Of a DNA stretch of 64,000 bases, positions 1-64,000 are shown one piece after another. The DNA lies in contig OY282360.1 of assembly GCA_958295675.1 (NCBI GenBank), positions 358,394-422,393 on the forward strand, given 5' to 3'. Made by a program: the position numbers and the translations under genes. The notes below the pieces were generated by a model. That model worked only from the letters and a program-made list of their open reading frames with translations, had not been told where the DNA came from and did not search any database. How positions within the stretch are numbered: the first letter of the stretch is position 1; each line of letters opens with the position of its first letter. This DNA is from Minisyncoccota bacterium. Its GTDB lineage: Bacteria; Patescibacteriota; Minisyncoccia; Phycocordibacterales; JABAAK01.

Positions 1-254
1 GTCATGAGGATCCACTGTGTTTGTTGCCCTATGTAAGGAACAAGGCACACTGAGCCGTCACTTCTCATCTTCTGAATAGTATTATAGTATAAAATAGTAA
101 TTTATACAAGTTTTAGAATAGGGGGTGTTTGTCTTGATTTTACTAGGTATTTTGTTAGGTGTATCCCCTGTTGTATTCATATCCGATAAAAGCTGTTATT
201 GAAACCTCCGCAGCTGAGTATCATTAGGATATCAAGAGAGATATCCTAAATAAT

Positions 255-500
255 TACTGGAGATGTATAAAAAGTGAGAGGCACCGCCTGCGGAGAACCG
301 CAGGGGTGCCTGTGTTACAGGAGGTGTCTACTGCCTACTTTGAAAGAATGTTAAGTAGAGACCCGCCTGGGGTATTAAAAGGTAGAGGTATGGAGGTCTG
401 AAGATCAACCGGAACCAGGGATTCGCGCTGAAATGACAAAGGACCAAGCAAAACAACGCGAACATGCTAATCTCCATAAACCCCGCACACCTCCACCTTC
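255..500 (-). ncRNA. candidate structured small RNA (~245 nt) with its own promoter and intrinsic terminator
   Basis: Minus-strand promoter TTGATA (530-535) / 16-nt spacer / TACTAT (508-513). The 5' GGAGGUGU (plus 458-465) pairs with 3' ACACCUCC (plus 311-318). A GC hairpin at 266-301 is followed by a U-run on the minus strand. No credible ORF (405..635 has no RBS or homology). Family identity (6S/SRP/other) unknown. Confidence 0.3.
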
Positions 501-593
501 CAAATGTATAGTACCATGTTTCAATAAAATATCAAAAATATACCGTTTTGTGCTGTCTACACCAGCATAAATATTGCGTTTTAATTTTTTTTG

Positions 594-813
594 TGATATA
601 CTGAAATTTAGTTGAGAAAGTATCACAAAGATCATCGTACCGTTGTTTTCCCATTTTCGGCGGTATTTGCAAAAGCATCGACCTAGGCTGGCGATGTTAA
701 TAAATGGGAAGCATGCTCGTACTCGTGTTTCCTCCTTTCGCGATTATGGCATGTGGGGGAGGTTTCTTGCATATTTCCCGAGGAATTTGCAAGAAGCCCC
801 CTTTTCTTTTTTA
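594..813 (+). ncRNA. candidate plus-strand non-coding transcript
   Basis: TTGCGT (574-579) / 17 nt / TGaTATACT (594-602) promoter. Hairpin GGGGGAGGUUUCUUGCA...UGCAAGAAGCCCCC at 755-801 followed by a T-run at 802-813. Overlapping ORFs 643..855 and 704..976 lack an RBS and homology. Confidence 0.25.
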
Positions 814-923
814 TTCATCCACCGTATTTTTATACCACCATACACTCTACATTGACCATTGTTTTTTATATCTGCTATACTACTTGTGGATTCCAGTTGT
901 GAATTCCAGCCTCCCTTGGGATT

Positions 924-966
924 GGGGCTGTCTGTACTTAAAGTGCAGGCAGTCCCCTTTTTTATT
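924..966 (+). terminator. intrinsic terminator (14-bp stem incl. G-U pairs, loop UUAAA, T9 tail)
   Basis: ggggctgtctgtac-ttaaa-gtgcaggcagtcccc followed by tttttttatt. Confidence 0.45.
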
Positions 967-1004
967 CCGGCAATAGTAAAATAGCGCGGCAAAATGTTAT
1001 GGTG

Positions 1005-2045
1005 TCACGCCACACCCCTTTTTCCGTTACCGGCAAGCGGAATATCTTCGGTACCTTTGTATTTTTTTATAGCATGCTGCAATGTCTGAGTGAAAGCAAT
1101 CTGAGCGGTGTATGCATTTTCATCCTTTCCGTCCCATGCGGTAAGCGCGGGGTCCTGGAGTGCCCGTCCGTATGAAAAGGTAAGGGGCGGTCCGAATGAA
1201 AACTCAGTCCCCCGCTGTTCCGCGATGGCGCGAATACGCTGTATGTAGCTGATAGCGGTTTCTGAAGATAGTCCGCCTGATAGGAAAACAATGCCGTAAA
1301 ATCCTTTATCGCTGTCCAAGCCGATTTTTTTAAATACTGCCAGAGTTCGTTCGGCAACCGTATCCGCAGAAAGCGGTTCATTATCCAGTCCGGTTGCGGC
1401 AAAAGATGTTTTCAGGATGCATTGATGCGGATTGCAGTTAATATCACGAAGAGCGTGCACCACTGCTTCCAGTGTTCTCTCCAGTGCAGCGGCAACTTCA
1501 TCAATGGTATTGGTTCCTTTCAGCAGCACTTCCGGTTCCACAATGGGAACAAGATTGTGTTTCAGAACAGTTTGTGCGTATGTTGCCATGTTGGATGCCA
1601 TAGCCGCGAGAAATGCATCTTCTACGCCGGTAACCGGAATGACAGCGCGCCATTTCGTGAATGCAGCTCCTTCTTTTGCGTATTGCGCGCATTTTTTGTC
1701 CAGTGTTTCTAAACCTGTTGTGATAGAGAGCACATCACTGCCGTTATACGGCTCAAGTCCTTCGTCAACCTTAACACCGACGGCGATACCCATATGCTTC
1801 AGATAATCGCGTGTCGGCACGCCCTCAATACTGTGATCAGCGAATGTATCTTCCGAGAGGATAACTCCGCTGATGGTTCGTTCAAGGTTTGGGGTTGAGA
1901 AAAGCATATGCCGATAGCGCGACCGCATTTCTGCACTCGGCTCAATACCGCGAGATTCTAATCGTTTGTCCATTGATGACGGTCGTTCATCAGCGGCCAG
2001 GATACCTTTATACTCCTGAAAAATTGTTTGTAATGTTGTTCCCAT
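1005..2045 (-). CDS. fba: fructose-bisphosphate aldolase, class I
   Basis: 346 aa. Motifs ILAADE, FLSGG and SYGRALQ are typical of class I FBA. Confidence 0.85.
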   Translation of the reverse strand: MGTTLQTIFQEYKGILAADERPSSMDKRLESRGIEPSAEMRSRYRHMLFSTPNLERTISGVILSEDTFADHSIEGVPTRDYLKHMGIAVGVKVDEGLEPYNGSDVLSITTGLETLDKKCAQYAKEGAAFTKWRAVIPVTGVEDAFLAAMASNMATYAQTVLKHNLVPIVEPEVLLKGTNTIDEVAAALERTLEAVVHALRDINCNPHQCILKTSFAATGLDNEPLSADTVAERTLAVFKKIGLDSDKGFYGIVFLSGGLSSETAISYIQRIRAIAEQRGTEFSFGPPLTFSYGRALQDPALTAWDGKDENAYTAQIAFTQTLQHAIKKYKGTEDIPLAGNGKRGVA

Positions 2046-2055
2046 AGTGTTCGTG

Positions 2056-2493
2056 CTATGTGCTTTTTGCGACAGTAACGGTTAGGGGTTTCTTTGTATC
2101 GCCGCAATTGATGGTTATCACATGTGTTCCGGTTTCTTTGATAGCAACAGGAGGAAACCAAGAAACTAATGCGTCAATTCCTTGTTCCTTGAGGTGCTGT
2201 ATCAAGGTTTCAGCGGTAACTGCCTGAAAAAGAGTATCTTGTTCATTAACCGTTGCAGGTATAGTTATCTCAGACGGTATGCGTTCAAAAATAGCACTCT
2301 CTTTTTTAATTTTTTCAGCATGTTGTTCTTTTTGTGCCGCCTTCTGTGCCGCGATATTTTTTCCCTGTTCTCCAGTTTTTTCCGCCGCTTTTTTTTGTGG
2401 GATCAGACAGTTCATAGCATAGCCATCACGCACAACGCATACATCGCCGCGTGTTCCGAGTCCTTTAATATCTTCTAATAAAACAACTTCCAT
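2056..2493 (-). CDS. rplI: 50S ribosomal protein L9
   Basis: 145 aa. N-terminus MEVVLLEDIKGLGTRGDVCVVRDGYAMNCLIP matches the L9 N-domain. Confidence 0.85.
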   Translation of the reverse strand: MEVVLLEDIKGLGTRGDVCVVRDGYAMNCLIPQKKAAEKTGEQGKNIAAQKAAQKEQHAEKIKKESAIFERIPSEITIPATVNEQDTLFQAVTAETLIQHLKEQGIDALVSWFPPVAIKETGTHVITINCGDTKKPLTVTVAKST

Positions 2494-2793
2494 AGAGGGT
2501 ATACTATCATATTTTATTAAAAGATAGCAGACAAAGGAAGTACACGACAGATATATTCATAGCTCATATGTGTACATGTTGGGTATAAAAAACACCGAGG
2601 GAGACATCCGAAAATGTCTCCCTCGGTGTACCCTTTCCGAAGAAAAGGTACAGCAAGAAGTATACAGGAATCTATTTTCCTGTCAATACCATTATTGTAC
2701 TCCATAACATTATTGACAATTAGTATATTTCTTTGAAAAATACATAAAAAATACCCTTATATATAAGTGTTATTTTGGCAGTATTGAGAGGTA

Positions 2794-2822
2794 TTGACAA
2801 TTTCTTTAATTTAGTGTAATAT
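2794..2822 (+). promoter_or_regulatory. sigma70-like promoter (TTGACA / 17 nt / TAATAT)
   Basis: Perfect -35 hexamer at 2794-2799, 17-nt spacer, -10 at 2817-2822. No plus-strand CDS follows. Confidence 0.4.
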
Positions 2823-2829
2823 ATAGTCA

Positions 2830-2986
2830 GGTGGAAGACAGGGAATATCTTTGACATGAAGGCGGTTAGAAGACCAGCGTTCGGCGTAAAAACCGGCAAC
2901 AGAGTCCTACCGCTGCAGAAAACTGCTTAACTTCCCGCTTACCACCCACAAAAGGCACCTCCTCTGGAGGTGCCTCTTACTTTTAT
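2830..2986 (+). ncRNA. candidate small RNA (~155 nt) between promoter and intrinsic terminator
   Basis: Transcript would run from about 2830 to the hairpin aggcacctcc-tctg-gaggtgcct (2953-2975) plus T-run. The 5' GGUGGAAG can pair with 3' CUUCC..CCACC. Only a 25-aa ORF (MKAVRRPAFGVKTGNRVLPLQKTA) is present. Confidence 0.35.
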
Positions 2987-3109
2987 AGTGTACCAAAAAC
3001 TATTGAGCAGAGACATCCGTACCTATGTATACTTCCCCACACCAAACAACACACCCCGGCATAGTACCGGGGTGTGTTGTTTAACAAACAAAGTACGATA
3101 GAGTTCCGA

Positions 3110-4513
3110 TTATGGATTGAAGATATCTTTTTCTTTCTTCTCTTCTTTTCTCTCTCCGTTAGGAGTATCCTCTTTTTTCTTGCCATCAAGATTATCCCGC
3201 TTCTTATCATTGAAGATGTTCTGATTCTGACCGCCGAAGATATTGTTTTGATTCTTATCATCAAACATATCTTTTTGCTTTTTCTGCTCTTTCCAGCGTT
3301 TTATAGCCGGAGTGGCGATAATCAGAATAATGATAATAATCAGGAGAGTAAGAATCATCGCAGGGACTCTCCCTTCCGTGTCTTCCTTCTTGACATCTCT
3401 CTCTCTCGGTGTGAGCGTTATGGCAGCCTCTTTATCAATCTCACCTCCTTTCTTTTTTGTGATTACCAGAGGTGTATCGCTTTCTTTCTCTTTGTCCTTC
3501 TCACTCTCTTTCTCTCTTGACTCTTTCTCTTTCAACAGCGTTGCAATATCTGATTCAACCTTTCCGATTTTCTTATGAATTTCAAGAAGAAGGCGGTCAC
3601 GATCAACTTGCTCTGTTGCCGCGGCAATTCGTTCAAATTGTCCGACATCAACAGAAAGACCGCCTCCGCGACCATCAAACGCGATTTGCTGTTGCTGCGC
3701 TTTTAGTCGCTTCAATGCCATCTGTGTTTTGGCAATTTTCTTCCGAAGATAACGCACCATTTCCTCCCGGGTGAGTGTTTCACTTGTTTCCGGGTGCATA
3801 TATGAAACAGCAGAAGAATCAGCACTCATACTCTTTCTTTTACCGGATCGTGTGATTGTAACATGCGCACCGTCCGTTACTGTTTCGTTCAGCGGAAATG
3901 AAGCAATGTGTGTGCTTCGATGAACACTTGATTTTTTGGTCGGCAATATCGGAGCGACCGTTTCAGTCATGTCAACATGTTCTTCAAGCGGTTGTTTAAC
4001 GCGATCATGCGCCGCCTCTTTTTCGCTTACCATCACGGCAATTTTGCCGCGTACTTCTTCAATTTGCTGCTTGAGAAGAGCAACCATCTCTTTTCGTTTT
4101 AGTTCCGCATCTGCGGCGCGCTCCTCCAGGGTGTCAATTCTTTCCCGAACATTGTCAATTTTCTCCTGAATTTCTGCCGGATCCGCCTCATGTTCAGGTG
4201 TTTCGTCTTCGCGTGTCTCTTCTCCTTCTTCCTGCTCTTCCTCACCGTCAACCTCTTCGTCCTGCTGCTCTTCTTCAGATTCTTCGTCTTCTGTTTCAAT
4301 TTCAACAGTTATTTCCGGTTCTGTTTCTTCTTCAGGGTCAGTGTTTTGGGATATAACAGTGTGTGTCGCGAGCAGTGAAATACCGCAGGCAAGCACTACA
4401 AGGATATACGCTATCGTACTAGTATACTTACTATTCGTCATTTTAATTGTTGTAGATGGATAATTACAGGTTAAAAAAATGTAAAGATACAAACAAGAAA
4501 GTTTGTATATCAT
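3110..4513 (-). CDS. membrane-anchored coiled-coil protein with poly-acidic (E/D-rich) region and K-rich C-terminal tail
   Basis: 467 aa. N-terminal TM/signal, about 60 aa of E/D-rich low complexity, a long heptad-like helical region, a second TM near the C-terminus, then a K-rich tail. No recognizable enzymatic motif. Confidence 0.55.
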   Translation of the reverse strand: MIYKLSCLYLYIFLTCNYPSTTIKMTNSKYTSTIAYILVVLACGISLLATHTVISQNTDPEEETEPEITVEIETEDEESEEEQQDEEVDGEEEQEEGEETREDETPEHEADPAEIQEKIDNVRERIDTLEERAADAELKRKEMVALLKQQIEEVRGKIAVMVSEKEAAHDRVKQPLEEHVDMTETVAPILPTKKSSVHRSTHIASFPLNETVTDGAHVTITRSGKRKSMSADSSAVSYMHPETSETLTREEMVRYLRKKIAKTQMALKRLKAQQQQIAFDGRGGGLSVDVGQFERIAAATEQVDRDRLLLEIHKKIGKVESDIATLLKEKESREKESEKDKEKESDTPLVITKKKGGEIDKEAAITLTPRERDVKKEDTEGRVPAMILTLLIIIIILIIATPAIKRWKEQKKQKDMFDDKNQNNIFGGQNQNIFNDKKRDNLDGKKKEDTPNGERKEEKKEKDIFNP

Positions 4514-4662
4514 TAAGTAAAGTCAGATATACAAACATGTGTTGCATCTAACCGTAAAGATCACATCTCCAAAAGAACAAATATACCTCCAGCAGGGCTA
4601 TTGCCCGACTATGGATACATATTTCATGCTGCCATACCCCCTATAATAGCGCAAGGACGATT

Positions 4663-6303
4663 TTACTGGCTTTTTAGGTGTTCCACGGCACGATCAAGCG
4701 CATATGTTTCAATGTCAGCGTCCGCATCTTCTTTCAGCATTGCCCTCAAATCTTTTTCATAATCAACATCGGGCTCAATGCCGCCATCGCCGATCGGTTT
4801 TTTATCCGGCGTAAGCCAATGCGCGGTCGTGATTTTTAGTATAGCGTTATCACCAACCCGTTTCACGGTCTGCACGGATCCTTTGCCGGTTGTGTGGGTG
4901 CCGACGATATCAGCAATACCATGATGGCGGAGCGTCGCGGCAAGAATTTCAGATGCCGATGCGGTACCGCCGTCAACAAGAATAGTCATAGGCGGGAATA
5001 TGTCACCGCGGAATGCTGATTTATTGGTTCGATAGACACGCAGGCGTTCGGTGCCGTTATATTCGTAGAAGATGACGGAGCGATCGGGCAGGAAAAGACC
5101 GGCAATATACATCGCGGATGAGAGAACACCGCCGCTATTTCCTCGCATGTCCAGAAGAAGACGATTCGGTCCTCCGCTGTTCGCTTTATTAGAAAATTCC
5201 TGCAATGCGTTGCGAAATGCCTGAGGTGTTTGTTTTGTAAAATTCAGAAGATGAATCACGAAGACATCATCACGCACATCTGTCTCAACCGTCGGTATAT
5301 CCACCTTGTCGCGAAGTATGGCGATATCAAATTCTTCATCGGCTGAAGGGCGGTATATGTTCAGATTTACAAGGGTGCCTCGTTTGCCGCGAATAGCATG
5401 CGAGGCCTCCGCGAGGGAGTAACGCGTACTGGGCACACCGTCAATGGTGCGGATAACATCATCAGACCGTAAATCCGCCTGTGCCGCGGGACTTCTTTTT
5501 ATCGCTTTCAGGATGACTAATTCATCATCAACAATGGCAATGTATGCTCCGATAACACCGTCAATTTCGCCGTCCAGCACTTCTTCCCTGAATTTTTCCG
5601 CATCATCCATCGGCAGAAAACTAGTGTAGACATCGTTGGTCGCAAAGGTCAATCCGGCGGTGGCACCTTCCACCAAATCCTTTCTGGTCAGTTTTTCGGA
5701 TTCAAGAGGCACATTTTCACTCTCTTCCCTGTTTTCACCGTTCTTGTACCGTTCGGGCTGAGCAACAAAATCCCGCTCAATAATGCGCCACACTTCCCAA
5801 AACTCGCTGAAATCAGCATCCTGAAACTCTTCGGGAGTTTCACTCGCTACATCGTTAATGAATGAGTAGTCAACCTCCTCTTCAATGCGTACATGTTCTG
5901 TTTCCGAGAGCTCGTTCGGATTAGCAATGAATTGGGATAAGAATGGGTTGTTATGAACAACAAGAATAAAAAATACTCCGATACTCAATGCGATACCGCC
6001 GACAACACCCGCGAAGATTTTAAAACCGGTGTGACAAATCCGTTTTTTCAATTCCTGTATTGATATTTTTCTGCGTCCGGAAGCATTTTTTGTTCCCTCC
6101 GGCGGTGTCGCGGTATACCGCGATTGCACTGTTGAGGAGAGCGGCGGAGTATTCGTGGCGTGCTTTGTGGATCGTTTCTTCGCGATGCGCACTGTTCGTT
6201 TTTTTACCGATTTCGCTGATGAAGAGCCGGATTTTTTTTTGGACACGCGTTTTTTCGGCGTCCTGCCGGACGAAGGTTTCTTAGTTTCCGCCATACTGAA
6301 CAA
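4663..6303 (-). CDS. ctpA: carboxyl-terminal processing protease (S41 family, PDZ domain), membrane anchored
   Basis: 546 aa. LDMRGNSGG, GTASASEI and TTGKGSVQ match the S41 catalytic region. K-rich N-terminus plus TM. Confidence 0.8.
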   Translation of the reverse strand: MFSMAETKKPSSGRTPKKRVSKKKSGSSSAKSVKKRTVRIAKKRSTKHATNTPPLSSTVQSRYTATPPEGTKNASGRRKISIQELKKRICHTGFKIFAGVVGGIALSIGVFFILVVHNNPFLSQFIANPNELSETEHVRIEEEVDYSFINDVASETPEEFQDADFSEFWEVWRIIERDFVAQPERYKNGENREESENVPLESEKLTRKDLVEGATAGLTFATNDVYTSFLPMDDAEKFREEVLDGEIDGVIGAYIAIVDDELVILKAIKRSPAAQADLRSDDVIRTIDGVPSTRYSLAEASHAIRGKRGTLVNLNIYRPSADEEFDIAILRDKVDIPTVETDVRDDVFVIHLLNFTKQTPQAFRNALQEFSNKANSGGPNRLLLDMRGNSGGVLSSAMYIAGLFLPDRSVIFYEYNGTERLRVYRTNKSAFRGDIFPPMTILVDGGTASASEILAATLRHHGIADIVGTHTTGKGSVQTVKRVGDNAILKITTAHWLTPDKKPIGDGGIEPDVDYEKDLRAMLKEDADADIETYALDRAVEHLKSQ

Positions 6304-6371
6304 AGTATACCATTATGATATACTGCGCGTATAGATATCCACAAAAATATATGCGGAACCGACACACACTC

Positions 6372-7766
6372 ATGCTGTACGATACAAGGTCAAGAGAATG
6401 CCGCGCATTCCGACCTGCGGGAAAAAGAGTATCAATATATTCATGCGGTCCGACTCTGTACCGTCCGCAGCACATCGGCAATATACGCGCGTATGTATTC
6501 GCTGATACGCTCAACCGCGCGCTACGGCATTACGGCTATCAACCGAAGCATATCATCAATCTGACTGATGTCGGTCATTTGACCGATGACGCTGATGCCG
6601 GAGAGGATAAGATTGAGAAACAAGCGCAGACAGAAAACAGCACCGCACGGGCGATTACTGAAAAAATTGCAGGGATGTTTTTCAGTGATTTGGAGAAAAT
6701 GAACATATCTCTCAGGCGGTATATATTTCCGAGGGCGACCGATTATATTGCTGAACAAATTGAACTGGTACGGGCACTTGAAAAACAGGGACTCACCTAT
6801 GACATACCGGACGGCATCTATTTCAATACAGGTGCATATCCTCAGTACGGTGCGTTAGGATTGTCGTCTGAGAACGCGGATGACGCGCATGCGCGGATAG
6901 ATGCGGTTGAAGGAAAAAAAAGTTCACATGATTTCGCGTTGTGGAAGCGGACACCGCAGGGTGTCAGCCGCCAACAGGAATGGGATTCACCGTGGGGACG
7001 CGGTTTTCCCGGTTGGCATGCGGAGTGTTCGGCAATGGCAATGAAACTGTTGGGACAGACCATTGATATTCACACGGGCGGTGCGGATCACATTGCCGTG
7101 CATCACAACAACGAGATAGCGCAAAGCGAAGGTGCGACCGGGGAAACATTCGCGAAGGTGTGGATGCACGGCGCGTTTCTGATCATGGAAGGTGATAAAA
7201 TGGCGAAATCAGTCGGTAATGTGTATACAGTGAGCGATCTTGAAGAACGCGGCTATGAGCCGCTTGCGTTGCGGTATCTGTTTCTTCAATCCTCATACCG
7301 AACACCGCTTTCGTTTTCTTTTGCAGCACTTGAGGCGGCACAGACAGCGCTCCGGCGTCTGCAGAGAGAATATGATGCGCTTCCCCATCCTATGTTTCCT
7401 TTGTGGCGGAAAAAGCCGGATAATCAGTATATCGAACAGATAGATGTGGCAATTGCCGATAATCTGAATACTGCGAAAGTACTTGCCGCGGCATGGGACG
7501 CATTGCGCGACACTAAACTTGAACCGGCAGAGAGACAAAAGACAATACGGTATGCCGATTCCCTACTCGGTGTGTTATCAATGAGCCGAAAAAAGGATGA
7601 TGAAGAAATAGTTCCGCAGGAAGTTACAGCACTGCTGAAAAAACGGGATGAAGCGCGCGCAAAGAAAGCATACGATGAGGCGGACGCATTACGGGAGGAA
7701 ATAGCGAAACACGGATATGAAGTGTTTGATTCTGAAAAAGGGAGTTCTGTAGGAAAAAGGAGGTAA
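6372..7766 (+). CDS. cysS: cysteinyl-tRNA synthetase
   Basis: CGPTLY..HIGN (HIGH-type) and KMAKSVGN (KMSKS) motifs. Start moved to the ATG at 6372 (MLYDTRS...) from the track start at 6315. Confidence 0.85.
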   Translation: MLYDTRSRECRAFRPAGKRVSIYSCGPTLYRPQHIGNIRAYVFADTLNRALRHYGYQPKHIINLTDVGHLTDDADAGEDKIEKQAQTENSTARAITEKIAGMFFSDLEKMNISLRRYIFPRATDYIAEQIELVRALEKQGLTYDIPDGIYFNTGAYPQYGALGLSSENADDAHARIDAVEGKKSSHDFALWKRTPQGVSRQQEWDSPWGRGFPGWHAECSAMAMKLLGQTIDIHTGGADHIAVHHNNEIAQSEGATGETFAKVWMHGAFLIMEGDKMAKSVGNVYTVSDLEERGYEPLALRYLFLQSSYRTPLSFSFAALEAAQTALRRLQREYDALPHPMFPLWRKKPDNQYIEQIDVAIADNLNTAKVLAAAWDALRDTKLEPAERQKTIRYADSLLGVLSMSRKKDDEEIVPQEVTALLKKRDEARAKKAYDEADALREEIAKHGYEVFDSEKGSSVGKRR

Positions 7767-7840
7767 TATGTTTTGCACAGCATTTAGGGTTTTACACATT
7801 GCATATTCATTCCCTATTTTGTGATAATACATATATATAT

Positions 7841-9277
7841 ATGAATAATGAAGAAACACCGAAAGGTGTGTATACTGACACGCTGTTGCCGCCGCAGACA
7901 CACCCCGCACCTCATGAAAGCGCAGTTGAGATGTCATTGCTCGGCGCGCTGCTGTGGAATGCGGATCGTTTTCACGATGTTGCCGAAATTGTTGATATTG
8001 ACGCGTTCTATGTTCCAAAACACCGTCATATTTTTGAAGCGATGCATGTTATTTCAAAACAGGGTGAAGCGATTGACTCAGTGACGATTGGCACCACTCT
8101 TGAGCAGATTGATCAACTTGAGGCAATAGGCGGTCGGGAATACCTCGCCGATTTGATAGAGCAGTCCCCCTCTACCGCGCATGTGGAGAGTTACGCGAAG
8201 ATTATTCAGAACGCGTACATTCGCCGTCGGCTGCAGAACGCCGGCACCAACATAGCGGAACTAAGTGTTTCGGGCGACAAAGAAGTTGAAACGCTTATAG
8301 ATGAATCAGAAAAAGAGCTGTTTGAGATAACACAGCATCACACGCACGCGCGGTACAAGGAGATAGCCGGCGTTATTCCCGATCTTGTGCATGAAATAAT
8401 TACGGTATCAGAAAATAGCAACAAGCACCGCGGTGTGCCGACCGGCTATGAGAAAATAGATAACGCACTATCCGGTCTGCATCCGTCTGACCTTGTTATT
8501 CTCGCGGCTCGTCCGAGTGTGGGTAAAACCGCACTCGCACTGGATATCGCACGCCGCACCGCGCTTGATCACAAAACACCGGTCGGTATTTTTTCGTTGG
8601 AAATGAGCACTGCTCAATTGATTGAGCGTTTACTCGCCTCTCAATCAGGGCTTGATGCGTGGCGCATGCGGACCGGGAGAATAAAGTCACAAAAAGATTT
8701 TGCTGCCTTGAATGAAGCAGCTGATCGACTCCGCGCGCTCCCTATCTATATTGATGACCGATCAGCGATGTCCACTTTGAATATCCGGTCAACCGCACGG
8801 CGGATGAAGCGGGAGCATGACATTCAAATACTTATCGTGGACTACCTGCAGCTCGTTAATCCGCATGAGACCCGCAGGTCTGACTCGTTGGTGCAGCATA
8901 TTACTGAAGTATCCCGCACGCTCAAGCAAGTCGCACGGGAACTTTCCATACCGGTATTGGCACTTTCTCAACTATCCCGGGATATTGAAAAACGAATGGG
9001 CAAACCGCGACTCTCCGATTTGCGGGATTCCGGATCAATTGAACAAGACGCTGATGTCGTTATGTTTCTGCATCGCAAAACCGATCAAATGTATGAGGGT
9101 GATGATAACGCACCCATACCGACAGAACTGCTCATTGAGAAACACCGAAACGGACCGACCGGTCGGGTTGCGCTGCAGTTTGATAAAAAGTTCGCGACAT
9201 TTAAGGAGCCCGCACCGGAAGAGTATGCGGGACAGGAGTTTGATGAAGGGGTGTCAGATGATACTGTTCCGTTTTAG
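7841..9277 (+). CDS. dnaB: replicative DNA helicase DnaB
   Basis: N-terminal LLGALLWN, Walker A ARPSVGKTALALDIA, LIVDYLQL, SQLSRDIEKR..KPRLSDLRDSGSIEQDADVV. Start taken at MNNEETP (7841). Confidence 0.85.
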   Translation: MNNEETPKGVYTDTLLPPQTHPAPHESAVEMSLLGALLWNADRFHDVAEIVDIDAFYVPKHRHIFEAMHVISKQGEAIDSVTIGTTLEQIDQLEAIGGREYLADLIEQSPSTAHVESYAKIIQNAYIRRRLQNAGTNIAELSVSGDKEVETLIDESEKELFEITQHHTHARYKEIAGVIPDLVHEIITVSENSNKHRGVPTGYEKIDNALSGLHPSDLVILAARPSVGKTALALDIARRTALDHKTPVGIFSLEMSTAQLIERLLASQSGLDAWRMRTGRIKSQKDFAALNEAADRLRALPIYIDDRSAMSTLNIRSTARRMKREHDIQILIVDYLQLVNPHETRRSDSLVQHITEVSRTLKQVARELSIPVLALSQLSRDIEKRMGKPRLSDLRDSGSIEQDADVVMFLHRKTDQMYEGDDNAPIPTELLIEKHRNGPTGRVALQFDKKFATFKEPAPEEYAGQEFDEGVSDDTVPF

Positions 9278-9283
9278 AAGAAT

Positions 9284-9892
9284 ATGGAATACGGACAGAC
9301 ATTTCTCGCGCTCGTCGAGTTGTTTAAAAAATTTCCGGGTATCGGACAGCGGCAGGCATTGCGATTCGCACATTTTATTATCCATTCGGATCAGCGGTAT
9401 GCGCGTCAACTGACCGACACCATTACCGCGGCATATCAAGCAAGCAAGCAGTGTCCTCAGTGTTTTATTCGCCATGAGTCAGACAGTGATATATGCACCA
9501 TTTGTCTGCAGAACGGAGTAGATACGCTTACAATCGTTGAAAAAGATATGGATGTGCATGTATTGCTCGCATCCGCCGACGGCAATCTGCATACGCATTA
9601 CTTTGTATTCGGCGGTCTCATACCAATAGCGAATGATACATCGGATCATGTTCGTATACAGCAACTGATGGAAACGATAAAGACAAAAAAACCGAAAGAA
9701 ATAATAATCGCATTCTCAGTGCATCCCGATGCGGATCACACTATCCGCCACCTTGCAGATCAAATCCGCAGCACATTCTCAGACATTACCGTCTCCGCGC
9801 TCGGACGAGGTCTCTCAAGCGGATCAGAGATTGAATACGCTGATCCGGAAACTATCACGAATGCGCTTAAAAAGCGAGAAAATGTACTGTAA
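9284..9892 (+). CDS. recR: recombination protein RecR
   Basis: 202 aa. HhH FPGIGQRQALRFA, C4 zinc finger CPQC...CTIC, Toprim region. Confidence 0.85.
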   Translation: MEYGQTFLALVELFKKFPGIGQRQALRFAHFIIHSDQRYARQLTDTITAAYQASKQCPQCFIRHESDSDICTICLQNGVDTLTIVEKDMDVHVLLASADGNLHTHYFVFGGLIPIANDTSDHVRIQQLMETIKTKKPKEIIIAFSVHPDADHTIRHLADQIRSTFSDITVSALGRGLSSGSEIEYADPETITNALKKRENVL

Positions 9893-9915
9893 AATAAAGG
9901 TATTTTCTTAAAAAA

Positions 9916-9951
9916 TTGACAATATATATATATATATATATATGGTATAGT
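9916..9951 (+). promoter_or_regulatory. promoter with (AT)11 dinucleotide tract in the spacer (TTGACA-(AT)11-gg-TATAGT)
   Basis: TTGACA 9916-9921, (AT)11 9922-9943, TATAGT 9946-9951. The 24-nt spacer is supra-optimal. Candidate slipped-strand phase-variable promoter. Confidence 0.4.
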
Positions 9952-10081
9952 CCTTACTGGATGTAGAAACTTCCCTACTCTTGCTATCTGGTGTAAAGTA
10001 TTGTATACTGTATATCAGACAGTGAGAGCAGATTTCCTGTTTTTACTAAACCTTCACACTTTCACGAAAGGAGAAACTCTA

Positions 10082-10873
10082 GTGAAACAACTCATCACCA
10101 CGGCTGTCATGGCCGTACTCGCATGCGTGAGCATGTCTGCCACCGCTTCGGACCGAGGTTTCATCTCGGATGTTTCGGTAGCCTACGGGTCGCTTCTCCC
10201 GGACGTGATGCCACAGAGCTTCACGGAAGACAGCCTCGTAGTCGCCAGACTCACCGTCGAGGGCAGCTTGATCGTACGCGGCGATACCCCGGTAGTCGCG
10301 GCGGATGTACACGTCAACAACTACGACTTCGGCGGCGCGCTGCGAATTCGGCAGTTCATGTCGATTTCGCAAGACCAGGCCTTGGTGAACGCGGAGGTTG
10401 CTCCCGAAACCGAGGAGAGTCAATCGCATTTCGCGTTCAGCGCGGACAATACCGTAGTGACCAACGCGGATTCCGGCGAGGAGTGGCGCGTTAGCTCCGT
10501 AACCTCCGCGGTTTACGGTGGCGTGCGCGTCGTCAGCGTCATTGTTGACCGCGTAAGGACGGACAATTTGGCAGAGGTGACTGTCACAGTCAAGGATGCC
10601 ACGGCATTGGTTGGTTCTTTTTCGAAAGATTCCGGTCCAGATCCCATCAAACACTTCGATCGCCTTCACAAGGGCGGTTTGGAGCGACGCGATGTCCGTA
10701 CCGTCCTGCGGAACATGATGGACCAAGAGTCCGAGATTGTTTCGGTAGAGGTCACCGGCGCACCGGAGGCGAACAGTATTCGCCTCATTGCCTCGCAGGG
10801 TGAGGAGTCGGCAGAGACACGAGTTGCCGTCACGGGCGACGATTACGACGGTTACAGAGTGGTCAACCTGTAA
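10082..10873 (+). CDS. lipoprotein (lipobox VLAC), variable N-terminal half, conserved C-terminal half; paralog 1
   Basis: GTG start 9 nt after AAAGGAG. Signal VKQLITTAVMAVLAC|VS. GC-rich (~60%) relative to flanks. An alternative in-frame ATG at 10001 would add a 27-aa extension. Confidence 0.6.
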   Translation: MKQLITTAVMAVLACVSMSATASDRGFISDVSVAYGSLLPDVMPQSFTEDSLVVARLTVEGSLIVRGDTPVVAADVHVNNYDFGGALRIRQFMSISQDQALVNAEVAPETEESQSHFAFSADNTVVTNADSGEEWRVSSVTSAVYGGVRVVSVIVDRVRTDNLAEVTVTVKDATALVGSFSKDSGPDPIKHFDRLHKGGLERRDVRTVLRNMMDQESEIVSVEVTGAPEANSIRLIASQGEESAETRVAVTGDDYDGYRVVNL

Positions 10874-10886
10874 CTAGCCGTTTCTT

Positions 10887-10927
10887 CGGCACCACAGACC
10901 CGAATACGCTTACAGCGTGTTCGGGTC
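10887..10927 (+). terminator. intrinsic terminator
   Basis: gacccgaatac-gcttacagc-gtgttcgggtc plus tttcttttt. Confidence 0.55.
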
Positions 10928-10977
10928 TTTCTTTTTGTACAAAATGTCTTTGTTTTACACTACATTTTCTTAAAAAA

Positions 10978-11013
10978 TTGACAATATATATATATATATA
11001 TATATGGTATAGT
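10978..11013 (+). promoter_or_regulatory. promoter with (AT)11 spacer tract (copy 2)
   Basis: TTGACA 10978-10983, (AT)11 10984-11005, TATAGT 11008-11013. Confidence 0.4.
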
Positions 11014-11146
11014 CCTTACTGGATGTAGAAACTTCCTTACTCTTGCTATCTGGTGTAAAGTATTGTATACTGTATATCAGACAGTGAGAGCAGGTTTCCT
11101 GTTTTTACTAAACCTTCACAACACTTTCACGAAAGGAGAAACTCTA

Positions 11147-11938
11147 GTGAAAAAACTCATCACCACGGCTGTCATGGCCGTACTCGCATGCGTGAGCATG
11201 TCTGCCATTGGTGCCGGTGTAAACCAGACCCACGAATTCGATCCGAAGGAGGGTATGTTGAGCATCGTCATGGGATCGATGTTTGACAATACGTTGATGT
11301 CCGCCACATCCGACCGCGGTGCCAGCAACCTCTTTGCGATCAGGCTCAGTGCTCCCGAATTGGTAGTTAGCGGGGATGCCGAAGTAGGTGTCTCAGATGC
11401 CAGGGGTGTTAGCAGCTTTGATTTTGGCGGCGGACATCTGGAGATCAGGCAAATCGTCTCCATTTCGAGAGATCAGGCGCTGGTGAATGCCAAAGTTCTT
11501 GAGGATGGTTCGTCGACACAAACCCAAGGTGCTCCGTTCTTCAATGAGGACGGCACTATGGTTAACATTCACGGTGACCAATGGCGTGTCCGCACTGTCT
11601 CTTCGGCAATCTATGACGGAACTCGAGTGGCGAGTTTCATCGTTGACCGTGTAACGGATGACAACCTTGCGAAAGTTACCGTCACGGTCAAGAATGCTAC
11701 GACGGCACTTATCGAAGACACTCATCACCTTCACAAGGGTGGTTTGGAGCGACGCGATGTCCGTGCCGTCTTGCGGAACATAATGGACCAGGAGTCTGAG
11801 ATTGTCTCCGTAGAGGTTACCGATGTTCCGGAGACGAACAGCATTCGCCTCGTTGCCCAGCAGGATGAAGAACTGGCAGAGACCCGAATTGCCGTCACAG
11901 GCGGCGATTACGAAGACTACATGGTCATCAGCCAATAG
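11147..11938 (+). CDS. lipoprotein paralog 2 (same signal peptide and C-terminal 110 aa, divergent N-terminal mature region)
   Basis: GTG after AAAGGAG. VKKLITTAVMAVLAC lipobox. C-terminus HLHKGGLERRDVRAVLRNIMDQESEIVSVEVT is about 90% identical to paralog 1. Confidence 0.6.
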   Translation: MKKLITTAVMAVLACVSMSAIGAGVNQTHEFDPKEGMLSIVMGSMFDNTLMSATSDRGASNLFAIRLSAPELVVSGDAEVGVSDARGVSSFDFGGGHLEIRQIVSISRDQALVNAKVLEDGSSTQTQGAPFFNEDGTMVNIHGDQWRVRTVSSAIYDGTRVASFIVDRVTDDNLAKVTVTVKNATTALIEDTHHLHKGGLERRDVRAVLRNIMDQESEIVSVEVTDVPETNSIRLVAQQDEELAETRIAVTGGDYEDYMVISQ

Positions 11939-11966
11939 TCAACCGTTCTTTTCCCTCGGCACCACA

Positions 11967-12006
11967 GACCCGAATACGCTTACAGCGTGTTCGGGTCTTT
12001 CTTTTT
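11967..12006 (+). terminator. intrinsic terminator (copy 2)
   Basis: Same hairpin plus T-run as 10887-10927. Confidence 0.55.
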
Positions 12007-12143
12007 GTACAAAATGTCTTTGTTTTACACTACATTATTCTTGCTGTCTGATGTAAAGTATTGTATACTATGCGTCAGGCAGTAAGAGCAGGTTTCCTGT
12101 TTTTGCTTCTAAACCTTCACACTTTCGCAAAGGGGAGATATCA

Positions 12144-12419
12144 ATGTCCCATCCAAGTTTGGAGCAAAAGGAGCCATGTGTGTCAGCTCATGCTGTCATG
12201 TTTGTGCTTGTTCACTGCTACGCTTTTGCAGGATTGCATTTCTTCCTTGATGATTCCAACAATTGGCTTCCGCTAATCCTTGGATGTCTTGGAAGTGTCG
12301 TAACGGCTTTGTCGCTGTTACTAAAACGGTCAGCGCAAGTGAATATTACACTCGGATTGTTGCTCGGGTTCCTTGCTTTTCTTGTCTTCTTTGGTGTGGT
12401 TCTTCCTTTTTCTAGATAA
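12144..12419 (+). CDS. small hydrophobic membrane protein occupying the lipoprotein slot of degenerate cassette 3
   Basis: 91 aa with 2-3 TM segments. Preceded by the conserved leader 3' portion and AAAGGGGAG. This unit has lost the promoter and AT tract. Confidence 0.35.
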   Translation: MSHPSLEQKEPCVSAHAVMFVLVHCYAFAGLHFFLDDSNNWLPLILGCLGSVVTALSLLLKRSAQVNITLGLLLGFLAFLVFFGVVLPFSR

Positions 12420-12465
12420 GGATTGTGCAACGCCGTTGCTGTAAACACGGATTCCAGTAAACAAT

Positions 12466-12580
12466 GGCGTGTCAACACTGTCTCTTCGGTGGTCTACGAT
12501 GGAACTCGGGTGATGAACGGCGAAGACCTTCTTTACCGTCGACAGCGATTACAACGGTTACAGAGTGGTCAACCTGTAAC
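12466..12580 (+). pseudogene. remnant of a third lipoprotein paralog (internal deletion, frameshift)
   Basis: QWRVNTVSSVVYDGTRV and the ...DYNGYRVVNL tail match the paralog C-terminus but are joined by a short out-of-frame linker. Confidence 0.5.
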
Positions 12581-12602
12581 TAGCCGTTTCTTCGGCACCA
12601 CG

Positions 12603-12642
12603 GACCCGAATACGCTTACAGCGTGTTCGGGTCTTTCTTTTT
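12603..12642 (+). terminator. intrinsic terminator (copy 3)
   Basis: Same hairpin plus T-run. Confidence 0.5.
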
Positions 12643-12721
12643 GTACAAAATATCTTGAGCGTGAACTATATATATGCGCGACATTGGAAATATGCAGAAT
12701 AGATACACCCTCCTCTTCCCT

Positions 12722-13039
12722 TTATTTTATTGTATTGATTCGAACACGACAAAATGGCTGTCGGTGTCCGTAATGCCGACGGTAGTTTGACTTTGCCCGA
12801 AAGCGGATAACAGAAATCTTCTTTTGCTTTCCTACTTTCTCCACAGTACCAGTTACTGTTTTGCCGGTAATATACGGTTTTCCGATGTCAGTTTTTGTAC
12901 CGTCATCAAAAAGAAGCACTTTATCAAAAGTGACGGTCTTCCCTTCCTCGCATCCGGGAAATATTTCAATATCAAGAACCGTGTTATCATGCACACAGTA
13001 TTGCTTGCCGCCTGTTTGTATAACTGCAAGATTATTCAT
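12722..13039 (-). CDS. rplU: 50S ribosomal protein L21
   Basis: 105 aa. AVIQTGGKQYCV...FDKVLLFDDG...GHRQPF is the L21 signature. Confidence 0.85.
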   Translation of the reverse strand: MNNLAVIQTGGKQYCVHDNTVLDIEIFPGCEEGKTVTFDKVLLFDDGTKTDIGKPYITGKTVTGTVEKVGKQKKISVIRFRAKSNYRRHYGHRQPFCRVRINTIK

Positions 13040-13065
13040 AACAATTGTATAGTAGAGTATATAGA

Positions 13066-13101
13066 ATATTTTTTCAAGAAAATACCGCCTTTTCAGGCGG
13101 T
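13066..13101 (-). terminator. intrinsic terminator downstream of murF
   Basis: accgcct-tttc-aggcggt hairpin followed on the minus strand by a U-rich tract. Confidence 0.4.
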
Positions 13102-13313
13102 GTTGGTGAGCCGGAGGGGAATCAAATGAATCAAGATCGTTCTGTCCATGAACAAGAGCAATCCTTCCTCCTTTGTCAATGCATTCCCCCGCCAGCTCTC
13201 AAACAATATACACCTTTTGTATATAAAATGTCAAGAAGTTAATTAATTCAAAATCACAACGATATTTTATCATTCTGTCAAATTAGTATGTATCAATACA
13301 TGCGAGCACTTTC

Positions 13314-14573
13314 CTACCCTTCCCGTTTCCAGTGTGACTCCTGGCGGACAAGATGTTTCTTCGGATCGGTATCCGGCGCAAGAAGGGCTTCTGTGATATA
13401 TTCAAGTCGCGCAATCTGTGAACCTTTGCAGAAAAAAACAGTATCAGTGTCGGCAAGCTCCTTGCATTTTTTTACGATAAGATGATGATTTTTAAGGTAG
13501 TGTGTATTTGGTCCGTTGCCATAATACGCATCACCGGCCACAAACACATGGTGCGCTATTTCTTCAGCCATATTCCCAAGTATTCGGTGCATGTCTTCTG
13601 AATCGGGACCGAGTTGCGCCATAACGCCGAGGATAGCGATTTTTTTTTGCTTTTCCAATACCGCGAGTGTGCGCAATGCTTCCTCCATTGCGATTGGTGA
13701 TGCATTGTATGAGTCGTCAATAATAGTGCTGCCGTTATATCCCGGCAGGATGCGCATTCTGCCGGGTGTCGGATGGCGCGAGGCGATTGCTCGGCGTATA
13801 GTTTGCATGGGAATAACTTCGTATAAATTGACAATTGTAGTTACCGCCGCGATGAATGATTGTACAACGCCCGTACCGAGTGTTTCAGGGATGTAGAATG
13901 GTTCCTGCTCACCGTTCAGTGATAGGACTACATCCATACCGACAGGGTTATGACCGTCATAATGAATGCGTGTTTCTTCAATAAAGATAGAATCAGAATT
14001 AAACGCTCGCAGAGAAATAGTATCCGGCATATCCGCTATATACATTTTTTGAATATCATCCTCCGCGTTATACACGGCTATGCCGTCCTTTTTGACTGCG
14101 CGAAGCAAAGACATTTTTTCTTGGTACAATGATTCTTTATCCGGAAAATTCTCAAGATGGACAGGATTTGCGGGTAAGCGTGTCAGCACTGCCATGTCCG
14201 GTCTCAGCCAGCGAACAATGTTTGCTATATCTCCCGGTGTTTCCAGACCGACTTCCAGCACGACGAATTTTGGCATACTGAAAAGCATTCTGAAAAAAGC
14301 GACGCAGAGAACATATATCCAAATGAACGGGTTACGCATACCCGTCGGCAAATCAAAAATACTGAGCGGCACACCGAACTCGCCGTTGTAACTCTTGCGG
14401 CTGCTGCGAACCGGCATGCCTGCCGTCCGCAGAATACCGGCAATCATATCCTTGGTTGTGGTTTTCCCGACACTGCCGGTAATAGCGATTATGAACGGTT
14501 TATGTATCTTTAAGGCGGTGCGGGCGAAAGCGGTCAGGAGAAACAGAATAACGGTACTAAATATTTTTTTCAT
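13314..14573 (-). CDS. murF: Mur ligase, most similar to UDP-MurNAc-tripeptide--D-Ala-D-Ala ligase MurF
   Basis: ITGSVGKTTTK P-loop, DDSYNASPIAM and AILGVMAQLG. Start set at MKKIFSTV (14573). Confidence 0.7.
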   Translation of the reverse strand: MKKIFSTVILFLLTAFARTALKIHKPFIIAITGSVGKTTTKDMIAGILRTAGMPVRSSRKSYNGEFGVPLSIFDLPTGMRNPFIWIYVLCVAFFRMLFSMPKFVVLEVGLETPGDIANIVRWLRPDMAVLTRLPANPVHLENFPDKESLYQEKMSLLRAVKKDGIAVYNAEDDIQKMYIADMPDTISLRAFNSDSIFIEETRIHYDGHNPVGMDVVLSLNGEQEPFYIPETLGTGVVQSFIAAVTTIVNLYEVIPMQTIRRAIASRHPTPGRMRILPGYNGSTIIDDSYNASPIAMEEALRTLAVLEKQKKIAILGVMAQLGPDSEDMHRILGNMAEEIAHHVFVAGDAYYGNGPNTHYLKNHHLIVKKCKELADTDTVFFCKGSQIARLEYITEALLAPDTDPKKHLVRQESHWKREG

Positions 14574-14597
14574 ATATAGTACACACAGTATATCATG

Positions 14598-14673
14598 TGG
14601 AGCCACCTGTCGGATTTGAACCGACGACCTACGCATTACAAGTGCGTTGCTCTACCAACTGAGCTAAGGTGGC
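14598..14673 (-). tRNA. tRNA-Thr (anticodon UGU)
   Basis: Cloverleaf: acceptor gccacct/aggtggc, anticodon loop cuUGUaa, T-loop ttcaaat, CCA encoded. Confidence 0.8.
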
Positions 14674-14758
14674 ATCACGGACAGTATATACCACAACGAT
14701 ATACCAAAAAATACCTGCCCAATCTTACGATTTAGCAGGTAATGGTGCTGTCATCCCA

Positions 14759-15004
14759 TTACATAACGCACACAGCGTACAGAATGACGGACACAAGTAT
14801 CACAATGGTGAAGAACCAGTTTCTGTTCCCTGCCGGAATGGTCGTCGATGGTGATTTGTATTCAACAAGCACCCGAACAAGTACCGCTCCCGCAAGCGTA
14901 ATGCCGCAGTATAGCGGCCATCGATTACCTGACACCGCAGCCGCTTCAAAAGCGATCCAAACAAGAACAGCGGCAAGGACACATAGGCAGAAAACCCCAA
15001 ACAT
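14759..15004 (-). CDS. small membrane protein (3 TM)
   Basis: 81 aa, MFGVFCLCVLAAVLVW.... The longer track ORF overlaps the upstream gene, so this start was chosen. Confidence 0.35.
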   Translation of the reverse strand: MFGVFCLCVLAAVLVWIAFEAAAVSGNRWPLYCGITLAGAVLVRVLVEYKSPSTTIPAGNRNWFFTIVILVSVILYAVCVM

Positions 15005-15156
15005 TCTGCTTTCTTTTGAAGATTCTTTTACCTTTTCCGCTGTCGCTATTTTTGGTGTTTGCACATACGCCTCCTCTTTTTCAAAATGACCGATGGTATA
15101 TATTATATATAAAGTTTTATAAAAAGTATACCCACCGTCGCCGGTGGGTAATTGTG

Positions 15157-15495
15157 TCAGGGAATGCATTGGAGAAGACGCTCCAGCATGGATATCGCTC
15201 CTCGGAGATATATGATCCATCCGAGCAGGAGAACCAGAGTTGTCCCAAGAGATAAACCATGGCGCATCTTCATGAAGTGATGGGCTAACCACCACAGCGC
15301 AAAAGGTGCGGAAAAAGCACACCAGACAAAGGAAATGAAGGCGAAGGTTTGAAGGGCCGGCAAAAACTGAATGAACTCAACAAGTGCCATAATGAAACCT
15401 ACGAGAACAAACTTCCCGATAAGTCCCATACTGCCGATCAAATCTTCCCTGTGTTCCATTTCCATCTCGTATTCCAGTTTTTCGGGTTCGGGCAT
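15157..15495 (-). CDS. small membrane protein
   Basis: 112 aa from MPEPEKLEYEME. GGAGGA RBS 5 nt upstream. Three hydrophobic helices. Confidence 0.45.
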   Translation of the reverse strand: MPEPEKLEYEMEMEHREDLIGSMGLIGKFVLVGFIMALVEFIQFLPALQTFAFISFVWCAFSAPFALWWLAHHFMKMRHGLSLGTTLVLLLGWIIYLRGAISMLERLLQCIP

Positions 15496-15552
15496 TAAAA
15501 TCCTCCGTTTACTTGAAACTACCCTGCAGTATAGTATATCACACAAAACAAA

Positions 15553-16005
15553 TCAGTTCAAACATTCATTTGCAATTCGGGAAACAACTGAACCGTCTGC
15601 CTGTCCCTTTAGTTTTTGCATCACTGCCTTCATCAACGCACCAATATCTTTTTTTTCAGATACGCCAAGTTCATCCCGTGTTTTTATAACAATAGTTCTC
15701 ACTTCATCTTCAGGCATTGTCGGCGGCAGGTATGATTCCAGGATACCCTTTTCGGAATCTTCAGCGGCAGCTCGTTCCTCCTGACTTGCGTTTCTGTACT
15801 GTGTCGCGGATTCTTGCCGCTGCTTCACCAGTCGTTTTAGAACAGCCGCGGTCTCTTCATCCGTCAGTTTTTCCGTCGGCTTTTTACCTTTTTCCACAAG
15901 TGTATTTGTGCATGCGGTCAATGCGAGGCGTAAGGTCTGCAGCCGAACAGCATCCTTTGCTTTCATTGCCGCCTGCATGTCAGTTCTGAGTGTGTCGTGC
16001 AACAT
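15553..16005 (-). CDS. yqeY: GatB/YqeY domain protein
   Basis: 150 aa. DMQAAMKAKD..RL..LRL, LKRLVKQRQES and KDIGALMKAVMQKLKGQADG match the YqeY family. Confidence 0.75.
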   Translation of the reverse strand: MLHDTLRTDMQAAMKAKDAVRLQTLRLALTACTNTLVEKGKKPTEKLTDEETAAVLKRLVKQRQESATQYRNASQEERAAAEDSEKGILESYLPPTMPEDEVRTIVIKTRDELGVSEKKDIGALMKAVMQKLKGQADGSVVSRIANECLN

Positions 16006-16031
16006 ATAGAAATACAGTATAGCAGAGAATG

Positions 16032-17075
16032 TTACTCTTTTTCCGCGCTGTGCGGACGGTCAAGCAGTTCTTTACTGTATTCCCCTCCTTCACCGGTTAT
16101 TTTAAAGACATCCTTATCAATCATATCGTATTGCTGTTCCGTTTTGTTATAATGGTTCACCGCGGTACCGAGCGCTCTGCCGACACCATGAAAAGCATTT
16201 GAATGGGTTTCAAGATGATTTTTGAGTTTCACAACCTGTTTCATAATTTCCTGCGCATGTTTTTCCACCTTTAACGCGCGCAATCCGAGGTTGACGGTCT
16301 GCAGGTACGCTAATAGTGTGGTCGGTGAGACAATAATCACACGATGCTGATTAAATGCGTATTCCAGTAAATTCTCCGCACCTCCGGATCCTGATCCTAT
16401 TTTTTGTGTGAGTAAGTCGTAGTACAGCGATTCAGACGGTATGAACATAAACGCATGATCTAATGTATTTTCTTTTGGCAGAATATATTTCGCTGTCTCT
16501 TGTATGCGTTTTTTCAGATCTTCTTTCAGAGTTTTTTCAATCTGCTGCGGATTTTCCTCCTCACCGCTGAGTAGTTTTGTATAGTTGTCCAGTGAGAACT
16601 TCGCGTCAATGCTTATCATTTTCTTATTTTCCAAAAATATGACCGCGTCCGCCCGTACTCCGCCGCTGAATGTATATTGCGTTGCGTAACTGTCGGGCGG
16701 TAGCACATTGGCAATAACCTGTTCAAGCACATATTCACCGACCGCGCCCCGCCGCTGCGGGTTTTTTAGAGTGCGTTCTAATGCCTGCAATTGTTCGGTG
16801 AATGACAGCATTTCCCTGCCGGTTGCCTTCACTTCAGTTAATTCTTTAGTGATGTCGGTGATGAGTTTGTTTGAAGATTCAAACTGCTTATGCATCATTT
16901 TTTGCATAGATTCTGTGGTTTGATACAGGCGGGTGTCCATGGTTTTCTGCAGATCATGGAGTCGCGCATCAAACACCTTGCCTCCGTCATCAGTATCTTT
17001 TTTCCGCACAATAAATGCTAACAGTGCGATAACCGGGATAAACAAGATGATAATAAGAATAGTATTTATATCCAT
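16032..17075 (-). CDS. rmuC: DNA recombination protein RmuC
   Basis: N-terminal TM, coiled coil, C-terminal RmuC nuclease-like core (FMFIPSESLYYDLL, VIIVSPTTLLAYL). Confidence 0.8.
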   Translation of the reverse strand: MDINTILIIILFIPVIALLAFIVRKKDTDDGGKVFDARLHDLQKTMDTRLYQTTESMQKMMHKQFESSNKLITDITKELTEVKATGREMLSFTEQLQALERTLKNPQRRGAVGEYVLEQVIANVLPPDSYATQYTFSGGVRADAVIFLENKKMISIDAKFSLDNYTKLLSGEEENPQQIEKTLKEDLKKRIQETAKYILPKENTLDHAFMFIPSESLYYDLLTQKIGSGSGGAENLLEYAFNQHRVIIVSPTTLLAYLQTVNLGLRALKVEKHAQEIMKQVVKLKNHLETHSNAFHGVGRALGTAVNHYNKTEQQYDMIDKDVFKITGEGGEYSKELLDRPHSAEKE

Positions 17076-17159
17076 AGTTTCAGTATATAAGAATATGGGA
17101 AGATTATACTAATAAAGACAGGAAATATGCTCAATTTCCGTTATTCAAGCGGAGGGGGA

Positions 17160-17250
17160 GGGATTCGAACCCTCGATACGGTGTTTAAACCATATACCGG
17201 TTTTCGAGACCGGCGCCTTCAACCGCTCAGCCACCCCTCCTGCAACACGG
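17160..17250 (-). tRNA. tRNA-Ser (anticodon CGA), class II long variable arm
   Basis: Acceptor ggagggg/cccctcc, anticodon loop cuCGAaa, long variable arm, T-loop gttcgaat. Confidence 0.75.
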
Positions 17251-17267
17251 TACCATATTCCGCCCGG

Positions 17268-19004
17268 TTACCTGTCCGGCGGTATCGCATAGTATGCGAT
17301 AAGAAAGTCAGTCAGGTCGCTGAACGGTCGCGCAAGAGTTTCGGAGGCAAATTTCGCTTTCGGATCCACCGCGAAAAGGAAAATAATATATTGCGGATCC
17401 CGTGCCGGGAAGTAACCGAAGAAAGAATGTAGAAATTTACCCTCGGCATATTCACCGGTCGCCGGATCCACAAGTTGCGCGGTACCTGTTTTTGCCGCGA
17501 TACTGTATTGAGGATTACGCAGTAAACCGCCGAGCATGGCATAATCATACACACGAATGAGATATTCAGTCACCTGATCCGTTATTTTTTCACGAAAAAT
17601 CCGTTTTCGTTCTCTGGTATTCTTAGTGAGTGTGCCGCTGATGAGACCGCCTTTGCGGGGTTGTTCAACGCGCGAGAGGACATGCGGTTCAACAATAAAT
17701 CCGCCATTTGCCAAGGAAGAAAATGCTTTTGCGGCGGCAATGGGAGTGATAGCGATACCATGTCCGTAGGATGCGGTAGCGAATTCAATCTCCTGTCCGG
17801 TCTCCAGATTGTCCACAAGCCCGGGAATCTCTTTTGGCAAATCTATTCTGGTCACATCATTAAAACGAAATCGATCAAGATAATCCTTATACACACCGAT
17901 GGTTGTTTTTTGCAGCAAGAATACAGCACCGGTGTTGAGCGATTGAGAAAGGATGGTTTGAATAGGAATATTCTTGCCGCGCCCAACGCCGTCATAGTTT
18001 GAAATAGTTCTGTTATCTATGGTCAAACTCCCGTGATCCGTGTAGGTGTCGTTTCTTGATACTCTGCCGGAATCAAGACCGATAGCGACAGTCAGTGCTT
18101 TAAAAACAGATCCCATTTCGTACACATCCTGCACATTTGGGTTATTGAAAACACGGTAGTCCGCAACCTTACTAAAGTTATTCGGGTCAAAAGTCGGCAC
18201 TGCCCCCATTGCTATCACTGAACCGTCATGAGGATTCATAACAATACCGCCGACCTTTTTTGCTCCCCACTTTTGTTTCACATTCCTGAGTTGTGTTTCA
18301 ATTTCTTTCTGAACATTAATATCTATCGTCAGAAATACATTACCTGCCCTATCGGATCCGCGAGGCGGAAGTTCGTTAAGTTGCTCAAGTAAGGTGTCTC
18401 CGGGAGATTGTGCTGTTTTATTGGATGCCGTGAGTACATCATTAAAAGTATTCTCAATTCCGTATTGTCCCAGAGTTGTGTCATTGTCGTCAACGGAGAC
18501 AAAACCGATAACATGAGAACCCAATGAACCGTGTATGTACTCCCGTTTTTTAAAAGATTCAAGCCATACACCTGTCAGATCATAATCCGAAATCCGTTTC
18601 TCTATCCGTTCCCGAACGGACTCCGGAAGATCGCGTTTAATAATCTCATATTGGCTCTCATCGTTCTGTATTTTAGAAAAGAATATATCCTGATCCAGAT
18701 CAATCTCTTCGCTCAAATGTTCATAAATTTCTTTAGAATCCCCGAGTTGAAGCGGTGAAATGACCAAATTGTAACCAAAGTGTGTTGATGCAACCAAATG
18801 ATCCGCGTCATTTTTATCGGTGAAGAAAATATGTCCGCGGTCGCCGACACTCCGAAACGGCAATCGTATTTCAATGGATCCTTCCACGCGTTTATTAAAT
18901 TGATTGTCGTACAGCAGATATACCGCCAGCAGCGCAAAAATACATACACAATAAAACGGTATATACGGATTATTAAATATTTTGTGAATACGCGGTATGT
19001 TCAT
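17268..19004 (-). CDS. ftsI: penicillin-binding protein transpeptidase (FtsI-like, class B PBP)
   Basis: N-terminal TM, SVFK (SxxK) and KTGTAQ (KTG). Located at the end of a dcw-type cluster. Confidence 0.75.
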   Translation of the reverse strand: MNIPRIHKIFNNPYIPFYCVCIFALLAVYLLYDNQFNKRVEGSIEIRLPFRSVGDRGHIFFTDKNDADHLVASTHFGYNLVISPLQLGDSKEIYEHLSEEIDLDQDIFFSKIQNDESQYEIIKRDLPESVRERIEKRISDYDLTGVWLESFKKREYIHGSLGSHVIGFVSVDDNDTTLGQYGIENTFNDVLTASNKTAQSPGDTLLEQLNELPPRGSDRAGNVFLTIDINVQKEIETQLRNVKQKWGAKKVGGIVMNPHDGSVIAMGAVPTFDPNNFSKVADYRVFNNPNVQDVYEMGSVFKALTVAIGLDSGRVSRNDTYTDHGSLTIDNRTISNYDGVGRGKNIPIQTILSQSLNTGAVFLLQKTTIGVYKDYLDRFRFNDVTRIDLPKEIPGLVDNLETGQEIEFATASYGHGIAITPIAAAKAFSSLANGGFIVEPHVLSRVEQPRKGGLISGTLTKNTRERKRIFREKITDQVTEYLIRVYDYAMLGGLLRNPQYSIAAKTGTAQLVDPATGEYAEGKFLHSFFGYFPARDPQYIIFLFAVDPKAKFASETLARPFSDLTDFLIAYYAIPPDR

Positions 19005-19007
19005 ACG

Positions 19008-20036
19008 CTATACATAGTACCCTTTTAGTTTTAACTGATACCTGACATAATCAGGGTTGGCGAATGATGTGAGGCACCCAGCGGCTTTTGCCGCGCCTAT
19101 TGGTTTTCCATCCTTACTTGTATAATTAATAACAGCTTTTGCCACATTGTTCGGCATTCCCTGTAGATTTTCAAGAGAGCGTACCACATATTGAATTTCA
19201 TCCCGTTCTAATAAACGATTAACAATATCTATACGATCAATGCTTGCCGGGAATTTTTTAATATGAAGCATGAGGACATCTCCTTGCCCTGATTTCATCA
19301 ATCCACTTACTATTTGTTCATAATTCGGCCGTTCAATGTTTTTCATACATTCAAAAACTCTGGATCCATAACAATGACTGATGAGTTTAGATGCCGTGTA
19401 CATAGTGAAGGAAGAAAAATTAGGTAATTCTTCCTCAAGTATTTTATACTGATTAGTATCAATTAATTGCTCTGCGATATAAGGGTGGGTAGATGGCTCA
19501 AACCTTTGTAGAAATTCAAGAATGGTAGGCGAATAAAGGACTAACTTGCTATCTTTGGAACGGATAAGATAAAAAAGTTTGTAAGCAATATTTTTATCAA
19601 GATTGCTGAAGTATTCTAAATTTTGAAACAAATTCTCAAGAAGCATTGTATATATATAATATCTTTCCACTATAGAATATTTTTCTATCAAAAAATCAAG
19701 AATTGTATTCATAATGGCGATATGGGAGAGTGGAGCAAATGAATCAAGAGTACTGCACATTTTATTAAAATGAGATGGAGATTCATCAGCATAGCACCGT
19801 TCCAAAACATCTAAGATTTCCTTCTTTTTTTCAAACGATTCTCTAAACGATTCAATATCAGATTTGAGATCGCCGGATAGAGTTTCAAAGGTATCCCGAA
19901 GACCGTCCAAGGTTTCCCTGTTTTTCAGGGCGGAATCGCCGGCAATCAGTGCTTTCATATACTCATCTTTTGCAATGTTTAAAATTTCTAAATCGTCCCG
20001 AAGTGATGTACATGTGATATGTTTCTTCCGCGGCAT
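19008..20036 (-). CDS. hypothetical protein inserted between ftsL-like and ftsI genes
   Basis: 342 aa, helical, no TM, AT-rich codon usage, no recognizable motifs. Confidence 0.5.
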   Translation of the reverse strand: MPRKKHITCTSLRDDLEILNIAKDEYMKALIAGDSALKNRETLDGLRDTFETLSGDLKSDIESFRESFEKKKEILDVLERCYADESPSHFNKMCSTLDSFAPLSHIAIMNTILDFLIEKYSIVERYYIYTMLLENLFQNLEYFSNLDKNIAYKLFYLIRSKDSKLVLYSPTILEFLQRFEPSTHPYIAEQLIDTNQYKILEEELPNFSSFTMYTASKLISHCYGSRVFECMKNIERPNYEQIVSGLMKSGQGDVLMLHIKKFPASIDRIDIVNRLLERDEIQYVVRSLENLQGMPNNVAKAVINYTSKDGKPIGAAKAAGCLTSFANPDYVRYQLKLKGYYV

Positions 20037-20086
20037 ATATACCTAATATACCAAGAAAAATAAGGATTATTATGCGTAGAGGTGTA

Positions 20087-20356
20087 TTAGTGAGATACGG
20101 ATACAGCGACCGGTTCAACAACAACGACATGTGATACCGTGATATCATCATGTTCAACCGAGATAGTACCGTTACCGGAAACTTTCATAATGTCAACGCG
20201 AGCGGCATAAATTTCTTCTTCTAATGTGTGCACGGCGGCAATATTGTATGTTGTCACATAAGCGAAATACATGTTAAATAGGATTGTCGCGACGGAAAAA
20301 ACCGACAAAATAAACAGAAAATATCTATAGGGGGTTGTTAAGGATGTAATACTCAT
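20087..20356 (-). CDS. FtsL/DivIC-like small bitopic cell-division protein
   Basis: 89 aa: TM then coiled coil. ATGA overlap with the rsmH stop. Confidence 0.4.
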   Translation of the reverse strand: MSITSLTTPYRYFLFILSVFSVATILFNMYFAYVTTYNIAAVHTLEEEIYAARVDIMKVSGNGTISVEHDDITVSHVVVVEPVAVSVSH

Positions 20357-21252
20357 ACATTGAAAATAAAGGTTCGTAATTGCGCGCTTGTCGCCCGCGG
20401 ATTGCGGATACATTCTTCGTGAGAAGACCGTATCGCTTTTTTTGAATATCGTTTTCCGATACTCTCGCTTTCCCACTGTTTGAACATTTGTTTAACAATT
20501 CTATCCTCTAAACTATGGAAAGAAATGATTGCTAAACGGGTATCGGTGCGAATAAGTGTTTTCAGAGATTCCAAAAACTCTTGCAATATATTCAGTTCGT
20601 CATTGACAGCAATGCGAAGTGCCTGAAATGTTTTTGTGGCAGCATGTCGATGTTTTGGATGCAATTTACGCGGTACAGCACCGGAAACAATGTTCGCAAG
20701 ATGCTTGCTTGTGACAATCGGCTTTTCTTTGCGGGCATTGACGATAAAACGGGCAATTCGGACCGCCCATCGCTCTTCTCCATACTCTTTCAAAATAGTC
20801 ACGAGTGCGGATTCTTCAAAAGTATTCACTATATCCAGCGCGGTTACAGCACAGGCATGTTCCCGTTTGCTGAAACACATATTCAGAGGTTCGTCATGCA
20901 TGAAAGAAAACCCTCTACCGCTTGTCAGCTGATGACTGCCCCAACCGAGATCCACAAGCACACGGTCATATGTTTCAATGCCTAAATCAGATGATATGTT
21001 TGTGATGTGCCTGAAATTGTTCTCAATAAAATGAACGCGGATAGTGTCAGATACAGCCGCAAGAGTATGCTTTGCGCGAGTCAATGCAGCACTGTCAGTG
21101 TCAATACCGATGAATGTGCCGCTCTGCATGGCGTTGATAATTGCCTTAGCATGACCTCCGGTACCCACTGTCGCATCAAGTATTGTGCTGTTCGGTCGTA
21201 TTGTAAGAAAATCTAATGTTTCACGCAGTAATACAGGCGTATGATCATCCAT
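20353..21252 (-). CDS. rsmH: 16S rRNA (cytosine1402-N4)-methyltransferase RsmH
   Basis: HTPVLL, LDATVGTGGH and DLGWGSHQL motifs. Confidence 0.85.
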   Translation of the reverse strand: MDDHTPVLLRETLDFLTIRPNSTILDATVGTGGHAKAIINAMQSGTFIGIDTDSAALTRAKHTLAAVSDTIRVHFIENNFRHITNISSDLGIETYDRVLVDLGWGSHQLTSGRGFSFMHDEPLNMCFSKREHACAVTALDIVNTFEESALVTILKEYGEERWAVRIARFIVNARKEKPIVTSKHLANIVSGAVPRKLHPKHRHAATKTFQALRIAVNDELNILQEFLESLKTLIRTDTRLAIISFHSLEDRIVKQMFKQWESESIGKRYSKKAIRSSHEECIRNPRATSAQLRTFIFNV

Positions 21253-21257
21253 AGCAA

Positions 21258-21710
21258 TTATGCTTCAGGTTCATCAGTTAATCGTTGAAATTCGTCGCTT
21301 TCGGCAAGCGCGCGAACTTCATCCATGGTCGGCATGCCATCGCGTTCCCATCGTTCAGAACTCCAAATTTGGAATCCTTCTTCAGTGCCGACACAGACAA
21401 TGGTTTCACGCAGTTCCGCAAAATTAGCAAGGTGATCGGGTATGACAATCCTGCCGGACGAATCAACATCAACATGGTCGCCGACAGTCAAAAAACGGGA
21501 AATCTTTCGATGTTTCTCGTTAATGGAAAGACGCTTGTTCAATTTTTGCGCCTGTGTCATTCCCTTTTCCCATAATGAGAACGGATACACACTAATGCAT
21601 CCGTCTAAATGGCGCGTTATGACCACAGATTTACCAATCTCTCTCCGATATCGTGTCGGAATGGAGATCCGTCGTTTTGCATCCATGGTGAGATGTATTT
21701 CTGACAACAT
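21258..21710 (-). CDS. mraZ: transcriptional regulator MraZ
   Basis: Two DxxxR repeats (MDAKRRISIP, VDSSGRIVIP). Start at MLSEIHL. Confidence 0.8.
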   Translation of the reverse strand: MLSEIHLTMDAKRRISIPTRYRREIGKSVVITRHLDGCISVYPFSLWEKGMTQAQKLNKRLSINEKHRKISRFLTVGDHVDVDSSGRIVIPDHLANFAELRETIVCVGTEEGFQIWSSERWERDGMPTMDEVRALAESDEFQRLTDEPEA

Positions 21711-21889
21711 ATACAGTTTTAGTAGTACATCCCACCACACCCTCACTATACGCCATTTACTTCCACCATATTCCACAATTTTCCACAGTTTTCCACATAT
21801 ACAGAAAATACCTTTATTTTTTAAGACATTTTATCAATACTTTTTCAAATAATTGTGGAAAACTGAGAAATTTTGTACTTGACGGAGGG

Positions 21890-22345
21890 TTATGATTTTA
21901 TCTTAAGCACCTTCATTTCCGTTTCTCCTTTCGGAAGATGAATAACAACGACATCACCGACTTTTTTCCCGAGCAGTCCTTCGGCGATAGGTGAATGAGG
22001 TGAAATCATAATGTCATTTCCTTCTGTGCCGATATTAAAAGTTTTTTTGCCCTCTCCTTTGATATCTACAGTTACTGTGTTGCCGATAGTAACGATTTCC
22101 ACATGGTGATCTTCCCGCAGCACTGTTGCGGTTTTCAGATTACTTTCAATTTCACTAATACGGGTTTCAAGGGCTGCCTGCTGTTTTCTCGCGTTCTCAT
22201 ACTCACTATTTTCACTAAGATCGCCGTACGCCCGCGCGATACGCAGCTGCTCAATAACCTTCACTCGTTCAACTTCTTTCAAGTTTTGTAATTCTTTCTC
22301 TAAAGATTCTTTTTCTTTTCGAGTAATAAAGTGGTTGTCATTCAT
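21890..22345 (-). CDS. greA: transcription elongation factor GreA
   Basis: 151 aa. GDLSENSEY and a C-terminal FKBP-like domain. Confidence 0.85.
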   Translation of the reverse strand: MNDNHFITRKEKESLEKELQNLKEVERVKVIEQLRIARAYGDLSENSEYENARKQQAALETRISEIESNLKTATVLREDHHVEIVTIGNTVTVDIKGEGKKTFNIGTEGNDIMISPHSPIAEGLLGKKVGDVVVIHLPKGETEMKVLKIKS

Positions 22346-22379
22346 AAGTCCTTTAAGTATACTACATCATTCTTTCCAG

Positions 22380-24053
22380 TCAAGAGCGAAAATATTCAGG
22401 CAGGTGTATCTGCAGCGTATCAAAAAATTGTCTCGCGGCATTGACCGCTCCGCCTGTTTTTCCGCGCTCCATAACAATCGCAAAGGCGTATTTCGGATTC
22501 TCATACGGAAAAAAACCGATTACCAGAGAGTTTATAACACCGCGATTCCCTACCTGTGCGGTACCGGTTTTTGCGGCGATAGTGTACGCATCTGTTTTCA
22601 GATGCTTTGCGGTTCCGTTCAGGACTCCCTGCCGCATTCCATCCCGCACGACCTCAAGTGTTGAATGTGAAATAACCAATTTTACCTTTTGTGAAATCTC
22701 CCCCTTATTGAAATGCGGTTCAACAAGATAGCCGCCGTTCGCGAGTGCTGCGGTCGCTCGGGCAAGTTGTAGCGGTGTCACCTGGAATGCATATTGCCCT
22801 ATAACGGTGTTATAGGTGTCGCCGATACGCCATTCATCGCCATGTTCCTGCTCTTTCCATAGCGGACTCGGAATAAGACCGTCCGGTTCGTGAAAAACAC
22901 CGAGTGATGTCGGTGTTCCGAAACCGAAAATACTCGCGTATGTTTTGAGACGGTCAATGCCGAGACCGATGCGATCGCCATATCCGCCGCCTATATAGTA
23001 AAAATATACATTAGATGACTGCGCGAGCGCGCCGTACATATTTAATGCGCCATGCACCCGCCAATCCTTATAGGTGTACACAATATCAGGATCATACGGG
23101 CTTTGCACGCTGATATGTCCTTTGCTGACAATAGTTTCATGCGGGTCAATGATGTCTTCCTCAAGAGCGGCAATGGCAAAGAAAGGTTTTATGGCAGACC
23201 CGGGGCTGTACAGGCCTGAAATAGCACGATGAACAAACGCGCCGCGGTCTTGCTGTTGTATATACAGTTCCCGCTCCTCGCCGGAAAGGTTGGTCATGGT
23301 ATTATTGTTAAACTCAGGGTATGATGCGATGGCTATAATTTCACCGGTGGTGCTGTCCAAAAGCACACCTGATCCGGCATCAAAGTCCCGTTCTTCCGCG
23401 ACTTCTTTCAGGGTGTTATAGAGCAATTGCTGTGTCTGGGCATCTACGGAAAGCGTGATATCTTCACCGTCTTTCTGCTTTTCTATGTATAGTTCGGAGA
23501 CAAGATCTCCGACGGCATTTCTTTCTAACACCAAGGAGCCGCTCGTACCCGCCAATTCACGATCGTACAGTTCTTCTATGCCACCCTGCCCCAATGTCTG
23601 CGGGAGATAGTACGCGCCGGTAGTATCCTGCCGGGGATAACGGACAAAACCGAGAAGGTTACTGAATCCGCCGTTCCGATAGTTCCGTGTGGGTACCTGA
23701 TCATCAGCTTCGCCAGTATTCCATGCTATATGTTCGCCGTTTCTGCCGTATATATCACCGCGCACCGGCAGTACAATTTTCTTGGCAAATGTGTTATTTT
23801 CACTGATAAACGCATACTCACTGCTTTCAACAATTTGAAGCGTGCCGATGCGGAATATGAGAAGAAACACGCCGACAGCGACCACAAACCAAAGCCAAAA
23901 TAGCTGGTTAGCGGAAACGGATCGGCGTAAATGTCCTTCTCCATGATGCACGGAGAATCCTTCTCTGCCGGCACCTTTGTCCATGTATGTTTCATGGAGA
24001 TTAGGAGTGCGTTTCGGGCGTTTTTTCGGTCTGAATGATATATGCGGTATCAT
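22380..24053 (-). CDS. mrdA: penicillin-binding protein 2 (elongasome transpeptidase)
   Basis: SAIKP (SxxK), SSN (SxN), KTGTAQ. Lies downstream of mreBCD. Start set at MIPHISF with a 4-nt overlap to the upstream gene. Confidence 0.75.
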   Translation of the reverse strand: MIPHISFRPKKRPKRTPNLHETYMDKGAGREGFSVHHGEGHLRRSVSANQLFWLWFVVAVGVFLLIFRIGTLQIVESSEYAFISENNTFAKKIVLPVRGDIYGRNGEHIAWNTGEADDQVPTRNYRNGGFSNLLGFVRYPRQDTTGAYYLPQTLGQGGIEELYDRELAGTSGSLVLERNAVGDLVSELYIEKQKDGEDITLSVDAQTQQLLYNTLKEVAEERDFDAGSGVLLDSTTGEIIAIASYPEFNNNTMTNLSGEERELYIQQQDRGAFVHRAISGLYSPGSAIKPFFAIAALEEDIIDPHETIVSKGHISVQSPYDPDIVYTYKDWRVHGALNMYGALAQSSNVYFYYIGGGYGDRIGLGIDRLKTYASIFGFGTPTSLGVFHEPDGLIPSPLWKEQEHGDEWRIGDTYNTVIGQYAFQVTPLQLARATAALANGGYLVEPHFNKGEISQKVKLVISHSTLEVVRDGMRQGVLNGTAKHLKTDAYTIAAKTGTAQVGNRGVINSLVIGFFPYENPKYAFAIVMERGKTGGAVNAARQFFDTLQIHLPEYFRS

Positions 24054-24310
24054 AGAGTAACAGTATATCGCAGATACGCATACAGCGGCAAAAAAAGTAT
24101 CGTACAGAAAACAGGTGAAACCCAAAACGGCACGCCGGTGGGCAAGAGAAACGAATCAATAAGTATTGAAAAAAATAGGGCAACCGCCGGTGCTTCCAGA
24201 ACCATCGCCGCAATCGGAAAGAATAAAAGAAAAAAGAAAGGAAGAAACGGAGCAAGAATAATACCGCTGAGTAAAACACCGTATCCGATAATTTTTCTGG
24301 TGATGTGCAT
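24050..24310 (-). CDS. MreD-like small polytopic membrane protein
   Basis: 86 aa, entirely hydrophobic, in the mreD position. Confidence 0.35.
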   Translation of the reverse strand: MHITRKIIGYGVLLSGIILAPFLPFFFLLFFPIAAMVLEAPAVALFFSILIDSFLLPTGVPFWVSPVFCTILFLPLYAYLRYTVTL

Positions 24311-24318
24311 AGAGTATA

Positions 24319-25065
24319 TTACTTTGAAAATATTTCCGCCGATTCAGAATGCAGCGTATCAACACGCTTTTTCGCCTGTTCAAATTCATGTTCAAAAATC
24401 TTTCTCTCATCCTGAGCGCGGATATACAGCATGGGTGTTTGCAGCGGATTGACGGCGATAATGCCGTGTACCCGCTGCACATTTTTTTCCGGGAATCGTT
24501 CGATAACACTGACCGTGCTGACTGTACCGCCGGTTGCCTGATGTACAATCGGCAATCCGGTGACAATATCAGCATCTATTGGTGTGGAAAGATAGAAACT
24601 GCCGCCACCGGTCCCGGTACCGCTTGATATATGTCCGTTTACTGAGAAAAGTTCCCTGCTGACAGATGAACTGAACAGCACTATAACATAGATGGTATCG
24701 CGTTTTTCATGAATATAACCAACCGCGATGCCGCGATCGTTATACACATACTTTGATACAATATCCGGCTCGTCGTTCATGGGTGGACGGGTCGCGAGTA
24801 TAAAATCATACGGCACCTGCGGCGGTCGAACCATGGTATACAGGGGTGTCAGCTCCTTGCCGTCCATATATACATATTCAGAAGTGACATTAATTTCGGC
24901 AGACGGAGCATTATAACGATACAGAGAACTGAAGAGTGATTGGGAAACACGGATATAGACAGACGGGAAAAATAAGAATGTGAGAAGGATAACAGCAAAC
25001 AGAATATATGTGCCGTGTGTGAAGAATGATGAGGTATATATCCGCATATCATCACTATACAGCAT
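24319..25065 (-). CDS. MreC-like rod-shape protein
   Basis: N-terminal TM, Gly-rich beta domain (GTGTGGGSFYL, ATGGTVS), mreC position. Confidence 0.45.
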   Translation of the reverse strand: MLYSDDMRIYTSSFFTHGTYILFAVILLTFLFFPSVYIRVSQSLFSSLYRYNAPSAEINVTSEYVYMDGKELTPLYTMVRPPQVPYDFILATRPPMNDEPDIVSKYVYNDRGIAVGYIHEKRDTIYVIVLFSSSVSRELFSVNGHISSGTGTGGGSFYLSTPIDADIVTGLPIVHQATGGTVSTVSVIERFPEKNVQRVHGIIAVNPLQTPMLYIRAQDERKIFEHEFEQAKKRVDTLHSESAEIFSK

Positions 25066-25080
25066 CGCTATCCTACCGCA

Positions 25081-26232
25081 TCATAGGAAATATTTTGAGT
25101 ATTGTTCCGGGTGTTGGGCGATAAGCGCGGTGCCGCGGGCGACGACGGTGGTCGGATTATTCGGGACCAATATTTTTAAATTCAGCGCTGCCTCAATTTT
25201 TTCGGAAAAAGTATGAATGGACGGACCGCCGCCGACAAAATATATATTATTATTCTGCAAATCAGAAAGAACTTCAGGTGACACGCGCTCAATAAACGAA
25301 TTAATATGGCTGACCACGCTGTCCAGAGGATCAGAGATAAAATCAAGTACTTCGTCAAGAGTAACTTCAACCTCAAGCGGTAATCCGGTTGAAACATTTC
25401 TGCCCTGCACGCTGAATGTTTTTCGTTCTTCAACCGATTGCATAATCGCCATTTTAAGATCTTCAGCGGTACGCCTGCCGACCGCAAGCTGCATGCGTTC
25501 CTTCAGTCCGTTAATAATAGATTCATCAAACGCATCACCGGCGATTCGTATACTGTCATTAGCAACAATTTCCCCGCCGACCAGTATCATGGCATCGCTG
25601 GTGCCGCCGCCGACATCAACCACCATAATCGCTGTCTCTTCACTCAATGACAAGTCAAGACCGATTGCGGCTGCAAGAGGTTCATACACGATATGCACTC
25701 GCCGCGCGCCGGCATCAATAGTAGCATCCCGAACGGCGTTGATTTCTGTCTGAGAACTACAGCACGGCACGCCGACAATGACTGTCGGGCCAAGAATGCG
25801 CGGTGACGATGCTTGAACCTTGCGAAAAATATATTCAAATAACTGTTCGGTAACTTCATAGTCATACACTACCCCCCGCTGCATGGGCTGCACTACTGTG
25901 ATATGTTCGGGAGTGCGTCCGACCATCACACGCGCCTTTTTTCCGACCGCTACCACCTGTTCTGTTTTTTTGTTGACGGCAACCAATGTCGGTTCCCGCA
26001 ACACAACGCCTTTCCCTTCAACATACACAACTGTTGATGCGGTCCCGAGATCAATGCCGACTTGATTTGAAAAAAAATTACCGCTGCTTCGTGCGCGTTT
26101 TTTCTTTGATTTAAGTTGTCGTATTCGTTCCTTCAGCGCGGGTAATGCTGAATTGGCAACACGAGATAATCGACGCCACAGCGCTTTTATTAATTCTTTC
26201 CCCGGAATATATTTTCGCTTTTTATATGCCAT
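25081..26232 (-). CDS. mreB: rod shape-determining protein MreB
   Basis: VGIDLGTASTVVYV, VVDVGGGTSDAMIL and YFVGGGP actin-fold motifs. Start trimmed to MAYKKRKY (the track ORF extends 89 aa upstream into frr). Confidence 0.8.
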   Translation of the reverse strand: MAYKKRKYIPGKELIKALWRRLSRVANSALPALKERIRQLKSKKKRARSSGNFFSNQVGIDLGTASTVVYVEGKGVVLREPTLVAVNKKTEQVVAVGKKARVMVGRTPEHITVVQPMQRGVVYDYEVTEQLFEYIFRKVQASSPRILGPTVIVGVPCCSSQTEINAVRDATIDAGARRVHIVYEPLAAAIGLDLSLSEETAIMVVDVGGGTSDAMILVGGEIVANDSIRIAGDAFDESIINGLKERMQLAVGRRTAEDLKMAIMQSVEERKTFSVQGRNVSTGLPLEVEVTLDEVLDFISDPLDSVVSHINSFIERVSPEVLSDLQNNNIYFVGGGPSIHTFSEKIEAALNLKILVPNNPTTVVARGTALIAQHPEQYSKYFL

Positions 26233-26239
26233 ATATTCG

Positions 26240-26803
26240 CTATATCTGTATATCTTGCAGTTTAGTTTGGTGCATAGCATCAACTTCCCTGTTTGCTTCG
26301 TCAACCTTCTCCTGCAAATATTTTTTTGCGGAAAACTCCTCATCTTCAGAAAGATTAGATGCCGCTTTTGCATGTTTAATCTCAGCAATCTCCTTTTCTC
26401 TCGCATTGCGAATTGATTGTTTTGCTTCTTCCATCCGCTCCCGAGCAGCTCGTTCCAACAGCACTCTGCGCTCACCGGTAAGTTCCTGTGCTGTAACACG
26501 GATACCTGTATCGCCGACTGAAAGCGACATGGATGGCATTCGCTCCCGTAATTCTGATTCTATGGCTGGTAATAAAGATGTATCATACGGCGTTACCAAT
26601 AATACTTTCTGATCTTCTAGAGTGATAGTCGAGCAATGACTCAGTGCAGTTTTCGTACCATACGCTTCAATCGTTACTCTATCCAACAAAGATGGTGTGA
26701 TTTTGCCGGATTGTATACCGATATACTCTTTCCCGAGCCAATCAATAATTTCTTTGACTCTACCTGAAAAAGTACTGAAATCATACTGCATTACATGTAT
26801 CAT
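26240..26803 (-). CDS. frr: ribosome recycling factor
   Basis: 187 aa. LTGERRVLLERAARERMEEAK is the Frr signature. Confidence 0.85.
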   Translation of the reverse strand: MIHVMQYDFSTFSGRVKEIIDWLGKEYIGIQSGKITPSLLDRVTIEAYGTKTALSHCSTITLEDQKVLLVTPYDTSLLPAIESELRERMPSMSLSVGDTGIRVTAQELTGERRVLLERAARERMEEAKQSIRNAREKEIAEIKHAKAASNLSEDEEFSAKKYLQEKVDEANREVDAMHQTKLQDIQI

Positions 26804-26852
26804 AGCATACAGCGTTTTAAGGGTGAAATAGAGATTAAGGACAAAAAATCAA

Positions 26853-26875
26853 CCCCAAACACACAGTGTTTGGGG
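26853..26875. terminator. bidirectional hairpin terminator element, copy 1 of 13 (CCCCAAACAC-loop-GTGTTTGGGG; A-tract 5' and T-tract 3')
   Basis: Perfect 10-bp inverted repeat. Confidence 0.55.
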
Positions 26876-26911
26876 TTTTGTGGCTCCAGAACGGGAGTTG
26901 GGTGCGCTCTT

Positions 26912-27520
26912 TTATCTCAAGGGTTGTACTCTCGCGCGGATTGCTTCCGGCGTGTTCGGGTCTTCAAGAACACTCTTTCGAACTTCGTCGTCGCGACCGT
27001 TGCGTAGATCATTGATGAACTGATCAACATCTTCCGGCGGTATGTTCGGGTTTGCAAGAAGATTCCTTCGAACCTCATCATCGTAGAATAAGGCATTGAC
27101 AAGTAGAGCGAAAGCTTCTACCGGTGCTTCAGGATTTCCGGCAACACTCGCTCGCACATTCTCAAATGAATGATTGGCAAGTTTGATGAGAACCTCTTTC
27201 GGTGTTTCTTGGTTTCCAGCGACTTTTTCCTGCACACAAACATCATCATCCTCAGCGAGTTTGATGAGAACTTCTTTTGATGCTTTCCCATGCTCGGCAA
27301 CTCTCTCTCGCACCCGCTTATCTTCATCCTCAGCAAGTTCAGGGAGGATTTCCGTGAGGATTTCCGTCGGGATATCTTCACGACATGCGAGACCTGCTCG
27401 CACCTTCCAATCCGCATCCTTGGCAAGTTCAAAGAGGATTTCAATTTCCCTCGGGGTCATCGGGGCATCTTCATCCCTAGCAAGTTGTTTGAGTACCTCA
27501 TCTGGTATTTTCAGTACCAT
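26912..27520 (-). CDS. LRV-repeat protein
   Basis: 202 aa. ...DVCVQEKVAGNQETPKEVLIKLA...VRASVAGNPEAP. Confidence 0.65.
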   Translation of the reverse strand: MVLKIPDEVLKQLARDEDAPMTPREIEILFELAKDADWKVRAGLACREDIPTEILTEILPELAEDEDKRVRERVAEHGKASKEVLIKLAEDDDVCVQEKVAGNQETPKEVLIKLANHSFENVRASVAGNPEAPVEAFALLVNALFYDDEVRRNLLANPNIPPEDVDQFINDLRNGRDDEVRKSVLEDPNTPEAIRARVQPLR

Positions 27521-27556
27521 CTCTTTCCTCGGTTTTCAGTTGGTTTAGTCAACTAC

Positions 27557-27577
27557 GATGAGAGAAAAACTCTCATC
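27557..27577 (-). promoter_or_regulatory. conserved 5'-UTR stem-loop of minus-strand LRV genes (gatgagag-aaaaa-ctctcatc)
   Basis: Same element at 28281-28301. Lies between the promoter-like region (tatagtat) and the RBS. Confidence 0.35.
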
Positions 27578-27623
27578 ACCAAAATATAGTATAGCACATT
27601 AAACTATATTTTCAAAAAATAAA

Positions 27624-27646
27624 CCTCAAACACTATGTGTTTGGGG
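27624..27646. terminator. bidirectional hairpin terminator element, copy 2
   Basis: cctcaaacac-tat-gtgtttgggg. Confidence 0.5.
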
Positions 27647-27682
27647 CTTTATTGTTCTGGAACGAGAGTTGCGCACTCTCTT

Positions 27683-28234
27683 TTATCTCAAGGGTTGTAC
27701 TCTCGCGCGGATTGCTTCCGGCGTCTTCGGGTCTTCAAGAACATCCTTTCGCACTTCGTCGGCGTAACCGTTGCGCAGATCATCGACAAACTGATCAACA
27801 ACTTTTGGCGGTATGTTCGGGTTTGCAAGAAGATTCCTTCGAACATCCTCCCAGTAGAGTAAATCCATGGCAAGTAATTTGAAAGCTTCCGCTGGTGCCT
27901 TAGGATTTCCGGCAACACTCGCTCGCACATCGTCAAACAAATCCTGAGCAAGTTTGATGAGATCTTCCGGTGGTGTGTTTTCATTCCCACCGACTCTCGC
28001 TCGCACATTCTCATCCTCATCCGCAGCAAGTCTGGTCAGGGTTTCCGGCGGTGTGTTACCGTTGCCAGCAGCTTCTTTCCGAACACCCTTAAATGCATCA
28101 TTTGCCAGTTCAGCGAGAACTTCCAGCGGGGTATCTTCATCACCTGCGACACCTGCCCGCACAAGCGAATCCGCATCCTTGGCAAGTTGTCTAAGTACTA
28201 CAGGTGATGATTTCTCTGGTATTTCCATTGCCAT
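27683..28234 (-). CDS. LRV-repeat protein
   Basis: 183 aa. C-terminal 60 aa nearly identical to 26912..27520. Confidence 0.65.
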   Translation of the reverse strand: MAMEIPEKSSPVVLRQLAKDADSLVRAGVAGDEDTPLEVLAELANDAFKGVRKEAAGNGNTPPETLTRLAADEDENVRARVGGNENTPPEDLIKLAQDLFDDVRASVAGNPKAPAEAFKLLAMDLLYWEDVRRNLLANPNIPPKVVDQFVDDLRNGYADEVRKDVLEDPKTPEAIRARVQPLR

Positions 28235-28338
28235 CTCTTTCCTCGGTTTTCAGTTGGTTTAGTCAACTACGATGAGAGAAAAACTCTCATCACCAAAATA
28301 TAGTATAGCACATTAAACTATATTTTCAAAAAAATAAA

Positions 28339-28364
28339 CCCCTGAACACATAAGTGTTTTGGGG
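28339..28364. terminator. bidirectional hairpin terminator element, copy 3
   Basis: cccctgaacac-ataa-gtgttttgggg. Confidence 0.5.
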
Positions 28365-28382
28365 TTTAAGTGGTTCACGGAT

Positions 28383-29432
28383 TTACGCAAGCGAATCCGA
28401 TCGTCTGTTCCTGAGATGCAGCAGAGCAATGTGGCGCACAAACTCATTCTCATCTTTGACAAGTTTTTCGAGTACTTCAATCGGTGTGTTCGGATGTTGA
28501 GCGACAAGAGATCTGATCAGCAAATCCGCATTGCCGGCAAACAATGTAAGTTGTTCTGCCGGTGTATTCGGGTTACAAATGGCAGAACGCAATACCAATT
28601 CATCTGTATCTTTGAGAAGGAATGTCAGAGATTCTAGTGGAATGTTCTCGTTTTCAGCAAGCAGTTTTCGCACAAACCAACTTTTATCTACAGAAAGTAA
28701 TGCGAATGCTCTCGTCAAAGTAATCTTACTTCTAGCTATTTCTGCCCGCACATCCTCATCAGGATCTGTAGCAAAACCTGTGAGTGCTTTTATTAACCGT
28801 TTCTTTCTCTTGGCAAGAGTCAACCGCACAGAATCAGCCTTATCCTTGGCGAGTCGCATGAATACTGGGATCGGCAGCTTCTTTCTCTTGGCAAGAGTAA
28901 ACCGTACATGGACATCTTCGTCTTCAGTGAGACGCATGAGTATTTGGATTGGCAGCTTCTTTCTCTTGGCAAGAATACACCGTACATACCAATCCTCATC
29001 CTCAGCAAGTCGCATGAGTACTTGGATCGGCAGCTTCTTTTTCTCGGCAAGAATACGCCGTACATGTACATACCAATCCCCACTCTCAGCAAGTCGCATG
29101 AGTACTTGGATCGGCAGCTTCTTTCTCTCGGCAAGAATACACCGTACATACCAATCCTCATCCTCAGCAAGTCGCATGAGTACTTGGATCGGCAGCTTCT
29201 TTCTCTTGAGAATAGCACGCTGTACATAAAAATTCTCATCCTCAGCAAGTCGCATGAGTACTTCTTCCGGCAGATCCTCTCTCTCGGCAACAATATACCG
29301 TACATGCCAATTCTCATCCTCAGCAAGTCGAGCAAGTGTTTCTTGCGAAGATGTTATTTTGGCAAGAATATATCGCGGAAGAGTAGTAAGTATACCCAGA
29401 ACCCACAAACAGATTTCTTGGAATACATTCAT
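28383..29432 (-). CDS. LRV-repeat protein with N-terminal hydrophobic segment
   Basis: 349 aa. Seven or more LPIQVLMRLAEDEDWYVRCILAERKK repeats (26 aa). Confidence 0.6.
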   Translation of the reverse strand: MNVFQEICLWVLGILTTLPRYILAKITSSQETLARLAEDENWHVRYIVAEREDLPEEVLMRLAEDENFYVQRAILKRKKLPIQVLMRLAEDEDWYVRCILAERKKLPIQVLMRLAESGDWYVHVRRILAEKKKLPIQVLMRLAEDEDWYVRCILAKRKKLPIQILMRLTEDEDVHVRFTLAKRKKLPIPVFMRLAKDKADSVRLTLAKRKKRLIKALTGFATDPDEDVRAEIARSKITLTRAFALLSVDKSWFVRKLLAENENIPLESLTFLLKDTDELVLRSAICNPNTPAEQLTLFAGNADLLIRSLVAQHPNTPIEVLEKLVKDENEFVRHIALLHLRNRRSDSLA

Positions 29433-29641
29433 CCGAGTACCTCCTTCTTCGGTTCCTTTAGGATCAAAGACCCATCCTGATTCATAGTATTATATTTTAA
29501 GTGTATTGTCAATAAATAACTGAATATACTGATAGTATATTTTGTTTACAAATGGCAGAACGCAACACCACTTCAATGATCCAATTTCACTTGCCAATCT
29601 TCATCCTTCACAATGGTGTAATATATTTTCTAAAAAATGAA

Positions 29642-29664
29642 CCCCGAACATATAGTGTTCGGGG
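29642..29664. terminator. bidirectional hairpin terminator element, copy 4
   Basis: ccccgaaca-tata-gtgttcgggg. Confidence 0.5.
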
Positions 29665-29733
29665 TTTAGCGGAAACGCCGGTGAGTTCAGGTACGAATCA
29701 GGGTTTGCCTTTTATCAAGCAAGAACTGCACTT

Positions 29734-32103
29734 TTAGGAAACCGTCTGTCTTTTGAGATTCTCAACAGCCGTCTCTCGCACCCACGGATTCTTATCCTCC
29801 GCAAGCTTGGCAAGAACTTCTTTCGGTGTGTTCCGATGCTTGGCAACAGCCAACCGAATCCGCCAATACGCATCCTCAGCAAGTCGCACGAGTACTTCTA
29901 TGAGAACTTCCCTCGGTGTGTTCCGATGTTTGGTAACACTAAACCGCACCCACGCATTCTCATCCTCGGCAAGCTTGGTGAGAGCTTCTTTCGGTGTGTT
30001 CCGATGTTTGGTAACACTCAACCGCACCCACGCATTCTCATCCTCAGCAAGCTTGGTAAGAGCTTCTTTCGGTGTGTTCGGATGCTCGGCAACTTCCTGC
30101 CGCACCCACGCATTCTCATCCTCGGCAAGCTTGGTGAGAACTTCTTTCGGTGTGTTCCGCTGCTTAGCAACTTCCCGCCGCACCCACGGATTCTTATCCT
30201 CGGCAAGCATTTTAAGCACTTCCAAAGGTGTGTTTGGATTCATGGCGACACCTATTCGCACACCTGCATTCTCATCCTCGGCAAGCTTGGCAAGAATTTC
30301 TTTCGGTGTGTTCCGATGCTTAGCAACTTCCTGCCGCACCAACACATTTTCATCCTCAGCAAGTCGCATGAGTGCTTCTTCCGGTAAGTCCTTCCTCTTG
30401 GCAAGAGTCAACCGCACATCCAGATTTTTATTATCAGTAAGATGAATGAGATCTTCTTTCGGTGTGTCCCGATGTTTAGCAAAAGCCAACCAAACCCGCC
30501 AATTCTTATCCTCAGTAAGTCGCACGAGTGCTTCTTCCGGCAAGTCCTTCCTCTTGATAAGAGTAAGCTGCACATCCAGATTCTTATCCTCGGCAAGCTT
30601 GGTGAGAGCTTCTTTCGGTGTGTTCGGATGCTCGGCAACTTCCCGCCGAACCCGCCAATCCTTATCCTCAGCAAGTCGCACGAGTACTTCTTCCGGCAAG
30701 TCCTTCCTCTTGGGAAGAGTAAGCTGCACATCCAGATTCTTATCCTCGGCAAGTTTGATGAGAGCTTCTTTCGGTGTGTTCCGATGCTTAGCAACTTCCT
30801 GCCGCACCAACGCATTCTCATCCTCGGCAAGCTTGGTGAGAACTTCTTTTGATGCTTTCTTATACTTGGCAACAGCAAACCGAACCCGCCAATTCTTATC
30901 CTCAGCAAGTCGCACGAGTACTTCTTCCGGCAAGTCCTTCCTCTTGGGAAGAGTCAACCGCACATCCAGATTCTTATCCTCGGCAAGTTTGATGAGAGCT
31001 TCTTTCGGTGTGTTCCGATGATTAGCAACTTCCTGCCGCACCAACGCATTCTCATCCTCGGCAAGCTTGGTGAGAGCTTCTTTCGGTGTGTTCCGATGCT
31101 TGGCAACAGCCAACTGAATCCGCCAATCCTTATCCTCAGCAAGTCGCATGAGTGCTTCTTCCGGCAAGTCCTTCCTCTCGGTAAGAGTCAACCGCACATC
31201 CAGATTTTTATTACCAGTAAGATGAACGAGAGATTCTTTCGGTGTGTTCCGATGCTTGGCAACAGCCAACCGAACCCGCCAATTCTTATCCTTAGCAAGT
31301 CGCATGAGTGCTTCTTCCAGTAAGTCCTTCCTCCTGGTAAGAGCAAGCCGCACATCCAGATTTTTATCATCAGTAAAATGAACGAGAACTTTTCTCGGTG
31401 TGTTCCGATGCTTAGCAACTTCCTGCCGAACCCGCCAATCCTTATCCTCAGCAAGTCGCACGAGTACTTCTTCCGGCAAGTCCTTCCTCTTGGCAAGAGT
31501 CAACCGCACATTCTGTTTCTTATCCCCGGCAAGTTTGATGAGAGCTTCTTTCGGTGTGTTCGGATGCTCGGCAACTTCCCGCCGCCGCAGCCAATCCTTA
31601 TCTCCGGCAAGTTGCATGAGTACTTCTCTGAGAATTTCCCTCGGTGTGTTTCGATGTTTGGTAACACTCAACCGCACCCACGAATCCTTATCCCCGGCAA
31701 GTTTGATGAGAACTTCTCTCGGCGTGTTCCGATTCTTGGCAACTTCCCGCCGCACGGACCGATTCTTATCCTCGGCAAGTTTGATGAGAATTTCTCTCGG
31801 TGTGTTCCGATGCTCGGCAACAACCGACCGAACCGACCAATTCTCATCCTCAGCAAGTTTGATGAGAACTTCTTTTGGTGCGTTCCTATGCCTGGCAATT
31901 CTATCTCGCACAAACCAAAACGCATCTTCAGCAAGTCGCACGAGTACTTCTTCCGGCAGATCCTTTCTCTCGGCAAGAGTCAACCGCACCAGAAAATCCT
32001 TATCCCCGGCAAGTCGCATGAGTTTTTCATGAGATGTACAAGGGTCCTTGGCGGCTTTCAATCGTGCCACCACATTTCTCTTTCTCCTGCTCTTTCTACT
32101 CAT
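29734..32103 (-). CDS. giant LRV-repeat protein (~27 repeats)
   Basis: 789 aa of LAEDKNWRVRQEVAKHRNTPKEALIK-type 26-aa units. K/R-rich N-terminus. Confidence 0.65.
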   Translation of the reverse strand: MSRKSRRKRNVVARLKAAKDPCTSHEKLMRLAGDKDFLVRLTLAERKDLPEEVLVRLAEDAFWFVRDRIARHRNAPKEVLIKLAEDENWSVRSVVAEHRNTPREILIKLAEDKNRSVRREVAKNRNTPREVLIKLAGDKDSWVRLSVTKHRNTPREILREVLMQLAGDKDWLRRREVAEHPNTPKEALIKLAGDKKQNVRLTLAKRKDLPEEVLVRLAEDKDWRVRQEVAKHRNTPRKVLVHFTDDKNLDVRLALTRRKDLLEEALMRLAKDKNWRVRLAVAKHRNTPKESLVHLTGNKNLDVRLTLTERKDLPEEALMRLAEDKDWRIQLAVAKHRNTPKEALTKLAEDENALVRQEVANHRNTPKEALIKLAEDKNLDVRLTLPKRKDLPEEVLVRLAEDKNWRVRFAVAKYKKASKEVLTKLAEDENALVRQEVAKHRNTPKEALIKLAEDKNLDVQLTLPKRKDLPEEVLVRLAEDKDWRVRREVAEHPNTPKEALTKLAEDKNLDVQLTLIKRKDLPEEALVRLTEDKNWRVWLAFAKHRDTPKEDLIHLTDNKNLDVRLTLAKRKDLPEEALMRLAEDENVLVRQEVAKHRNTPKEILAKLAEDENAGVRIGVAMNPNTPLEVLKMLAEDKNPWVRREVAKQRNTPKEVLTKLAEDENAWVRQEVAEHPNTPKEALTKLAEDENAWVRLSVTKHRNTPKEALTKLAEDENAWVRFSVTKHRNTPREVLIEVLVRLAEDAYWRIRLAVAKHRNTPKEVLAKLAEDKNPWVRETAVENLKRQTVS

Positions 32104-32246
32104 GTATAATCCTCCCTTGGTTCAGTTTCTTCAGATAAGAGGCATTCTCTCATCACCGAGAATAGTATACTATGTTTTCTAAAAAAATAAACCTTAAAAA
32201 GATTATATAAAAAAATTCCACCAGCATTTCTACTAGTGGAGTGAGT

Positions 32247-32963
32247 TTAGAGCACTTCCGTAAAGAACCGTCTTTCAAACCAAGAAAGGATAGCCTGCAC
32301 CACTTGATCTCGTTCCAATGTACCGTCCAGGAATGCTTTTACAACTTTTATGAAAGCCAGAAACCAGAAATCCATTTCTACATCTTCGTTGGAAAGTAGG
32401 TCAGATGCTCCAATCTCTAGTTCTTGGACACTTGAGTAGACAGCTTGCCACGAATCTTTTGCATCTTCTTCAAATGTTTTAAGCATGGCAAGCCGTGCTT
32501 TGGTAAAATTCACTTCAAACTCAAGAAACATCACTCTAAGAGTAGAGGCAGAAATGCTCCTTTCTTTTTCGTAGTATTTTACAATTTCAAGAAGAAGTAT
32601 TAGTTCCTTCGGTATGTTTGAGTTTCTGTAGAGAAATTCAAGCACAATGGAGGACACCTTTTTCTCGTCTTTGGCAAGTTGCATCAGAATTTCAAAAGAT
32701 GCTTTTGGATTCTTGCCGACATTTCTTCGCACATACCAGTGCGTGTCTCCAGCGAGTTGCGTAAGAGATTTCACCGGCATGCTTGGGTGCTCAGCGGCAG
32801 CTGCCCGCACCCGCCAATCCTTGTCTCTGGCAAGCCGTACGAGAGATGCTACTGGTGTATCCGGATTCCTGGCTGCACGGCGTTGCACACGCCAATCATC
32901 GTCTTTTGCATACGCAATGAGCATTTTTTCCGGAACAGGTTCTCGCCGCGCAAAAACAAGCAT
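32247..32963 (-). CDS. LRV-repeat protein with unique C-terminal domain
   Basis: 238 aa: four LRV units then about 130 aa of non-repeat helical sequence. Confidence 0.6.
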   Translation of the reverse strand: MLVFARREPVPEKMLIAYAKDDDWRVQRRAARNPDTPVASLVRLARDKDWRVRAAAAEHPSMPVKSLTQLAGDTHWYVRRNVGKNPKASFEILMQLAKDEKKVSSIVLEFLYRNSNIPKELILLLEIVKYYEKERSISASTLRVMFLEFEVNFTKARLAMLKTFEEDAKDSWQAVYSSVQELEIGASDLLSNEDVEMDFWFLAFIKVVKAFLDGTLERDQVVQAILSWFERRFFTEVL

Positions 32964-33040
32964 TCAATACCTCCTTTTAGGTTTGTTTAGCATGAGACAA
33001 AATCTCCAAAGTAAGTATACCACTTTAGGATACATTTTTC

Positions 33041-33063
33041 AAAAAACAAACCCCAAACACATA
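33041..33063. terminator. bidirectional hairpin terminator element, copy 5
   Basis: ccccaaacac-ata-gtgtttgagg. Confidence 0.45.
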
Positions 33064-33083
33064 GTGTTTGAGGTTCTGATGAC

Positions 33084-33618
33084 TCAGGAAGAAGTCGATG
33101 ATGTATTCAGTTCTGCTCGTGCAGTAAGTCCTGTCCGCACAACCAAATTCTCATCCTCAGCAAGCAGCGTGGCTACCTCAGTCGGCAAAGTCATTTCTCC
33201 TGGCAAGAGCGGACCGTACCCGCCGATCCTTATCCTTAGCAAGCCGCATGGCTGCCTCAGTCGGCAAGTCATCTCTCCTGGCAAGAGCGGACCGTACCCG
33301 CCGATTCTTATCCTCAGCAAGCCACATGGCTACATTAGCCGGCAGGTCATCTCTCATGGCAAGAGAACGCCGAACAGACGCTTTTGCATCCTCAGCAAGC
33401 CGCATGGCTACTTCAGCAGGCAACTGCTTTCTCTTAGTAAGAAGAAGCCGTACACGCACCCCTCCATTCTCTGCAAGACGAACAAGTCTTTTTGATGAAG
33501 ATGATCTTACGGCAAGAATCTGCCACACAAGATCAAGCATCATTTTTCGGAACACATGCATGACCCAAATACCTCCTTTTAGGTTTGTTTGGAATGAGAG
33601 AAAACCTCTAAATAACAA
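33084..33618 (-). pseudogene. LRV-repeat gene split by a frameshift
   Basis: ORF 33178..33618 (LRV units) and ORF 33084..33320 (continuing ...LPTEVATLLAEDENLVVR) are in different frames. Confidence 0.45.
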
Positions 33619-33648
33619 TATACAATAATATATTCAGGTTTACAAGTT

Positions 33649-34293
33649 TCAAATAAAAGCAAGGATGTGGAGAGTGCCTTTGTGCAGTGCACCATGATAT
33701 ATCGCATCTCGTAAACTCTCTGCCACTTTCCTGCATTGTATTAAAGAATCATCCTTTGTATCTGTGGTGTCTGCAATACGATTATGCACATATTTTTCAA
33801 GATTCTGCAGCATGTGAAGGATTGTGACATGGCGTGTATTTTCTCCTTCTTCCCATATATCATCAATTATCTTCAGTCGATCTTTTGGAGATGCGTTAAT
33901 AAATTCCTTGAAGTCAGAAGATAATTTTGTGATATCCGTTTCTGTTATGTCGGTGATATAGCAGCGGGAAAGCAGGGTGTCCAGTACTTCTGTTCCGACA
34001 GGAAGACAAATAAAAAAATAGACACCTTTTTGAACATCCTCAACAATTTTTAAAAGAGCGTTTTGCGCCTGATGCGTGATGCCCGACGCGCTGATCACGA
34101 CTCTTCTGGTATCGTGACCGACTGATTGAAAGGCATAATCATGAAGCCAACGAATATCCTCAACACCGATTCTTTTTTCAGACCTAATGACATACAAATT
34201 ATCTTTTTCTCGTGATGTAATGTGTTCCGGTAAATCAGCGAAAATCAGGTATGCATGATGTTGCGGCTGATTGATAATCTTTTCAAAACCCAT
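33649..34293 (-). CDS. DNA polymerase III delta-prime-like clamp-loader subunit (degenerate, no P-loop)
   Basis: HAYLIF in place of a Walker A, ...AQNALLKIVE..., SRC motif. Confidence 0.4.
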   Translation of the reverse strand: MGFEKIINQPQHHAYLIFADLPEHITSREKDNLYVIRSEKRIGVEDIRWLHDYAFQSVGHDTRRVVISASGITHQAQNALLKIVEDVQKGVYFFICLPVGTEVLDTLLSRCYITDITETDITKLSSDFKEFINASPKDRLKIIDDIWEEGENTRHVTILHMLQNLEKYVHNRIADTTDTKDDSLIQCRKVAESLRDAIYHGALHKGTLHILAFI

Positions 34294-34313
34294 ACACTAT
34301 CATAATACCTCTT

Positions 34314-34949
34314 TTATTGTTCCGGTGCGCAGCGATTCACTACTTTAGCAATGGCGGCAAGTAAGTGATGCACATCATTTTCATCTTCAAGAGTGGTGCC
34401 GTATCGTGCCTGCAATTCCGTATTGATAGACATGCGCACTTCCGAAAGCGCAATTTCCTGCTCCTCATCACTCACATTTTGTAGAATCATTCTTTCTGTA
34501 AGATATTTTTCAACTAGTGTAGCATAGAGCGAGTCCACGGTAAGTAACATATCTCCATATTCCGGTAACGGGCATCCGGCAAGATGTGCAAGGACTTCCG
34601 GGCTTACCATACCACCGCATCGCATACTGTCAGGAAACTTCCATGTCGGGTATCCGGTTATTTGCTCGTCCTGACACACCTGCGTCTGTTCAGTACGATC
34701 GGGAGTTGAGCATTCCACATACAATAGTTTTTTACTTGCGGAAGAACCGAATGCCGTTTTTTGCTGCGCGCATACCGGACACCAAAATGCGCCGTAAAAG
34801 GTCACGCCGCGATCTTTCAGACACTGCGCCAATGCAGTGTATGCTTCTCGTTTCGGTGCATCAGCGCGGTCAAGAAACCACAAGCCGAAAATAATGGTAA
34901 CAATTAAAACAACTAAACCAACGGTATATACAACAATATGCCTTTCCAT
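34314..34949 (-). CDS. membrane-anchored thioredoxin-fold thiol-disulfide oxidoreductase (CPVC)
   Basis: N-terminal TM, then FYGAFWCPVCAQQK, which resembles the Trx-like domain associated with VKOR/DsbA-type proteins. Confidence 0.6.
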   Translation of the reverse strand: MERHIVVYTVGLVVLIVTIIFGLWFLDRADAPKREAYTALAQCLKDRGVTFYGAFWCPVCAQQKTAFGSSASKKLLYVECSTPDRTEQTQVCQDEQITGYPTWKFPDSMRCGGMVSPEVLAHLAGCPLPEYGDMLLTVDSLYATLVEKYLTERMILQNVSDEEQEIALSEVRMSINTELQARYGTTLEDENDVHHLLAAIAKVVNRCAPEQ

Positions 34950-34978
34950 AGAATTATGAAATATAATATAGCATGGTG

Positions 34979-36004
34979 TCAGCGGGCAAGCAATGTCTGT
35001 CTGTGAAAATTAAGATGCTCGGTCTGAATACTTTTACCGATACCGCGGATAACAGCGTGCTCGGGATGATCAGCAACTTGTACCGGTGCGTTTATATGTT
35101 TCTCAACCGCGCGATCAAGACCGTTAAGATTTGCTACGCCACCGGTCAAAATGACACCTTTTTCAAGTATGTCAGAAGTGAGTTCCGGTCGCGTTCCCTG
35201 GAATACGCTCGCGATAGTATCTAATATTTTTCTGACTTCTTCCTGTATTGCTTCAGCAACATCATTTGAATTAATATGTATAATACGCGGAAGATTATTG
35301 TTCATGTCACTTCCCTTTACCTTGATTCCTTTCGGAGTATCTGATACAGCCACTGTGCCTATTTTTTCTTTTACCTGTCTGGCGACATTTTCACTGATGA
35401 GTAAGTGGTAACGCTGTTGAATATGCCGGACAATTGATGTGTCCATATCATTGCCTCCCACTCTTTCAGAACGATAACTGCTCATACCGCCAAGGGAAAT
35501 AACCGCGGTTTCAGTTAATCCCGCACCGATATCCGTCACCATTCTGCCGCGCAATTCATCGCGGTGCATACCGACCCCGAATGCCGCAAGGATAGCATTC
35601 TGTTCGGTGAACACAGAACGCGCACCTGTTCGCTTACATGTTTGGATGGCAGCGCGCTGCTCCATACTGGTCGCACCGGTCGGTACACTGATGAGAATAT
35701 CGCTCCGAAAGAATCGCAGTATACCTTGCGCCTGTCGGATAGCGCTGTGTAAATATTTTTCGGCTATATGTTCATCCTGAATCGCACCGCGGGAAACGGT
35801 TGTATGGATATTAATATGATTCGGCGCGCGACCGACCATTTCTTCCGCGCATTCTCCGACACAAATAAGACGTTTTTTGCCGTCGCCTTCAAAGGCCAAT
35901 TTGCTTGGTTCGTCAAAGATAACGCCGCGGTATGGGATATAGATACGGGTCTGTGATGTACCCAAATCTATTCCAACATTACGGGAAAACGAAAAAAAAG
36001 ACAT
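34979..36004 (-). CDS. second MreB/Mbl-like actin homologue
   Basis: VGIDLGTSQT, DIGAGLTETAVISLGG, Hsp70/actin-fold phosphate motifs. Confidence 0.7.
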   Translation of the reverse strand: MSFFSFSRNVGIDLGTSQTRIYIPYRGVIFDEPSKLAFEGDGKKRLICVGECAEEMVGRAPNHINIHTTVSRGAIQDEHIAEKYLHSAIRQAQGILRFFRSDILISVPTGATSMEQRAAIQTCKRTGARSVFTEQNAILAAFGVGMHRDELRGRMVTDIGAGLTETAVISLGGMSSYRSERVGGNDMDTSIVRHIQQRYHLLISENVARQVKEKIGTVAVSDTPKGIKVKGSDMNNNLPRIIHINSNDVAEAIQEEVRKILDTIASVFQGTRPELTSDILEKGVILTGGVANLNGLDRAVEKHINAPVQVADHPEHAVIRGIGKSIQTEHLNFHRQTLLAR

Positions 36005-36061
36005 AAGGAGAGTATACCACAGAGCTTTTTTTGCCTGTAACTACAATGTTATATTGAATAT

Positions 36062-36337
36062 ATGGGCTCTTTAGATCAAGAGATAGACAGTTTTTTAAAG
36101 AATAAGAAAAATCCGACATCTCAACGGGCGCACCTCATTCAACAGGTGTGTGATACTCTTTTTGATGATACTCATTTCAAGAAGATATTGGGACAAACGC
36201 ACCAATTCACAGTTGCAGAAATACAGGAAATCTTTGAAGAAGCAAAAAATTGGGAAATAAATCCACAGGCACTTTTTTGGAAGTTGGTTCGGGAGAAACA
36301 GAGTGAGATACGCAAACAAATCACAGATTCAGCGTGA
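36062..36337 (+). CDS. small hypothetical helical protein
   Basis: 91 aa, no motifs. Confidence 0.3.
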   Translation: MGSLDQEIDSFLKNKKNPTSQRAHLIQQVCDTLFDDTHFKKILGQTHQFTVAEIQEIFEEAKNWEINPQALFWKLVREKQSEIRKQITDSA

Positions 36338-36345
36338 TATATATT

Positions 36346-36582
36346 CTACGCATTCATTTTTGAGGTCAGATATGCGATAATATCGTCGCTTTCATACATG
36401 GAGGTATCATTCTCGCTGTCAATAAGAAACGGTACCTGCTGCTTGCCGCCTTTAGCAATCAATGCATCAGCGTGTTCCTGATCCATAATATCTTTTAAAT
36501 CAACCGTGATATTATTTTCTTTAATGAATGCAAGAACTTTTTGGCAAAACGGGCAGGTTGATTTGTAGTACAGTGTATACAT
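36346..36582 (-). CDS. glutaredoxin (CPFC active site)
   Basis: 78 aa. YKSTCPFCQKV...GGKQQVPFLIDS. Confidence 0.75.
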   Translation of the reverse strand: MYTLYYKSTCPFCQKVLAFIKENNITVDLKDIMDQEHADALIAKGGKQQVPFLIDSENDTSMYESDDIIAYLTSKMNA

Positions 36583-36673
36583 GGTGAGATATAGGTGAAC
36601 TCAATAATAATACTTTAAGTATACCATAAAAACTTTCCAAAATAACACTCTAGTTTATGCTATACTCAATATA

Positions 36674-36745
36674 TCACTATATTCCGCGGTAGCTCAGCGG
36701 TAGAGCAACCGGCTGTTAACCGGTAGGTCGCAGGTTCGAATCCCG
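36674..36745 (+). tRNA. tRNA-Asn (anticodon GUU)
   Basis: Acceptor tccgcgg/ccgcgga, anticodon loop cuGUUaa, T-loop ttcgaat. Confidence 0.8.
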
Positions 36746-36851
36746 CCCGCGGAGCAATAACACAGATTTCACATTTTTTCAAAAAATGGTATATTATTTG
36801 TTAGAAAGGTTTCCTTTTCTGTTCATTTCAAACACACCAAAAGGAGGTTTT

Positions 36852-37139
36852 ATGAACCTACACCCACCACCGAAAATGGTTGGAATGCTGATACCACAAA
36901 ACCGTATGCTTCGGCTTTGGGAGAAGTTGAAGCAGTGTGCTGTGACGACCTTTCATCTCATCACACTCCGTAGGTGGATGCGGCCCGACGTTTACGTTGC
37001 TCGCAACTACAGCATACCACCGGAAGTGCTTGCACAACTGGCAAGGGATCCGGATGCGGTTACTCGGCAGATAGTTGCTCACCGCACCGTACCACCAGAA
37101 GTCCTTGCAAGATTGACGGACGATAAGGTTTCTCCCTGA
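36852..37139 (+). CDS. short LRV-type protein carrying the shared N-terminal module (MLRLWEKLKQ...ITLRR)
   Basis: ATG after AAGGAGG. Two IPPEVLAQLARDPDAVTRQIVAHRTVPPEVL units. Ends ...LTDDKVSP. Confidence 0.55.
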   Translation: MNLHPPPKMVGMLIPQNRMLRLWEKLKQCAVTTFHLITLRRWMRPDVYVARNYSIPPEVLAQLARDPDAVTRQIVAHRTVPPEVLARLTDDKVSP

Positions 37140-37149
37140 GTCGTCAGAA

Positions 37150-37172
37150 CCCCAAACACACAGTGTTTGGGG
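37150..37172. terminator. bidirectional hairpin terminator element, copy 6
   Basis: ccccaaacac-aca-gtgtttgggg plus T-tract. Confidence 0.55.
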
Positions 37173-37276
37173 TTTATTTTTTAAATAACTTAAAAATTAT
37201 AGTTAAAAGATGTATACTTGGGTGGGAGAAAATCCCTAACCACCCCTAACCGAGTCGAAATGAAGGAGGTCCGATA

Positions 37277-37777
37277 ATGGGCATAGCCCTGCTAGAAAAT
37301 TTGTTGCAGAAGCAAGTTTTCAAAGAAATAGACTCAAACGCAACATCAGTTGAAGTGCTTGCATCATTGGTGTCACTGACATTAGATGAGTTCATTGCGA
37401 CCAGAGACCCGAACACATCGAAAAAGACGCTTGCACGACTTGCAAACAGTGACAATCTGCTCGTTCAGATACTTGTTGCCAAACATCCGAACACATCACC
37501 AGAAACTCTCAAGCAGTTTGTTGAGATGGTGAAACAGGGCAAACAGTTTGGAACTGAAATTCAGTTTCTTCTGCAAATACCTCTCATCCAAAATCAAAAT
37601 ACGCCTTCGGAAGCACTCGCGTTTTTTGCCGAGAGTGAGAACGAGGATGTACGGTGTGCCGTTGCCAGAAATCCGAACACACCGCCGGAAGTTCTCCTCA
37701 AACTTAAGGAGGATAGGAGTTTACTCGTGCAGCAGTATGCCGAAGAGAACCCAAACACACCGTTGACTTCTCCCTGA
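37277..37777 (+). CDS. LRV-repeat protein
   Basis: 166 aa. GAAGGAGG RBS. ...DVRCAVARNPNTPPEVLLKL.... Confidence 0.65.
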   Translation: MGIALLENLLQKQVFKEIDSNATSVEVLASLVSLTLDEFIATRDPNTSKKTLARLANSDNLLVQILVAKHPNTSPETLKQFVEMVKQGKQFGTEIQFLLQIPLIQNQNTPSEALAFFAESENEDVRCAVARNPNTPPEVLLKLKEDRSLLVQQYAEENPNTPLTSP

Positions 37778-37786
37778 GTCGTCAGA

Positions 37787-37809
37787 ACCCCAAACACACA
37801 GTGTTCGGG
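37787..37809. terminator. bidirectional hairpin terminator element, copy 7
   Basis: ccccaaacacacagtgttcgggg. Confidence 0.55.
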
Positions 37810-37827
37810 GTTTATTTTTTAAATAAC

Positions 37828-37855
37828 TTGAAAATTATAGTTTAAATGGTATCTT
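37828..37855 (+). promoter_or_regulatory. cassette promoter TTGAAA / 16 nt / TGgTATCTT (representative; repeated before each family-A gene)
   Basis: Same sequence near 38160, 39090, 40100, 42780 and 43980. Confidence 0.4.
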
Positions 37856-37862
37856 GTTTGTT

Positions 37863-37880
37863 AGAAAGGTTTCCCTTTCT
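37863..37880 (+). promoter_or_regulatory. conserved 5'-UTR stem-loop agaaagg-tttc-cctttct (representative)
   Basis: Present in every family-A leader and in the leader of 36852..37139. Confidence 0.4.
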
Positions 37881-37913
37881 GTTCGTTTCAAACACACCAA
37901 AAGGAGGTGTTTT

Positions 37914-38090
37914 GTGAATCAAAAGATGTACCGGATCCGTGAGAAGATACAGCACACTGATGATGATTTAGATCTCAGCAACCTCACCTCCGCGAAAGGA
38001 CTCACCTTGCCGAGGAAGATTGGTGGTGATCTGGTTCTCAGCGGTCTCAGAATACCACCGGAAGAAGTCTTTAAGTCCTTGCAAGATTGA
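37914..38090 (+). CDS. family-A mini-gene (single 22-aa repeat)
   Basis: GTG after AGGAGG. VNQKMYRIREKIQHTDDDLDLSNLTSAKGLTLPRKIGGDLVLSGLRIPPEEVFKSLQD. Confidence 0.45.
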   Translation: MNQKMYRIREKIQHTDDDLDLSNLTSAKGLTLPRKIGGDLVLSGLRIPPEEVFKSLQD

Positions 38091-38123
38091 TGGACGATAA
38101 GGTTTCTCCCTGAGTCGTCAGAA

Positions 38124-38146
38124 CCCCAAACATATAGTGTTTGGGG
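38124..38146. terminator. bidirectional hairpin terminator element, copy 8
   Basis: ccccaaacatatagtgtttgggg. Confidence 0.5.
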
Positions 38147-38251
38147 TTTGTTTTTAAACAATTTGAAAACATAGTTAAAAAAAATGGTATATTATTTGTT
38201 GGAAAGATTCCCCTTTCTGTTTATTTCAAACACACCAAAAGGAGGTGTTTT

Positions 38252-38968
38252 GTGGATCCACACATGTCTCGGCTCCGTAGGAATATACAGCACGTTGATG
38301 ATAATTTAGATCTCAGCAATCTCACCTCCGCGAAAGGACTCACGCTACCTGAAGAGATTGTTGGTGATCTGAATCTCAGCGGTCTTGTCTCCGCTGAGGG
38401 ACTCACCCTGCCGAGGAAGATTGGTGGTGATCTGCGGCTCAACGGTCTCACCTCCGCTGAAGGACTCACGCTACCTGAAGAGATTGGTGGTCATCTGGAT
38501 CTCAGAGATCTCACCTCCGCGAAAGGACTCACGCTACCTGAAGAGATTGGTGGCAGTCTGGTTCTCAGCGGTCTCACCTCCGCTGAGGGACTCACCCTGC
38601 CGAGGAAAATTGGTGGTGGTCTGTTTCTCAGCGGTCTCAAGTCCGCGAAAGGACTCACGCTACCTGAAGAGATTGGTGGTGATCTGTGGCTCATCGGTCT
38701 CACCTCCGCGAAAGGACTCACGCTACCTGAAGAGATTAGTGGCAGTCTGTGGCTCGACAATCTCACCTCCGCGAAAGGACTCACGCTACCTGAAGAGATT
38801 AGTGGCAGTCTGTGGCTCGACAATCTCACCTCCGCGAAAGGACTCACCCTGCCGAGGAAAATTGGTGGCATTTTGTTTCTCAGCGGACTCACCTCCGCTG
38901 AGGGACTTACACTCCCTGAAGAGATTGGTGGTTATCTGTGGATCGGAGGAAGGAAGGTACAGCATTAG
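38252..38968 (+). CDS. family-A 22-aa tandem-repeat protein (about 10 repeats)
   Basis: GTG after AGGAGG. VDPHMSRLRRNIQHVDDNLDLSNL then LTSAKGLTLPEEIGGxLxLxGL units. Confidence 0.65.
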   Translation: MDPHMSRLRRNIQHVDDNLDLSNLTSAKGLTLPEEIVGDLNLSGLVSAEGLTLPRKIGGDLRLNGLTSAEGLTLPEEIGGHLDLRDLTSAKGLTLPEEIGGSLVLSGLTSAEGLTLPRKIGGGLFLSGLKSAKGLTLPEEIGGDLWLIGLTSAKGLTLPEEISGSLWLDNLTSAKGLTLPEEISGSLWLDNLTSAKGLTLPRKIGGILFLSGLTSAEGLTLPEEIGGYLWIGGRKVQH

Positions 38969-39042
38969 TGTTGCTATAAGCAACCCACCACCGGAAGTCC
39001 TTGCAACATTGATGGACGATAAGGTTTCTCCCTGAATCGTCA

Positions 39043-39065
39043 GAACCCCGAACATTATGTGTTCG
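39043..39065. terminator. bidirectional hairpin terminator element, copy 9
   Basis: ccccgaacattatgtgttcgggg. Confidence 0.5.
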
Positions 39066-39171
39066 GGGTTTATTTTTTAAATAACTTGAAAATTATAGTT
39101 TAAATGGTATCTTGTTTGTTAGAAAGGTTTCCCTTTCTGTTCGTTTCAAACACACCAAAAGGAGGTGTTTT

Positions 39172-40095
39172 GTGAATCAAACTGGCTCCGTGATGCAACA
39201 CACTGATGATTTAGATCTCAGCAACCTCACCTCCGCGAAAGGACTTACACTCCCTGAAGAGATTACTGGCACTCTGGATCTCAGCGGTCTCACCTCCGCT
39301 GAGGAACTCACGCTACCTGAAGAGATTGGTGGTAATCTGGATCTCAGAGGTCTCACCTCCGCTGAGGGACTCACCCTGCCGAGGAAGATTGGTGGTGCTC
39401 TGTTGCTCGACGGTCTCACCTCCGCGAAAGGACTCACGCTACCTGAAGAGATTGGTGGTGATCTGTGGCTCATCGGTCTCACCTCCGCGAAAGGACTCAC
39501 GCTACCTGAAGAGATTGGTGGTCATCTGGTTCTCAACGGTCTCACCTCCGCGAAAGGACTCACCCTGCCGAGGAAAATTGGTGGCATTTTGTTTCTCATC
39601 GGTCTCACTTTCGCTGAAGAACTCACCCTGCCGAGGAAGATTAGCGGTAGTCTGTATCTCAACGGTCTCACCTCCGCTAAGGGACTTACGCTACCTGAAG
39701 AGATTGGTGGTCATCTGATTCTCAGCGGTCTCACTTCCGCGAAAGGACTCACCCTACCGAGGAAGATTGGTGGTGCTCTGGTTCTCAGCGGTCTCACCTC
39801 CACTGAAGGACTCACCCTGCCGAAGAAGATTGGTGGTGATCTGGATCTCAACGGTCTCAAGTCCGCTGAAGAACTCACACTACCTGAAGAGATTGGTGGC
39901 AGTCTGTTTCTCGACGGTCTCAGTTCCGCTGAGGGACTCACGCTACCTGAAGAGATTGGTGGCATTCTGGTTCTCAACGGTCTCACCTCCACGAAAGGAC
40001 TCACCCTGCCGAGGAAGATTGGTGGTCATCTGGATCTCAGAGGTCAGAACCCCGAACATTATGTGTTCGGGGTTTATTTTTTTAAACAACTTTAA
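39172..40095 (+). CDS. family-A 22-aa tandem-repeat protein (about 13 repeats); 3' tail deleted, ORF reads through the terminator hairpin
   Basis: GTG after AGGAGG. The repeat is fused directly to tcagaaccccgaaca...; ends FGVYFFKQL. Confidence 0.55.
   Translation: MNQTGSVMQHTDDLDLSNLTSAKGLTLPEEITGTLDLSGLTSAEELTLPEEIGGNLDLRGLTSAEGLTLPRKIGGALLLDGLTSAKGLTLPEEIGGDLWLIGLTSAKGLTLPEEIGGHLVLNGLTSAKGLTLPRKIGGILFLIGLTFAEELTLPRKISGSLYLNGLTSAKGLTLPEEIGGHLILSGLTSAKGLTLPRKIGGALVLSGLTSTEGLTLPKKIGGDLDLNGLKSAEELTLPEEIGGSLFLDGLSSAEGLTLPEEIGGILVLNGLTSTKGLTLPRKIGGHLDLRGQNPEHYVFGVYFFKQL
40047..40069. terminator. bidirectional hairpin terminator element, copy 10
   Basis: ccccgaacattatgtgttcgggg. Confidence 0.5.
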
Positions 40096-40179
40096 AATTA
40101 TAGTTAAAAATGGTACCTTGTTTGGTAGGAAAGGATTTCCCTTTCTGTTCATTTCAAACACACCAAAAGGAGGTGTTTT

Positions 40180-42579
40180 GTGAATCAAAAGATGTACCGG
40201 ATCCGTGAGAAGATACAGCACACTGATGATGATGATTTAGATCTCAGCAATCTCACCTCCGCGAAAGGACTCACTCTGCCGAGGAAGATTGGTGGCAGTC
40301 TGTTTCTCAGAGGTCTCACCTCCGCGAAAGAACTCACGCTACCTGAAGAGATTGGTGGTGATCTGTGGCTCGACGGTCTCACCTCCGCGAAAGGACTCAC
40401 GCTACCGAAAGAAATCGGCGGTGTTCTGAATCTCAACGGACTCACCTCCGCTGAAGGATTCACGCTACCTGAAGAGATTGGTGGTGGTCTGTGGCTCAAC
40501 GGTTTCGATCCCGCGAAAGGATTCACCCTGCCGAGGAAGATTGGTGGTGATCTGCGGCTCGACGGTCTCACCTCCGCGAAAGGACTCACGCTACCTGAAG
40601 AGATTGGTGGTCTGTTTCTCAGAGGTCTCACCTCCGCAAAAGGACTCACACTACCTGAAGAGATTGGTGGTGATCTGGATCTCACCGGTCTCACTTCCGC
40701 GAAAGGACTCACTCTGCCGAGGAAGATTGGTGGTGATCTGTGGCTCAACAGACTCACTTCCACGAAAGGACTCACGCTACCTGAAGAGATTGGTATTGGT
40801 GGTGATCTGCGGCTCGACGGTCTCACCTCCGCGAAAGGACTCACCCTGCCGAGGAAGATTGGTGGTCTGGATCTCAGCGGTCTCACTTCCGCGAAAGGAC
40901 TCACGCTACCTGAAGAGATTGGTGATGATCTGTTGCTCGACAATCTCACTTCCGCGAAAGGACTCACGCTACCTGAAGAGATTGGTGGCAGTCTGGTTCT
41001 CAGAGGTCTTACCTCCGAGAAAGGACTCACCCTGCCGAGGAAGATTGGTGGCAGTCTGTTTCTCAGAGGTCTCGCCTCCGCGAAAGAACTCACGCTACCT
41101 GAAGAGATTGGTGGTGATCTGGATCTCAGCGGTCTCACTTTCGCGAAAGAACTCACCCTGCCGAGGAAGATTGGTGGTGAACTGGATCTTAGCGGTCTCA
41201 CCTCCGCGAAAGAACTCACGCTACCTGAAGAGATTGATATTGGTGGTCATCTGGATCTCAGAGGTCTCACCTCCGCTGAAGAACTCACCCTGCCGAGGAA
41301 GATTGGTGGTCATTTGCGGCTCGACGATCTCAAGTCCGCTGAGGGACTTACACTCCCTGAAGAGATTGGTGGTGATCTGCGGCTCGACGGTCTCACCTCC
41401 GCAAAAGGACTCACGCTACCTGAAGAGATTGGTGGTCGTCTGGATTTCAGCGGTCTCACTTCCGCTGAAGAACTCACGCTACCTGAAGAGATTGCTGGTG
41501 ATCTGGTTCTCAGAGGTCTCACCTCCGCGAAAGGACTCACGCTACCTGAAGAGATTGGTGGTGATCTGGTTCTCATCGGTCTCACCTCCACGAAAGGACT
41601 CACCTTGCCGAGGAAGATTGGTGGTGATCTGGTTCTCAGAGGTCTCACCTCCGCGAAAGGACTCACGCTACCTGAAGAGATTGGTGGTGATCTGGATATC
41701 AGCGGTCTCACCTCCGCGAAAGGACTCACGCTACCTGAAGAGATTGGTGGTGATCTGGTTCTCATCGGTCTCACCTCCGCTGAAGAACTCACACTACCTG
41801 AAGAGATTGGTGGTAGTCTACATCTCAGCGGTCTTACCTCCGCGAAAGGACTCACCCTGCCGAGGAAGATTGGTGGTGGTCTGTATCTCATCGGTCTCAC
41901 CTCCGCGAAAGGACTCACCCTGCCGAGGAAGATTGGTGATCATCTGTGGCTCGACGGTCTCACCTCCGCGAAAAAACTCACGCTACCTGAAGAGATTGGT
42001 GGTCTGTTTCTCAGCGGTCTCACTTCCGCTAAAGAGATAAGTGGCAGTCTGTATCTCAACGGACTCACTTCAGCGGAAGGACTCATCCTACCGAGGAAGA
42101 TTGGTGGTCATCTGGTTCTCAGCGGTCTCACCTCCGCTGAAGAACTCACACTACCTGAAGAGATTGGTGGTGATTTGGATCTCAGCGGTCTCACCTCCGC
42201 GAAAGGACTCATACTACCGGAAGAGATTGGTGGTGATTTGATTCTCAGCGGTCTCACTTCCGCGAAAGGACTCACGCTACCTAAAGAGATTGGTGGTCAT
42301 CTGGATCTCAGCGGTCTCACCTCCACGAAAGGACTCACCTTAGCGAGGAAGATTGGTGGTGAACTGGATCTTAGCGGTCTCACCTCCGCGAAAGAACTCA
42401 CGCTACCTGAAGAGATTGATATTGGTGGTCATCTGGATCTCAGAGGTCTCACCTCCGCGAAAGGACTCACTCTGCCGAGGAAGATTGGTGGTGATCTGCT
42501 TCTCAGCGGTTATTATCCCATGCTTCTTTCTTTTTCTCTTCATTCTCAGCATCTATTTCCTCCTGCCGAGGAAAATTAG
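40180..42579 (+). CDS. family-A giant 22-aa tandem-repeat protein (about 35 repeats), interrupted near the 3' end
   Basis: 799 aa in frame 1. A non-repeat ~52-nt segment at about 42512-42565 replaces 24 nt of one repeat, causing a +1 shift. The repeat frame resumes and ends at 42706 (...LKSLQD). Confidence 0.55.
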   Translation: MNQKMYRIREKIQHTDDDDLDLSNLTSAKGLTLPRKIGGSLFLRGLTSAKELTLPEEIGGDLWLDGLTSAKGLTLPKEIGGVLNLNGLTSAEGFTLPEEIGGGLWLNGFDPAKGFTLPRKIGGDLRLDGLTSAKGLTLPEEIGGLFLRGLTSAKGLTLPEEIGGDLDLTGLTSAKGLTLPRKIGGDLWLNRLTSTKGLTLPEEIGIGGDLRLDGLTSAKGLTLPRKIGGLDLSGLTSAKGLTLPEEIGDDLLLDNLTSAKGLTLPEEIGGSLVLRGLTSEKGLTLPRKIGGSLFLRGLASAKELTLPEEIGGDLDLSGLTFAKELTLPRKIGGELDLSGLTSAKELTLPEEIDIGGHLDLRGLTSAEELTLPRKIGGHLRLDDLKSAEGLTLPEEIGGDLRLDGLTSAKGLTLPEEIGGRLDFSGLTSAEELTLPEEIAGDLVLRGLTSAKGLTLPEEIGGDLVLIGLTSTKGLTLPRKIGGDLVLRGLTSAKGLTLPEEIGGDLDISGLTSAKGLTLPEEIGGDLVLIGLTSAEELTLPEEIGGSLHLSGLTSAKGLTLPRKIGGGLYLIGLTSAKGLTLPRKIGDHLWLDGLTSAKKLTLPEEIGGLFLSGLTSAKEISGSLYLNGLTSAEGLILPRKIGGHLVLSGLTSAEELTLPEEIGGDLDLSGLTSAKGLILPEEIGGDLILSGLTSAKGLTLPKEIGGHLDLSGLTSTKGLTLARKIGGELDLSGLTSAKELTLPEEIDIGGHLDLRGLTSAKGLTLPRKIGGDLLLSGYYPMLLSFSLHSQHLFPPAEEN

Positions 42580-42739
42580 TGGTAGTCTGTTTCTCAGCGG
42601 TCTCACTTCCGCGAAAGGACTCACCCTACCTGAAGAGATTGGTGGTGATTTGGTTCTCAGCGGTCTCACCATACCACCGGAAATCCTTAAGTCCTTGCAA
42701 GATTGATGGACGATAAGGTTTCTCCCTGAGTCGTCAGAA

Positions 42740-42762
42740 CTCCGAACACATAGTGTTCGGGG
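42740..42762. terminator. bidirectional hairpin terminator element, copy 11
   Basis: ctccgaacacatagtgttcgggg. Confidence 0.5.
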
Positions 42763-42863
42763 TTTATTTTTAAATAACTTGAAAATATAGTTAAAAAATA
42801 GTACATTGTTTGTTAGAAGGGTTTCCCTTTTTGTTCACTTCAAACACACCAAAAGGAGATTTT

Positions 42864-43904
42864 ATGAATGTGGGGACACCACCAACAAAACTTACAGCGG
42901 AAGTGATTGCAGGGTGGGGGGCACCAGACAACTGGATGCTCCGGCTTTGGAAGAAGTTGAAGCAGCGTGCTGTGATCTTTTGTCTCATCACACTCCGTAG
43001 GGAGATGCAGTACATTGATGGCGATATGGATCTCAGCGGTCTCACCTCCGCTGAGGGACTCACCCTGCCGAGGAAGATTGGTGGTTGTCTGGATCTCAGC
43101 GGTCTCACCTCCGCTGAGGGACTCACCCTGCCGGAGGAAATCGGTGATTGGCTGGATCTCAGAGGTCTCACCTCCGCTGAGGGACTCACCCTGCCGGAGG
43201 AAATCGGTAATTGGCTGGATCTCAGCGGTCTCACCTCCGCTGAGGGACTCACGCTACCGAAAGAGATTACTGGCAATCTGTTTCTCAGCGGTCTCACCTC
43301 CGCGAAAGGACTCACCCTGCCGAGGAAGATTGGTGGCGGTCTGGATCTCAGCGGTCTCACCTCCGCTGAGGGACTCACCCTGCCGAGGAAAATTGGTGGT
43401 GGTCTGTTTCTCAGCGGTCTCACCTCCGCGAAAGGACTCACCCTGCCGAGGAAGATTGGTGGTTTTCTGTGGTTCAGCGGTCTCACCTCCGCTGAGGGAA
43501 TCACCTGGCCGGAAGAGATTGGTGGTGATCTGGATCTCAGCGGTCTCACTTCCGCGAAAGGACTCACGCTACCGAAAGAGATTACTGGCAATCTGTTTCT
43601 CAGCGGTCTCACTTCCGCGAAAGGACTCACGCTACCGAAAGAGATTACTGGCAATCTGTTTCTCAGCGGTCTCACTTCCGCGAAAGGACTCACGCTACCT
43701 GAAGAGGTTGGTGGTGATCTGGATCTCAGAGGTCTCACTTCCGCTGAAGAACTCACACTACCTGAAGAGATTGGTGGCGATCTGGTTCTCAACGGTCTCA
43801 CCTCCGCGAAAGGACTTACGCTACCGAGGAAGATTGGTGGTGATCTGGTTCTCAGCGGTCTCAGAATACCACCGGAAGAAGTCTTTAAGTCCTTGCAAGA
43901 TTGA
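42864..43904 (+). CDS. family-A 22-aa tandem-repeat protein with LRV-type N-terminal module (MNVGTPP...MLRLWKKLKQRAV...ITLRR)
   Basis: ATG after AAAGGAG. N-terminal 55 aa are homologous to 36852..37139, then about 13 of the 22-aa repeats. Confidence 0.65.
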   Translation: MNVGTPPTKLTAEVIAGWGAPDNWMLRLWKKLKQRAVIFCLITLRREMQYIDGDMDLSGLTSAEGLTLPRKIGGCLDLSGLTSAEGLTLPEEIGDWLDLRGLTSAEGLTLPEEIGNWLDLSGLTSAEGLTLPKEITGNLFLSGLTSAKGLTLPRKIGGGLDLSGLTSAEGLTLPRKIGGGLFLSGLTSAKGLTLPRKIGGFLWFSGLTSAEGITWPEEIGGDLDLSGLTSAKGLTLPKEITGNLFLSGLTSAKGLTLPKEITGNLFLSGLTSAKGLTLPEEVGGDLDLRGLTSAEELTLPEEIGGDLVLNGLTSAKGLTLPRKIGGDLVLSGLRIPPEEVFKSLQD

Positions 43905-43937
43905 TGGACGATAAGGTTTCTCCCTGAGTCGTCAGAA

Positions 43938-43960
43938 CCCCAAACATATAGTGTTTGGGG
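43938..43960. terminator. bidirectional hairpin terminator element, copy 12
   Basis: ccccaaacatatagtgtttgggg. Confidence 0.5.
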
Positions 43961-44065
43961 TTTGTTTTTAAACAATTTGAAAACATAGTTAAAAAAAATG
44001 GTATATTATTTGTTGGAAAGATTCCCCTTTCTGTTTATTTCAAACACACCAAAAGGAGGTGTTTT

Positions 44066-45265
44066 GTGGATCCACACATGTCTCGGCTCCGTAGGAATAT
44101 ACAGCACGTTGATGATAATTTAGATCTCAGCAATCTCACCTCCGCGAAAGGACTCACGCTACCTGAAGAGATTGTTGGTGATCTGAATCTCAGCGGTCTT
44201 GTCTCCGCTGAGGGACTCACCCTGCCGAGGAAGATTGGTGGTGATCTGCGGCTCAACGGTCTCACCTCCGCTGAAGGACTCACGCTACCTGAAGAGATTG
44301 GCGGTGATCTGAATCTCATCGGTCTCACCTCCGCTGAAGGACTTACGCTACCTGAAGAGATTGGTGGTGGTCTGAATTTCAGCAATCTCACCTCCGCTGA
44401 GGGACTCACCCTGCCAAGGAAGATTGGTAGTCATCTGCGGCTCGACGATCTCAAGTCCGCTGAGGGACTTACACTCCCTGAAGAGATTGGTAGTGATCTG
44501 CTTCTCAGCAGACTCACCTCCGCGAAAGGACTCACCCTGCCGAGGAAGATTGGCCGTAATCTGTGGCTCAACGGTCTCACTTCCGCTGAGGGACTCACGC
44601 TACCTGAAGAGATTGGTGGTCATCTGGTTCTGAGCGGTCTCACTTCCGCGAAAGAACTCATCCTGCCGAGGAAGATTGGTGGTAAACTGGATCTCAGCGG
44701 TCTCACTTCCGCTGAAGAACTCACGCTACCTGAAGAGATTGGTGGTGATCTGTTGCTCAACGGTCTCACCTCCGCTGAGGGACTCACCCTGCCAAGGAAG
44801 ATTGGTGGTTCTCTGTGGCTCAACGGTCTTACCTCTGCGAAAGAACTCACCCTGCCGAGGAAGATTGGTGGTGGTCTGTATCTCCGCGATCTCACCTCTA
44901 CTGAAGGACTCACGCTACCTGAAGAGATTGGTAGCAGTTTGTTTCTCAGCGGTCTCACCTCCGCTGAAGAACTCACGCTACCTGAAGAGATTGGTGGTGC
45001 TCTGGATCTCAGCGGTCTCACCTCCGCGAAAGGACTCACCCTGCCGAGGAAGATTGGTGGTGATCTGCGGCTCAGCGGACTCACCTCCGCGAAAGGACTC
45101 ACGCTACCTGAAGAGATTGGCCGTGATCTGTGGCTCAGAGGTCTCACCTCCACTGAAGGACTCACGCTACCTGAAGAGATTGGCCGTAATCTGGTTCTCA
45201 GCAGTTTCACCTCCGCGAAAGGACTCACCCTGCCGAGGAAGAGAGGAAGATTGGTGGTTTTCTGA
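44066..45265 (+). CDS. family-A 22-aa tandem-repeat protein (about 17 repeats)
   Basis: GTG after AGGAGG. The first ~350 nt (from the terminator through the start) are near-identical to the 38126-38420 region. Confidence 0.65.
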   Translation: MDPHMSRLRRNIQHVDDNLDLSNLTSAKGLTLPEEIVGDLNLSGLVSAEGLTLPRKIGGDLRLNGLTSAEGLTLPEEIGGDLNLIGLTSAEGLTLPEEIGGGLNFSNLTSAEGLTLPRKIGSHLRLDDLKSAEGLTLPEEIGSDLLLSRLTSAKGLTLPRKIGRNLWLNGLTSAEGLTLPEEIGGHLVLSGLTSAKELILPRKIGGKLDLSGLTSAEELTLPEEIGGDLLLNGLTSAEGLTLPRKIGGSLWLNGLTSAKELTLPRKIGGGLYLRDLTSTEGLTLPEEIGSSLFLSGLTSAEELTLPEEIGGALDLSGLTSAKGLTLPRKIGGDLRLSGLTSAKGLTLPEEIGRDLWLRGLTSTEGLTLPEEIGRNLVLSSFTSAKGLTLPRKRGRLVVF

Positions 45266-45331
45266 TGCTCAAAAATCGCATCTTCCGCGTAAGATTGACG
45301 GACGATAAGGTTTCTTCCTGAGTCGTCAGAA

Positions 45332-45354
45332 CCCCGAACACACAGTGTTCGGGG
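45332..45354. terminator. bidirectional hairpin terminator element, copy 13
   Basis: ccccgaacacacagtgttcgggg. Serves the convergent genes 44066..45265 and 45408..46244. Confidence 0.5.
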
Positions 45355-45407
45355 TTTATTTTTAAACAACTCTATATTTTCAAAGAGGCCGCTTCTTTTG
45401 CATTGTG

Positions 45408-46244
45408 TTATTTTTGTATAGTCACAGATGTAGAATCTATGACTTTTTTGAGAATGGATTCTGTTTCAATAGGATCAGAAACCGACACAGCATCAATCCC
45501 GGATTCCAATACTATATAATCATTACCTTCTTCTTGCATCTGATCACCAAAGAAAAGCATGTTTGAAACAGAAATCCCGAGTATCTCTCCTATCGTTCGC
45601 ACACCATCTGCTTTATTAGAACGAGTAATGTCAACTGATGTTGAACCGCCTATTCGCACCTGCATATCCGGCAGACGGGTTTGGAGTGCTTTCTGTAACT
45701 GAGGTCTGATATCCTGTGTTTCATTCCACTGTTTTTTTAATTCCAGAGGTGCCTGTTGTCCGAGCGCGGAAAAAGTAATTTGTGTTCCCCGATCCTCCAC
45801 CACTTCACCGTATGTTTTCTCCGGCGGAGTGTACCCAATCTCATCCAATGACTGTTGTATAGATTCGATTATTATTTGTTTCTCTTCACTACTAAATGGT
45901 TCTATTTGGTATATAGACATCCACTGTCTTTCGTCAGTACGGGTATATACTGATCCGCCGGAAACAGGAGCAATTAAAAGTTTTTTTGTGAGATTGATAT
46001 CCACACCTGCAATAATTTGTTCCGCGCATTGTGTTCTTAATTGGTCGTAACCGCCTCCGCCCAGTAGTGCGACATGGTATGTTTCTAAAAGTGTCCGCAG
46101 TGTCCCTGCCATACTGTCAGTGATATCCGCCTTGCTTTCCGTCAGCGTGCCATCCACATCAAAGATAAAAACATGCTTTTCAACGATATTTCGTTTTTCC
46201 TGTACAATATCAGCACCTTTTTTATTCAGTACGGGAACAAGCAT
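45408..46244 (-). CDS. HAD-IIB hydrolase, eukaryotic-type phosphomannomutase-like
   Basis: FDVDGTLT motif I. GGSTSVDITRSNKADGV resembles the PMM GGQISFDVFPxGWDK. Confidence 0.5.
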   Translation of the reverse strand: MLVPVLNKKGADIVQEKRNIVEKHVFIFDVDGTLTESKADITDSMAGTLRTLLETYHVALLGGGGYDQLRTQCAEQIIAGVDINLTKKLLIAPVSGGSVYTRTDERQWMSIYQIEPFSSEEKQIIIESIQQSLDEIGYTPPEKTYGEVVEDRGTQITFSALGQQAPLELKKQWNETQDIRPQLQKALQTRLPDMQVRIGGSTSVDITRSNKADGVRTIGEILGISVSNMLFFGDQMQEEGNDYIVLESGIDAVSVSDPIETESILKKVIDSTSVTIQK

Positions 46245-46246
46245 AC

Positions 46247-46618
46247 CTATTTCCTGTTGTAATCATCCTCGTAGCGGATAATATCATTTTCACGAGGTTT
46301 GCCGAGCGCGACTTCCAATACAACACCATCGGTCACGCCGGACAGACGGTGCTTTTCTCCCTGCTGTATATGGCAGGTCTCACCGGCAGATAGTACAGTT
46401 GCTTTCCCGCCTTTCAATGCCCGAACGGTTCCCTGCAATACCAACCAGAATTCTTCACGATCCGCATGGCTCTGCAGACTGGTTTGCTCACCTTTGGTGA
46501 CGAATAGTTTTTTTACCCAGTAATAATCGCGTTTTTCCATGATCTCATATCCGCCCCACGGTCTGGTAACTTTTGTATTTTTCTTTGTGGTCTTTTTCAT
46601 ACGCGAATCAGCGCACAT
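46247..46618 (-). CDS. cupin-domain protein (mannose-6-phosphate isomerase type II-like cupin)
   Basis: RPWGGYE...SLQSHADREEFWLVLQG...ETCHIQQGEKHRL. Confidence 0.5.
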   Translation of the reverse strand: MCADSRMKKTTKKNTKVTRPWGGYEIMEKRDYYWVKKLFVTKGEQTSLQSHADREEFWLVLQGTVRALKGGKATVLSAGETCHIQQGEKHRLSGVTDGVVLEVALGKPRENDIIRYEDDYNRK

Positions 46619-48527
46619 GCAGCGCAGTATACATGTCTTTCAATGATATTTTCGCGACATTGATAACCTGATCCGCGCCACCGTAATATGTCAGTATTGT
46701 ATCATCTAGAATTACACTGCCGCAAGGAAAGACAACATTCGGGATTTCTCCGACTTTTTCATATTCTTCTTCGGGTTCAAGCAGGGGTCCGTCTGTTCTG
46801 CCGATAATGTGAGTTGGATCTTTCAAATCCATCATTACCGCACCGACACGGTAAATATGGTCCTCTTTTGAGACACCATGATATAGCAACACCCACCCTT
46901 TCGGTGTCCGCATGGGTGGTGATGCGATACCGACTTTCTCATTATCCCAATATTCCCGTCGCGCCCGCATCCAGCGATATTCATCTATCCAGCGGGAATC
47001 GTCAAAATGAAGTGTATCAGTAAACGCAATATCAATCTCACCGGCTATTCGGTGAAAGATAAGATATTTACCGTTTACTTTTTCAGGGAACAGACACGCA
47101 TCTTTATCATCCAATCCAGGCGGACTGATCAGTACGGGATCTGACCACTTATCCCACCGGCGATTCAGGAATGATTCTAACGGTATTGAGGTCAATGCCA
47201 CTCGAGGTACATTTATACCGTCAAAGGCGGTATAGAGCATGTAGAGCGTGTTGCCTATCACGGTTGTTCTCGCGTCTTCACAGCCGGAATTACCGCTGCC
47301 TTTCTTTTGTTCAAACTCAGCGCGCGGGGTGTAAATCGGTTCGCTCAGGCGTTCAGCGACGGTGATACCGTCATTACTCACCGCATAGCCAAATACGGAA
47401 GTACCGTCCATAGATTGCGCGCGATACACAATATGTACCTTACCCTCAGCGTAAAATGCGGCAGGATTAAAGGTTGTACGGTCTTCCCACGGATGTTCGG
47501 ATATTGGTTCAATAATAGGATCTTTATTACAACGCTCCATTTTCACAAAATCTTCTTCCGGTTTTTTCATGCGAATAAGCAAGTCCGCGAGCGGTATGGT
47601 AGCCGCATTACAAGTGGTATCAGTTGCACCGTAGAAAATATGAATATTCTTTCGTTCCCGCAGTGCGCCGGACGGAAAGATAACATTCGGCACCATGCCG
47701 TACAGTTCATTGTATGCGTCCGGCATCATAATAGGTCCGTAGGTACGGTCAATAATCTTTTTCGGGTTATTCCGGTCAAGAATCACAGCTTCAATGCCGA
47801 ATAGTACATCTTCCTTTCCGTAGTGATTAATGTGCGAGTAAATCAGCAGCCACCCTCTGTCAATCAGCACAGGAGGTGCGCCGATCTCAATATGGTCATC
47901 CTCTTCCCTTTTCAGGTTAATGGTATGCGTGTCTATGTCTTTGTACCAGGCCCACCAATGATCTGTGTTCCACATTTGCTCCGGTTCGTCAAAATAAATA
48001 ATGCCGGTTTTTGACGGCGGTTGATCAGTATCCACGCTTAAAATTGCCGCCATGCGACCTTGTATTTTTTTCGGAAAAAGTGTCATGGCTTTCGCGTTAA
48101 ACGGTGTTACTAAATGTTTTTCATCAACAGTTTTTAAATTTTTTGAGAGAGCGACAGCAACTTTTATTCCCGGCGCGCTGAACGGATAGGTGGAAAGCGC
48201 GGTATAAAAAATATAGTGCATGCCGTCCAGTTTAGTAACCCGCGGATCCTCGCAGCCGAATCGCTCCCACTGGTGTTCAGGAACGATGAATTGTTTCGGG
48301 TTGGAATAATGGAAACCGTCCAAACTCGCCGCATGTCCGATAGTTGAAAAAGAAAGGCGTTCCCGGGCAAGATCATCGTACTGCTCCAGCGATAACGCGC
48401 GGAAAAACAAATGTGTACGCAGCCCCGCCCGTATCGGACAGCCATTAAATGTCGCCAGGGCTTGCCATGCGTATCTGGAATCCGGCGAGAGTATAGGATT
48501 GTGTTTGTAACGGGAGACAGTGAACAT
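46608..48527 (-). CDS. tandem two-domain GH130-family (beta-mannoside phosphorylase-like) protein
   Basis: Two copies of the NP..SP...W......FNP / GCEDPR / YTA..DG pattern. Confidence 0.55.
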   Translation of the reverse strand: MFTVSRYKHNPILSPDSRYAWQALATFNGCPIRAGLRTHLFFRALSLEQYDDLARERLSFSTIGHAASLDGFHYSNPKQFIVPEHQWERFGCEDPRVTKLDGMHYIFYTALSTYPFSAPGIKVAVALSKNLKTVDEKHLVTPFNAKAMTLFPKKIQGRMAAILSVDTDQPPSKTGIIYFDEPEQMWNTDHWWAWYKDIDTHTINLKREEDDHIEIGAPPVLIDRGWLLIYSHINHYGKEDVLFGIEAVILDRNNPKKIIDRTYGPIMMPDAYNELYGMVPNVIFPSGALRERKNIHIFYGATDTTCNAATIPLADLLIRMKKPEEDFVKMERCNKDPIIEPISEHPWEDRTTFNPAAFYAEGKVHIVYRAQSMDGTSVFGYAVSNDGITVAERLSEPIYTPRAEFEQKKGSGNSGCEDARTTVIGNTLYMLYTAFDGINVPRVALTSIPLESFLNRRWDKWSDPVLISPPGLDDKDACLFPEKVNGKYLIFHRIAGEIDIAFTDTLHFDDSRWIDEYRWMRARREYWDNEKVGIASPPMRTPKGWVLLYHGVSKEDHIYRVGAVMMDLKDPTHIIGRTDGPLLEPEEEYEKVGEIPNVVFPCGSVILDDTILTYYGGADQVINVAKISLKDMYTALHVR

Positions 48528-48532
48528 ACATG

Positions 48533-49615
48533 CTATTTCCTTTTGAAACAGTTGCCAATAGCACGAAGAATATTTCTTCGCATAGAGGTAGCGGCAACAG
48601 CACCACTCTCTAATTCACTGAGAAAAGTAGAAAGATTAGCATACGCGACACAGACAAAACTGTCCGCTCCGCCGTAATACAGTAGTAAACGATCATCCTT
48701 AACAACCGCCCCGGATGCGTACACCACTCCATTTTTATAGCCCTCAATTTCACACATATCTTCCGGTCTTATAACCGGCTTATCAGAACGGTGCAATACC
48801 TTTGTCGGATCTTCAATATCCAAAAGCATTGCCCCAATTTTATAATGTGACATGTTACCGTGATTCATCGCATGGTAAAAGAGCAACCAACCGCTGTCAG
48901 TTTTAATCGGCGGCGGTCCCACACCGCGCGTATATGAATCCCAGCGTTCTGACGGTTCGCCTGGTGTGTAGACACTTTGTATATACGCTCCGTCAGCAAA
49001 GTCAAGATTATCCAAATATTCAATTGAGAGTGGACTCAGCGAATGACAGATTGCGTATTTGCCCTGTATTTTTTCAGGGAACAAAACCCAATTTTTATGC
49101 ACCTCGCCCGGGGGAGACATAAACCTCGGTCGTTTCCACATGTGCCATCGCTTGGCGCGAAAGTCATCTGTTGATATGGAAGAAATCGCCATGCGCAAAC
49201 CATCCGAACAGGATGTGTATGTCAGGTATATGGTGTCCTCGTCCTCCATGTGTACCAGTCGCGGGTCTTCACAGCCGACAAAACTACCCCCGGATCGCAT
49301 TGAGTACACGGCATACCGCACATCTCCGCTCATTTCACGATACGCGGGTTTTTCCGGGCAATCATCTATTTGGAAACCGTCAGGAGAACTCGCGTATCCG
49401 AAACGGGATACACCGTCAGCACCGATAGCCCGATACAAAAGGTGCACTCTGTCATCCAATAGAACTGCCGCCGGGTTGAAAGTTTGCCAAGAGCGCCAGT
49501 CAACACTATTGTCCGGAGACATGATAGGGTTTTTGGAGGAGCGGGAAACACTATCAAAGGTTTTTTCCCTTTGTTTCTTTGTTTTTTTTCTGGTAAAAAA
49601 AGAGAATAACTTCAT
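48533..49615 (-). CDS. GH130-family glycoside phosphorylase-like protein
   Basis: KNPIMSPDNSVDWRSWQTFNPAA...GCEDPRLV...YTSCSDG. Start set at MKLFSFF to avoid overlapping the tRNA. Confidence 0.55.
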   Translation of the reverse strand: MKLFSFFTRKKTKKQREKTFDSVSRSSKNPIMSPDNSVDWRSWQTFNPAAVLLDDRVHLLYRAIGADGVSRFGYASSPDGFQIDDCPEKPAYREMSGDVRYAVYSMRSGGSFVGCEDPRLVHMEDEDTIYLTYTSCSDGLRMAISSISTDDFRAKRWHMWKRPRFMSPPGEVHKNWVLFPEKIQGKYAICHSLSPLSIEYLDNLDFADGAYIQSVYTPGEPSERWDSYTRGVGPPPIKTDSGWLLFYHAMNHGNMSHYKIGAMLLDIEDPTKVLHRSDKPVIRPEDMCEIEGYKNGVVYASGAVVKDDRLLLYYGGADSFVCVAYANLSTFLSELESGAVAATSMRRNILRAIGNCFKRK

Positions 49616-49730
49616 TATTAATATAAAACTAAATAGGATAGTATAAAATACTAAACATGTATAGTATACAAGAGAAAATAACAATTTAAAGATATACACA
49701 TAAAACAACGAGTGTGGTATGGTACTCACA

Positions 49731-49824
49731 GGAGAGGTGGCTGAGCGGTCGAAGGCGCTCCCCTGCTAAGGGAGTAGGGGGTTTAAAAGCCCCCTCGAGG
49801 GTTCGAATCCCTCCCTCTCCGCCA
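49731..49824 (+). tRNA. tRNA-Ser (anticodon GCU), class II, CCA encoded
   Basis: Acceptor ggagagg/cctctcc, anticodon loop cuGCUaa, long variable arm, T-loop gttcgaat. Confidence 0.8.
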
Positions 49825-49910
49825 TATATTCAAAAAATTTCCCCTATATCAAATGTACGATGCACACTTGATATAGGGAAAATGCAGGTTTTCCTGAAAA
49901 CACTCAGTCA

Positions 49911-50120
49911 CTAAATGTCATCAGCAATGTTGCGTATGGCCAAAACCAGGTCCTCATCACTCCTTTCTCCTTTCGCAACACATCTGACCATGTGCTTGAT
50001 CTGGAGAATGTTGCTATCAGACAGACCTCCCAACACTTCCGGTTTCCTTTCCGGCCAATGCTCCAACATCCTGCTTGCGGCACATTGTACCTCAACTGAC
50101 GGAACAATGCGTTGACTCAT
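49911..50120 (-). CDS. small hypothetical protein
   Basis: 69 aa, no motifs, next to the tRNA. Confidence 0.25.
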   Translation of the reverse strand: MSQRIVPSVEVQCAASRMLEHWPERKPEVLGGLSDSNILQIKHMVRCVAKGERSDEDLVLAIRNIADDI

Positions 50121-50231
50121 TGCACTAACCTCCCCCCTCTTTTGTCAGTGGTTTGCTTTTATTGTCTGTTGAAACAGACAATAAAATTAGAGTACTATAC
50201 ACATTGTATCAAATAAATTTTATGTGGAAAA

Positions 50232-51251
50232 CTAAAATATTGGATTTGTGTTTGTTTCTATGCGCGTATTCTCAATCTGCGATAAATCACCGACTACATC
50301 CCAGTGTTCAACAATGACACCTTTTTCAAGACGGTAAATATCAAACGCGTACGGACCTGATGTGTAATCTTTTGAATCACGCGGAGCATAGTGTACTTGT
50401 GTAATTACGAAATCACCATCAGCAACAGATTGTTTCACATTAGCGATGACATCAGGAAACTGTTTCTTAAGCGGTCTAAAAATCTCAATCAGACCATCTA
50501 AACCATTCGGTTCATTCAGGTTGTGTTGTATCAAGTCATGAGCAACGATTTTTCGCAATTTTGGGTTATCATAATCTCCTTCGTCAAAGAATAAACGACT
50601 GTATTCTAACACAACTCTTTTATTTTTATCCCTGTGCCGTTGATTGATGCGCTTTTTAGCGTGCAATGAATCCCCGCGTTCTTTTGCAGCCATAACATGC
50701 TTTGTTCTCTTATTTACTGCACCGTCAAAAAGCGAATTACCGTTAATTGAAGATGTGTATGGGTTTACTTGCTGTGTGAGTCCCCAATATTCCGCAATAC
50801 GATGTTCGTCATCCATCCTGAACATGCTGACAAGAGCATAACCGGTACCGTAATCATTGCCGATATCACGTTTGTCAAAAAGCAGATGCGTCTGCAGTAT
50901 CACCAAATCGTTTTCAGCAAACATACGTTTTACATCCATATATGGATTTGGGAAATTAGCAAATTCACGGCGGTAAAATGAAATAAATCCTTCTGGACCG
51001 TCCGGGATATACGGTGTATGTTGTATGAAATTAGGAGCGAATGCAGAACGGAGAGTTTTTGTGTCTTGTTCGTTATATCCCTGTTCAACAAAATTAAGAA
51101 CAGCGGCAACATTTCGAGTTTCTACAGATGCCATACCACTGTCACTGTTGTAAAAGAAAGAAATAATAAGCAAAAAAGCAATCGCGACAAGCACGAGGGC
51201 AGGCATATTCTTTTTACTCTTTTGATGTATTTTTTTCATGGTGTGTTTCAT
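50232..51251 (-). CDS. membrane-anchored protein with two NTF2/SnoaL-like domains
   Basis: N-terminal TM, then two roughly 130-aa units with SnoaL-like patterning. Confidence 0.4.
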   Translation of the reverse strand: MKHTMKKIHQKSKKNMPALVLVAIAFLLIISFFYNSDSGMASVETRNVAAVLNFVEQGYNEQDTKTLRSAFAPNFIQHTPYIPDGPEGFISFYRREFANFPNPYMDVKRMFAENDLVILQTHLLFDKRDIGNDYGTGYALVSMFRMDDEHRIAEYWGLTQQVNPYTSSINGNSLFDGAVNKRTKHVMAAKERGDSLHAKKRINQRHRDKNKRVVLEYSRLFFDEGDYDNPKLRKIVAHDLIQHNLNEPNGLDGLIEIFRPLKKQFPDVIANVKQSVADGDFVITQVHYAPRDSKDYTSGPYAFDIYRLEKGVIVEHWDVVGDLSQIENTRIETNTNPIF

Positions 51252-51327
51252 ACAAATTTTACATTCTTATTCTTTATATTTTAATAATAAATAGTATACA
51301 CCATAGTTTATACTATATATCTATAGT

Positions 51328-52190
51328 TTACCTAAATTGAACCTGATCAGGATACTGTTTCTTCAGTTCTTCTTTCTCGTTGTCTGGCAGTGCTTGACTT
51401 GCAAATATAGAGTTTCCAATTTTTATAGGCCAGTTGGTGATACCTTGAGTGGATGTGAGTCTATTAAGGTACAGATTATCACCAATCTCTTTCGGCATAG
51501 TGATCTCAGTATCTTCAGTATCTATGGATGTGAGACTGATAAAATTCAGACTACCACCAACCACCTCCGGCATAGTGAATTTAGTATCTATGGATGTGAT
51601 TCTCCTGAGATCCAGACCACCAACTCCTTCGGCATGGTAATCTCAGTATCTATAGATGTGAGATTGCCGAGAGCCAGAGTACCGCCAACCTCCTCCGGCA
51701 GCGTGAGTCCCTCAGCGGAGGTGAGATCACCGAGATCCAAGTCACCATAATGATACCGTATAGTACCGGAAAGCGCCTCTTCTTCAGTCAAAGAAATACG
51801 ATTGGAAGTGGTGCCAAACGCAAGCGCGAGATCCTGTTTCTTCTCTTCATCGCTTCTCCATCTTTTCATCATCTCTCTTCGTCTTTCTTCTTCCTCATAA
51901 TTCCTACTTTTCAAGTGCTGACCTATGCCATACAACACCCAGTATTCCCATTTCGTCAGGTTCTTCTTGTCCTCCATCTTCCGCTCTATATCGTCCAGAC
52001 GCTCATTAAACGGCTGTTTGTACAATACCACCACATCACGCAATTCTTCCGCAAGGTTATCAAACTTTCTAACTGTTTCCTTTACCGCATCAGATTCCAT
52101 TCCTTCTTTGACAAGCACAGAGAGACACAATTCTCGCAATCCGTCCAATACTTTCAATTGTTTCTGTAGTTCTTCGCATATATCCGCCAT
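51328..52190 (-). pseudogene. family-B repeat-protein gene disrupted by partial duplication/frameshift
   Basis: N-terminal ORF 51588..52211 (MADICEELQKQL...) and C-terminal ORF 51328..51573 (...ITNWPIKIG...KKQYPDQVQFR) are in different frames. The IDTEITMPKE segment is duplicated at the junction. Confidence 0.5.
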
Positions 52191-52280
52191 GCTGACGGTA
52201 GTGTACCCCATATATCAAATGCCGTACTCTTTCTTGTGTGAAGATGTTTTTTAGTTTTAATTGTATTCCATTTCATTATT

Positions 52281-53321
52281 TTATCCATAATGAACCTGAC
52301 CCGGATACCGTTTCTCCAGCTCTTCTCTCTCGTTGTCTGGCAATGCTTTGTTTGCATATATAACACCTCCAATCTTTGATGGCCAGTAAGTGATACCTTG
52401 GATAGTGTTAAGACCATATATATCTAAACCATTACCAATCTCTTCAGGTAGCGTGAGTCCTTTCGCGGAGGTGAGACCTCTGAGATCCAGATGACCTCCG
52501 ATTTTTTTTGGCAGTCTGAGTCCTTCAACGAAGGTGAGACTACTGAGATGTAGACTACCATTAATCTCTTCTGGCAGGGTAAATCCCTCAGCGGAGGTAA
52601 GATTGTCAAGCCACAGGCTACCACCAATATTCCTCGGCAAAGTGAGTCCCTTAGCGGAACTGAGACCGCCGAGATCTAGATGACCACCAATCTCCCTCGG
52701 CAGGATGAGTCCTTCAGCGGAGGTGAGTCTACTGAGATGTATACTACCACCAATATTCCTCGGCAAAGTGAGTCCCTTAGCGGAGGTGAGACTACTGAGA
52801 TGTAGACTACCACTAATCTCTTCTGGCAGAGTGAGTCCCTCAGCGAAAGTGATACCGTCAAGCCACAAATCACTACCAATCTCCCTCGGTAGGATGAGTT
52901 TCTCAGCGGACTTGAGACCGCCGAGATCCAGATGACCACCAATCTTCCTCGGCAAAGTGAGTCCCTTAGCGGAGGTGAGTCTGCCGAGATGTAGACTGCC
53001 ACTAATCTCTTCCGGCAGGGTGAATCCCTCAGCGGAAGTGAGACCGTCGAGCCACAGACTGCCGTTATGATACCGTATTTTTCCAGAAAGTGCTTCTTCT
53101 TCATTCACGGAAATACGATCAGGTGTGGTGTCAAACGCGCGCGCGAGATCCTGTTTCTTTTCTTCATCACTTCTCCTGTTCTCTGGCAAAACAAGATCTT
53201 GACCTATATTCTCTGGCAAAACAAGATCTATATCAGCATTTGGTTCATCATGTTCTGTTTTGGGTTTTCTGTATTTTCCGTCTAAAGGACCTGATTCCTT
53301 CATATGTGTATAATTTACCAT
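52281..53321 (-). CDS. family-B protein, N-terminally truncated variant (unique 45-aa N-terminus, about 11 repeats, conserved C-terminal module)
   Basis: ...RRSDEEKKQDLARAFDTTPDRISVNEEEALSGKIRYH then 22-aa repeats, ending GITYWPSKIGGVIYANKALPDNEREELEKRYPGQVHYG. Confidence 0.55.
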   Translation of the reverse strand: MVNYTHMKESGPLDGKYRKPKTEHDEPNADIDLVLPENIGQDLVLPENRRSDEEKKQDLARAFDTTPDRISVNEEEALSGKIRYHNGSLWLDGLTSAEGFTLPEEISGSLHLGRLTSAKGLTLPRKIGGHLDLGGLKSAEKLILPREIGSDLWLDGITFAEGLTLPEEISGSLHLSSLTSAKGLTLPRNIGGSIHLSRLTSAEGLILPREIGGHLDLGGLSSAKGLTLPRNIGGSLWLDNLTSAEGFTLPEEINGSLHLSSLTFVEGLRLPKKIGGHLDLRGLTSAKGLTLPEEIGNGLDIYGLNTIQGITYWPSKIGGVIYANKALPDNEREELEKRYPGQVHYG

Positions 53322-53370
53322 ACATATATATGGTAGATACGAATGTGGAAAAATTGATTATATCTATAGT

Positions 53371-54093
53371 TTACACATATTGAACCTGATCAGGATACTG
53401 TTTCTTCAGTTCTTCTTTCTCGTTGTCTGGCAGTGCTTGACTTACAATTATCTCGTGTCTAATTTTTATAGGCCAGTTGGTGATACCTTGAGTGGATGTG
53501 AGACCGCTGAGAACCAGACCACCACCAATCTTTCTCGGCAACTCAAGCCCTTCCGCGGAGATGAGAGCGGCGAGAAGCAGATGACCACCAATCTCTTCCG
53601 GCAATGTAACTCCTTTTGCGGAGGCGGTATCTTTAAGATATAATTCATCGTAATGATATCGTATGTTACCGGAAAGTGCTTCTTCTTCGGTCACGGAAAT
53701 ACGGTTAGGTGTGGTGTCAAATTCAATTGCGAGATCCTGTTTCTTCTCTTCATCGCTTCTCCATTTTTCTACAATTTCTTTTCGTCTTTTATCTTCTTCA
53801 TATTTAAGACGGCCCGGATACCAATCCACACCATACAACAGACGACATTCCCGTCTATCAAGTGGTTTCTTGTCCTCCATTTTCCGCTCTATATCGTCCA
53901 GACGCTCATTAAACGGCTGTCTGTAGAATACCGTAGCATCACGCAATTCTTCCGCCAGCGTATCAAACTCCCTAACCGCTTTCTTCGCCGCATCAGATTC
54001 CATTCCTTCTTTGACAAGCACAGAGAGACACGATTCCCGCAATCCGTCCAATACTTTCAGATCTTTCCGCAGTTCTTTGCATATATCTGCCAT
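53371..54093 (-). CDS. family-B protein (N-terminal ~150-aa helical domain + 2-3 repeats + C-terminal module)
   Basis: MADICKELRKDLKVLDGLRESCLSVLVKEGMESDAAKK ... QGITNWPIKI ... KKQYPDQVQYV. Confidence 0.65.
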   Translation of the reverse strand: MADICKELRKDLKVLDGLRESCLSVLVKEGMESDAAKKAVREFDTLAEELRDATVFYRQPFNERLDDIERKMEDKKPLDRRECRLLYGVDWYPGRLKYEEDKRRKEIVEKWRSDEEKKQDLAIEFDTTPNRISVTEEEALSGNIRYHYDELYLKDTASAKGVTLPEEIGGHLLLAALISAEGLELPRKIGGGLVLSGLTSTQGITNWPIKIRHEIIVSQALPDNEKEELKKQYPDQVQYV

Positions 54094-54160
54094 ACTGGAA
54101 AATAGTATACCCTATATACTAAACATTTCCTTTGGTTTGATTGTATTCCATTTCATTATT

Positions 54161-55636
54161 TTATTCATAACGAACCTTGCCCGGATACCGTTTCTCCAGT
54201 GCTGCTTTCTCATTGCCTGGTAGTGCTTCGTTTACATATATAACACCTCCAATCTTTGATGACCAATCAGTGATACCTTGAGTGGATGTGAGACCGTTGA
54301 GAACCAGAGTACCACCAATCTTCCTCGGCAGGATGAGTCCCTCGGCGGAAGTGAGACCGCTGAGAACCAGACCACCACCAATCTTCCTCGGCAACTCAAG
54401 CCCTTCCGCGGAGGTGAGACCGCTGAGAAGTAGACTACCACCAATCTCTTCAGGTAGTGTGAGTTCTTCAGCGGAGGTGAGACCTCTGAGAACCAGATCA
54501 CCACCAATCTCTTCAGGTAGCGTGAGTCCTTTCGCGGAGGTGAGACCGCTGAGAACCAGATCACCACCAATCTCTTCAGGTAGCGTGAGTCCTTTCGCGG
54601 AGGTGAGACCGCTGAGAACCAGATCACCACCAATCTCTTCAGGTAGTGTGAGTTCTTCAGCGGAGGTGAGACCTCTGAGAACCAGATCACCAGCAATCTC
54701 TTCAGGTAGCGTGAGTTCTTCAGCGGAGGTGAGACCGTTGAGAACCAGAGTACCACCAATCTTCCTCGGCAGGATGAGTCCCTCGGCGGAAGTGAGACCG
54801 CTGAGATTCAGACCGCCACCAACCTCTTCAGGTAGCGTGAGTCCCTCAGCGGAAGTGAGACCGCTGAGAAACAGACCACCAATCTCTTCAGGTAGCGTGA
54901 GTTTTTTCGCGGAGGTGAGACCGTCGAGCCACAGATGACCACCAATCTTCCTCGGCAGGGTGAGTCCTTTCGCGGAGGTGAGACCGTTGAGATACAGACC
55001 ACCACCAATCTTCCTCGGCAGGGTGAGTCCTTTCGCGGAGGTGAGACCGCTGAGAAGTAGACTACCACCAATCTCTTCAGGTAGTGTGAGTTCTTCAGCG
55101 GAGGTGAGACCGATGAGAACCAGATCACCACCAATCTCTTCCGGCAATGTAACTCCTTTTGCGGAGGCGGTATCTTTAAGATATAATTCATCGTAATGAT
55201 ATCGTATGTTACCGGAAAGTGCTTCTTCTTCGGTCACGGAAATACGGTTAGGTGTGGTGTCAAATTCAATTGCGAGATCCTGTTTCTTCTCTTCATCGCT
55301 TCTCCATTTTTCTACAATTTCTTTTCGTCTTTTATCTTCTTCATATTTAAGACGGCCCGGATACCAATCCACACCATACAACAGACGACATTCCCGTCTA
55401 TCAAGTGGTTTCTTGTCCTCCATTTTCCGCTCTATATCGTCCAGACGCTCATTAAACGGCTGTCTGTAGAATACCGTAGCATCACGCAATTCTTCCGCCA
55501 GCGTATCAAACTCCCTAACCGCTTTCTTCGCCGCATCAGATTCCATTCCTTCTTTGACAAGCAGAGAGATACAAAATTGTCGCCATGCATCCAGCTCTTT
55601 CAAATCTTTCAGCAGTTCTTTGCATATACTCGCCAT
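54161..55636 (-). CDS. family-B protein (N-domain + about 14 repeats + C-terminal module)
   Basis: Start at MASICKELL. N-domain 95% identical to 53371..54093. Confidence 0.65.
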   Translation of the reverse strand: MASICKELLKDLKELDAWRQFCISLLVKEGMESDAAKKAVREFDTLAEELRDATVFYRQPFNERLDDIERKMEDKKPLDRRECRLLYGVDWYPGRLKYEEDKRRKEIVEKWRSDEEKKQDLAIEFDTTPNRISVTEEEALSGNIRYHYDELYLKDTASAKGVTLPEEIGGDLVLIGLTSAEELTLPEEIGGSLLLSGLTSAKGLTLPRKIGGGLYLNGLTSAKGLTLPRKIGGHLWLDGLTSAKKLTLPEEIGGLFLSGLTSAEGLTLPEEVGGGLNLSGLTSAEGLILPRKIGGTLVLNGLTSAEELTLPEEIAGDLVLRGLTSAEELTLPEEIGGDLVLSGLTSAKGLTLPEEIGGDLVLSGLTSAKGLTLPEEIGGDLVLRGLTSAEELTLPEEIGGSLLLSGLTSAEGLELPRKIGGGLVLSGLTSAEGLILPRKIGGTLVLNGLTSTQGITDWSSKIGGVIYVNEALPGNEKAALEKRYPGKVRYE

Positions 55637-55662
55637 ACTGGAAAATAGTATAACACACAGGT

Positions 55663-56130
55663 TCAAGCATATGCATCTACAACTTCTGCTAATACTTTTT
55701 CCGCGTGTCCATCTGCTTTCACATTTCTCCAGTGTTTTTGGACTTTGCCATCAGGATTAATTAGCACTGTACTTCTTACAATACCCATATATGTCTTTCC
55801 ATAGTTATTCTTTTCTCGCCATGCGTCATATGCTTCAAGCATCTTACCCTCTTCATCACTCAATAAATCTATTTTAAATGCATATTTCTCATGAAATTTT
55901 TTATGCGATTCCACAGAATCCTTGGAAACACCGAACACAACAGTATTCTTTTTTGCAAAATCATCATGTAACGCAGAGAATTGTTGTCCTTCAACAGTAC
56001 ACCCCGGCGTATCATCTTTTGGATAGAAGTAAAGCACAACATGTTTGCCGGCAAAATCCGTTAAAGAAACTTCTTTACCATCCTGGTTTAGTAGGTGAAA
56101 TGTCGGTGCTTTTCTCCCTTCTTCAATCAT
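55663..56130 (-). CDS. bcp: peroxiredoxin Bcp (thiol peroxidase)
   Basis: FYPKDDTPGCT active-site motif, 155 aa. Confidence 0.8.
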   Translation of the reverse strand: MIEEGRKAPTFHLLNQDGKEVSLTDFAGKHVVLYFYPKDDTPGCTVEGQQFSALHDDFAKKNTVVFGVSKDSVESHKKFHEKYAFKIDLLSDEEGKMLEAYDAWREKNNYGKTYMGIVRSTVLINPDGKVQKHWRNVKADGHAEKVLAEVVDAYA

Positions 56131-56193
56131 AATGATAGTATAACATGAATAGAAAAAAGTTGTGCATGAACACTATATAAAAATCTTCTCTAC

Positions 56194-57186
56194 ATGGTCT
56201 TATTATGTGGTATAGTACTGGTGATGGAGAAGTATGCAGTACGCTATAGGTGGGCGTTTGTTCCGGCGGTTATTATCCTGCTGATGTGGTTGCCCGGTAT
56301 TAATTTCTCAGAACCCACAGGATTTGAGCATCTCTTCCGCTCGGTCGCGTGGATATTGGCTGCCTCTTGCGCGTACATCTATATATTAAACAAAATTGAG
56401 ACACTACGGCATCAGAACATATTCCTCGTACTCTCACTGATCACATTGCCTTTTGTTATTTTCGGGATATTGCTCGGAGGATTAATCGGAGCCACTGGCA
56501 TTATCATCAATTCCGGTATTCCATTGCTCATCCTCCTTATCCTCGGTGGCGGAACGCTCTACAAACAGGAAGGCGTGCGCACGAGAGCAATTGTTTCAAT
56601 ACTAATTTTTATAGCATTTTTCATCTCCATGATTTGGTTTTTCGTCTCTTCAATCCAGAAAGAGAATGTAATGCGGTGTACAGATCTTTATTTCGGCACA
56701 TGGAACGAAACAGAGAAACGGTGTGATGAGCCGCCGGATCAGGCACTGAGAAATGCTATATATTTCTCGTATGATATCACTTTGGAGGACGGACAGATAT
56801 ACTTTGACCGGCCGAAAGCGGATGAAGAAAAGCAGCATAGCAAATGGGGTGATTGGACAGCACTGCTGAGTGTAAGCGGCACAGATGCCGGTGATGTGCG
56901 GTTCCATACCGATCTCGCCCTGACACGCGATGACCTCATATTCGTTCCTCTTACATCAGAAATCACAGGAAACATATATCTCCTTTCTCTGAAGAAAGCA
57001 GCGTCTCCCGTCGGTCTTTTCGGGCATTCAAAACAGGCGGATATCGCGCAGATTGACGGTTTACAAATTACTGAACTGGCGTTTGATAATGACGGCGCGC
57101 TCAATGTGACGGTAAGGCATGCGGAAGAAGGTGTAAAAACTTTGGTATTCAGCATTTCAAATGCAGGCAATCTTATAGCAAAATAA
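56194..57186 (+). CDS. polytopic membrane protein with C-terminal extracytoplasmic domain
   Basis: At least 5 TM helices in the N-terminal 170 aa. Hypothetical. Confidence 0.45.
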   Translation: MVLLCGIVLVMEKYAVRYRWAFVPAVIILLMWLPGINFSEPTGFEHLFRSVAWILAASCAYIYILNKIETLRHQNIFLVLSLITLPFVIFGILLGGLIGATGIIINSGIPLLILLILGGGTLYKQEGVRTRAIVSILIFIAFFISMIWFFVSSIQKENVMRCTDLYFGTWNETEKRCDEPPDQALRNAIYFSYDITLEDGQIYFDRPKADEEKQHSKWGDWTALLSVSGTDAGDVRFHTDLALTRDDLIFVPLTSEITGNIYLLSLKKAASPVGLFGHSKQADIAQIDGLQITELAFDNDGALNVTVRHAEEGVKTLVFSISNAGNLIAK

Positions 57187-57381
57187 TACTATTACCCCTA
57201 CTCTCGTGGAAGTTCAAACACGCTCCCACTACTTATAGATACTTGCGAAAAGGCATACATTTTCTTATATACTCAATAAAAAAATATAGTATAGGGACAT
57301 TGCTTTATTTTTATAATTATAGTATAATAGATAATAGAGCAGTAAAACACCGAAACCCGTTGTTCAAGGAGAACACAACAC

Positions 57382-57981
57382 ATGAAAATTGCCCTTTTTC
57401 CACTGATGTTGCTTCTGGTACTCCCGAGCTATGCTCAGGAGGAGATCGTCAATACCTGTGTGATTTCCGTCACTCAGGAAGAGGCGCAGGCAATCATCCT
57501 CAACCCACAGCACATCGCCGAGGAGTTCAAACGGCACGAAGGCGATTTGTTCTGTCAGGAAGAAGAGGTTGTCCATTTGCTTTTGGAAAAAGTAGATGGT
57601 GGTGAGCAACCCTTCTTCCGACAGGTAGCTGAACAGTATGCCGACGGAAAAGTAGGCGGACACATCACCGCAAAAGCGCTAAGGAGGGTAGGTGATGACG
57701 ACACCTTTTTCAAGAGGATGTACGAAACCGCAACGCAGTATTCTGCGCGAACGGAAGCATTCCTGCGAATCAATGACTTGGCATATGTCAAGGAAAGGAT
57801 TGAGAGACAGGCAGCAAAGGCAGAGGAAGTCAGTTTTGGTCAGGCAAGCCCTGCGAGCACCTTTCTCGAAGCTCGTGGCAGCGAGGTGAAACGGGCGTAC
57901 CCTGAATTCATCAACACTCTCGCTGAGTCGGCACAAAACTCTTACATCAAGAGAGAGGCAGCTCGGCTCCGGCAGCAGTAG
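57382..57981 (+). CDS. secreted helical protein (signal peptide)
   Basis: MKIALFPLMLLLVLPSYAQEE signal. Hypothetical. Confidence 0.5.
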   Translation: MKIALFPLMLLLVLPSYAQEEIVNTCVISVTQEEAQAIILNPQHIAEEFKRHEGDLFCQEEEVVHLLLEKVDGGEQPFFRQVAEQYADGKVGGHITAKALRRVGDDDTFFKRMYETATQYSARTEAFLRINDLAYVKERIERQAAKAEEVSFGQASPASTFLEARGSEVKRAYPEFINTLAESAQNSYIKREAARLRQQ

Positions 57982-58044
57982 ACCTATAACCACCATGGAC
58001 ATCGTTCATGGTGGTTACTTTTTTAAAAGGATATTAAACGAATG

Positions 58045-58356
58045 CTATAAATTAAAGATAAGGTAAATAATAGCAATAAGGACTGAGAGAGCAAGCAAGA
58101 GTGCGTCTTCTTTCTTGTCCCACTTATCAAACCGCTTTCCTTTCTTCAAAAACGCCATAAGTGAAAAAACGATGGCCAAAAGAGCAAACAGAAGGAAAAC
58201 AGAGTTTTGTATTTTCAGGAATACGGATACGGCTGATGTAAATATGCCGTTCGCCGCATGCCATGAAAAAATCCAAAGCACCAAAGTAATTATCGGAGCT
58301 GTCAGAAAGAGTGCCGCAGCAAGGGAGGTTGTTTTAACTTTTATTTCTTTTAACAT
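58045..58356 (-). CDS. small membrane protein (3 TM)
   Basis: 103 aa, hydrophobic. Confidence 0.35.
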   Translation of the reverse strand: MLKEIKVKTTSLAAALFLTAPIITLVLWIFSWHAANGIFTSAVSVFLKIQNSVFLLFALLAIVFSLMAFLKKGKRFDKWDKKEDALLLALSVLIAIIYLIFNL

Positions 58357-58400
58357 ATGTTTTTATATTTCGGTAATATACAAAAAGTATAGCATATAAA

Positions 58401-59074
58401 TCAATCAAAAAGATGATCATGATGCTCACGAATGGAATAGTAATCATCCTGTGTAATGATAACATGATCAGCAAATGATATTCCGAGTATATCACCTGCC
58501 TCAACGAGTCGCTTGGTAACAGCGAGATCTGCATCCGACGGTTCACACACATTTGAAGGATGATTGTGCGCACCGATAATACACGCTGCGCTCCGCTCAA
58601 CCGCCTTGCTGAATACTTCTCGCGGATGCACAATGCTGGCATTTATCGTTCCGATACTCACCACTTCCCTATCAATTTCTCTGTTACGAGAATCAAGATA
58701 CAAAATGATAAAATGCTCTTTTTTACTGGCGCGCAGGTCAGCTAATGCTTCCCACACCCGTTCCGGTTTTATATCATCAAGGTTTTCCCACCCTCCGCGC
58801 ATACGAACGGCAAGTTCAACACAGGAAAGTATCTTGCTAATTTTCGCGTCACCGAGACCGTGAATATTCCGCAAATCTTCATGTGTTGCTCGGTAATTTC
58901 GGCGTTCTAAAACACTCCATATCTCATCGGCAAGGCGTTTTACATCTTTTTCTTTCGTGCCGCTTCCCAGCAGTATTTGCATCAGCTCCTGACTTGTCAG
59001 TTGCACAGCACCGCGATTCTTCAACTTTTCACGAGGTCTGTCCTCAATAGGAATATCTCTGAAATGTTTTTTCA
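58401..59074 (-). CDS. radC: RadC-like JAB/MPN domain protein
   Basis: HNHPSNVCEPSDADLAVTKRL...DHVII signature, N-terminal HhH. Start at MKKHFRD. Confidence 0.75.
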
Positions 59075-59144
59075 TCTGCGTGCAGTATAACATCAATAAT
59101 AGAAACAAAGATAAAGATATTTTTTACGGTACACTACTTTCAGT

Positions 59145-60653
59145 ATGGCGGATATATGCGAAGAACTACAGAAACAACTGCATGAGTTAGATGTTCTGCG
59201 GAAATCGTGTGGCTCTTTGCTTCTCAGAGAAGGAATGGAATCCGATGCGGCAAAGAAAACGATTGAGGAGTTTGATACACTGGCGGAACACTTGCGTGAT
59301 GAGGTCGCGTTTTACAGACAACCGTACAGTGAACATTTGGATATACTTGAAAAAAAGATAGACGACAAGAAACCGCTTGACAGACGGGAATGCGGTCTGT
59401 TGTACGGTGTGGATCGGTATCCAGGAAATGTCAGTGATGCTGAAAAAGTAAAACGATACACTCTAATAAAGAAAAGAACCGGTGCAGAGAAAAAAGAAGA
59501 TCTCAAACTTGCGCTTGAGGAACTCACCCCGCCGAGAGAGATTGATGGTGATTTGGATCTTGGTGATCTCACCTCCGCTGAGGGACTCATCCTGCCGGAA
59601 GAGATTGATGGTGATCTGTGGCTCAATGCTCTCACCTCCGCTGAGGGACTCACCCTGCCGAGGAAGATTGGTGACAGTTTGTTTCTCAACGGTCTCAAGT
59701 CCGCTGAGGGAATCACCTGGCCGGAAGAGATTGGTGATGATCTGCGGCTCAACAGACTCACCTCCGCTGAGGGACTCACCCTGCCGAGGAAGATTGTTGG
59801 TACTCTGATTCTCAACGGTCTCACCTCCGCGAAAGGACTCACCCTACCGGAAGAGATTGGTGGTAGACTGTATCTCAGCGGTCTCAAGTCCGCTGAGGGA
59901 CTCACCCTGCCGAGGAAGATTGGTGACAGTTTGTTTCTCAACGGTCTCAAGTCCGCTGAAGAACTCACACTACCAGAAGAGATTGGTGATGATCTGTGGC
60001 TCAGCGGTCTCACCTCCGCGAAAGGACTCACCCTGCCAGAAGAGATTGGTGGTTATCTGGTTCTCAGCGGTCTCACTTCCGCTGAAGAACTTACCCTGCC
60101 GAGGAAGATTGGTGGCGGTCTGGATCTCGGCGGTCTCACTTCCGCTGAAGAACTTACCCTGCCGAGGAAGATTGGTGGTGGTCTGTATCTCAGAGGTCTC
60201 ACCTCCGCGAAAGAACTCACGCTACCTGAAGAGATTGCTTATGATCTGGAACTCAACGGTCTCACCTCCGCGAAAGGACTCACCCTGCCAGAAGAGATTG
60301 GTGGTTATCTGGTTCTCAGCGGTCTCAAGTCCGCTGAAGAACTTACCCTGCCGAGGAAGATTGGTGACAGTTTGTTTCTCAACGGTCTCAAGTCCGCTGA
60401 AGAACTCACACTACCAGAAGAGATTGGTGACAGTCTGTGGCTCAGCGGTCTCACCTCCGCGAAAGGACTCACACTACCGGAAGAGATTGGTGGTAGACTG
60501 TATCTCAGCGGTCTCACATCCACTCAAGATATCACCAACTGGCCTGTCAAAATTGGAGGAATTGTGAAAATGAACACAGTACTACCGAAAAACGAGAAAG
60601 TAGAAATGGAGAAACGGTATCCTGGTCAGGTTAAGTATGTGGATTATTCCTAA
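59145..60653 (+). CDS. family-B protein (N-domain + about 15 repeats + C-terminal module)
   Basis: MADICEELQKQLHELDVLRKSCGSLLLREGMESDAAKK ... QDITNWPVKIGG ... EKRYPGQVKYVDYS. No SD; ATG lies about 13 nt after a tatact-like box. Confidence 0.7.
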   Translation: MADICEELQKQLHELDVLRKSCGSLLLREGMESDAAKKTIEEFDTLAEHLRDEVAFYRQPYSEHLDILEKKIDDKKPLDRRECGLLYGVDRYPGNVSDAEKVKRYTLIKKRTGAEKKEDLKLALEELTPPREIDGDLDLGDLTSAEGLILPEEIDGDLWLNALTSAEGLTLPRKIGDSLFLNGLKSAEGITWPEEIGDDLRLNRLTSAEGLTLPRKIVGTLILNGLTSAKGLTLPEEIGGRLYLSGLKSAEGLTLPRKIGDSLFLNGLKSAEELTLPEEIGDDLWLSGLTSAKGLTLPEEIGGYLVLSGLTSAEELTLPRKIGGGLDLGGLTSAEELTLPRKIGGGLYLRGLTSAKELTLPEEIAYDLELNGLTSAKGLTLPEEIGGYLVLSGLKSAEELTLPRKIGDSLFLNGLKSAEELTLPEEIGDSLWLSGLTSAKGLTLPEEIGGRLYLSGLTSTQDITNWPVKIGGIVKMNTVLPKNEKVEMEKRYPGQVKYVDYS

Positions 60654-60707
60654 TCATCAATAATAGAAACAAAGATAAAGATATTTTTATAGTATACTAC
60701 CCTCGGT

Positions 60708-61655
60708 ATGACAGATATATGCAAAGAGCTGCGGAAAGATCTGAAAGAACTGGACGCATTGCGGGAATCGTGTGTCTCCGCGCTTGTCAGAGAAGGAATG
60801 GAATCCGATGCGGCAAAGAAAACGATTGAGGAGTTTGATACGCTGGCGGAACACTTGCGTGATGTGGTGGCATTGTACAAACAGCCGTTCGGTGAGTATC
60901 TTGATATGCTTGAAAAAAAGATAGACGACAAGAAACCGCTTGACAGGCGGGAATGCGGTCTGTTGTACGGTGTGAATCGGTATCCAGGAAATGTCAGTGG
61001 TGCTGAAAAAGTAAAACGATACATTCTCATAGAAAAAAGAACCGGTGCAGAGAAAAAAGAAGATCTCAAACTTGCACTTGAGGAACTCACGCCGCCGAGA
61101 GAGATTGATGGTGATTTGAATCTTGGTGATCTCACCTCCGCTGAGGGACTCATCTTGCCGGAGAAAATTGGTGGTGATATGTACCTCCACAATCTCACCT
61201 CCGCAAAAGAACTCACGCTACCTGAAGAGATTGGTGGTGATCTGTGGCTCAGCGGTCTCACCTCCGCTGAAGAACTCACGCTACCTGAAGAGATTGGTGG
61301 TGATCTGTTTCTCAGCGATCTCACTTCCGCAAAAGAACTCACCCTGCCGAGGAAGATTGGTGGTGATATGTACCTCCACAGTCTCACCTCCGCAAAAGAA
61401 CTCACGCTACCTGAAGAGATTGGTGGTGATCTGTGGCTCAACGGTCTCACCTCCGCAAAAGAACTCACGCTACCTGAAGAGATTGGTGGTGATCTGTGGC
61501 TCGACGGTCTCACCACTATTATAGGTATCAAACACTGGCCATCAAAGACAGGAAGGGCTATGTTTATAAACAAAAAACTACCGCAAGAAGAGAAAAAAGA
61601 ACTGGAGAAACGGTATCCTTATCCTGGTCAGGTTAAGTATGTGGATCATTCCTAA
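60708..61655 (+). CDS. family-B protein (N-domain + about 7 repeats + C-terminal module)
   Basis: MTDICKELRKDLKELDALRESC..., ends KRYPYPGQVKYVDHS. Confidence 0.7.
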   Translation: MTDICKELRKDLKELDALRESCVSALVREGMESDAAKKTIEEFDTLAEHLRDVVALYKQPFGEYLDMLEKKIDDKKPLDRRECGLLYGVNRYPGNVSGAEKVKRYILIEKRTGAEKKEDLKLALEELTPPREIDGDLNLGDLTSAEGLILPEKIGGDMYLHNLTSAKELTLPEEIGGDLWLSGLTSAEELTLPEEIGGDLFLSDLTSAKELTLPRKIGGDMYLHSLTSAKELTLPEEIGGDLWLNGLTSAKELTLPEEIGGDLWLDGLTTIIGIKHWPSKTGRAMFINKKLPQEEKKELEKRYPYPGQVKYVDHS

Positions 61656-61712
61656 TCATCAATAATAGAAACAAAGATAAAGAGATATTTTTTATACTAC
61701 ACTACTCTTTAT

Positions 61713-62564
61713 ATGGCGGATATATGCGAAGAACTACGGAAACAACTGCATGAGTTAAATGTTCTGCGGGAATCATGTGTCTCGGCACTTGTCAGAGAAG
61801 GAATGGAATCCGATGCGGCAAAGAAAACGATTGAGGAGTTTGATACACTGGCGGAAGAATTGCGTGATGCGGTGGCATTGTACAAACAACCGTTTGATAA
61901 GCGTTTAAACGGTATAGAGCGGAAGATAAAGAAGAAAGAGAACCTGACAAAATGGGAATGCTGGGTGTTGTTAAACGGTATAGAGCGGAAGATAAAGAAG
62001 AAAGAGAACCTGACAAAATGGGAATGTCGGGTGCTGTATGGTATAGATTGGTATTCGGAAGGTGATGAGGGTAAGGAGTATTTTAGACGGAAAAATATAG
62101 AAGAAAGGAGGAGTGACAAAGAAAAGAAACAGGATCTTGCGCTTGCTTTTGATACCACTCCTGACCGTATTTCCGTGACTGAAAAAGAAGCACTTTCCGG
62201 TAACATACAGTACCATTATAATATTCTGAATCTCAATAGGTACACCTCAACAGAAGGACTCATCCTGCCGGAAGAAATTGGAGGTCATTTAGATCTCAAT
62301 AGATTTACCTTTATGGAAGGGTTTACCTTGCCAAAAAAGGTTGGAGGTAATCTGTATCTCCGCAGACTTATTTCCGCAAAAAGATTTATGCTGCCAGAGA
62401 GAATCAGAGGAGGTTTATATCTCCCCAGGCTCACCACAATTCAAGGCATCACAAGATGGCCGTCAAAACTGCTCATATTAGAAATAAACAGAGCATTACC
62501 CCAGGAAGAAAAAGAAGAACTGAAGAAACGGTATCCGGGTAAGATTAGTTATGTGGATTCCTAA
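61713..62564 (+). CDS. family-B protein, divergent repeats, internal 66-bp tandem duplication
   Basis: MADICEELRKQLHELNVLRESC.... The 61908-61973 segment is repeated at 61974-62039 (LNGIERKIKKKENLTKWEC x2). Confidence 0.65.
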   Translation: MADICEELRKQLHELNVLRESCVSALVREGMESDAAKKTIEEFDTLAEELRDAVALYKQPFDKRLNGIERKIKKKENLTKWECWVLLNGIERKIKKKENLTKWECRVLYGIDWYSEGDEGKEYFRRKNIEERRSDKEKKQDLALAFDTTPDRISVTEKEALSGNIQYHYNILNLNRYTSTEGLILPEEIGGHLDLNRFTFMEGFTLPKKVGGNLYLRRLISAKRFMLPERIRGGLYLPRLTTIQGITRWPSKLLILEINRALPQEEKEELKKRYPGKISYVDS

Positions 62565-63598
62565 TCATCAATAATAGATTCCGCTTGATCAAAGAAAGGC
62601 AGTGCAGATTCAGTTTGCCTCTCCAGCCACTCTTCATCTGTTACCAGTGTCCCTTGAAAGAATAGGACACAAGTGATTAAGAGTATGAATGTGCCAATAA
62701 TCATAGCAACCTGAAGCAATACCGGTGTTTTCTCTGTTTCCTGTGGTCTTTGACCAACAAGAAGATCGTTATACAACGCATATCCGTAGCAGAAACAAAA
62801 CGGCGCGAAGAGGATGATTGTCATGAACAGAATCAGAAAGAAAAGAATCGCGCCGATAGCAGGAGAAAATGCTATTAGGATAAGAGAGAGCATCAGGAGA
62901 CCGAACGCGATCGCAAAAACAATGATGCTGAGAAGAATGAGTCGGAACAACACACTGAACCATCTGTCGCGCACACAATAATAACTCTTTTTCAACGCAT
63001 TCATGGCAGTGTCCCGACCGGCGGCAAGTGCGAACGGAGCCTGAGAAATATATATGCTTGAAACAATGAAAAACAGGAATGAAACGATAGTGATCAGGAA
63101 GAATATCGGTCGGAATGCCGCTGAATATTCAAACATATTAAGTAGCGTACCGGCAATCTCAGGAATCAAACTAACAGCCCATACAATCCAGGTTAAAATA
63201 AGCAGTGCGATTAGCGAGAGAGATCTTCGTAATGATATCTTGAAAGATTCAAAAACACCGGCATTGTTTCCGGCAATTGCGGTAAAACAAGAGATAAGAA
63301 ACAACGCAAAAAAACCATTTTCAGCATATTCAATAATGTGAAAAAATTTCTCAACGGTGATAATTGAATCGGAAAAAACACGCGACATGATAGATGTCAG
63401 TGTTCCGAGTGTAAGATTTAGAGCAATCCATGCTATACTGACAAGAAAAACTACGCCGATGTATTTCCAAAAGTGCTGTTTAAGTAATCCGACAGCAGAT
63501 TTAAAGAGAGCAGAAATGCCGGAAAGTCCTTGGTGCGAAGTTTCTGGTTCTTCCTGCGAAGTTGTAGTTCCGGAAGAAGCGATATTTGTAGCATCCAT
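62561..63598 (-). CDS. polytopic membrane protein (8-10 TM), hypothetical
   Basis: Start MDATNIASSG. Highly hydrophobic. Flanked by direct ~190-bp copies of a family-B 3' end. Confidence 0.5.
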   Translation of the reverse strand: MDATNIASSGTTTSQEEPETSHQGLSGISALFKSAVGLLKQHFWKYIGVVFLVSIAWIALNLTLGTLTSIMSRVFSDSIITVEKFFHIIEYAENGFFALFLISCFTAIAGNNAGVFESFKISLRRSLSLIALLILTWIVWAVSLIPEIAGTLLNMFEYSAAFRPIFFLITIVSFLFFIVSSIYISQAPFALAAGRDTAMNALKKSYYCVRDRWFSVLFRLILLSIIVFAIAFGLLMLSLILIAFSPAIGAILFFLILFMTIILFAPFCFCYGYALYNDLLVGQRPQETEKTPVLLQVAMIIGTFILLITCVLFFQGTLVTDEEWLERQTESALPFFDQAESIIDD

Positions 63599-63734
63599 AA
63601 TGCAAAAGTATAGAAATAAATGATAATACAGCACATGACCATATCACCGCACATAGTATACCACACATGTTTTTATAACAAAGAACCGTTAAAAAGACAG
63701 GCATGGTATACTGAATTACTTATACAGGTATTCG

Positions 63735-63928
63735 CACTTATTTCCACAAAAAGATTTATGCTGCCAGAGAGAATCAGAGGAGATCTATATCTCTCCAGGC
63801 TCACCACAATTCAAGGCATCACAAGATGGCCGTCAAAACTGCTCATATTAGAAATAAACAGAGCATTACCCCAGAAAGAAAAAGAAGAACTGGAGAAACG
63901 GTATCCGGGCAAGGTTCATTATGGATAA
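63735..63928 (+). pseudogene. 3' fragment of a family-B gene (duplicate of 62375-62564)
   Basis: ...KRFMLPERIRGDLYLSRLTTIQGITRWPSKLLILEINRALPQKEKEELEKRYPGKVHYG. No N-terminal part. Confidence 0.45.
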
Positions 63929-64000
63929 AATAATGAAATGGAATACAATTAAAACTAAAAAACATCTTCACACAAGAAAGAGTACGGCATTTGATATATG

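Follow-up and report, generated by a model that had tools for sequence, protein, structure and literature searches.

The promoters of hifA and hifB in Haemophilus influenzae carry (TA)9-11 between their −35 and −10 elements (van Ham 1993; Geluk 1998; PMC2651432); as the cited descriptions have it, one tract there serves two divergent, overlapping promoters, and the spacer cycles through 14, 16 and 18 bp. The Vmm lipoprotein of Mycoplasma mycoides is reported to be turned ON and OFF by indels in a dinucleotide repeat of the promoter spacer (Persson 2002; PMC2628566, PMC10502178), and repeating elements are noted for variable mycoplasma membrane proteins (PMC2628566). The vlp family of M. hyorhinis is described as having a poly(A) tract in each promoter and a separate transcript for each gene (Citti and Wise 1995; PMC10502178). 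At hmw1A of H. influenzae, an upstream heptamer repeat is combined with a long 5′-UTR hairpin that is cut by RNase III; the repeat is part of the transcript there and makes up one arm of this hairpin (PMC12721329).

Here we describe a tandem array between recR and rplU in a Kaiserbacteria/Paceibacteria-like candidate-phyla bacterium, found in a 64-kb window (the whole stretch of DNA that was analyzed) of a 724-kb contig. A repeat between recognizable −35 and −10 elements, which characterizes the spacer-repeat switches of the hif, vmm, vlp and porA type, occurs in this array twice. As in the published outline of hif, the spacer is built from a TA/AT dinucleotide tract whose unit number determines how far apart the two elements lie, and the product is a surface structure (here predicted). 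In contrast to hif, each tract belongs to a separate, one-directional promoter of a tandem pair, the spacer of 24 bp is 3–4 units away from a usable spacing, and neither the host phylum nor the proteins are related; of the two loci, variation has been shown in hif only. The likeness to Vmm, as far as the cited accounts describe it, lies in a small-genome, host-dependent bacterium and a lipoprotein gene with a dinucleotide repeat in its promoter spacer. The Vmm protein shares no sequence homology with the proteins here, which at 263 aa also lack the internal repeats noted in mycoplasma. With vlp, going by its cited description, the array shares a tandem lipoprotein gene family with a repeat-bearing promoter for each gene, but the vlp repeat is a homopolymer, the array has no more than two intact genes, and there is no homology. 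As at hmw1A, a repeat tract lies upstream of a surface-protein gene with a long, stable 5′-UTR hairpin (both predicted here); unlike the hmw heptamer, the repeat sits within the promoter spacer, would lie outside the transcript, and is separate from the hairpin.

Candidate-phyla bacteria live attached to host cells, and to our knowledge little is known about variation of their surfaces. In a literature search, no account of phase variation in Patescibacteria came up.

The tandem array and its AT-tract promoters

The array consists of two complete head-to-tail units followed by a degraded third, with start-to-start distances of 1062–1070 bp, in agreement with the repeat of about 1062 bp proposed by an earlier sequence-only reading. 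Its features had no match in shuffled sequence and are therefore far above chance. Each intact unit possesses its own AT promoter, hairpin leader, Shine-Dalgarno site, GTG start, 263-aa coding sequence and strong terminator; judged from these elements, each intact gene is a separate transcription unit. Three terminators close the three units (10896..10938, 11966..12008 and 12602..12644; these and all features below are on the + strand), the first consisting of a 15-bp stem and a T run; they are near-identical to one another at 10896-10928, 11966-11998 and 12602-12634. Between the recR stop codon (9892) and the promoter of unit 1, no terminator was found.

The promoter immediately associated with the tract, P1, is an identical block in units 1 and 2, TTGACA-(AT)11-GG-TATAGT, just as had been claimed. 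In unit 1, the −35 hexamer TTGACA (9916..9921) is a perfect consensus, the (AT)11 tract (9922..9943) and the GG at 9944-9945 make up the 24-bp spacer, and the −10 hexamer TATAGT (9946-9951) matches at five of six positions. P1 of unit 2 occupies 10978..11013, with its tract at 10984-11005. The hexamers are thus flush with a perfect repeat, and the final T of the tract together with the following G places a TGn extended −10 ahead of the hexamer (TGGTATAGT, that is, TGn + TATAGT, at 9943..9951 in unit 1). Extended −10 elements of this kind are able to function without a −35 element. At the level of sequence, the switch-like architecture previously proposed is supported: a long perfect tract separates −35 from −10 by 24 bp, the products bear secretion signals, and promoter and terminator are present in each intact unit. 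The tract itself also offers weak −10-like hexamers (for example, TTGACA-N17-TATATG), which counts against a switch.

Elsewhere in the window, the housekeeping promoter of rplU reads TTGACA-18-TATATT and that of rplI TTGACA-16-TATACT, and intergenic TTGACA is found 12 times against 5.4 expected, roughly a twofold excess. The other promoters of this genome thus appear to use spacers of 16–18 bp, an indirect sign, from sequence only, that the polymerase depends on 17 ± 1 bp. The loss of about three AT units had been suggested to bring P1 to 17–18 nt. A tract of 8 units would indeed give 18 bp, but 17 bp is out of reach because the spacer changes in steps of 2 bp, and 7 units give 16 bp.

Both tracts are 11 units long, and this sole internal comparison shows no variation in length, although the 240-nt block around them differs at three positions between the units; the equal lengths count against a switch. 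In a repeat census of the window, no other dinucleotide tract exceeded 6 units and no homopolymer exceeded 9. That the window contains few simple repeats apart from these tracts, in contrast to classical phase-variable genomes, also counts against a switch. Cruciform formation by the AT tract was considered and dropped, its fold (−3.7 kcal/mol) being no better than that of shuffled sequences.

Two probable lipoprotein genes and their divergence

The first gene (10082..10873) starts at a GTG with a strong Shine-Dalgarno site, AGGAG (10069-10073), 8 nt upstream, a start also used in the public annotation. An upstream in-frame TTG at 10001 was discarded, since it lacks a Shine-Dalgarno site and lies inside the leader hairpin. 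The second gene (11147..11938) likewise starts at a GTG, and both encode proteins of 263 aa that are 51% identical. Their first 20 residues, MK[Q/K]LITTAVMAVLACVSMSA, are common to both except for Q/K at residue 3, and comprise the signal peptide, the lipobox (VLAC, with its cysteine at position 15) and five further residues. The shared lipobox signal (MAVLAC) that had been read from the sequence is supported by PROSITE PS00013 / PS51257, which both proteins match (ITTAVMAVLAC, Cys15, K2); the pattern requires a cysteine at 15–35 and K/R in the first seven residues, so that Cys15 is at its lower limit. The products are probably exported and lipid-anchored. By eye, alternative signal-peptidase I sites can be placed between ATA and SD in unit 1 and between IGA and G in unit 2. 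Neither Lgt nor LspA is among the scanned ORFs of the window, which covers 64 kb of a 724-kb genome, and we found no literature on these enzymes in Patescibacteria.

Both proteins proved to be orphans. A word-indexed search of 5.8 billion proteins matched only the two lipoproteins themselves, and a HMMER profile built from both recovered only the two copies among 1.84 billion representatives. The lipoproteins matched no Pfam or NCBIfam family significantly and had no match at all in PHROGs, PADLOC or PDB sequences, and homology to the variable lipoprotein families of mycoplasmas (Vlp, Vsp, Vmm) was not encountered in these family and protein searches. No related locus was found in genome contigs with the promoter pattern allowing a variable gap and with protein-derived patterns, in metagenome contigs with the leader pattern and the generic TTGACA-(AT)n-GGTATAGT, or in viral contigs. 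No record was returned for the lipoproteins, RecR, L21 or the 91-aa ORF of unit 3 when each was looked up exactly. Identity does not exceed 62% for the relatives that could be reached via RecR; dnaB-recR is conserved in them, but the downstream genes differ, and (AT)7 or longer is absent from all four of their loci that were fetched. The array is probably a lineage-specific tandem family of orphan genes whose predicted products are exported and lipid-anchored.

BLASTP aligns the two proteins end to end (51% identity, E = 3e-77), and the divergence between them is distributed differently from what the sequence-only reading had stated. Instead of some 120 unrelated residues at the mature N-terminus, only about 35–40 residues past the signal peptide are unalignable (alignment columns 21–60, 10% identity), and columns 61–140 are already 43–50% identical. 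The C-terminal halves, put earlier at about 90% identity, are 65% identical as protein, and the last 71 residues reach 73% (82% as DNA). The dN/dS ratio is roughly 0.2–0.3 over the body of the genes and near 1 in the unalignable stretch. This pattern fits purifying or relaxed selection and not antigenic diversification, and the reading of a hypervariable exposed domain as a sign of antigenic variation is not supported: the variable part is a short, tether-like segment in proteins otherwise under purifying selection. The segment directly follows the lipobox, falls inside a region of very low AlphaFold2 confidence in models that are poor overall (mean pLDDT 47.6 and 38.8), and is probably an unconstrained lipoprotein tether. 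Tandem Repeats Finder reported only a 9-nt x 2 match in the first gene.

The regions around the genes tell of a different age. The promoter/leader/signal-peptide block and the terminator block are 99–100% identical between the units, and dS is 0.07 in the signal-peptide codons, whereas synonymous sites in the body are saturated; the flanks have therefore been homogenized recently. By these substitution patterns, purifying selection has acted on the gene bodies, which are old paralogs.

The leader hairpin and the degraded third unit

Promoter and leader together form a 157-nt block in which units 1 and 2 share 99% identity. A conserved leader of about 135 nt had been noted, and the distance from the −10 element to the GTG is indeed 130 nt. 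With a start inferred from P1, the 5′ UTR of unit 1 would be about 124 nt long (9958..10081) and has a predicted fold of −37 kcal/mol (z = −3.7). It contains a 22-bp hairpin (9978..10028; 11040..11090 in unit 2), and z for the leader hairpin fold is −3.7 and −5.2. Within the hairpin lies a second promoter candidate, P2, with the sequence TTGCTA-N17-TATACT (9981-10009; 11043-11071 in unit 2), which is weak, at 9 of 12 consensus matches. A UUUCCU stretch is predicted to be able to pair with the Shine-Dalgarno site. No Rfam covariance model passed its gathering threshold on the leader. A snoR136 identity (28 bits, below the gathering score of 43, and driven by AT-richness) was dropped, as were a LexA/SOS box (CTGT-N7-ACAG, wrong spacing) in the leader and an integron attC site for the 3′ palindrome, for which the core motifs are unfit and the units have their own promoters.

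A block of about 72 nt with the AT promoter is missing from unit 3. This unit had been described as lacking a promoter, which is true of P1, but its leader (12029..12143, 85% identical to units 1 and 2) retains a weaker TTGCTG-N17-TATACT with 8 of 12 matches. The 91-aa ORF and the terminator of the earlier description of this copy were confirmed, and the lipoprotein gene is left in two remnants. The start of the ORF, which spans 12144..12419, is homologous in position to that of the lipoprotein gene; the ORF encodes three hydrophobic segments and is an orphan for which no homolog was found. The remnants of the lipoprotein gene (12457..12580) show an internal deletion and a frameshift; the part at 12457-12512 is similar to unit 2 (82%), whereas from 12546 onward the 3′ end is similar to unit 1 (97%). 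In the hairpin of unit 3 (12038-12088), all nine substitutions are transitions and none breaks a pair: seven are one-sided and keep the pair, mostly via G-U, one converts an A.C mismatch to G-C, and one lies in an unpaired bulge. The pattern lends the hairpin modest support, with a chance of about 1 in 16 given transitions only and effectively two independent sequences in the comparison.

Readings of the AT tract

The most likely reading, by analogy with the described systems and with a confidence that falls slightly short of even, is that repeat length tunes the promoter, which would be strong with 7–8 units and weak with 11. The AT tract would slip during replication. With 7 or 8 units (16 or 18 bp), sigma-70 could contact both hexamers and P1 would be very strong; with 11, the −35 element would be beyond reach, leaving weak, −35-independent transcription that starts at the TGn extended −10 or the P2 candidate or, in unit 1, reads through from recR. 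Tract length would thereby set a heritable, reversible state of high or low expression for each gene independently, on the principle described for the (TA)n tracts of hifA/B in H. influenzae and vmm in M. mycoides, and the long 5′-UTR hairpin may affect the stability or processing of the RNA. The flanks would be kept identical by gene conversion, which we also propose as the cause of the equal tract lengths. A clean ON/OFF switch is not expected because of the extended −10, the second promoter-like site in the leader and the missing terminator between recR and unit 1. The sequenced population would be mostly in the low state for both genes; that both are 'low' in the consensus sequence counts against length tuning.

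The broader proposal, that these are the first repeat-driven phase-variable promoters reported in the Candidate Phyla Radiation (Patescibacteria), two independent switches on a lineage-specific surface lipoprotein pair, coupled to a structured 5′ UTR and kept identical as modules by gene conversion, is a tentative one, and we lean against it. If it is true, ultra-small episymbionts, like mycoplasmas and mucosal pathogens, may use surface bet-hedging under pressure from host, phage or immunity; confirmation would extend pathogen-type bet-hedging to an uncultivated radiation and suggest that the two orphan proteins might interact with host or phage. A tract fixed at 11 units would leave the locus as no more than a pair of orphan genes whose promoters have an odd spacing.

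Length tuning has to be weighed against a neutral or incidental expansion, in which expression is −35-independent and tract length barely affects phenotype. We consider this unlikely, if deserving of real weight. The TG immediately ahead of the −10 hexamer, the P2 candidate (partly kept in unit 3, which has no P1) and possible dnaB-recR read-through across the terminator-free interval could make the −35 element irrelevant, and the equal tract lengths agree with this reading. A perfect TTGACA abutting the tract twice, however, is hard to expect without −35 function, the P2 site is weak in all three units, and the substitution pattern of the hairpin suggests a transcript start upstream of P2.

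That the array is instead a decaying, horizontally acquired island, with P1 silenced by tract expansion and units 1 and 2 heading for the fate of unit 3, seems quite improbable. Coding GC3 (0.66 and 0.58 in the two genes, against about 0.45 for the window), the absence of the array from the recR neighborhood of relatives, the plain degradation of unit 3 and a 24-bp spacer that is non-functional for −35 contact would suit such an origin. Yet both ORFs are intact with Shine-Dalgarno sites, their dN/dS indicates long-term purifying selection, the flanks are kept identical, and the hexamers are undamaged in both promoters. Least probable, to the point that we give it little credence, is an action of (AT)11 through DNA structure or a bound protein, by melting, a cruciform under supercoiling or a regulator site. 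No regulator gene is encoded near the array, the 24-bp spacing would go unexplained, and the single-strand AT hairpin is weak; on the other side, (AT)11 makes a perfect 22-bp palindrome in the core of the promoter, with the short inverted repeats AAAATGT/ACATTTT just upstream.

Tandem lipoprotein units between recR and rplU

Three head-to-tail units lie in the interval between recR (9284-9892, + strand) and rplU (12722-13039, − strand) on a contig of 724,510 bp. Units 1 and 2 have a common anatomy throughout. Each begins with promoter P1, made up of a −35 TTGACA (unit 1, 9916-9921; unit 2, 10978-10983), an (AT)11 tract (9922-9943; 10984-11005), and a −10 TATAGT preceded by GG (9946-9951; 11008-11013). 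A 130-nt leader separates the −10 element from the GTG start (10082; 11147) of a 263-codon ORF (ending at 10873; 11938), which in unit 1 has a Shine-Dalgarno AGGAG at 10069-10073, and each unit closes with a terminator of a 15-bp stem and T run (10896-10928; 11966-11998). Zero matches would be expected by chance for the leader core, for the AT tract, or for the terminator. The tandem lipoprotein cassette described in the sequence-only reading is borne out as real and non-random, though two of its quantities are overstated.

Both concern the proteins. The N-terminal ~120 residues had been called unrelated and the C-terminal halves about 90% identical, but the proteins align over their full length at 51% identity (E = 3e-77). 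By codon-wise Nei-Gojobori analysis of alignment columns, columns 1-20 are 90% identical in protein and 95% in DNA (dS 0.07); columns 21-60 are 10% identical, with dN and dS both saturated and a ratio of about 1; columns 61-180 are 43–61% identical, with saturated dS and dN/dS of about 0.2 where computable; and the last 71 columns are 73% identical in protein and 82% in DNA (dS 0.48, dN/dS 0.30). The truly variable stretch is therefore confined to the 35–40 residues immediately past the lipobox cysteine. AlphaFold2 models are poor overall (mean pLDDT 47.6 and 38.8), with very low confidence for residues 1-64. A variable, probably unstructured stretch beside the lipid anchor with dN/dS of about 1 resembles a lipoprotein tether and is no evidence for diversifying selection, which leaves the proposed antigenic variation unsupported.

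Unit 3 (about 12012-12650) is a degraded copy. It was said to lack a promoter, and the ~72-nt block carrying the AT promoter is indeed missing, but P2, a candidate second promoter inside the leader, is partly kept. Its leader is 85% identical, and a 91-aa ORF with three hydrophobic segments, preceded by its own GGGGAG site, begins exactly at the would-be lipoprotein start. Downstream, a 56-nt remnant is closest to unit 2 (82%), whereas the 3' end, with the same terminator as the other units, is closest to unit 1 (97%, versus 68% to unit 2). Unit 3 is therefore, on this alignment, a decayed, chimeric third copy.

The promoter, leader, and first 20 codons of units 1 and 2 (about 240 nt) show only three differences, and the terminator and spacer form a 78-nt block with none; the gene bodies are saturated at their synonymous sites. 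Functional selection cannot account for synonymous identity across the signal peptide, so, judging from these comparisons, gene conversion or unequal exchange must have homogenised the flanks recently. Separately, short inverted repeats lie just upstream of each AT promoter, at 9877-9915 in unit 1 (GAAAAT...ATTTTC) and at 10932-10970 in unit 2 (AAAATGT...ACATTTT). These regions are 82% mutually complementary over 39 nt, and may mark a duplication junction or a protein-binding site, or reflect chance in AT-rich DNA.

The AT-tract promoter

Intergenic TTGACA is about twofold enriched in the window (12 observed versus 5.4 expected), and it pairs with a good −10 at 16–18 bp upstream of rplU (13234-13205) and rplI (2686-2659). 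The organism therefore evidently uses canonical sigma-70 geometry, in which a 24-bp spacer such as that of P1 puts the −35 out of reach. Loss of about three AT units had been predicted to give a spacer of 17–18 nt; three lost units do give 18 bp, but 17 bp is unreachable, and four give 16 bp. The AT tracts are the sole long simple repeats in a census of the 64-kb window, where the next-longest dinucleotide tract has 6 units and homopolymers reach 9 bases at most. In two units a perfect −35 and an extended −10 (TGGTATAGT, formed by the tract's last T and the next G) abut the tract ends, which argues for expansion inside a real promoter.

The best reading, at somewhat under an even chance, is that repeat length tunes this promoter, with high activity at 7–8 units and low activity at 11, in front of each of the two orphan exported/lipoprotein genes of a candidate-phyla bacterium. 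The main rival, in which the tract expanded incidentally within a promoter no longer dependent on its −35, appears rather unlikely. A TGn extended −10 can work without a −35, and the two tracts are equal in length. However, homogenisation of the flanks is a possible explanation for that equality, which is thus only weak evidence against instability. Even a tunable P1 may not be a clean ON/OFF switch: weak −10-like hexamers lie within the tract at the right distance (TTGACA-N17-TATATG), P2 (TTGCTA-N17-TATACT; unit 1, 9981-10009; unit 2, 11043-11071) matches at 9 of 12 positions, and no terminator was found between the recR stop and unit 1.

The hif promoter, with a (TA)9-11 tract (PMC2651432), and vmm (PMC2628566, PMC10502178) share the repeat-in-promoter design of P1, as does vlp with a homopolymer tract (PMC10502178). 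If a switch, the array promoters would be of this known kind, here as an unverified candidate. Phase variation is defined by tract-length heterogeneity. A literature search found no report of phase variation in Patescibacteria.

The sole other AT tract of at least 6 units in the window, (AT)6 at 7831-7842 (+ strand), enters what is probably the start codon of dnaB (ATG, 7841-7843). An extended −10-like TGTGATAAT (7820-7828) immediately precedes the tract, a Shine-Dalgarno site is absent, and dnaB may be nearly leaderless.

The leader hairpin

The unit 1 leader forms a long hairpin (−37 kcal/mol, z = −3.7), as does that of unit 3 (−42.5 kcal/mol, z = −5.2). In a three-way alignment, the 22-bp hairpin is retained in unit 3 through nine substitutions, all transitions: seven are one-sided and keep the pair, mostly via G-U, one converts an A.C mismatch to G-C, one falls in a bulge, and none breaks a pair, although with effectively two independent sequences this support is modest (about 1 in 16 given transitions only). 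G-U pairs form in RNA alone and, of the two strands, just on this one, so the pattern argues for an RNA-level role and for transcripts that begin upstream of P2. RNAalifold pairs UUUCCU with the Shine-Dalgarno site, and the leader matches no Rfam family. The combination of repeat tract and long 5'-UTR hairpin recalls hmw1A, whose repeat, in contrast, is transcribed and part of the hairpin (PMC12721329).

Origin of the array and other loci

Neither a word-indexed search of 5.8 billion proteins nor a full HMMER profile search of 1.84 billion representatives found lipoprotein homologues beyond the two copies. Pfam and NCBIfam gave nothing significant, PHROGs, PADLOC, and PDB sequences gave zero matches, and structure comparison turned up no credible match; by these searches the lipoproteins are orphans. 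The array genome and its close relatives were not found in the genome, metagenome, or viral contig collections searched, and have no record in the exact-protein index. RecR has relatives in Kaiserbacteria, Paceibacteria, and other Parcubacteria-type genomes of 0.63–0.85 Mb (best non-self match 62% identical), in which dnaB-recR is kept and the downstream genes differ. As a whole, the array forms a lineage-specific island that may have been horizontally acquired. Lipoprotein coding GC3 is 0.66 and 0.58, versus about 0.45 for the window; the array promoters and leaders are AT-rich like host intergenic DNA. An ORF at 57382-57981 (MKIALFPLMLLLVLPSYAQEE...), with an apparent signal peptide, no Pfam match, and GC3 of 0.57, may have a common foreign origin with both lipoprotein genes.

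A gene cluster at 28800-33430 (− strand), a large share for a 724-kb genome, is built of 78-bp (26-aa) repeats assigned by Pfam to LRV/HEAT, including a 789-aa protein at 29734-32103 (LRV, E = 1e-120). Tandem repeats of 63 bp (21 aa) make up at least eight paralogous genes, on both strands, at 38140-45270, 52280-55670, and 59145-62560, many with a common N-terminal 'MADICEEL.K.L...GMESDAAKK' domain; the one searched against Pfam (40180-42579) gave no meaningful match.

In the gap from rplI to the next gene, the span 2794-2985 (+ strand) holds a TTGACA promoter-like site and, after it, ~150 nt that are non-coding and close with a terminator hairpin rich in GC (2954-2974) and a T-rich tail. This candidate unannotated small RNA matches no Rfam family, even at E <= 1. 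On the − strand, a long GC-rich hairpin at 2590-2650 (ACACCGAGGGAGACAT...ATGTCTCCCTCGGTGT), between the rplI promoter and start (2493), may serve ribosomal protein L9 as a leader or attenuator structure.

Follow-up and report, generated by a model that had tools for sequence, protein, structure and literature searches.

Among the described systems closest to the locus presented here is the LRV protein of Azotobacter vinelandii (1LRV), which contains eight units of 24 amino acids, each formed by two short helices (alpha plus 3-10). The protein also carries a 4Fe-4S domain, which is a feature of 1LRV and not of the repeat family. LRV repeats are widespread, and long proteins annotated as 'leucine rich repeat variant' (1100-1400 aa, with tens of units) are present in cyanobacteria such as Nostoc, Calothrix and Anabaena, which belong to unrelated phyla and have large genomes. 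LRV proteins of 460-620 aa (P0102, P0033, P0104 and P0054) have been deposited in the ENA metagenome data; their genes, sometimes two LRV genes adjacent to each other, adjoin 3600-aa giant genes amid many unannotated small ORFs. The alpha-solenoid architecture is also common to HEAT-like scaffolds, including the PP2A A subunit and the designed alphaRep proteins, although HEAT units are larger (31-40 aa) and have longer helices. AlphaRep proteins bind their targets via variable positions set on a fixed framework. Our literature search revealed no study on the function of LRV proteins in bacteria, and nothing relevant came from a search on repeat proteins in Patescibacteria or Kaiserbacteria.

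We analysed a stretch of 64 kb (hereafter, the window) from a Kaiserbacteria-like Patescibacteria (CPR) genome of about 0.72 Mb, whose source contig measures 724.5 kb. According to the ORF list of the window, six consecutive LRV genes (g1 to g6) lie on the minus strand between positions 26912 and 33618, confirming the tandem array with a 789-aa member that the original prediction had described. The first two, g1 (26912-27520, 202 aa, pI 4.6) and g2 (27683-28234, 183 aa), encode acidic proteins, and the next two, g3 (28383-29432, 349 aa, about 12 units, pI 9.3) and g4 (29734-32103, 789 aa, pI 9.8, net charge +34), encode basic ones. The g5 gene (32247-32963, 238 aa) codes for three LRV units followed by an all-helical C-terminal region of 143 aa, whose sole match among 1.84 billion representative proteins was g5 itself; the single-sequence structure model of g5 was poor (pLDDT 50). 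Finally, g6 (33084-33618, five units, pI 11.5) is split into two ORFs by a +1 frameshift, the gene entry covering 33084-33561. Two further genes on the plus strand, LRV7 (36852-37139, 95 aa, two units) and LRV8 (37277-37777, 166 aa, acidic), raise the family to eight members. The original prediction mentioned neither these two genes nor the unit types, the common terminator and promoter cassettes and the neighbouring second repeat family described below. It did propose near-identical C-termini among the paralogues, which holds for g1 and g2, the only genes ending in ...LEDPxTPEAIRARVQPLR, and does not extend to the rest of the six. The g1 gene is a recent paralogue of g2 (62% amino acid identity) and the pair forms a mosaic at the DNA level, with 97% identity in the 5' UTR, 57-63% in the centre and 90-95% at the 3' end.

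The assignment of the units to the LRV family was examined with the Pfam LRV model (PF01816, cut-off of 21.6 bits). LRV was the top family for g1 (63 bits), g2 (78.7 bits), g3 (129 bits), g4 (386 bits, E 1.4e-120) and g5 (55 bits), ranking above HEAT, HEAT_2, LRV_2 and DUF2336. LRV7 (38.4 bits), LRV8 (50.8 bits; LRV_2, 42.4 bits) and g6 after repair of its frameshift (33.6 bits) also exceeded the cut-off. Fragment a of g6 remained slightly below it (20.3 bits), and for g6 the DUF2336 score was slightly above that of LRV, yet under the cut-off of DUF2336 itself. For g3 and g4, HEAT and HEAT_2 (PF02985 and PF13646) also exceeded their thresholds, but with scores 2-3 times below those of LRV (135 bits for HEAT in g4), and no individual HEAT stretch of either protein was significant alone. 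The best PDB sequence match of g2 was 1lrv_A (E 7.4e-5), the alignment pairing residues 9-122 with 73-179 and opening a 2-residue gap in each unit; with g4 as the query, 1LRV was not among the matches at E <= 1e-3. Because the LRV model is clearly the best family and g2 matches 1LRV itself, an assignment to generic HEAT/ARM repeats alone fails, and the genes appear to relate to HEAT at the clan level only. The signature ...D.D..VR..VA......P.E.L..LA. is common to 1LRV and the proteins studied here, whose units are two residues longer (26 aa), the extra residues falling, as the alignment gaps indicate, in the 'N-x-N-T-P' turn. Unlike 1LRV, the sequences show no Cys-rich N-terminal domain; no Cys cluster was visible in any translation and no Fe-S domain family appeared among the Pfam hits of any LRV gene at E <= 0.01. 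In addition, g4 is far longer than 1LRV, since it has 28 units instead of eight and mixes two unit types. The cyanobacterial proteins match the same Pfam families (LRV, LRV_2, HEAT and DUF2336) and their alignments cover 85-98% of g4, but with an identity of only 26-31%, and the genes of our array are shorter and each forms a separate cassette. The repeats most similar to those of g4 (42-57% identity) came from the ENA metagenome proteins, which are built from the same 26-aa unit ('LAEDEDxxVRxxVAxNPNTPxEVLxK') and differ from g4 by an unrelated N-terminal domain of about 280 aa. As the similarity is limited to the repeat consensus, they are not orthologues of g4.

The AlphaFold2 model of g4 (pLDDT 95.3) is a continuous solenoid with two helices per unit, and it contains 59 helices of 7-9 residues and no strands, in an output that does not separate 3-10 from alpha helices. 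With no elements other than helices, two short ones in every unit, the predicted fold may resemble that of 1LRV. Among the best 50 matches listed, Foldseek searches with this model gave alpha-solenoids only, the PP2A A subunit at the top and also CAND1 and karyopherin; 1LRV was absent from these 50. The TM-scores against all solved solenoids were low (0.1-0.25), which suggests that the superhelix geometry of g4 differs from that of HEAT-like scaffolds. When g4 was compared with the sequences of solved structures, only alphaRep proteins were matched (E 3.9e-12). None of the LRV genes was predicted to encode a signal peptide, a lipobox or a membrane helix, and the highest 19-residue hydropathy window of the LRV proteins reached 1.44. 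Taken from sequence and model, these results indicate that the products of the genes are soluble alpha-solenoids of the LRV type, in which each 26-aa unit is predicted to form two short helices and the stacked units one continuous rod or superhelix.

In g4, 28 regular units precede a partial terminal one; their standard length is 26 aa (78 nt), and two units reach 30 aa (90 nt). The units fall into two types, A (HRNTPKE) and B (RKDLPEE), which succeed each other in the order BAAAAABABABAABAABABABAAAAAAA. Tandem Repeats Finder reported a period of 78 with 66% matches in this region. The units had been described as almost identical at the DNA level; however, the 378 pairwise comparisons gave a median identity of 0.69, with values of at least 0.90 in 8 pairs and a maximum of 0.987, and the longest exact repeat in g4 was 69 nt. 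Self-comparison revealed only three near-identical stretches, of 196 nt (97.4%), 136 nt (95.6%) and 133 nt (94.7%). The first of them corresponds to the most recent internal duplication (30646-31075, minus strand), where 30880-31075 repeats 30646-30841 three units apart, and the units at residues 347/373 and 425/451 are 96-99% identical. Pooled synonymous differences between units of the same type amounted to 0.18-0.29 per site, so most g4 units must be old copies. The recent expansion or ongoing gene conversion deduced from near-identity therefore applies to a small part of g4 and not to most of its units. Expansion by internal duplication as such is supported, since the nearest DNA neighbour of 27 of the 28 g4 units lies inside g4 and a few blocks of two to three units are 95-97% identical. 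Block repeats occur at offsets of 2, 3 and 7 units. The nearest neighbour was likewise in the same gene for 7/12 units of g3 and 4/5 of g6.

Comparison of the units codon by codon separated conserved from variable positions. At position 24, pS was 0.34 and pN 0.00, and at position 2 these values were 0.52 and 0.05, whereas at positions 7, 8, 11, 12, 23 and 25 pN (0.45-0.56) equalled or exceeded pS. The codon data thus indicate that the framework L1, D4, V9, R10, V13, A14, N18-T19-P20, E22 and L24 is under purifying selection, and that positions 7, 8, 11 and 12, predicted to lie on one face of helix 1, and 23 and 25, in helix 2, vary freely. Helix periodicity and the secondary structure of the model suggest that this face is exposed. 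The pooled dN/dS of the units was 0.70-0.77 and approached 1 in the youngest pairs. These values would fit relaxed constraint as well as diversifying selection, and they come from small numbers of changes, as in a case with 0 synonymous and 5 non-synonymous ones.

The reading that we favour, with a probability of roughly 60%, is that the eight genes form a lineage-specific tandem LRV family whose products are soluble alpha-solenoids acting as binding scaffolds, in which the core is conserved and an exposed stripe varies, and which have diversified via duplication of units, blocks and genes. The array has grown by duplication of single units and of 2-7-unit blocks inside genes, by duplication of whole cassettes (g1/g2) and by exchange at conserved flanking modules. 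The variable stripe and the number of units would determine what is bound, a working model for which the binding mode of the alphaRep proteins serves as the example, and the locus could provide a small repertoire of differently charged binders, basic in g3, g4 and g6 and acidic in g1, g2 and LRV8.

Some copies of the family appear to have decayed. The frameshift that the original prediction had placed in g6 was located at 33187-33189 (minus strand), where an extra T produces TTT instead of the TT of sister units ('GACTTTGCCG' in place of 'GACTTGCCG'). Without this T, an ORF of 158 aa runs from the ATG at 33561 to its end at 33084, with a terminator hairpin directly beyond. The g6 gene is either a pseudogene or the product of an assembly indel; if broken, at least part of the family may be dispensable. 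A decayed LRV unit fragment (29535-29620, minus strand, repeat family D11) separates the terminator of g4 from the promoter of g3; it retains 'VKDEDWQVKL' and 'VVLRSAICKQN' in two frames and is 85% identical to 28562-28602 within g3. The frameshift in g6 and this relic point to birth and death of family copies. Phase variation was considered and rejected, because no more than three T make up the run with the frameshift, and the T run overlaps a -35 box, so that a change in its length would leave the promoter spacing unaltered.

This decay, together with a dN/dS of 0.7-0.77 that comes close to 1 in the youngest pairs and the orphan C-terminal domain of g5, would also be expected if the array were largely non-adaptive, that is, duplication-prone repeat DNA that drifts in a small population where selection is weak, with some repeat counts or the frameshift, which affects a short homopolymer, being assembly or sequencing errors. 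We consider this improbable, since purifying selection on the framework codons is clear (pN near 0 at pS of 0.3-0.5), an open frame of 2370 nt has been kept through about 28 repeats, and promoters, ribosome-binding sites and terminators are intact. Repeat collapse is also unlikely, given that the units are too divergent to be merged (median identity of 69%, longest exact repeat of 69 nt).

The flanking modules of the LRV genes are conserved as well. Every gene is followed by its own terminator hairpin, and most are preceded by a sigma-70-like promoter or -10 box, a 5'-UTR hairpin and a ribosome-binding site; the exceptions are g4, which lacks a classical -35, and g3 and g5, whose hairpins are weaker. 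The terminator after g1 (26851-26877, AACCCCAAACAC-TGT-GTGTTTGGGGTT and then a T run) belongs to a conserved hairpin family with copies on the same minus strand after g2 (27614-27646), g3 (about 28336-28367), g4 (29640-29666) and g6 (33048-33076); this motif was absent from all six loci of other organisms compared. The region upstream of g1 (27521-27619, minus strand, repeat family D9) comprises TTGAAA-16-TATACT with a TG, a 5'-UTR hairpin (GATGAGAG/CTCTCATC) and a ribosome-binding site, and is 97% identical to that of g2 (28235-28333). Upstream of g5 (32964-33042, minus strand, repeat family D10) we found TTGAAA-17-TATACT, a UTR and an AAGGAGG site, and the 45-nt UTR/RBS portion shares 89% identity with its counterpart upstream of g6 (33568-33612). 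Each LRV gene is thus likely to be its own transcription unit, as judged from the consensus promoter, ribosome-binding-site and terminator motifs. Antigenic variation from silent cassettes was discarded, because every gene comes with an upstream promoter/RBS-like region of its own and most promoters are recognisable.

A second family of repeat proteins, with repeats of 23-24 aa unrelated to LRV, adjoins the array. The terminator is common to the LRV genes and this family, and in one LRV gene the full upstream module is common too: LRV7 and the second-family gene at 42864-43904 have in common the promoter, the UTR, the first ~45 codons, the last codons and the terminator, their heads being 56% identical over 45 aa (E 7e-11) and 83% identical in DNA. 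It is conceivable, though we give it little credence, that both families make up one recombination-driven cassette system providing this minimal-genome symbiont with a diversifiable binding repertoire for host, phage or surface interaction. Such a system would combine promoter, 5'-UTR and terminator modules present in both families, coding segments for head and tail that they share, and solenoid cores that belong to two unrelated folds and could replace one another.

The two families together code for about a third of the window (a rough sum of coordinates), which in a genome of this size suggests importance for a symbiont lifestyle. Members of the Patescibacteria have been described as bacteria with reduced genomes that are likely symbionts of other bacteria (PMC12239599). 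This large investment, the variable surface positions of the model and the head and tail modules common to both families, which could be targeting signals, would be compatible with exported or surface factors by which an episymbiont interacts with its host cell, a diversifying repertoire similar to the repeat-protein effectors of symbionts. We regard this as unlikely, because none of the LRV genes carries the export or membrane signals mentioned above, no secretion-system gene was present among the neighbours scanned and no homology to known effectors was found. PADLOC, a library of anti-phage defence models, gave no match for seven LRV proteins (g1-g5, the g6 fragment and LRV8) or for one second-family protein, NCBIfam yielded only a far-sub-threshold 'SpbR' similarity, and the single PHROGs match was phrog_20647, a family of unknown function.

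Two relatives retain the adjacent frr-mreB-mreC-PBP2 genes and have SET and SMC-like genes, and no LRV array, at the place of the array. Scans of genome and metagenome contigs for frr detected no close relative, with matches of 30-34% identity only, and for this reason no conserved partner gene of the array emerged. A word-indexed search of a collection of 5.8 billion proteins found no full-length orthologue of g4, its best matches being 26-57% identical and limited to the repeats. By these comparisons the array appears to be lineage-specific. The LRV family was already known and its members here are new; the locus is a fairly ordinary but well documented gene-family expansion, which alone opens no new mechanism. 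It offers a clean natural example of solenoid evolution, in which a fixed framework, few variable positions, two alternating unit types, block and cassette duplication and decay can be seen together, and it is of use when genomes of Patescibacteria are annotated or when repeat frameworks are sought.

It is very doubtful that the long basic members (g3, g4 and g6) are modular solenoids that bind nucleic acids in the manner of TALE, PUF, PPR or the DNA-binding HEAT-like ALK repeats, with every 26-aa unit touching one or a few nucleotides and with positions 7, 8, 11 and 12 and the A/B types determining the specificity: the high pI of these proteins, the +34 net charge of g4 and its very basic N-terminus (MSRKSRRKRN), the regular two-type unit order with a short hypervariable set on one helix face and a weak, sub-threshold Pfam DNA_alkylation match of g3 (E 0.0031) would be consistent with it, but g1, g2 and LRV8 are strongly acidic, framework residues (R10, K15, R17, K21 and K26), and not the variable positions, contribute much of the positive charge, the Pfam, PDB sequence and Foldseek searches found no significant similarity to nucleic-acid-binding repeat families, and the low TM-scores apply to all solved solenoids. 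Within g3, the units are mostly of a 'RKKLPIQVLMR' flavour, and Tandem Repeats Finder reported a period of 78 with 80% matches over 28801-29330.

ORF calling on the minus strand between 26.9 and 33.6 kb found six ORFs in succession: g1 (26912-27520, 202 aa), g2 (27683-28234, 183 aa), g3 (28383-29432, 349 aa), g4 (29734-32103, 789 aa), g5 (32247-32963, 238 aa) and g6 (33084-33618), which was split into two ORFs of 146 aa and 78 aa. The numerous long ORFs in the remaining frames and on the opposite strand are side effects of the repeats. Pfam assigned LRV (PF01816) to all of g1-g6, as the top family for g1-g5. For g4, LRV reached 386 bits (E 1.4e-120) versus 135 bits for HEAT, with no HEAT stretch individually significant. 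Among sequences of solved structures, g4 by itself matched designed HEAT-like alphaRep proteins only, while the top match of g2 was the type protein 1LRV (E 7.4e-5), aligned with a gap of two residues in each unit because the units are 26 aa long here and 24 aa in 1LRV. Given the Pfam scores and the g2 match, the LRV naming of the original prediction stands against a generic HEAT/ARM assignment, and the genes, from a Patescibacteria genome, are additions to a repeat family that is known but functionally uncharacterised.

The largest gene, g4, encodes 28 regular 26-aa units, two of them lengthened to 30 aa, plus a partial final unit. The units fall into type A ('...VAKHRNTPKEALxK') and type B ('...LTLxKRKDLPEEALxR'), in the order BAAAAABABABAABAABABABAAAAAAA. 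The AlphaFold2 model of g4, built with 35 homologues as input (pLDDT 95.3), contains no strands; its 59 helices, each 7-9 residues long, come two to a unit. When the model was compared with the PDB using Foldseek, alpha-solenoids only were retrieved (PP2A A subunit, CAND1 and karyopherin-beta2), at low TM-scores of 0.1-0.25; thus the predicted structural class is clearly an alpha-solenoid, and no specific functional analogue emerged from this search.

The units had been described as almost identical at the DNA level, which proved to be an overstatement. DNA identity among the units of g4 (378 pairs) had a median of 0.69 and a maximum of 0.987, and only eight pairs reached at least 0.90. Self-comparison detected just three near-identical ungapped blocks of 100 nt or more: 196 nt at 97.4% (30880-31075 versus 30646-30841, offset three units), 136 nt at 95.6% (offset seven units) and 133 nt at 94.7% (offset two units). 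The longest exact internal repeat was 69 nt, and the pooled synonymous difference between units of the same type was 0.29 (A) and 0.18 (B) per site. These values indicate that recent duplication was limited to a few blocks of several units and that the majority of units are old; with such divergence, assembly collapse of the repeats is unlikely.

Units resembled those of their own gene more than those of other genes, with mean identities of 0.69 within g4 and 0.62 within g6, and 0.42-0.60 between genes. Of the 28 units of g4, 27 had their nearest neighbour within g4 itself; the corresponding counts were 7 of 12 for g3 and 4 of 5 for g6, which points to expansion or homogenisation of each gene independently. 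Whole-gene duplication was represented by g1 and g2 (62% aa identity), whose likeness is mosaic: 97% over the upstream 119 nt, 57-63% in the central repeats and 90-95% at the 3′ end. The near-identical C-terminus attributed to the paralogues at large was confined to these two. Decay was also found. A degenerate LRV unit fragment at about 29535-29620 separates the terminator of g4 from the promoter of g3, and g6 carries one T too many (TTT at 33187-33189 versus TT in sister units). When this base is deleted, a 158-aa ORF is regained that starts at ATG 33561, is directly followed by a terminator and scores above the Pfam LRV threshold; g6 is thus either a genuine pseudogene or the product of an indel error. 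In g5, the last 143 aa (32250-32678, minus strand) are an orphan, with no relatives among 1.84 billion representative proteins and g5 itself as the sole match.

Each LRV gene appears to be its own cassette, with upstream signals, promoter-like for most, and a terminator. A TTGAAA-16/17-TATACT promoter-like sequence with an extended TG precedes g1, g2 and g5; other sigma-70-like matches lie upstream of g3 and g6, and g4 has a -10 box and no classical -35 box. After the promoter, most genes carry a 5′ stem-loop, which is weak or absent in g3 and g5, ahead of a ribosome-binding site of the AGGAGG type. The hairpin stems vary by gene (GATGAGAG/CTCTCATC, AGAAAGG/CCTTTCT, GGGA/TCCC) at a constant position. 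Taking all repeat genes together, the stem-loop lies in the 5′ UTR directly past the -10 box in most of them (27540-27590, 28255-28304, 32115-32160, 37225-37250, 37860-37885 and homologous sites), with stems that differ by gene group and pairing that is kept, and could be an mRNA-stabilising or regulatory hairpin. At the 3′ side, every g1-g6 stop codon except that of g5, where the hairpin is of a different sort, precedes a hairpin with the conserved pattern (G)AACCCCRAACAY-nnnn-RTGTTYGGGGTT and then a T run. The pattern (G)AACCCCRAACAY-nnnn-RTGTTYGGGGTTT plus T run was found at 13 sites between 26843 and 45363, downstream of nearly all repeat-protein genes of both families described here; within the window, the search found it adjoining repeat-protein genes only and nowhere else, and it was absent from all six loci fetched from other organisms.

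Two further LRV genes lie on the plus strand, LRV7 (36852-37139, 95 aa) and LRV8 (37277-37777, 166 aa), next to a second, unrelated family of at least 12 acidic repeat proteins (37914-45265, plus; 51588-55666, minus; 59145-62564, plus) with 23-24-aa repeats (LTSAKGLTLPEEIGGxLxLxGL). No true Pfam model was found for this family; matches to Thr_synth_N and Glutaredoxin2_C were spurious and due to low complexity. A helical domain of ~150 aa (MADICEELRKQL...) is conserved at the N-terminus of some members, which also have the tail 'NEKEELEKRYPGQVxY'. By a rough sum of gene coordinates, the two families occupy about one third of the window. The plus-strand second-family genes at 37.9-45.3 kb are flanked by the same terminator hairpin as the LRV genes, and their promoter/UTR layout is very like that of LRV8 and near-identical to that of LRV7. 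LRV7 is a hybrid that has features in common with the second-family gene at 42864-43904. In the compared stretches (36760-37185 and 42772-43975), promoter, 5′ UTR and the first ~45 codons are common (83% DNA identity; 56% protein identity over 45 aa, E 7e-11), as are the last codons and terminator, and the repeat cores are of different kinds. Furthermore, several second-family genes finish with the LRV-like half unit 'IPPEEVFKSLQD': the gene ending at 43904 and a near-identical copy of it that lies upstream of 38141 have it unaltered, and the gene that ends near 42706 has it with one change. These common modules indicate that head and tail segments were exchanged between the two families. The sharing of regulatory cassettes and this exchange are the most interesting aspects of the region and go beyond the original prediction.

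Framework codons of g4 are under purifying selection, as at unit positions 24 (Leu; pS 0.34, pN 0.00) and 2 (Ala; pS 0.52, pN 0.05); L1 and D4 did not vary among type A units. At positions 7, 8, 11, 12, 23 and 25, pN was 0.45-0.56 and matched or exceeded pS. In the AlphaFold2 model, helix 1 spans positions 7-15 and helix 2 positions 21-26 plus 1-2 of the next unit. From their i, i+1, i+4, i+5 spacing, positions 7, 8, 11 and 12 should lie together on one side of helix 1, with the conserved V9, R10, V13 and A14 on the other. The pooled dN/dS between units was 0.70-0.77, and changes in the youngest pairs were mostly non-synonymous (for example 0 synonymous versus 5 non-synonymous, or 1 versus 7), which is close to the neutral expectation for ~18 synonymous against ~60 non-synonymous sites. 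These figures agree with a scaffold that is fixed and a surface that is free to vary or diversifying, and are as compatible with relaxed as with positive selection.

The proteins combine predicted solubility, a modelled solenoid fold, a core that is conserved beside a stripe that varies, their own regulatory signals and terminators, and a spread of charge. We propose that they would act as binding scaffolds whose specificity may be set by the variable stripe and unit number, the gene set forming a small repertoire of binders. Three less likely rival explanations were weighed, and each has specific evidence counting against it. Repeat turnover could be largely neutral, as the ratios of the youngest pairs would allow; the framework codons are nonetheless constrained. 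The basic members (g3, g4 and g6, pI 9.3-11.5) could bind nucleic acid; against this, g1, g2 and LRV8 are acidic (pI 4.6-4.9). Exported host-interaction factors were the third possibility; against it, the proteins are predicted to be soluble, with no membrane helix and a highest hydropathy window of 1.44. No defence-system model matched the seven LRV proteins compared (g1-g5, a g6 fragment and LRV8), and no functional study of bacterial LRV proteins was found in the literature searched.

The array is flanked by housekeeping genes: frr, mreB, a putative mreC (no Pfam match) and PBP2 on one side, a holB-like gene, a thioredoxin-like gene and a second mreB on the other, with CysS, DnaB and Mur ligases farther away. 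The two MreB paralogues (25081-26499 and 34979-36004, both minus) bracket the array, the first within the conserved frr-mreB-mreC-PBP2 block. Its longest ORF (472 aa, domain at residues 145-467) overlaps frr and begins well upstream of the domain, so that the true start is probably internal. Elsewhere, two adjoining genes of the GH130 mannooligosaccharide phosphorylase family lie at 46608-49729 (minus), the first encoding 639 aa with its best GH130 match at residues 345-632, and a paralogous pair of ~290 aa (10001-10873 and 11063-11938, plus) with a hydrophobic, signal-peptide-like N-terminus (VKQLITTAVMAVLACVSMSA) sits in a stretch of raised GC (0.51-0.53).

DnaB was 74-78% identical to proteins on 640-830-kb contigs, and of the matches at 47-75% identity that bear a name, most came from Candidatus Kaiserbacteria, Paceibacterota and Parcubacteria. 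In two relatives (frr 59-61% identical), frr-mreB-mreC-PBP2 is retained and SET-domain and SMC-like genes lie upstream of frr, with no LRV gene there, which places the array at a break in synteny and marks it as lineage-specific. Among the matches, none was a full-length orthologue of g4. Long cyanobacterial LRV proteins were 26-31% identical to g4, and the closest repeats (42-57%) were those of proteins of 460-620 aa whose N-terminal domain (~280 aa) is unrelated. In these proteins (L002 10001-12664, L003 780-2474 and L007 776-4158, in loci from other organisms) that domain is conserved and unannotated. Their genes, a tandem LRV pair in some contigs, always lie directly upstream of a giant ORF of 3600-3700 aa with no Pfam match. 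The surroundings in L002 consist of numerous small ORFs without annotation plus one ParB_N gene, and could be a phage or mobile-element context.

Follow-up and report, generated by a model that had tools for sequence, protein, structure and literature searches.

A hairpin with the consensus CCCC[A/G]AACA[C/T]-NNN-GTGTT[T/C]GGGG occurs in 13 copies across positions 26853-45354 of the window (the whole 64-kb stretch of DNA analyzed), and each copy is probably a one-directional Rho-independent terminator of the gene just upstream that was duplicated along with the repeat-protein genes. The modules containing this hairpin bound 14 genes of two kinds, LRV (PF01816) and 21-residue LRR-like, arranged in two diverging arrays that are inserted into a conserved backbone (grx-mreB-holB|frr) of a CPR (Patescibacteria) genome 724 kb in size. 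This analysis established how the hairpin is built and oriented, how its copies are distributed, how it is conserved as part of a module, and that the arrays are a lineage-specific insertion. The hairpin is most likely ordinary in kind and unlikely to be a mobile or bidirectional element.

The transcript of each gene would fold into a 10-12-bp G/C-anchored stem with a loop of 3-5 nt, and UUUAUUUUUU directly after the stem would make RNA polymerase release the transcript, while a putative sigma-70-type promoter in the module past the hairpin would drive the next gene. With a terminator and a promoter module of its own, each LRV or LRR-like gene would therefore be a separate, insulated transcription unit. 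The 13 copies may have arisen by duplication of the module with the genes, and unequal crossing-over or gene conversion may have kept the module similar while the two lineage-specific arrays grew, one to each side of the grx-mreB-holB core.

Copy number and stem structure

A pattern search allowing up to three mismatches returned 12 copies (26853, 27624, 29642, 33051, 37150, 37788, 38124, 39046, 40050, 42740, 43938, and 45332), compared with 0 chance matches in 100 dinucleotide-preserving shuffles. The 13th copy is an indel variant on the - strand (28339-28364; CCCCAAAACAC-TTAT-GTGTTCAGGGG). The count of 13 given in the preliminary description is thus borne out, and its end coordinates agree exactly with the first and last copies. 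The pattern search found no copy in the remaining 45.5 kb of the 64-kb window, and none was present in another 11.5-kb region of the same species.

The stem was previously described as a perfect 10-bp inverted repeat, which holds for three copies only (26853, 37150, and 45332); the gene-strand stems of the other 10 contain one G-U wobble (n = 6), one mismatch (n = 3), or indels (n = 1). Paired cells make up 96.5% of the stem, with a single covarying pair (A-U/G-C). Compensatory changes had been taken as a sign that the stem is under selection; one true A-U to G-C double change exists, and the claim rests on that pair, which could also stem from replication template switching or gene conversion. 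Four independent wobble cases and three mismatch cases are found on the sense strand, which is therefore not clearly favored. The stem of two copies (37788 and 28339) is an A.C hybrid, having its 5' arm in the A state and its 3' arm in the C state. The core folds on the sense strand in all 13 copies with a dG of -8.1 to -16.7 kcal/mol, and the hairpin of copy 37150 reaches -21.8 kcal/mol in its context (z -4.5).

Orientation and position of the copies in the two arrays

All 13 hairpins are co-oriented with the upstream gene, and in every copy, the gene-strand tail directly 3' of the stem comprises 8-9 T in 10 nt, typically TTTATTTTTT. The features that define an intrinsic terminator are present, namely, a stable G/C-rich stem-loop, an adjacent U-rich tract, and a co-oriented gene 3' end, and the terminator anatomy proposed earlier is upheld by the stem-loop and its T-rich sense tail. 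Twelve hairpins lie 10-160 nt past the stop codon, and copy 40050 overlaps an ORF, inside its final 46 nt. An independent terminator scan called 12 of the 13 copies; in 11 of these, it placed the complete stem-loop on the gene strand. Copies 37788 and 28339 received no call.

The left array (26843..33660, - strand) consists of six LRV genes, M0-M5, between holB (33649-34293) and frr (26240-26803). Its first terminator, m26853 (26843..26877, core 26853-26875, -), follows M5 (26912-27520) and precedes frr, with a sense dG of -14.9 and the tail TTGATTTTTT. The next, m27624 (27614..27648, -), follows M4 (27683-28234) and has one sense C-A mismatch and the tail TTTATTTTTT; a TTGAAA -35 begins 8 nt past its stem. 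The indel variant m28339 (28329..28366, -), with a dG of -12.3 and the same tail TTTATTTTTT, comes after M3 (28383-29432). The 789-aa LRV gene M2 (29734-32103) is followed by m29642 (29632..29666, -), which is in the G-C state and has flanks that bear no relation to the flanks found elsewhere in the family, and the frameshifted LRV gene M0 (33084-33618) is followed by m33051 (33041..33075, -), which has a sense U-G wobble.

The right array (36768..45364, + strand) begins 13 nt past tRNA-Asn (36683-36755) and includes two LRV genes and six 21-residue-repeat genes, G1-G8. The hairpins p37150 (37148..37182, +) and p37788 (37786..37820, +; A.C hybrid stem) each lie 10 nt past the stop of their LRV genes, G1 (36852-37139) and G2 (37277-37777), respectively. 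They are followed by p38124 (38122..38156, +) after G3 (37914-38090); p39046 (39044..39078, +; G-C state) after G4 (38252-38968); p40050 (40048..40082, +; G-C state), through which the G5 ORF (39172-40095) runs, giving a stop-to-hairpin gap of -46; p42740 (42738..42772, +; G-C state with a U-G wobble), located 160 nt past the stop of G6 (40180-42579); p43938 (43936..43970, +) after G7 (42864-43904); and p45332 (45330..45364, +; G-C state) after G8 (44066-45265). The mismatched A.C stem in two copies and the location of copy 40050 inside an ORF count against the terminator reading.

The coding repeats are 63-nt tandem units, making the array region highly repetitive; several array genes look frameshifted, and the LRR genes end in out-of-frame LRV tails ahead of the hairpin. 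Strong terminators are rare elsewhere in the window. Another paralogue family in the window has its own three-copy terminator, indicating that, in this genome, gene duplicates take their terminators with them.

The intergenic module and the fourteenth gene

The hairpin forms the center of a larger intergenic unit, a repeated module of ~180 nt composed in order of a conserved 3' coding tail with its stop codon, the hairpin, the T tract, a promoter, a 5'-UTR stem-loop, and a strong SD. Promoter-like sites follow 10 of the 13 hairpins; they have a TTGAAA -35 and, across a spacer of 16-19 nt, a -10 that is extended in most cases, and they start 8-18 nt past the stem. For instance, the promoter and 5'-UTR half at 37828..37913 (+) contains TTGAAA-16-(TG)nTATCTT, the stem-loop AGAAAGG-TTTC-CCTTTCT, and the SD AAGGAGGTG ahead of a GTG start; this module type also precedes G1, G3, G4, G5, G6, G7, and G8. 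Conservation in the + arm reaches ~45 nt upstream and ~110 nt downstream of the hairpin. The columns invariant in all 13 copies are those of the hairpin and T tract only (~35 nt), and four copies have unalignable flanks. The sequence conservation of the hairpin exceeds what a purely structural constraint would predict, which counts against a terminator-only reading.

It was also proposed that the hairpin separates every LRV and family-A gene. It does so after 13 of the 14 array genes; the exception is the LRV gene M1 (32247-32963, -), which is followed by a non-homologous terminator hairpin at 32217..32240 (-), TCCACTAGTAGAAATGCTGGTGGA then ATTTTTTT. This hairpin and its T tract adjoin what is left of a canonical module, namely, its T tract and promoter, from which the canonical hairpin has been lost (32181..32195, -; AAGGTTTATTTTTTT), upstream of the M2 promoter. 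A non-homologous hairpin has thus taken over the function at the same position. It appears that termination itself is kept, and the replacement argues that termination is probably the selected function.

Exact repeats and a possible junction role

A different reading, which we regard as quite unlikely, takes the hairpin for a sequence-specific crossover or template-switch point that joins 3' gene modules to 5' promoter modules and so builds or shuffles cassettes, termination being a second function. Three exact repeats bear on it. From its 3' arm onward, p37788 is identical over 123 nt to 39059-39181, whereas its 5' arm agrees with that of p37150; a 103-nt repeat stops at the T tract beside m27624 and m28339. 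However, the largest, a 478-nt repeat in which 43824-44301 is duplicated around p38124, runs across the hairpin, which lies midway along it. Of the three longest exact-repeat tracts with an intergenic module in them, two thus begin or end at the hairpin, which leaves room for a junction role, though three tracts are too few for statistics. The two copies with hybrid arms, the out-of-frame LRV tails before the hairpin, and the better conservation of the hairpin relative to its flanks would also suit a junction, but each hybrid stem could be a single point mutation, no recombinase gene was found nearby, and the cassettes differ from those of integrons in carrying promoters and in facing two ways. 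It was suggested earlier that the element serves as homology when cassettes recombine; this is plausible for the ~180-nt module taken whole, and the identity tracts bounded at the hairpin hint at it. In its broadest form, there is a slim chance that the palindrome is a preferred junction, by template switching or through some recombinase, that reshuffles the LRV/LRR-like solenoid repertoire of a CPR episymbiont, with the variable poly-A promoter spacers perhaps adding on/off switching.

Direction of termination

The preliminary description presented the hairpin as a bidirectional terminator with an A-tract on one side and a T-tract on the other. As a bidirectional intrinsic terminator, the palindrome would stop RNA polymerase arriving from either side, its A tract acting as the U tract of the opposite strand. 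The element is a DNA palindrome whose antisense RNA folds almost equally well (dG -8 to -16.7), an antisense TTTT is present at 26853 and an antisense CTTTATTGTT at 27624, and copy 45332 lies between convergent genes, its neighbor (45408-46244) being on the - strand. In contrast, the terminator scan put the full stem on the gene strand in 11 of the 12 copies called; for copy 27624, it placed the full 10-pair stem on the antisense strand and only a 7-pair core on the gene strand. Furthermore, 10 copies have 3-4 T among the 10 nt of the antisense tail, usually as TTCTGACGAC (also the antisense tail of p45332), and three have 5-7 T, with a run of four T in 26853 only, and only 2-4 A residues lie upstream of the stem. 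No copy combines an A-tract with a T-tract; the single long tract of each lies downstream of the gene to which that copy belongs, and the "aa...ttt" consensus is a product of pooling - strand and + strand copies. The expected link to convergent gene ends, checked within the window, fails as well, since the neighbors are co-directional for 12 of the 13 copies and convergent for 45332 only; reverse termination at these 12 has nothing to stop. Co-orientation with the upstream gene and the one-sided T tail therefore point to canonical unidirectional intrinsic terminators, and bidirectional function is very unlikely.

Mobility, relatives, and assembly

A REP/MITE-like mobile palindrome is highly improbable; in that reading, a transposase, RAYT-type or otherwise, would have spread the hairpin, and its terminator role would be secondary. 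Such mobility could account for the ~35-nt hairpin and T tract being the sole segment common to all 13 copies, with flanks in unrelated classes, and for a second hairpin family in the window that shares the core CCCGAAyAC/GTGTTCGGG. However, in the sequence covered, copies occur only in the two arrays (none in the window's other 45.5 kb or in the separate 11.5 kb), they are single, gene-co-oriented, and never in inverted pairs, and they show no target-site duplications or terminal repeats beyond the stem. A Pfam scan of the window ORFs found no transposase, RAYT, or integrase, and scans that covered 185,579 species genomes along with JGI metagenomes and IMG/VR yielded unrelated single-copy terminators only. 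The label of a REP-like unit given to the element earlier is thus not sustained.

The hairpin was likewise not found in relatives: spacers of 3 nt separate the 11 family-A genes in a Campbellbacteria cluster, and another relative uses a different hairpin. In the closest relative available, holB directly adjoins frr at the syntenic locus without an array, and the arrays are lineage-specific insertions. That the copies are chance matches or repeats mis-assembled in this metagenome-derived genome can be practically dismissed: 63-nt tandem units make this DNA highly repetitive, and several genes look frameshifted, but the copies differ at several positions, their flanks are distinct, the expected number of chance matches is 0, and two window proteins are 100% identical to proteins on a 724,510-bp contig.

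Significance of the arrays

As a terminator, the hairpin is textbook biology. Its value for annotation is that it marks 14 LRV and LRR-like CPR genes as probably separate, insulated transcription units, and it offers a clean example of a whole expression module (terminator, promoter, 5' UTR, and SD) copied with a fast-expanding gene family, in arrays inserted into a conserved backbone of cell-shape and division genes. The chimeric 3' tails, the 478-nt exact duplicate, and the frameshifted members are signs of frequent recombination in the arrays. CPR-type organisms are thought to live attached to hosts. The LRV/LRR-like arrays are candidate host-interaction repertoires, and this context is more interesting than the hairpin itself. 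If the hairpin were a recombination junction, it would help to build up a set of LRV and LRR-like solenoid proteins, each expressed on its own.

Comparison with known systems

The vlp genes of Mycoplasma hyorhinis are a variable multigene family having conserved 5' expression modules, tandem coding repeats, and a poly(A) promoter spacer. The arrays share with vlp-type families the tandem paralogues, conserved promoter and 5' UTR, in-frame 63-nt coding repeats, and an A-run of varying length (A3-A8) in the promoter spacer, whereas the organism here is a CPR bacterium, in which phase variation would be hypothetical. No signal peptide or lipobox was seen on inspection of the N-termini read.

The attC site of integrons is an imperfect palindrome of 57-141 nt with R''/L''-L'/R' boxes (RYYYAAC/GTTRRRY) and extrahelical bases. 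It shares with the array hairpin a palindrome at the 3' end of each array unit and the hints of a junction there. In contrast, the array hairpin is a near-perfect palindrome of 23-27 nt without box architecture or extrahelical bases (CCCCAAAC and GTTTGGGG do not fit RYYYAAC/GTTRRRY by eye); IntI, attI, and Pc are absent; the cassettes come with promoters of their own; and the two arrays are oppositely oriented. An integron-like reading was rejected on the grounds that the window has no integrase, promoter-like sites follow 10 of the 13 hairpins, and attC architecture is absent.

REP, BIME, and REPIN elements are RAYT-mobilized extragenic palindromes that can also terminate or stabilize mRNAs. 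They resemble the array hairpins in being short extragenic palindromes at gene 3' ends in several copies, whereas the array hairpins are few, not dispersed, limited to one gene family cluster, and strictly co-oriented, with no inverted pairs and no RAYT in the window.

Bidirectional intrinsic terminators between convergent genes have been discussed (bioRxiv 10.1101/2022.10.23.513370). They share with the array hairpins a palindromic stem foldable in the transcript of either strand, whereas the latter lack a mirrored A tract and are convergently placed in one of 13 cases.

Canonical Rho-independent terminators are matched in the G/C-rich 10-12-bp stem, the 3-5-nt loop, the 8-10-nt U-rich tail, the position just past the stop codon, and the co-orientation with the gene, and nothing about the array hairpins differs from them in kind. 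What is unusual here is the occurrence of 13 near-identical copies in 18.5 kb and the abutment of the next promoter, the T tract either overlapping the -35 or lying 8-18 nt from it.

Copy number and predicted direction of termination

The hairpin occurs at 12 sites between 26853 and 45354 in a pattern search (CCCCAAACAC-NNN-GTGTTTGGGG, at most three mismatches), and 100 dinucleotide-preserving shuffles gave no match to this pattern. A thirteenth copy with small insertions (28339–28364) was recognized by reading the minus strand, and no further copy was detected in the 64-kb window with up to five substitutions allowed, so the 13 copies and their coordinates in the preliminary description are correct. 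The perfect 10-bp inverted repeat attributed to them exists as a Watson–Crick 10-mer in three copies; of the other stems, read on the gene strand, six contain a single G-U wobble, three a single mismatch, and one indels.

Each copy was turned into the direction of its preceding gene before comparison, which is on the minus strand for five copies (33618 down to 26853) and on the plus strand for eight (36852 to 45354). All 13 copies share a layout in which the gene 3' end is followed by two to four A residues, the stem-loop, and TTTATTTTTT or a close variant. The gene-strand tail has eight or nine T within 10 nt past the stem in every copy, and the antisense tail has three or four T in ten copies and five to seven in three, with a run of four T only in the copy starting at 26853. 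An independent consensus terminator scan called 12 of the 13 copies, with 37788 and 28339 given as uncalled; 11 of those called had the complete stem-loop solely on the gene strand, and at copy 27624 the scan placed a full stem of 10 pairs on the antisense strand and, on the gene strand, a core of 7 pairs. Folded in its context, the hairpin RNA reached −21.8 kcal/mol (z −4.5 against shuffles).

The stem-loop and T-rich gene-strand tail of all 13 copies support the reading of the hairpin as a terminator. It had also been described as bidirectional, with an A-tract on one side and a T-tract on the other; that picture is an artefact of merging minus- and plus-strand copies on one strand. The T-rich tail lies on the gene strand only, and convergent genes flank a single copy, 45332, whose antisense tail is TTCTGACGAC. 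Judged from its tail, each copy would be a one-way terminator. The hairpins are most likely ordinary unidirectional intrinsic terminators, multiplied together with expression modules as the LRV and LRR-like arrays expanded in this CPR bacterium.

Termination as the probable retained function

The hairpin does not follow every array gene as had been proposed, M1 (32247–32963), an LRV gene of the left array, being the exception. A non-homologous hairpin with a T tract occupies its position (32217–32240), and a remnant of the canonical module, AAGGTTTATTTTTTT, lies approximately 20 nt further downstream, ahead of the usual promoter and UTR. The terminator thus appears to have been retained although its sequence changed, which points to termination as the function that was kept. 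Most housekeeping genes in the window are without a terminator. A second family of terminator hairpins was found on the plus strand at 10897–10929, 11967–11999, and 12602–12634 (AGACCCGAATACGCT-TAC-AGCGTGTTCGGGTCT, then TTCTTTTT), behind the paralogue pair 10001–10873 and 11063–11938 and a third, truncated copy. Both families have the core CCCGAAyAC/GTGTTCGGG in common, which reflects either a shared origin or coincidence.

Architecture of the expression module

The order of the larger module was obtained by aligning the 13 units and reading the sequence directly. In the plus arm, a conserved 3' coding tail ending in PPEVLARLTDDKVSP and a stop, then gtcgtcagaa, is followed by the hairpin and T tract; by a promoter-like site 16–18 nt past the stem, composed of TTGAAA, a 16–19-nt spacer, and (TGn)TATnTT; by a UTR that opens with a small stem-loop, AGAAAGG-TTTC-CCTTTCT; and by CAAACACACCAAAAGGAGGTG with a GTG or ATG start. 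In the minus arm, the −35 element begins 8–9 nt past the stem, before the T tract has ended, and the UTR opens with a different stem-loop, GATGAGAG-TTTT-CTCTCATC. The promoters and start sites are predicted from consensus and spacing. With a terminator, promoter-like site, UTR, and start succeeding one another in this order, each array gene looks like an autonomous unit between promoter and terminator.

The 5'-end mRNA stem-loops were predicted at 37862–37881, 39120–39139, and 40128–40146 on the plus strand (GAAAGG/CCTTTC) and at 27556–27576 and 28270–28290 on the minus strand (GATGAGAG/CTCTCATC). Their sequences differ between the two arrays, their z-scores are modest (0.2 to −2.6), and they could be stabilisers of the mRNA 5' end. 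The A-runs of the promoter spacers at 36774–36789, 37834–37849, 38169–38187, 40097–40113, 42785–42801, and 43983–44001 vary in length (A3, A5, A6, and A8), so that the spacers measure 16, 17, or 19 nt, and are a possible candidate substrate for slipped-strand on/off switching; both A8 copies lie inside one 478-nt exact duplicate.

Array genes and their genomic setting

The LRV family of Pfam (PF01816) was matched, with overlaps of HEAT type, by G1 and G2, the first genes of the right array, and by all six genes of the left array (M0–M5). The other right-array genes, G3–G8 (family A; 37914–45265, plus strand), are made up of tandem repeats of 63 nt (21 residues) with the consensus LxLxxLTSAEGLxLPxxIGGx, and searches of Pfam, NCBIfam, and PDB sequences gave no genuine family match for them. 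The AlphaFold model of G4 (38252–38968, plus strand) is a confident solenoid (pLDDT 93), whose nearest solved folds, with weak scores, are short bacterial LRR proteins such as YopM and IpaH; those of its homologues that bear a name belong to Candidatus Campbellbacteria and Uhrbacteria. Several genes look damaged or chimeric: M0 (33084–33618, minus strand) needs a frameshift, G3 (37914–38090) and G7 (42864–43904) end in out-of-frame LRV tails, the joined ORF of G5 (39172–40095) runs through its terminator hairpin, and 160 nt of repeat remnant (42580–42739) follows G6, all four on the plus strand. LRV-type 3' tails occur on LRR-type genes, some out of frame. The damaged or chimeric look of these array genes could reflect pseudogenisation, recombination scars, or assembly errors.

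Two proteins of the window, its MreB and one other, have matches at 100% identity among the proteins of a 724,510-bp contig, whose length is that of a CPR genome. In the nearest relative with readable DNA (L093, 10001–13000; 68% MreB identity), the order grx, 91-aa gene, mreB, 210-aa gene, holB, frr, mreB2 ... PBP, greA, mraZ, rsmH is contiguous. At 26240–36755 of the window, the six-gene LRV array separates holB from frr, two neighbours in that relative, and the eight-gene plus-strand array starts 13 nt past a tRNA-Asn, beside grx; both are directed away from the conserved grx-mreB-holB core. On this comparison, both arrays are lineage-specific insertions diverging from that core. An Rfam search of the window returned four tRNAs and nothing else.

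A third paralogue family (N-terminus MADICEELRKQL..., LRR-like C-terminal repeats) forms two arrays, 51328–55666 (minus) and 59145–62564 (plus), diverging from a core at 55.7–59.1 kb, with a further part at 63620–63928 and more members elsewhere on the 724-kb contig. It has conserved intergenic promoters and is without hairpin terminators. Cumulative GC skew reaches its minimum near 56 kb, a position that might mark a replication origin.

Recombination and possible origin of the stem

The longest exact repeat, 478 nt (38010–38487 and 43824–44301), has the hairpin in mid-tract; it runs from the 3' end of one gene through hairpin, promoter, and UTR to about 235 nt into the gene that follows. Such a perfect duplicate implies a very recent duplication or gene conversion. 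The 3' arm of hairpin 37788 is the exact starting point of a 123-nt repeat (37801–37923 and 39059–39181), and a 103-nt repeat (27517–27619 and 28231–28333) ends at the T tract beside hairpins 27624 and 28339. In the alignment, columns invariant across all 13 units are confined to the hairpin and T tract. Together with the chimeric 3' tails and the read-through join of G5, these tracts and invariant columns indicate that recombination among modules has been frequent. The suggestion that the hairpin serves as homology for cassette recombination is plausible, and the palindrome may be a preferred junction, three tracts being too few for that claim.

It had further been argued that compensatory changes place the stem under selection. 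The 12-pair stem is paired in 96.5% of cells, and one pair truly covaries (A-U in five rows, G-C in five, other states in two); a second apparent double change is the product of the misaligned indel copy, and copies 37788 and 28339 join an A-state 5' arm to a C-state 3' arm. As the copies are closely related and recombine, a single covarying pair indicates selection only weakly; paired changes of this kind can also arise without it when replication switches template inside a palindrome (PMC8794818). The asymmetry of G-U vs A-C states, as a test of strand-specific selection, comprises 4 vs 3 independent cases only.

In G2, the final LRV motif (NPNT, encoded by AACCCAAACACA, 37748–37759), 29 nt upstream of the hairpin arm, matches the 5' arm AACCCCAAACACA (37786–37798) at 12 of 13 positions. 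Matches of the arm to the LRV NPNT coding motif number 2, vs 0.14 in shuffles, and its variable A/G position aligns with CCA/CCG proline codon variation. This resemblance hints at a possible origin of the terminator by inverted copying of the LRV repeat-coding motif.

Distribution and comparison with other systems

Within the window, the hairpin is found only in the two arrays, and no copy was present in L096, an 11.5-kb stretch of the same species that covers a different region and comes from a separate sample. A degenerate motif scan returned 47 stretches in 185,579 species genomes, 43 in JGI metagenomes, and none in IMG/VR; the source genome was not among them, and the matches are single-copy terminators of unrelated taxa with other flanks and loops, one of them, in Parcubacteria (L020), downstream of an unrelated gene. 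The preliminary view of a REP-like unit is not supported: within the window and L096 the copies are confined to the arrays, their orientation is fixed, and no transposase, RAYT, or integrase gene was found among the ORFs of the window. REP/RAYT and MITE elements were rejected on orientation, distribution, architecture, and absence of enzymes from the window, and an integron attC site on its different architecture, the promoters present, and the lack of an integrase there.

As to terminators in related arrays, no homologous hairpin was detected at the family-A loci of two relatives (L091, L092) or at the mreB loci of two others (L093, L095), and one relative, other than the Campbellbacteria cluster described next, has an unrelated hairpin, AATCCTC...GAGGATT. 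In Candidatus Campbellbacteria (CP064977.1; L092, 9221–20113), 11 family-A genes stand in a row with spacers of exactly 3 nt and without hairpins, an operon-like packing that contrasts with the one promoter and one terminator per gene in the window.
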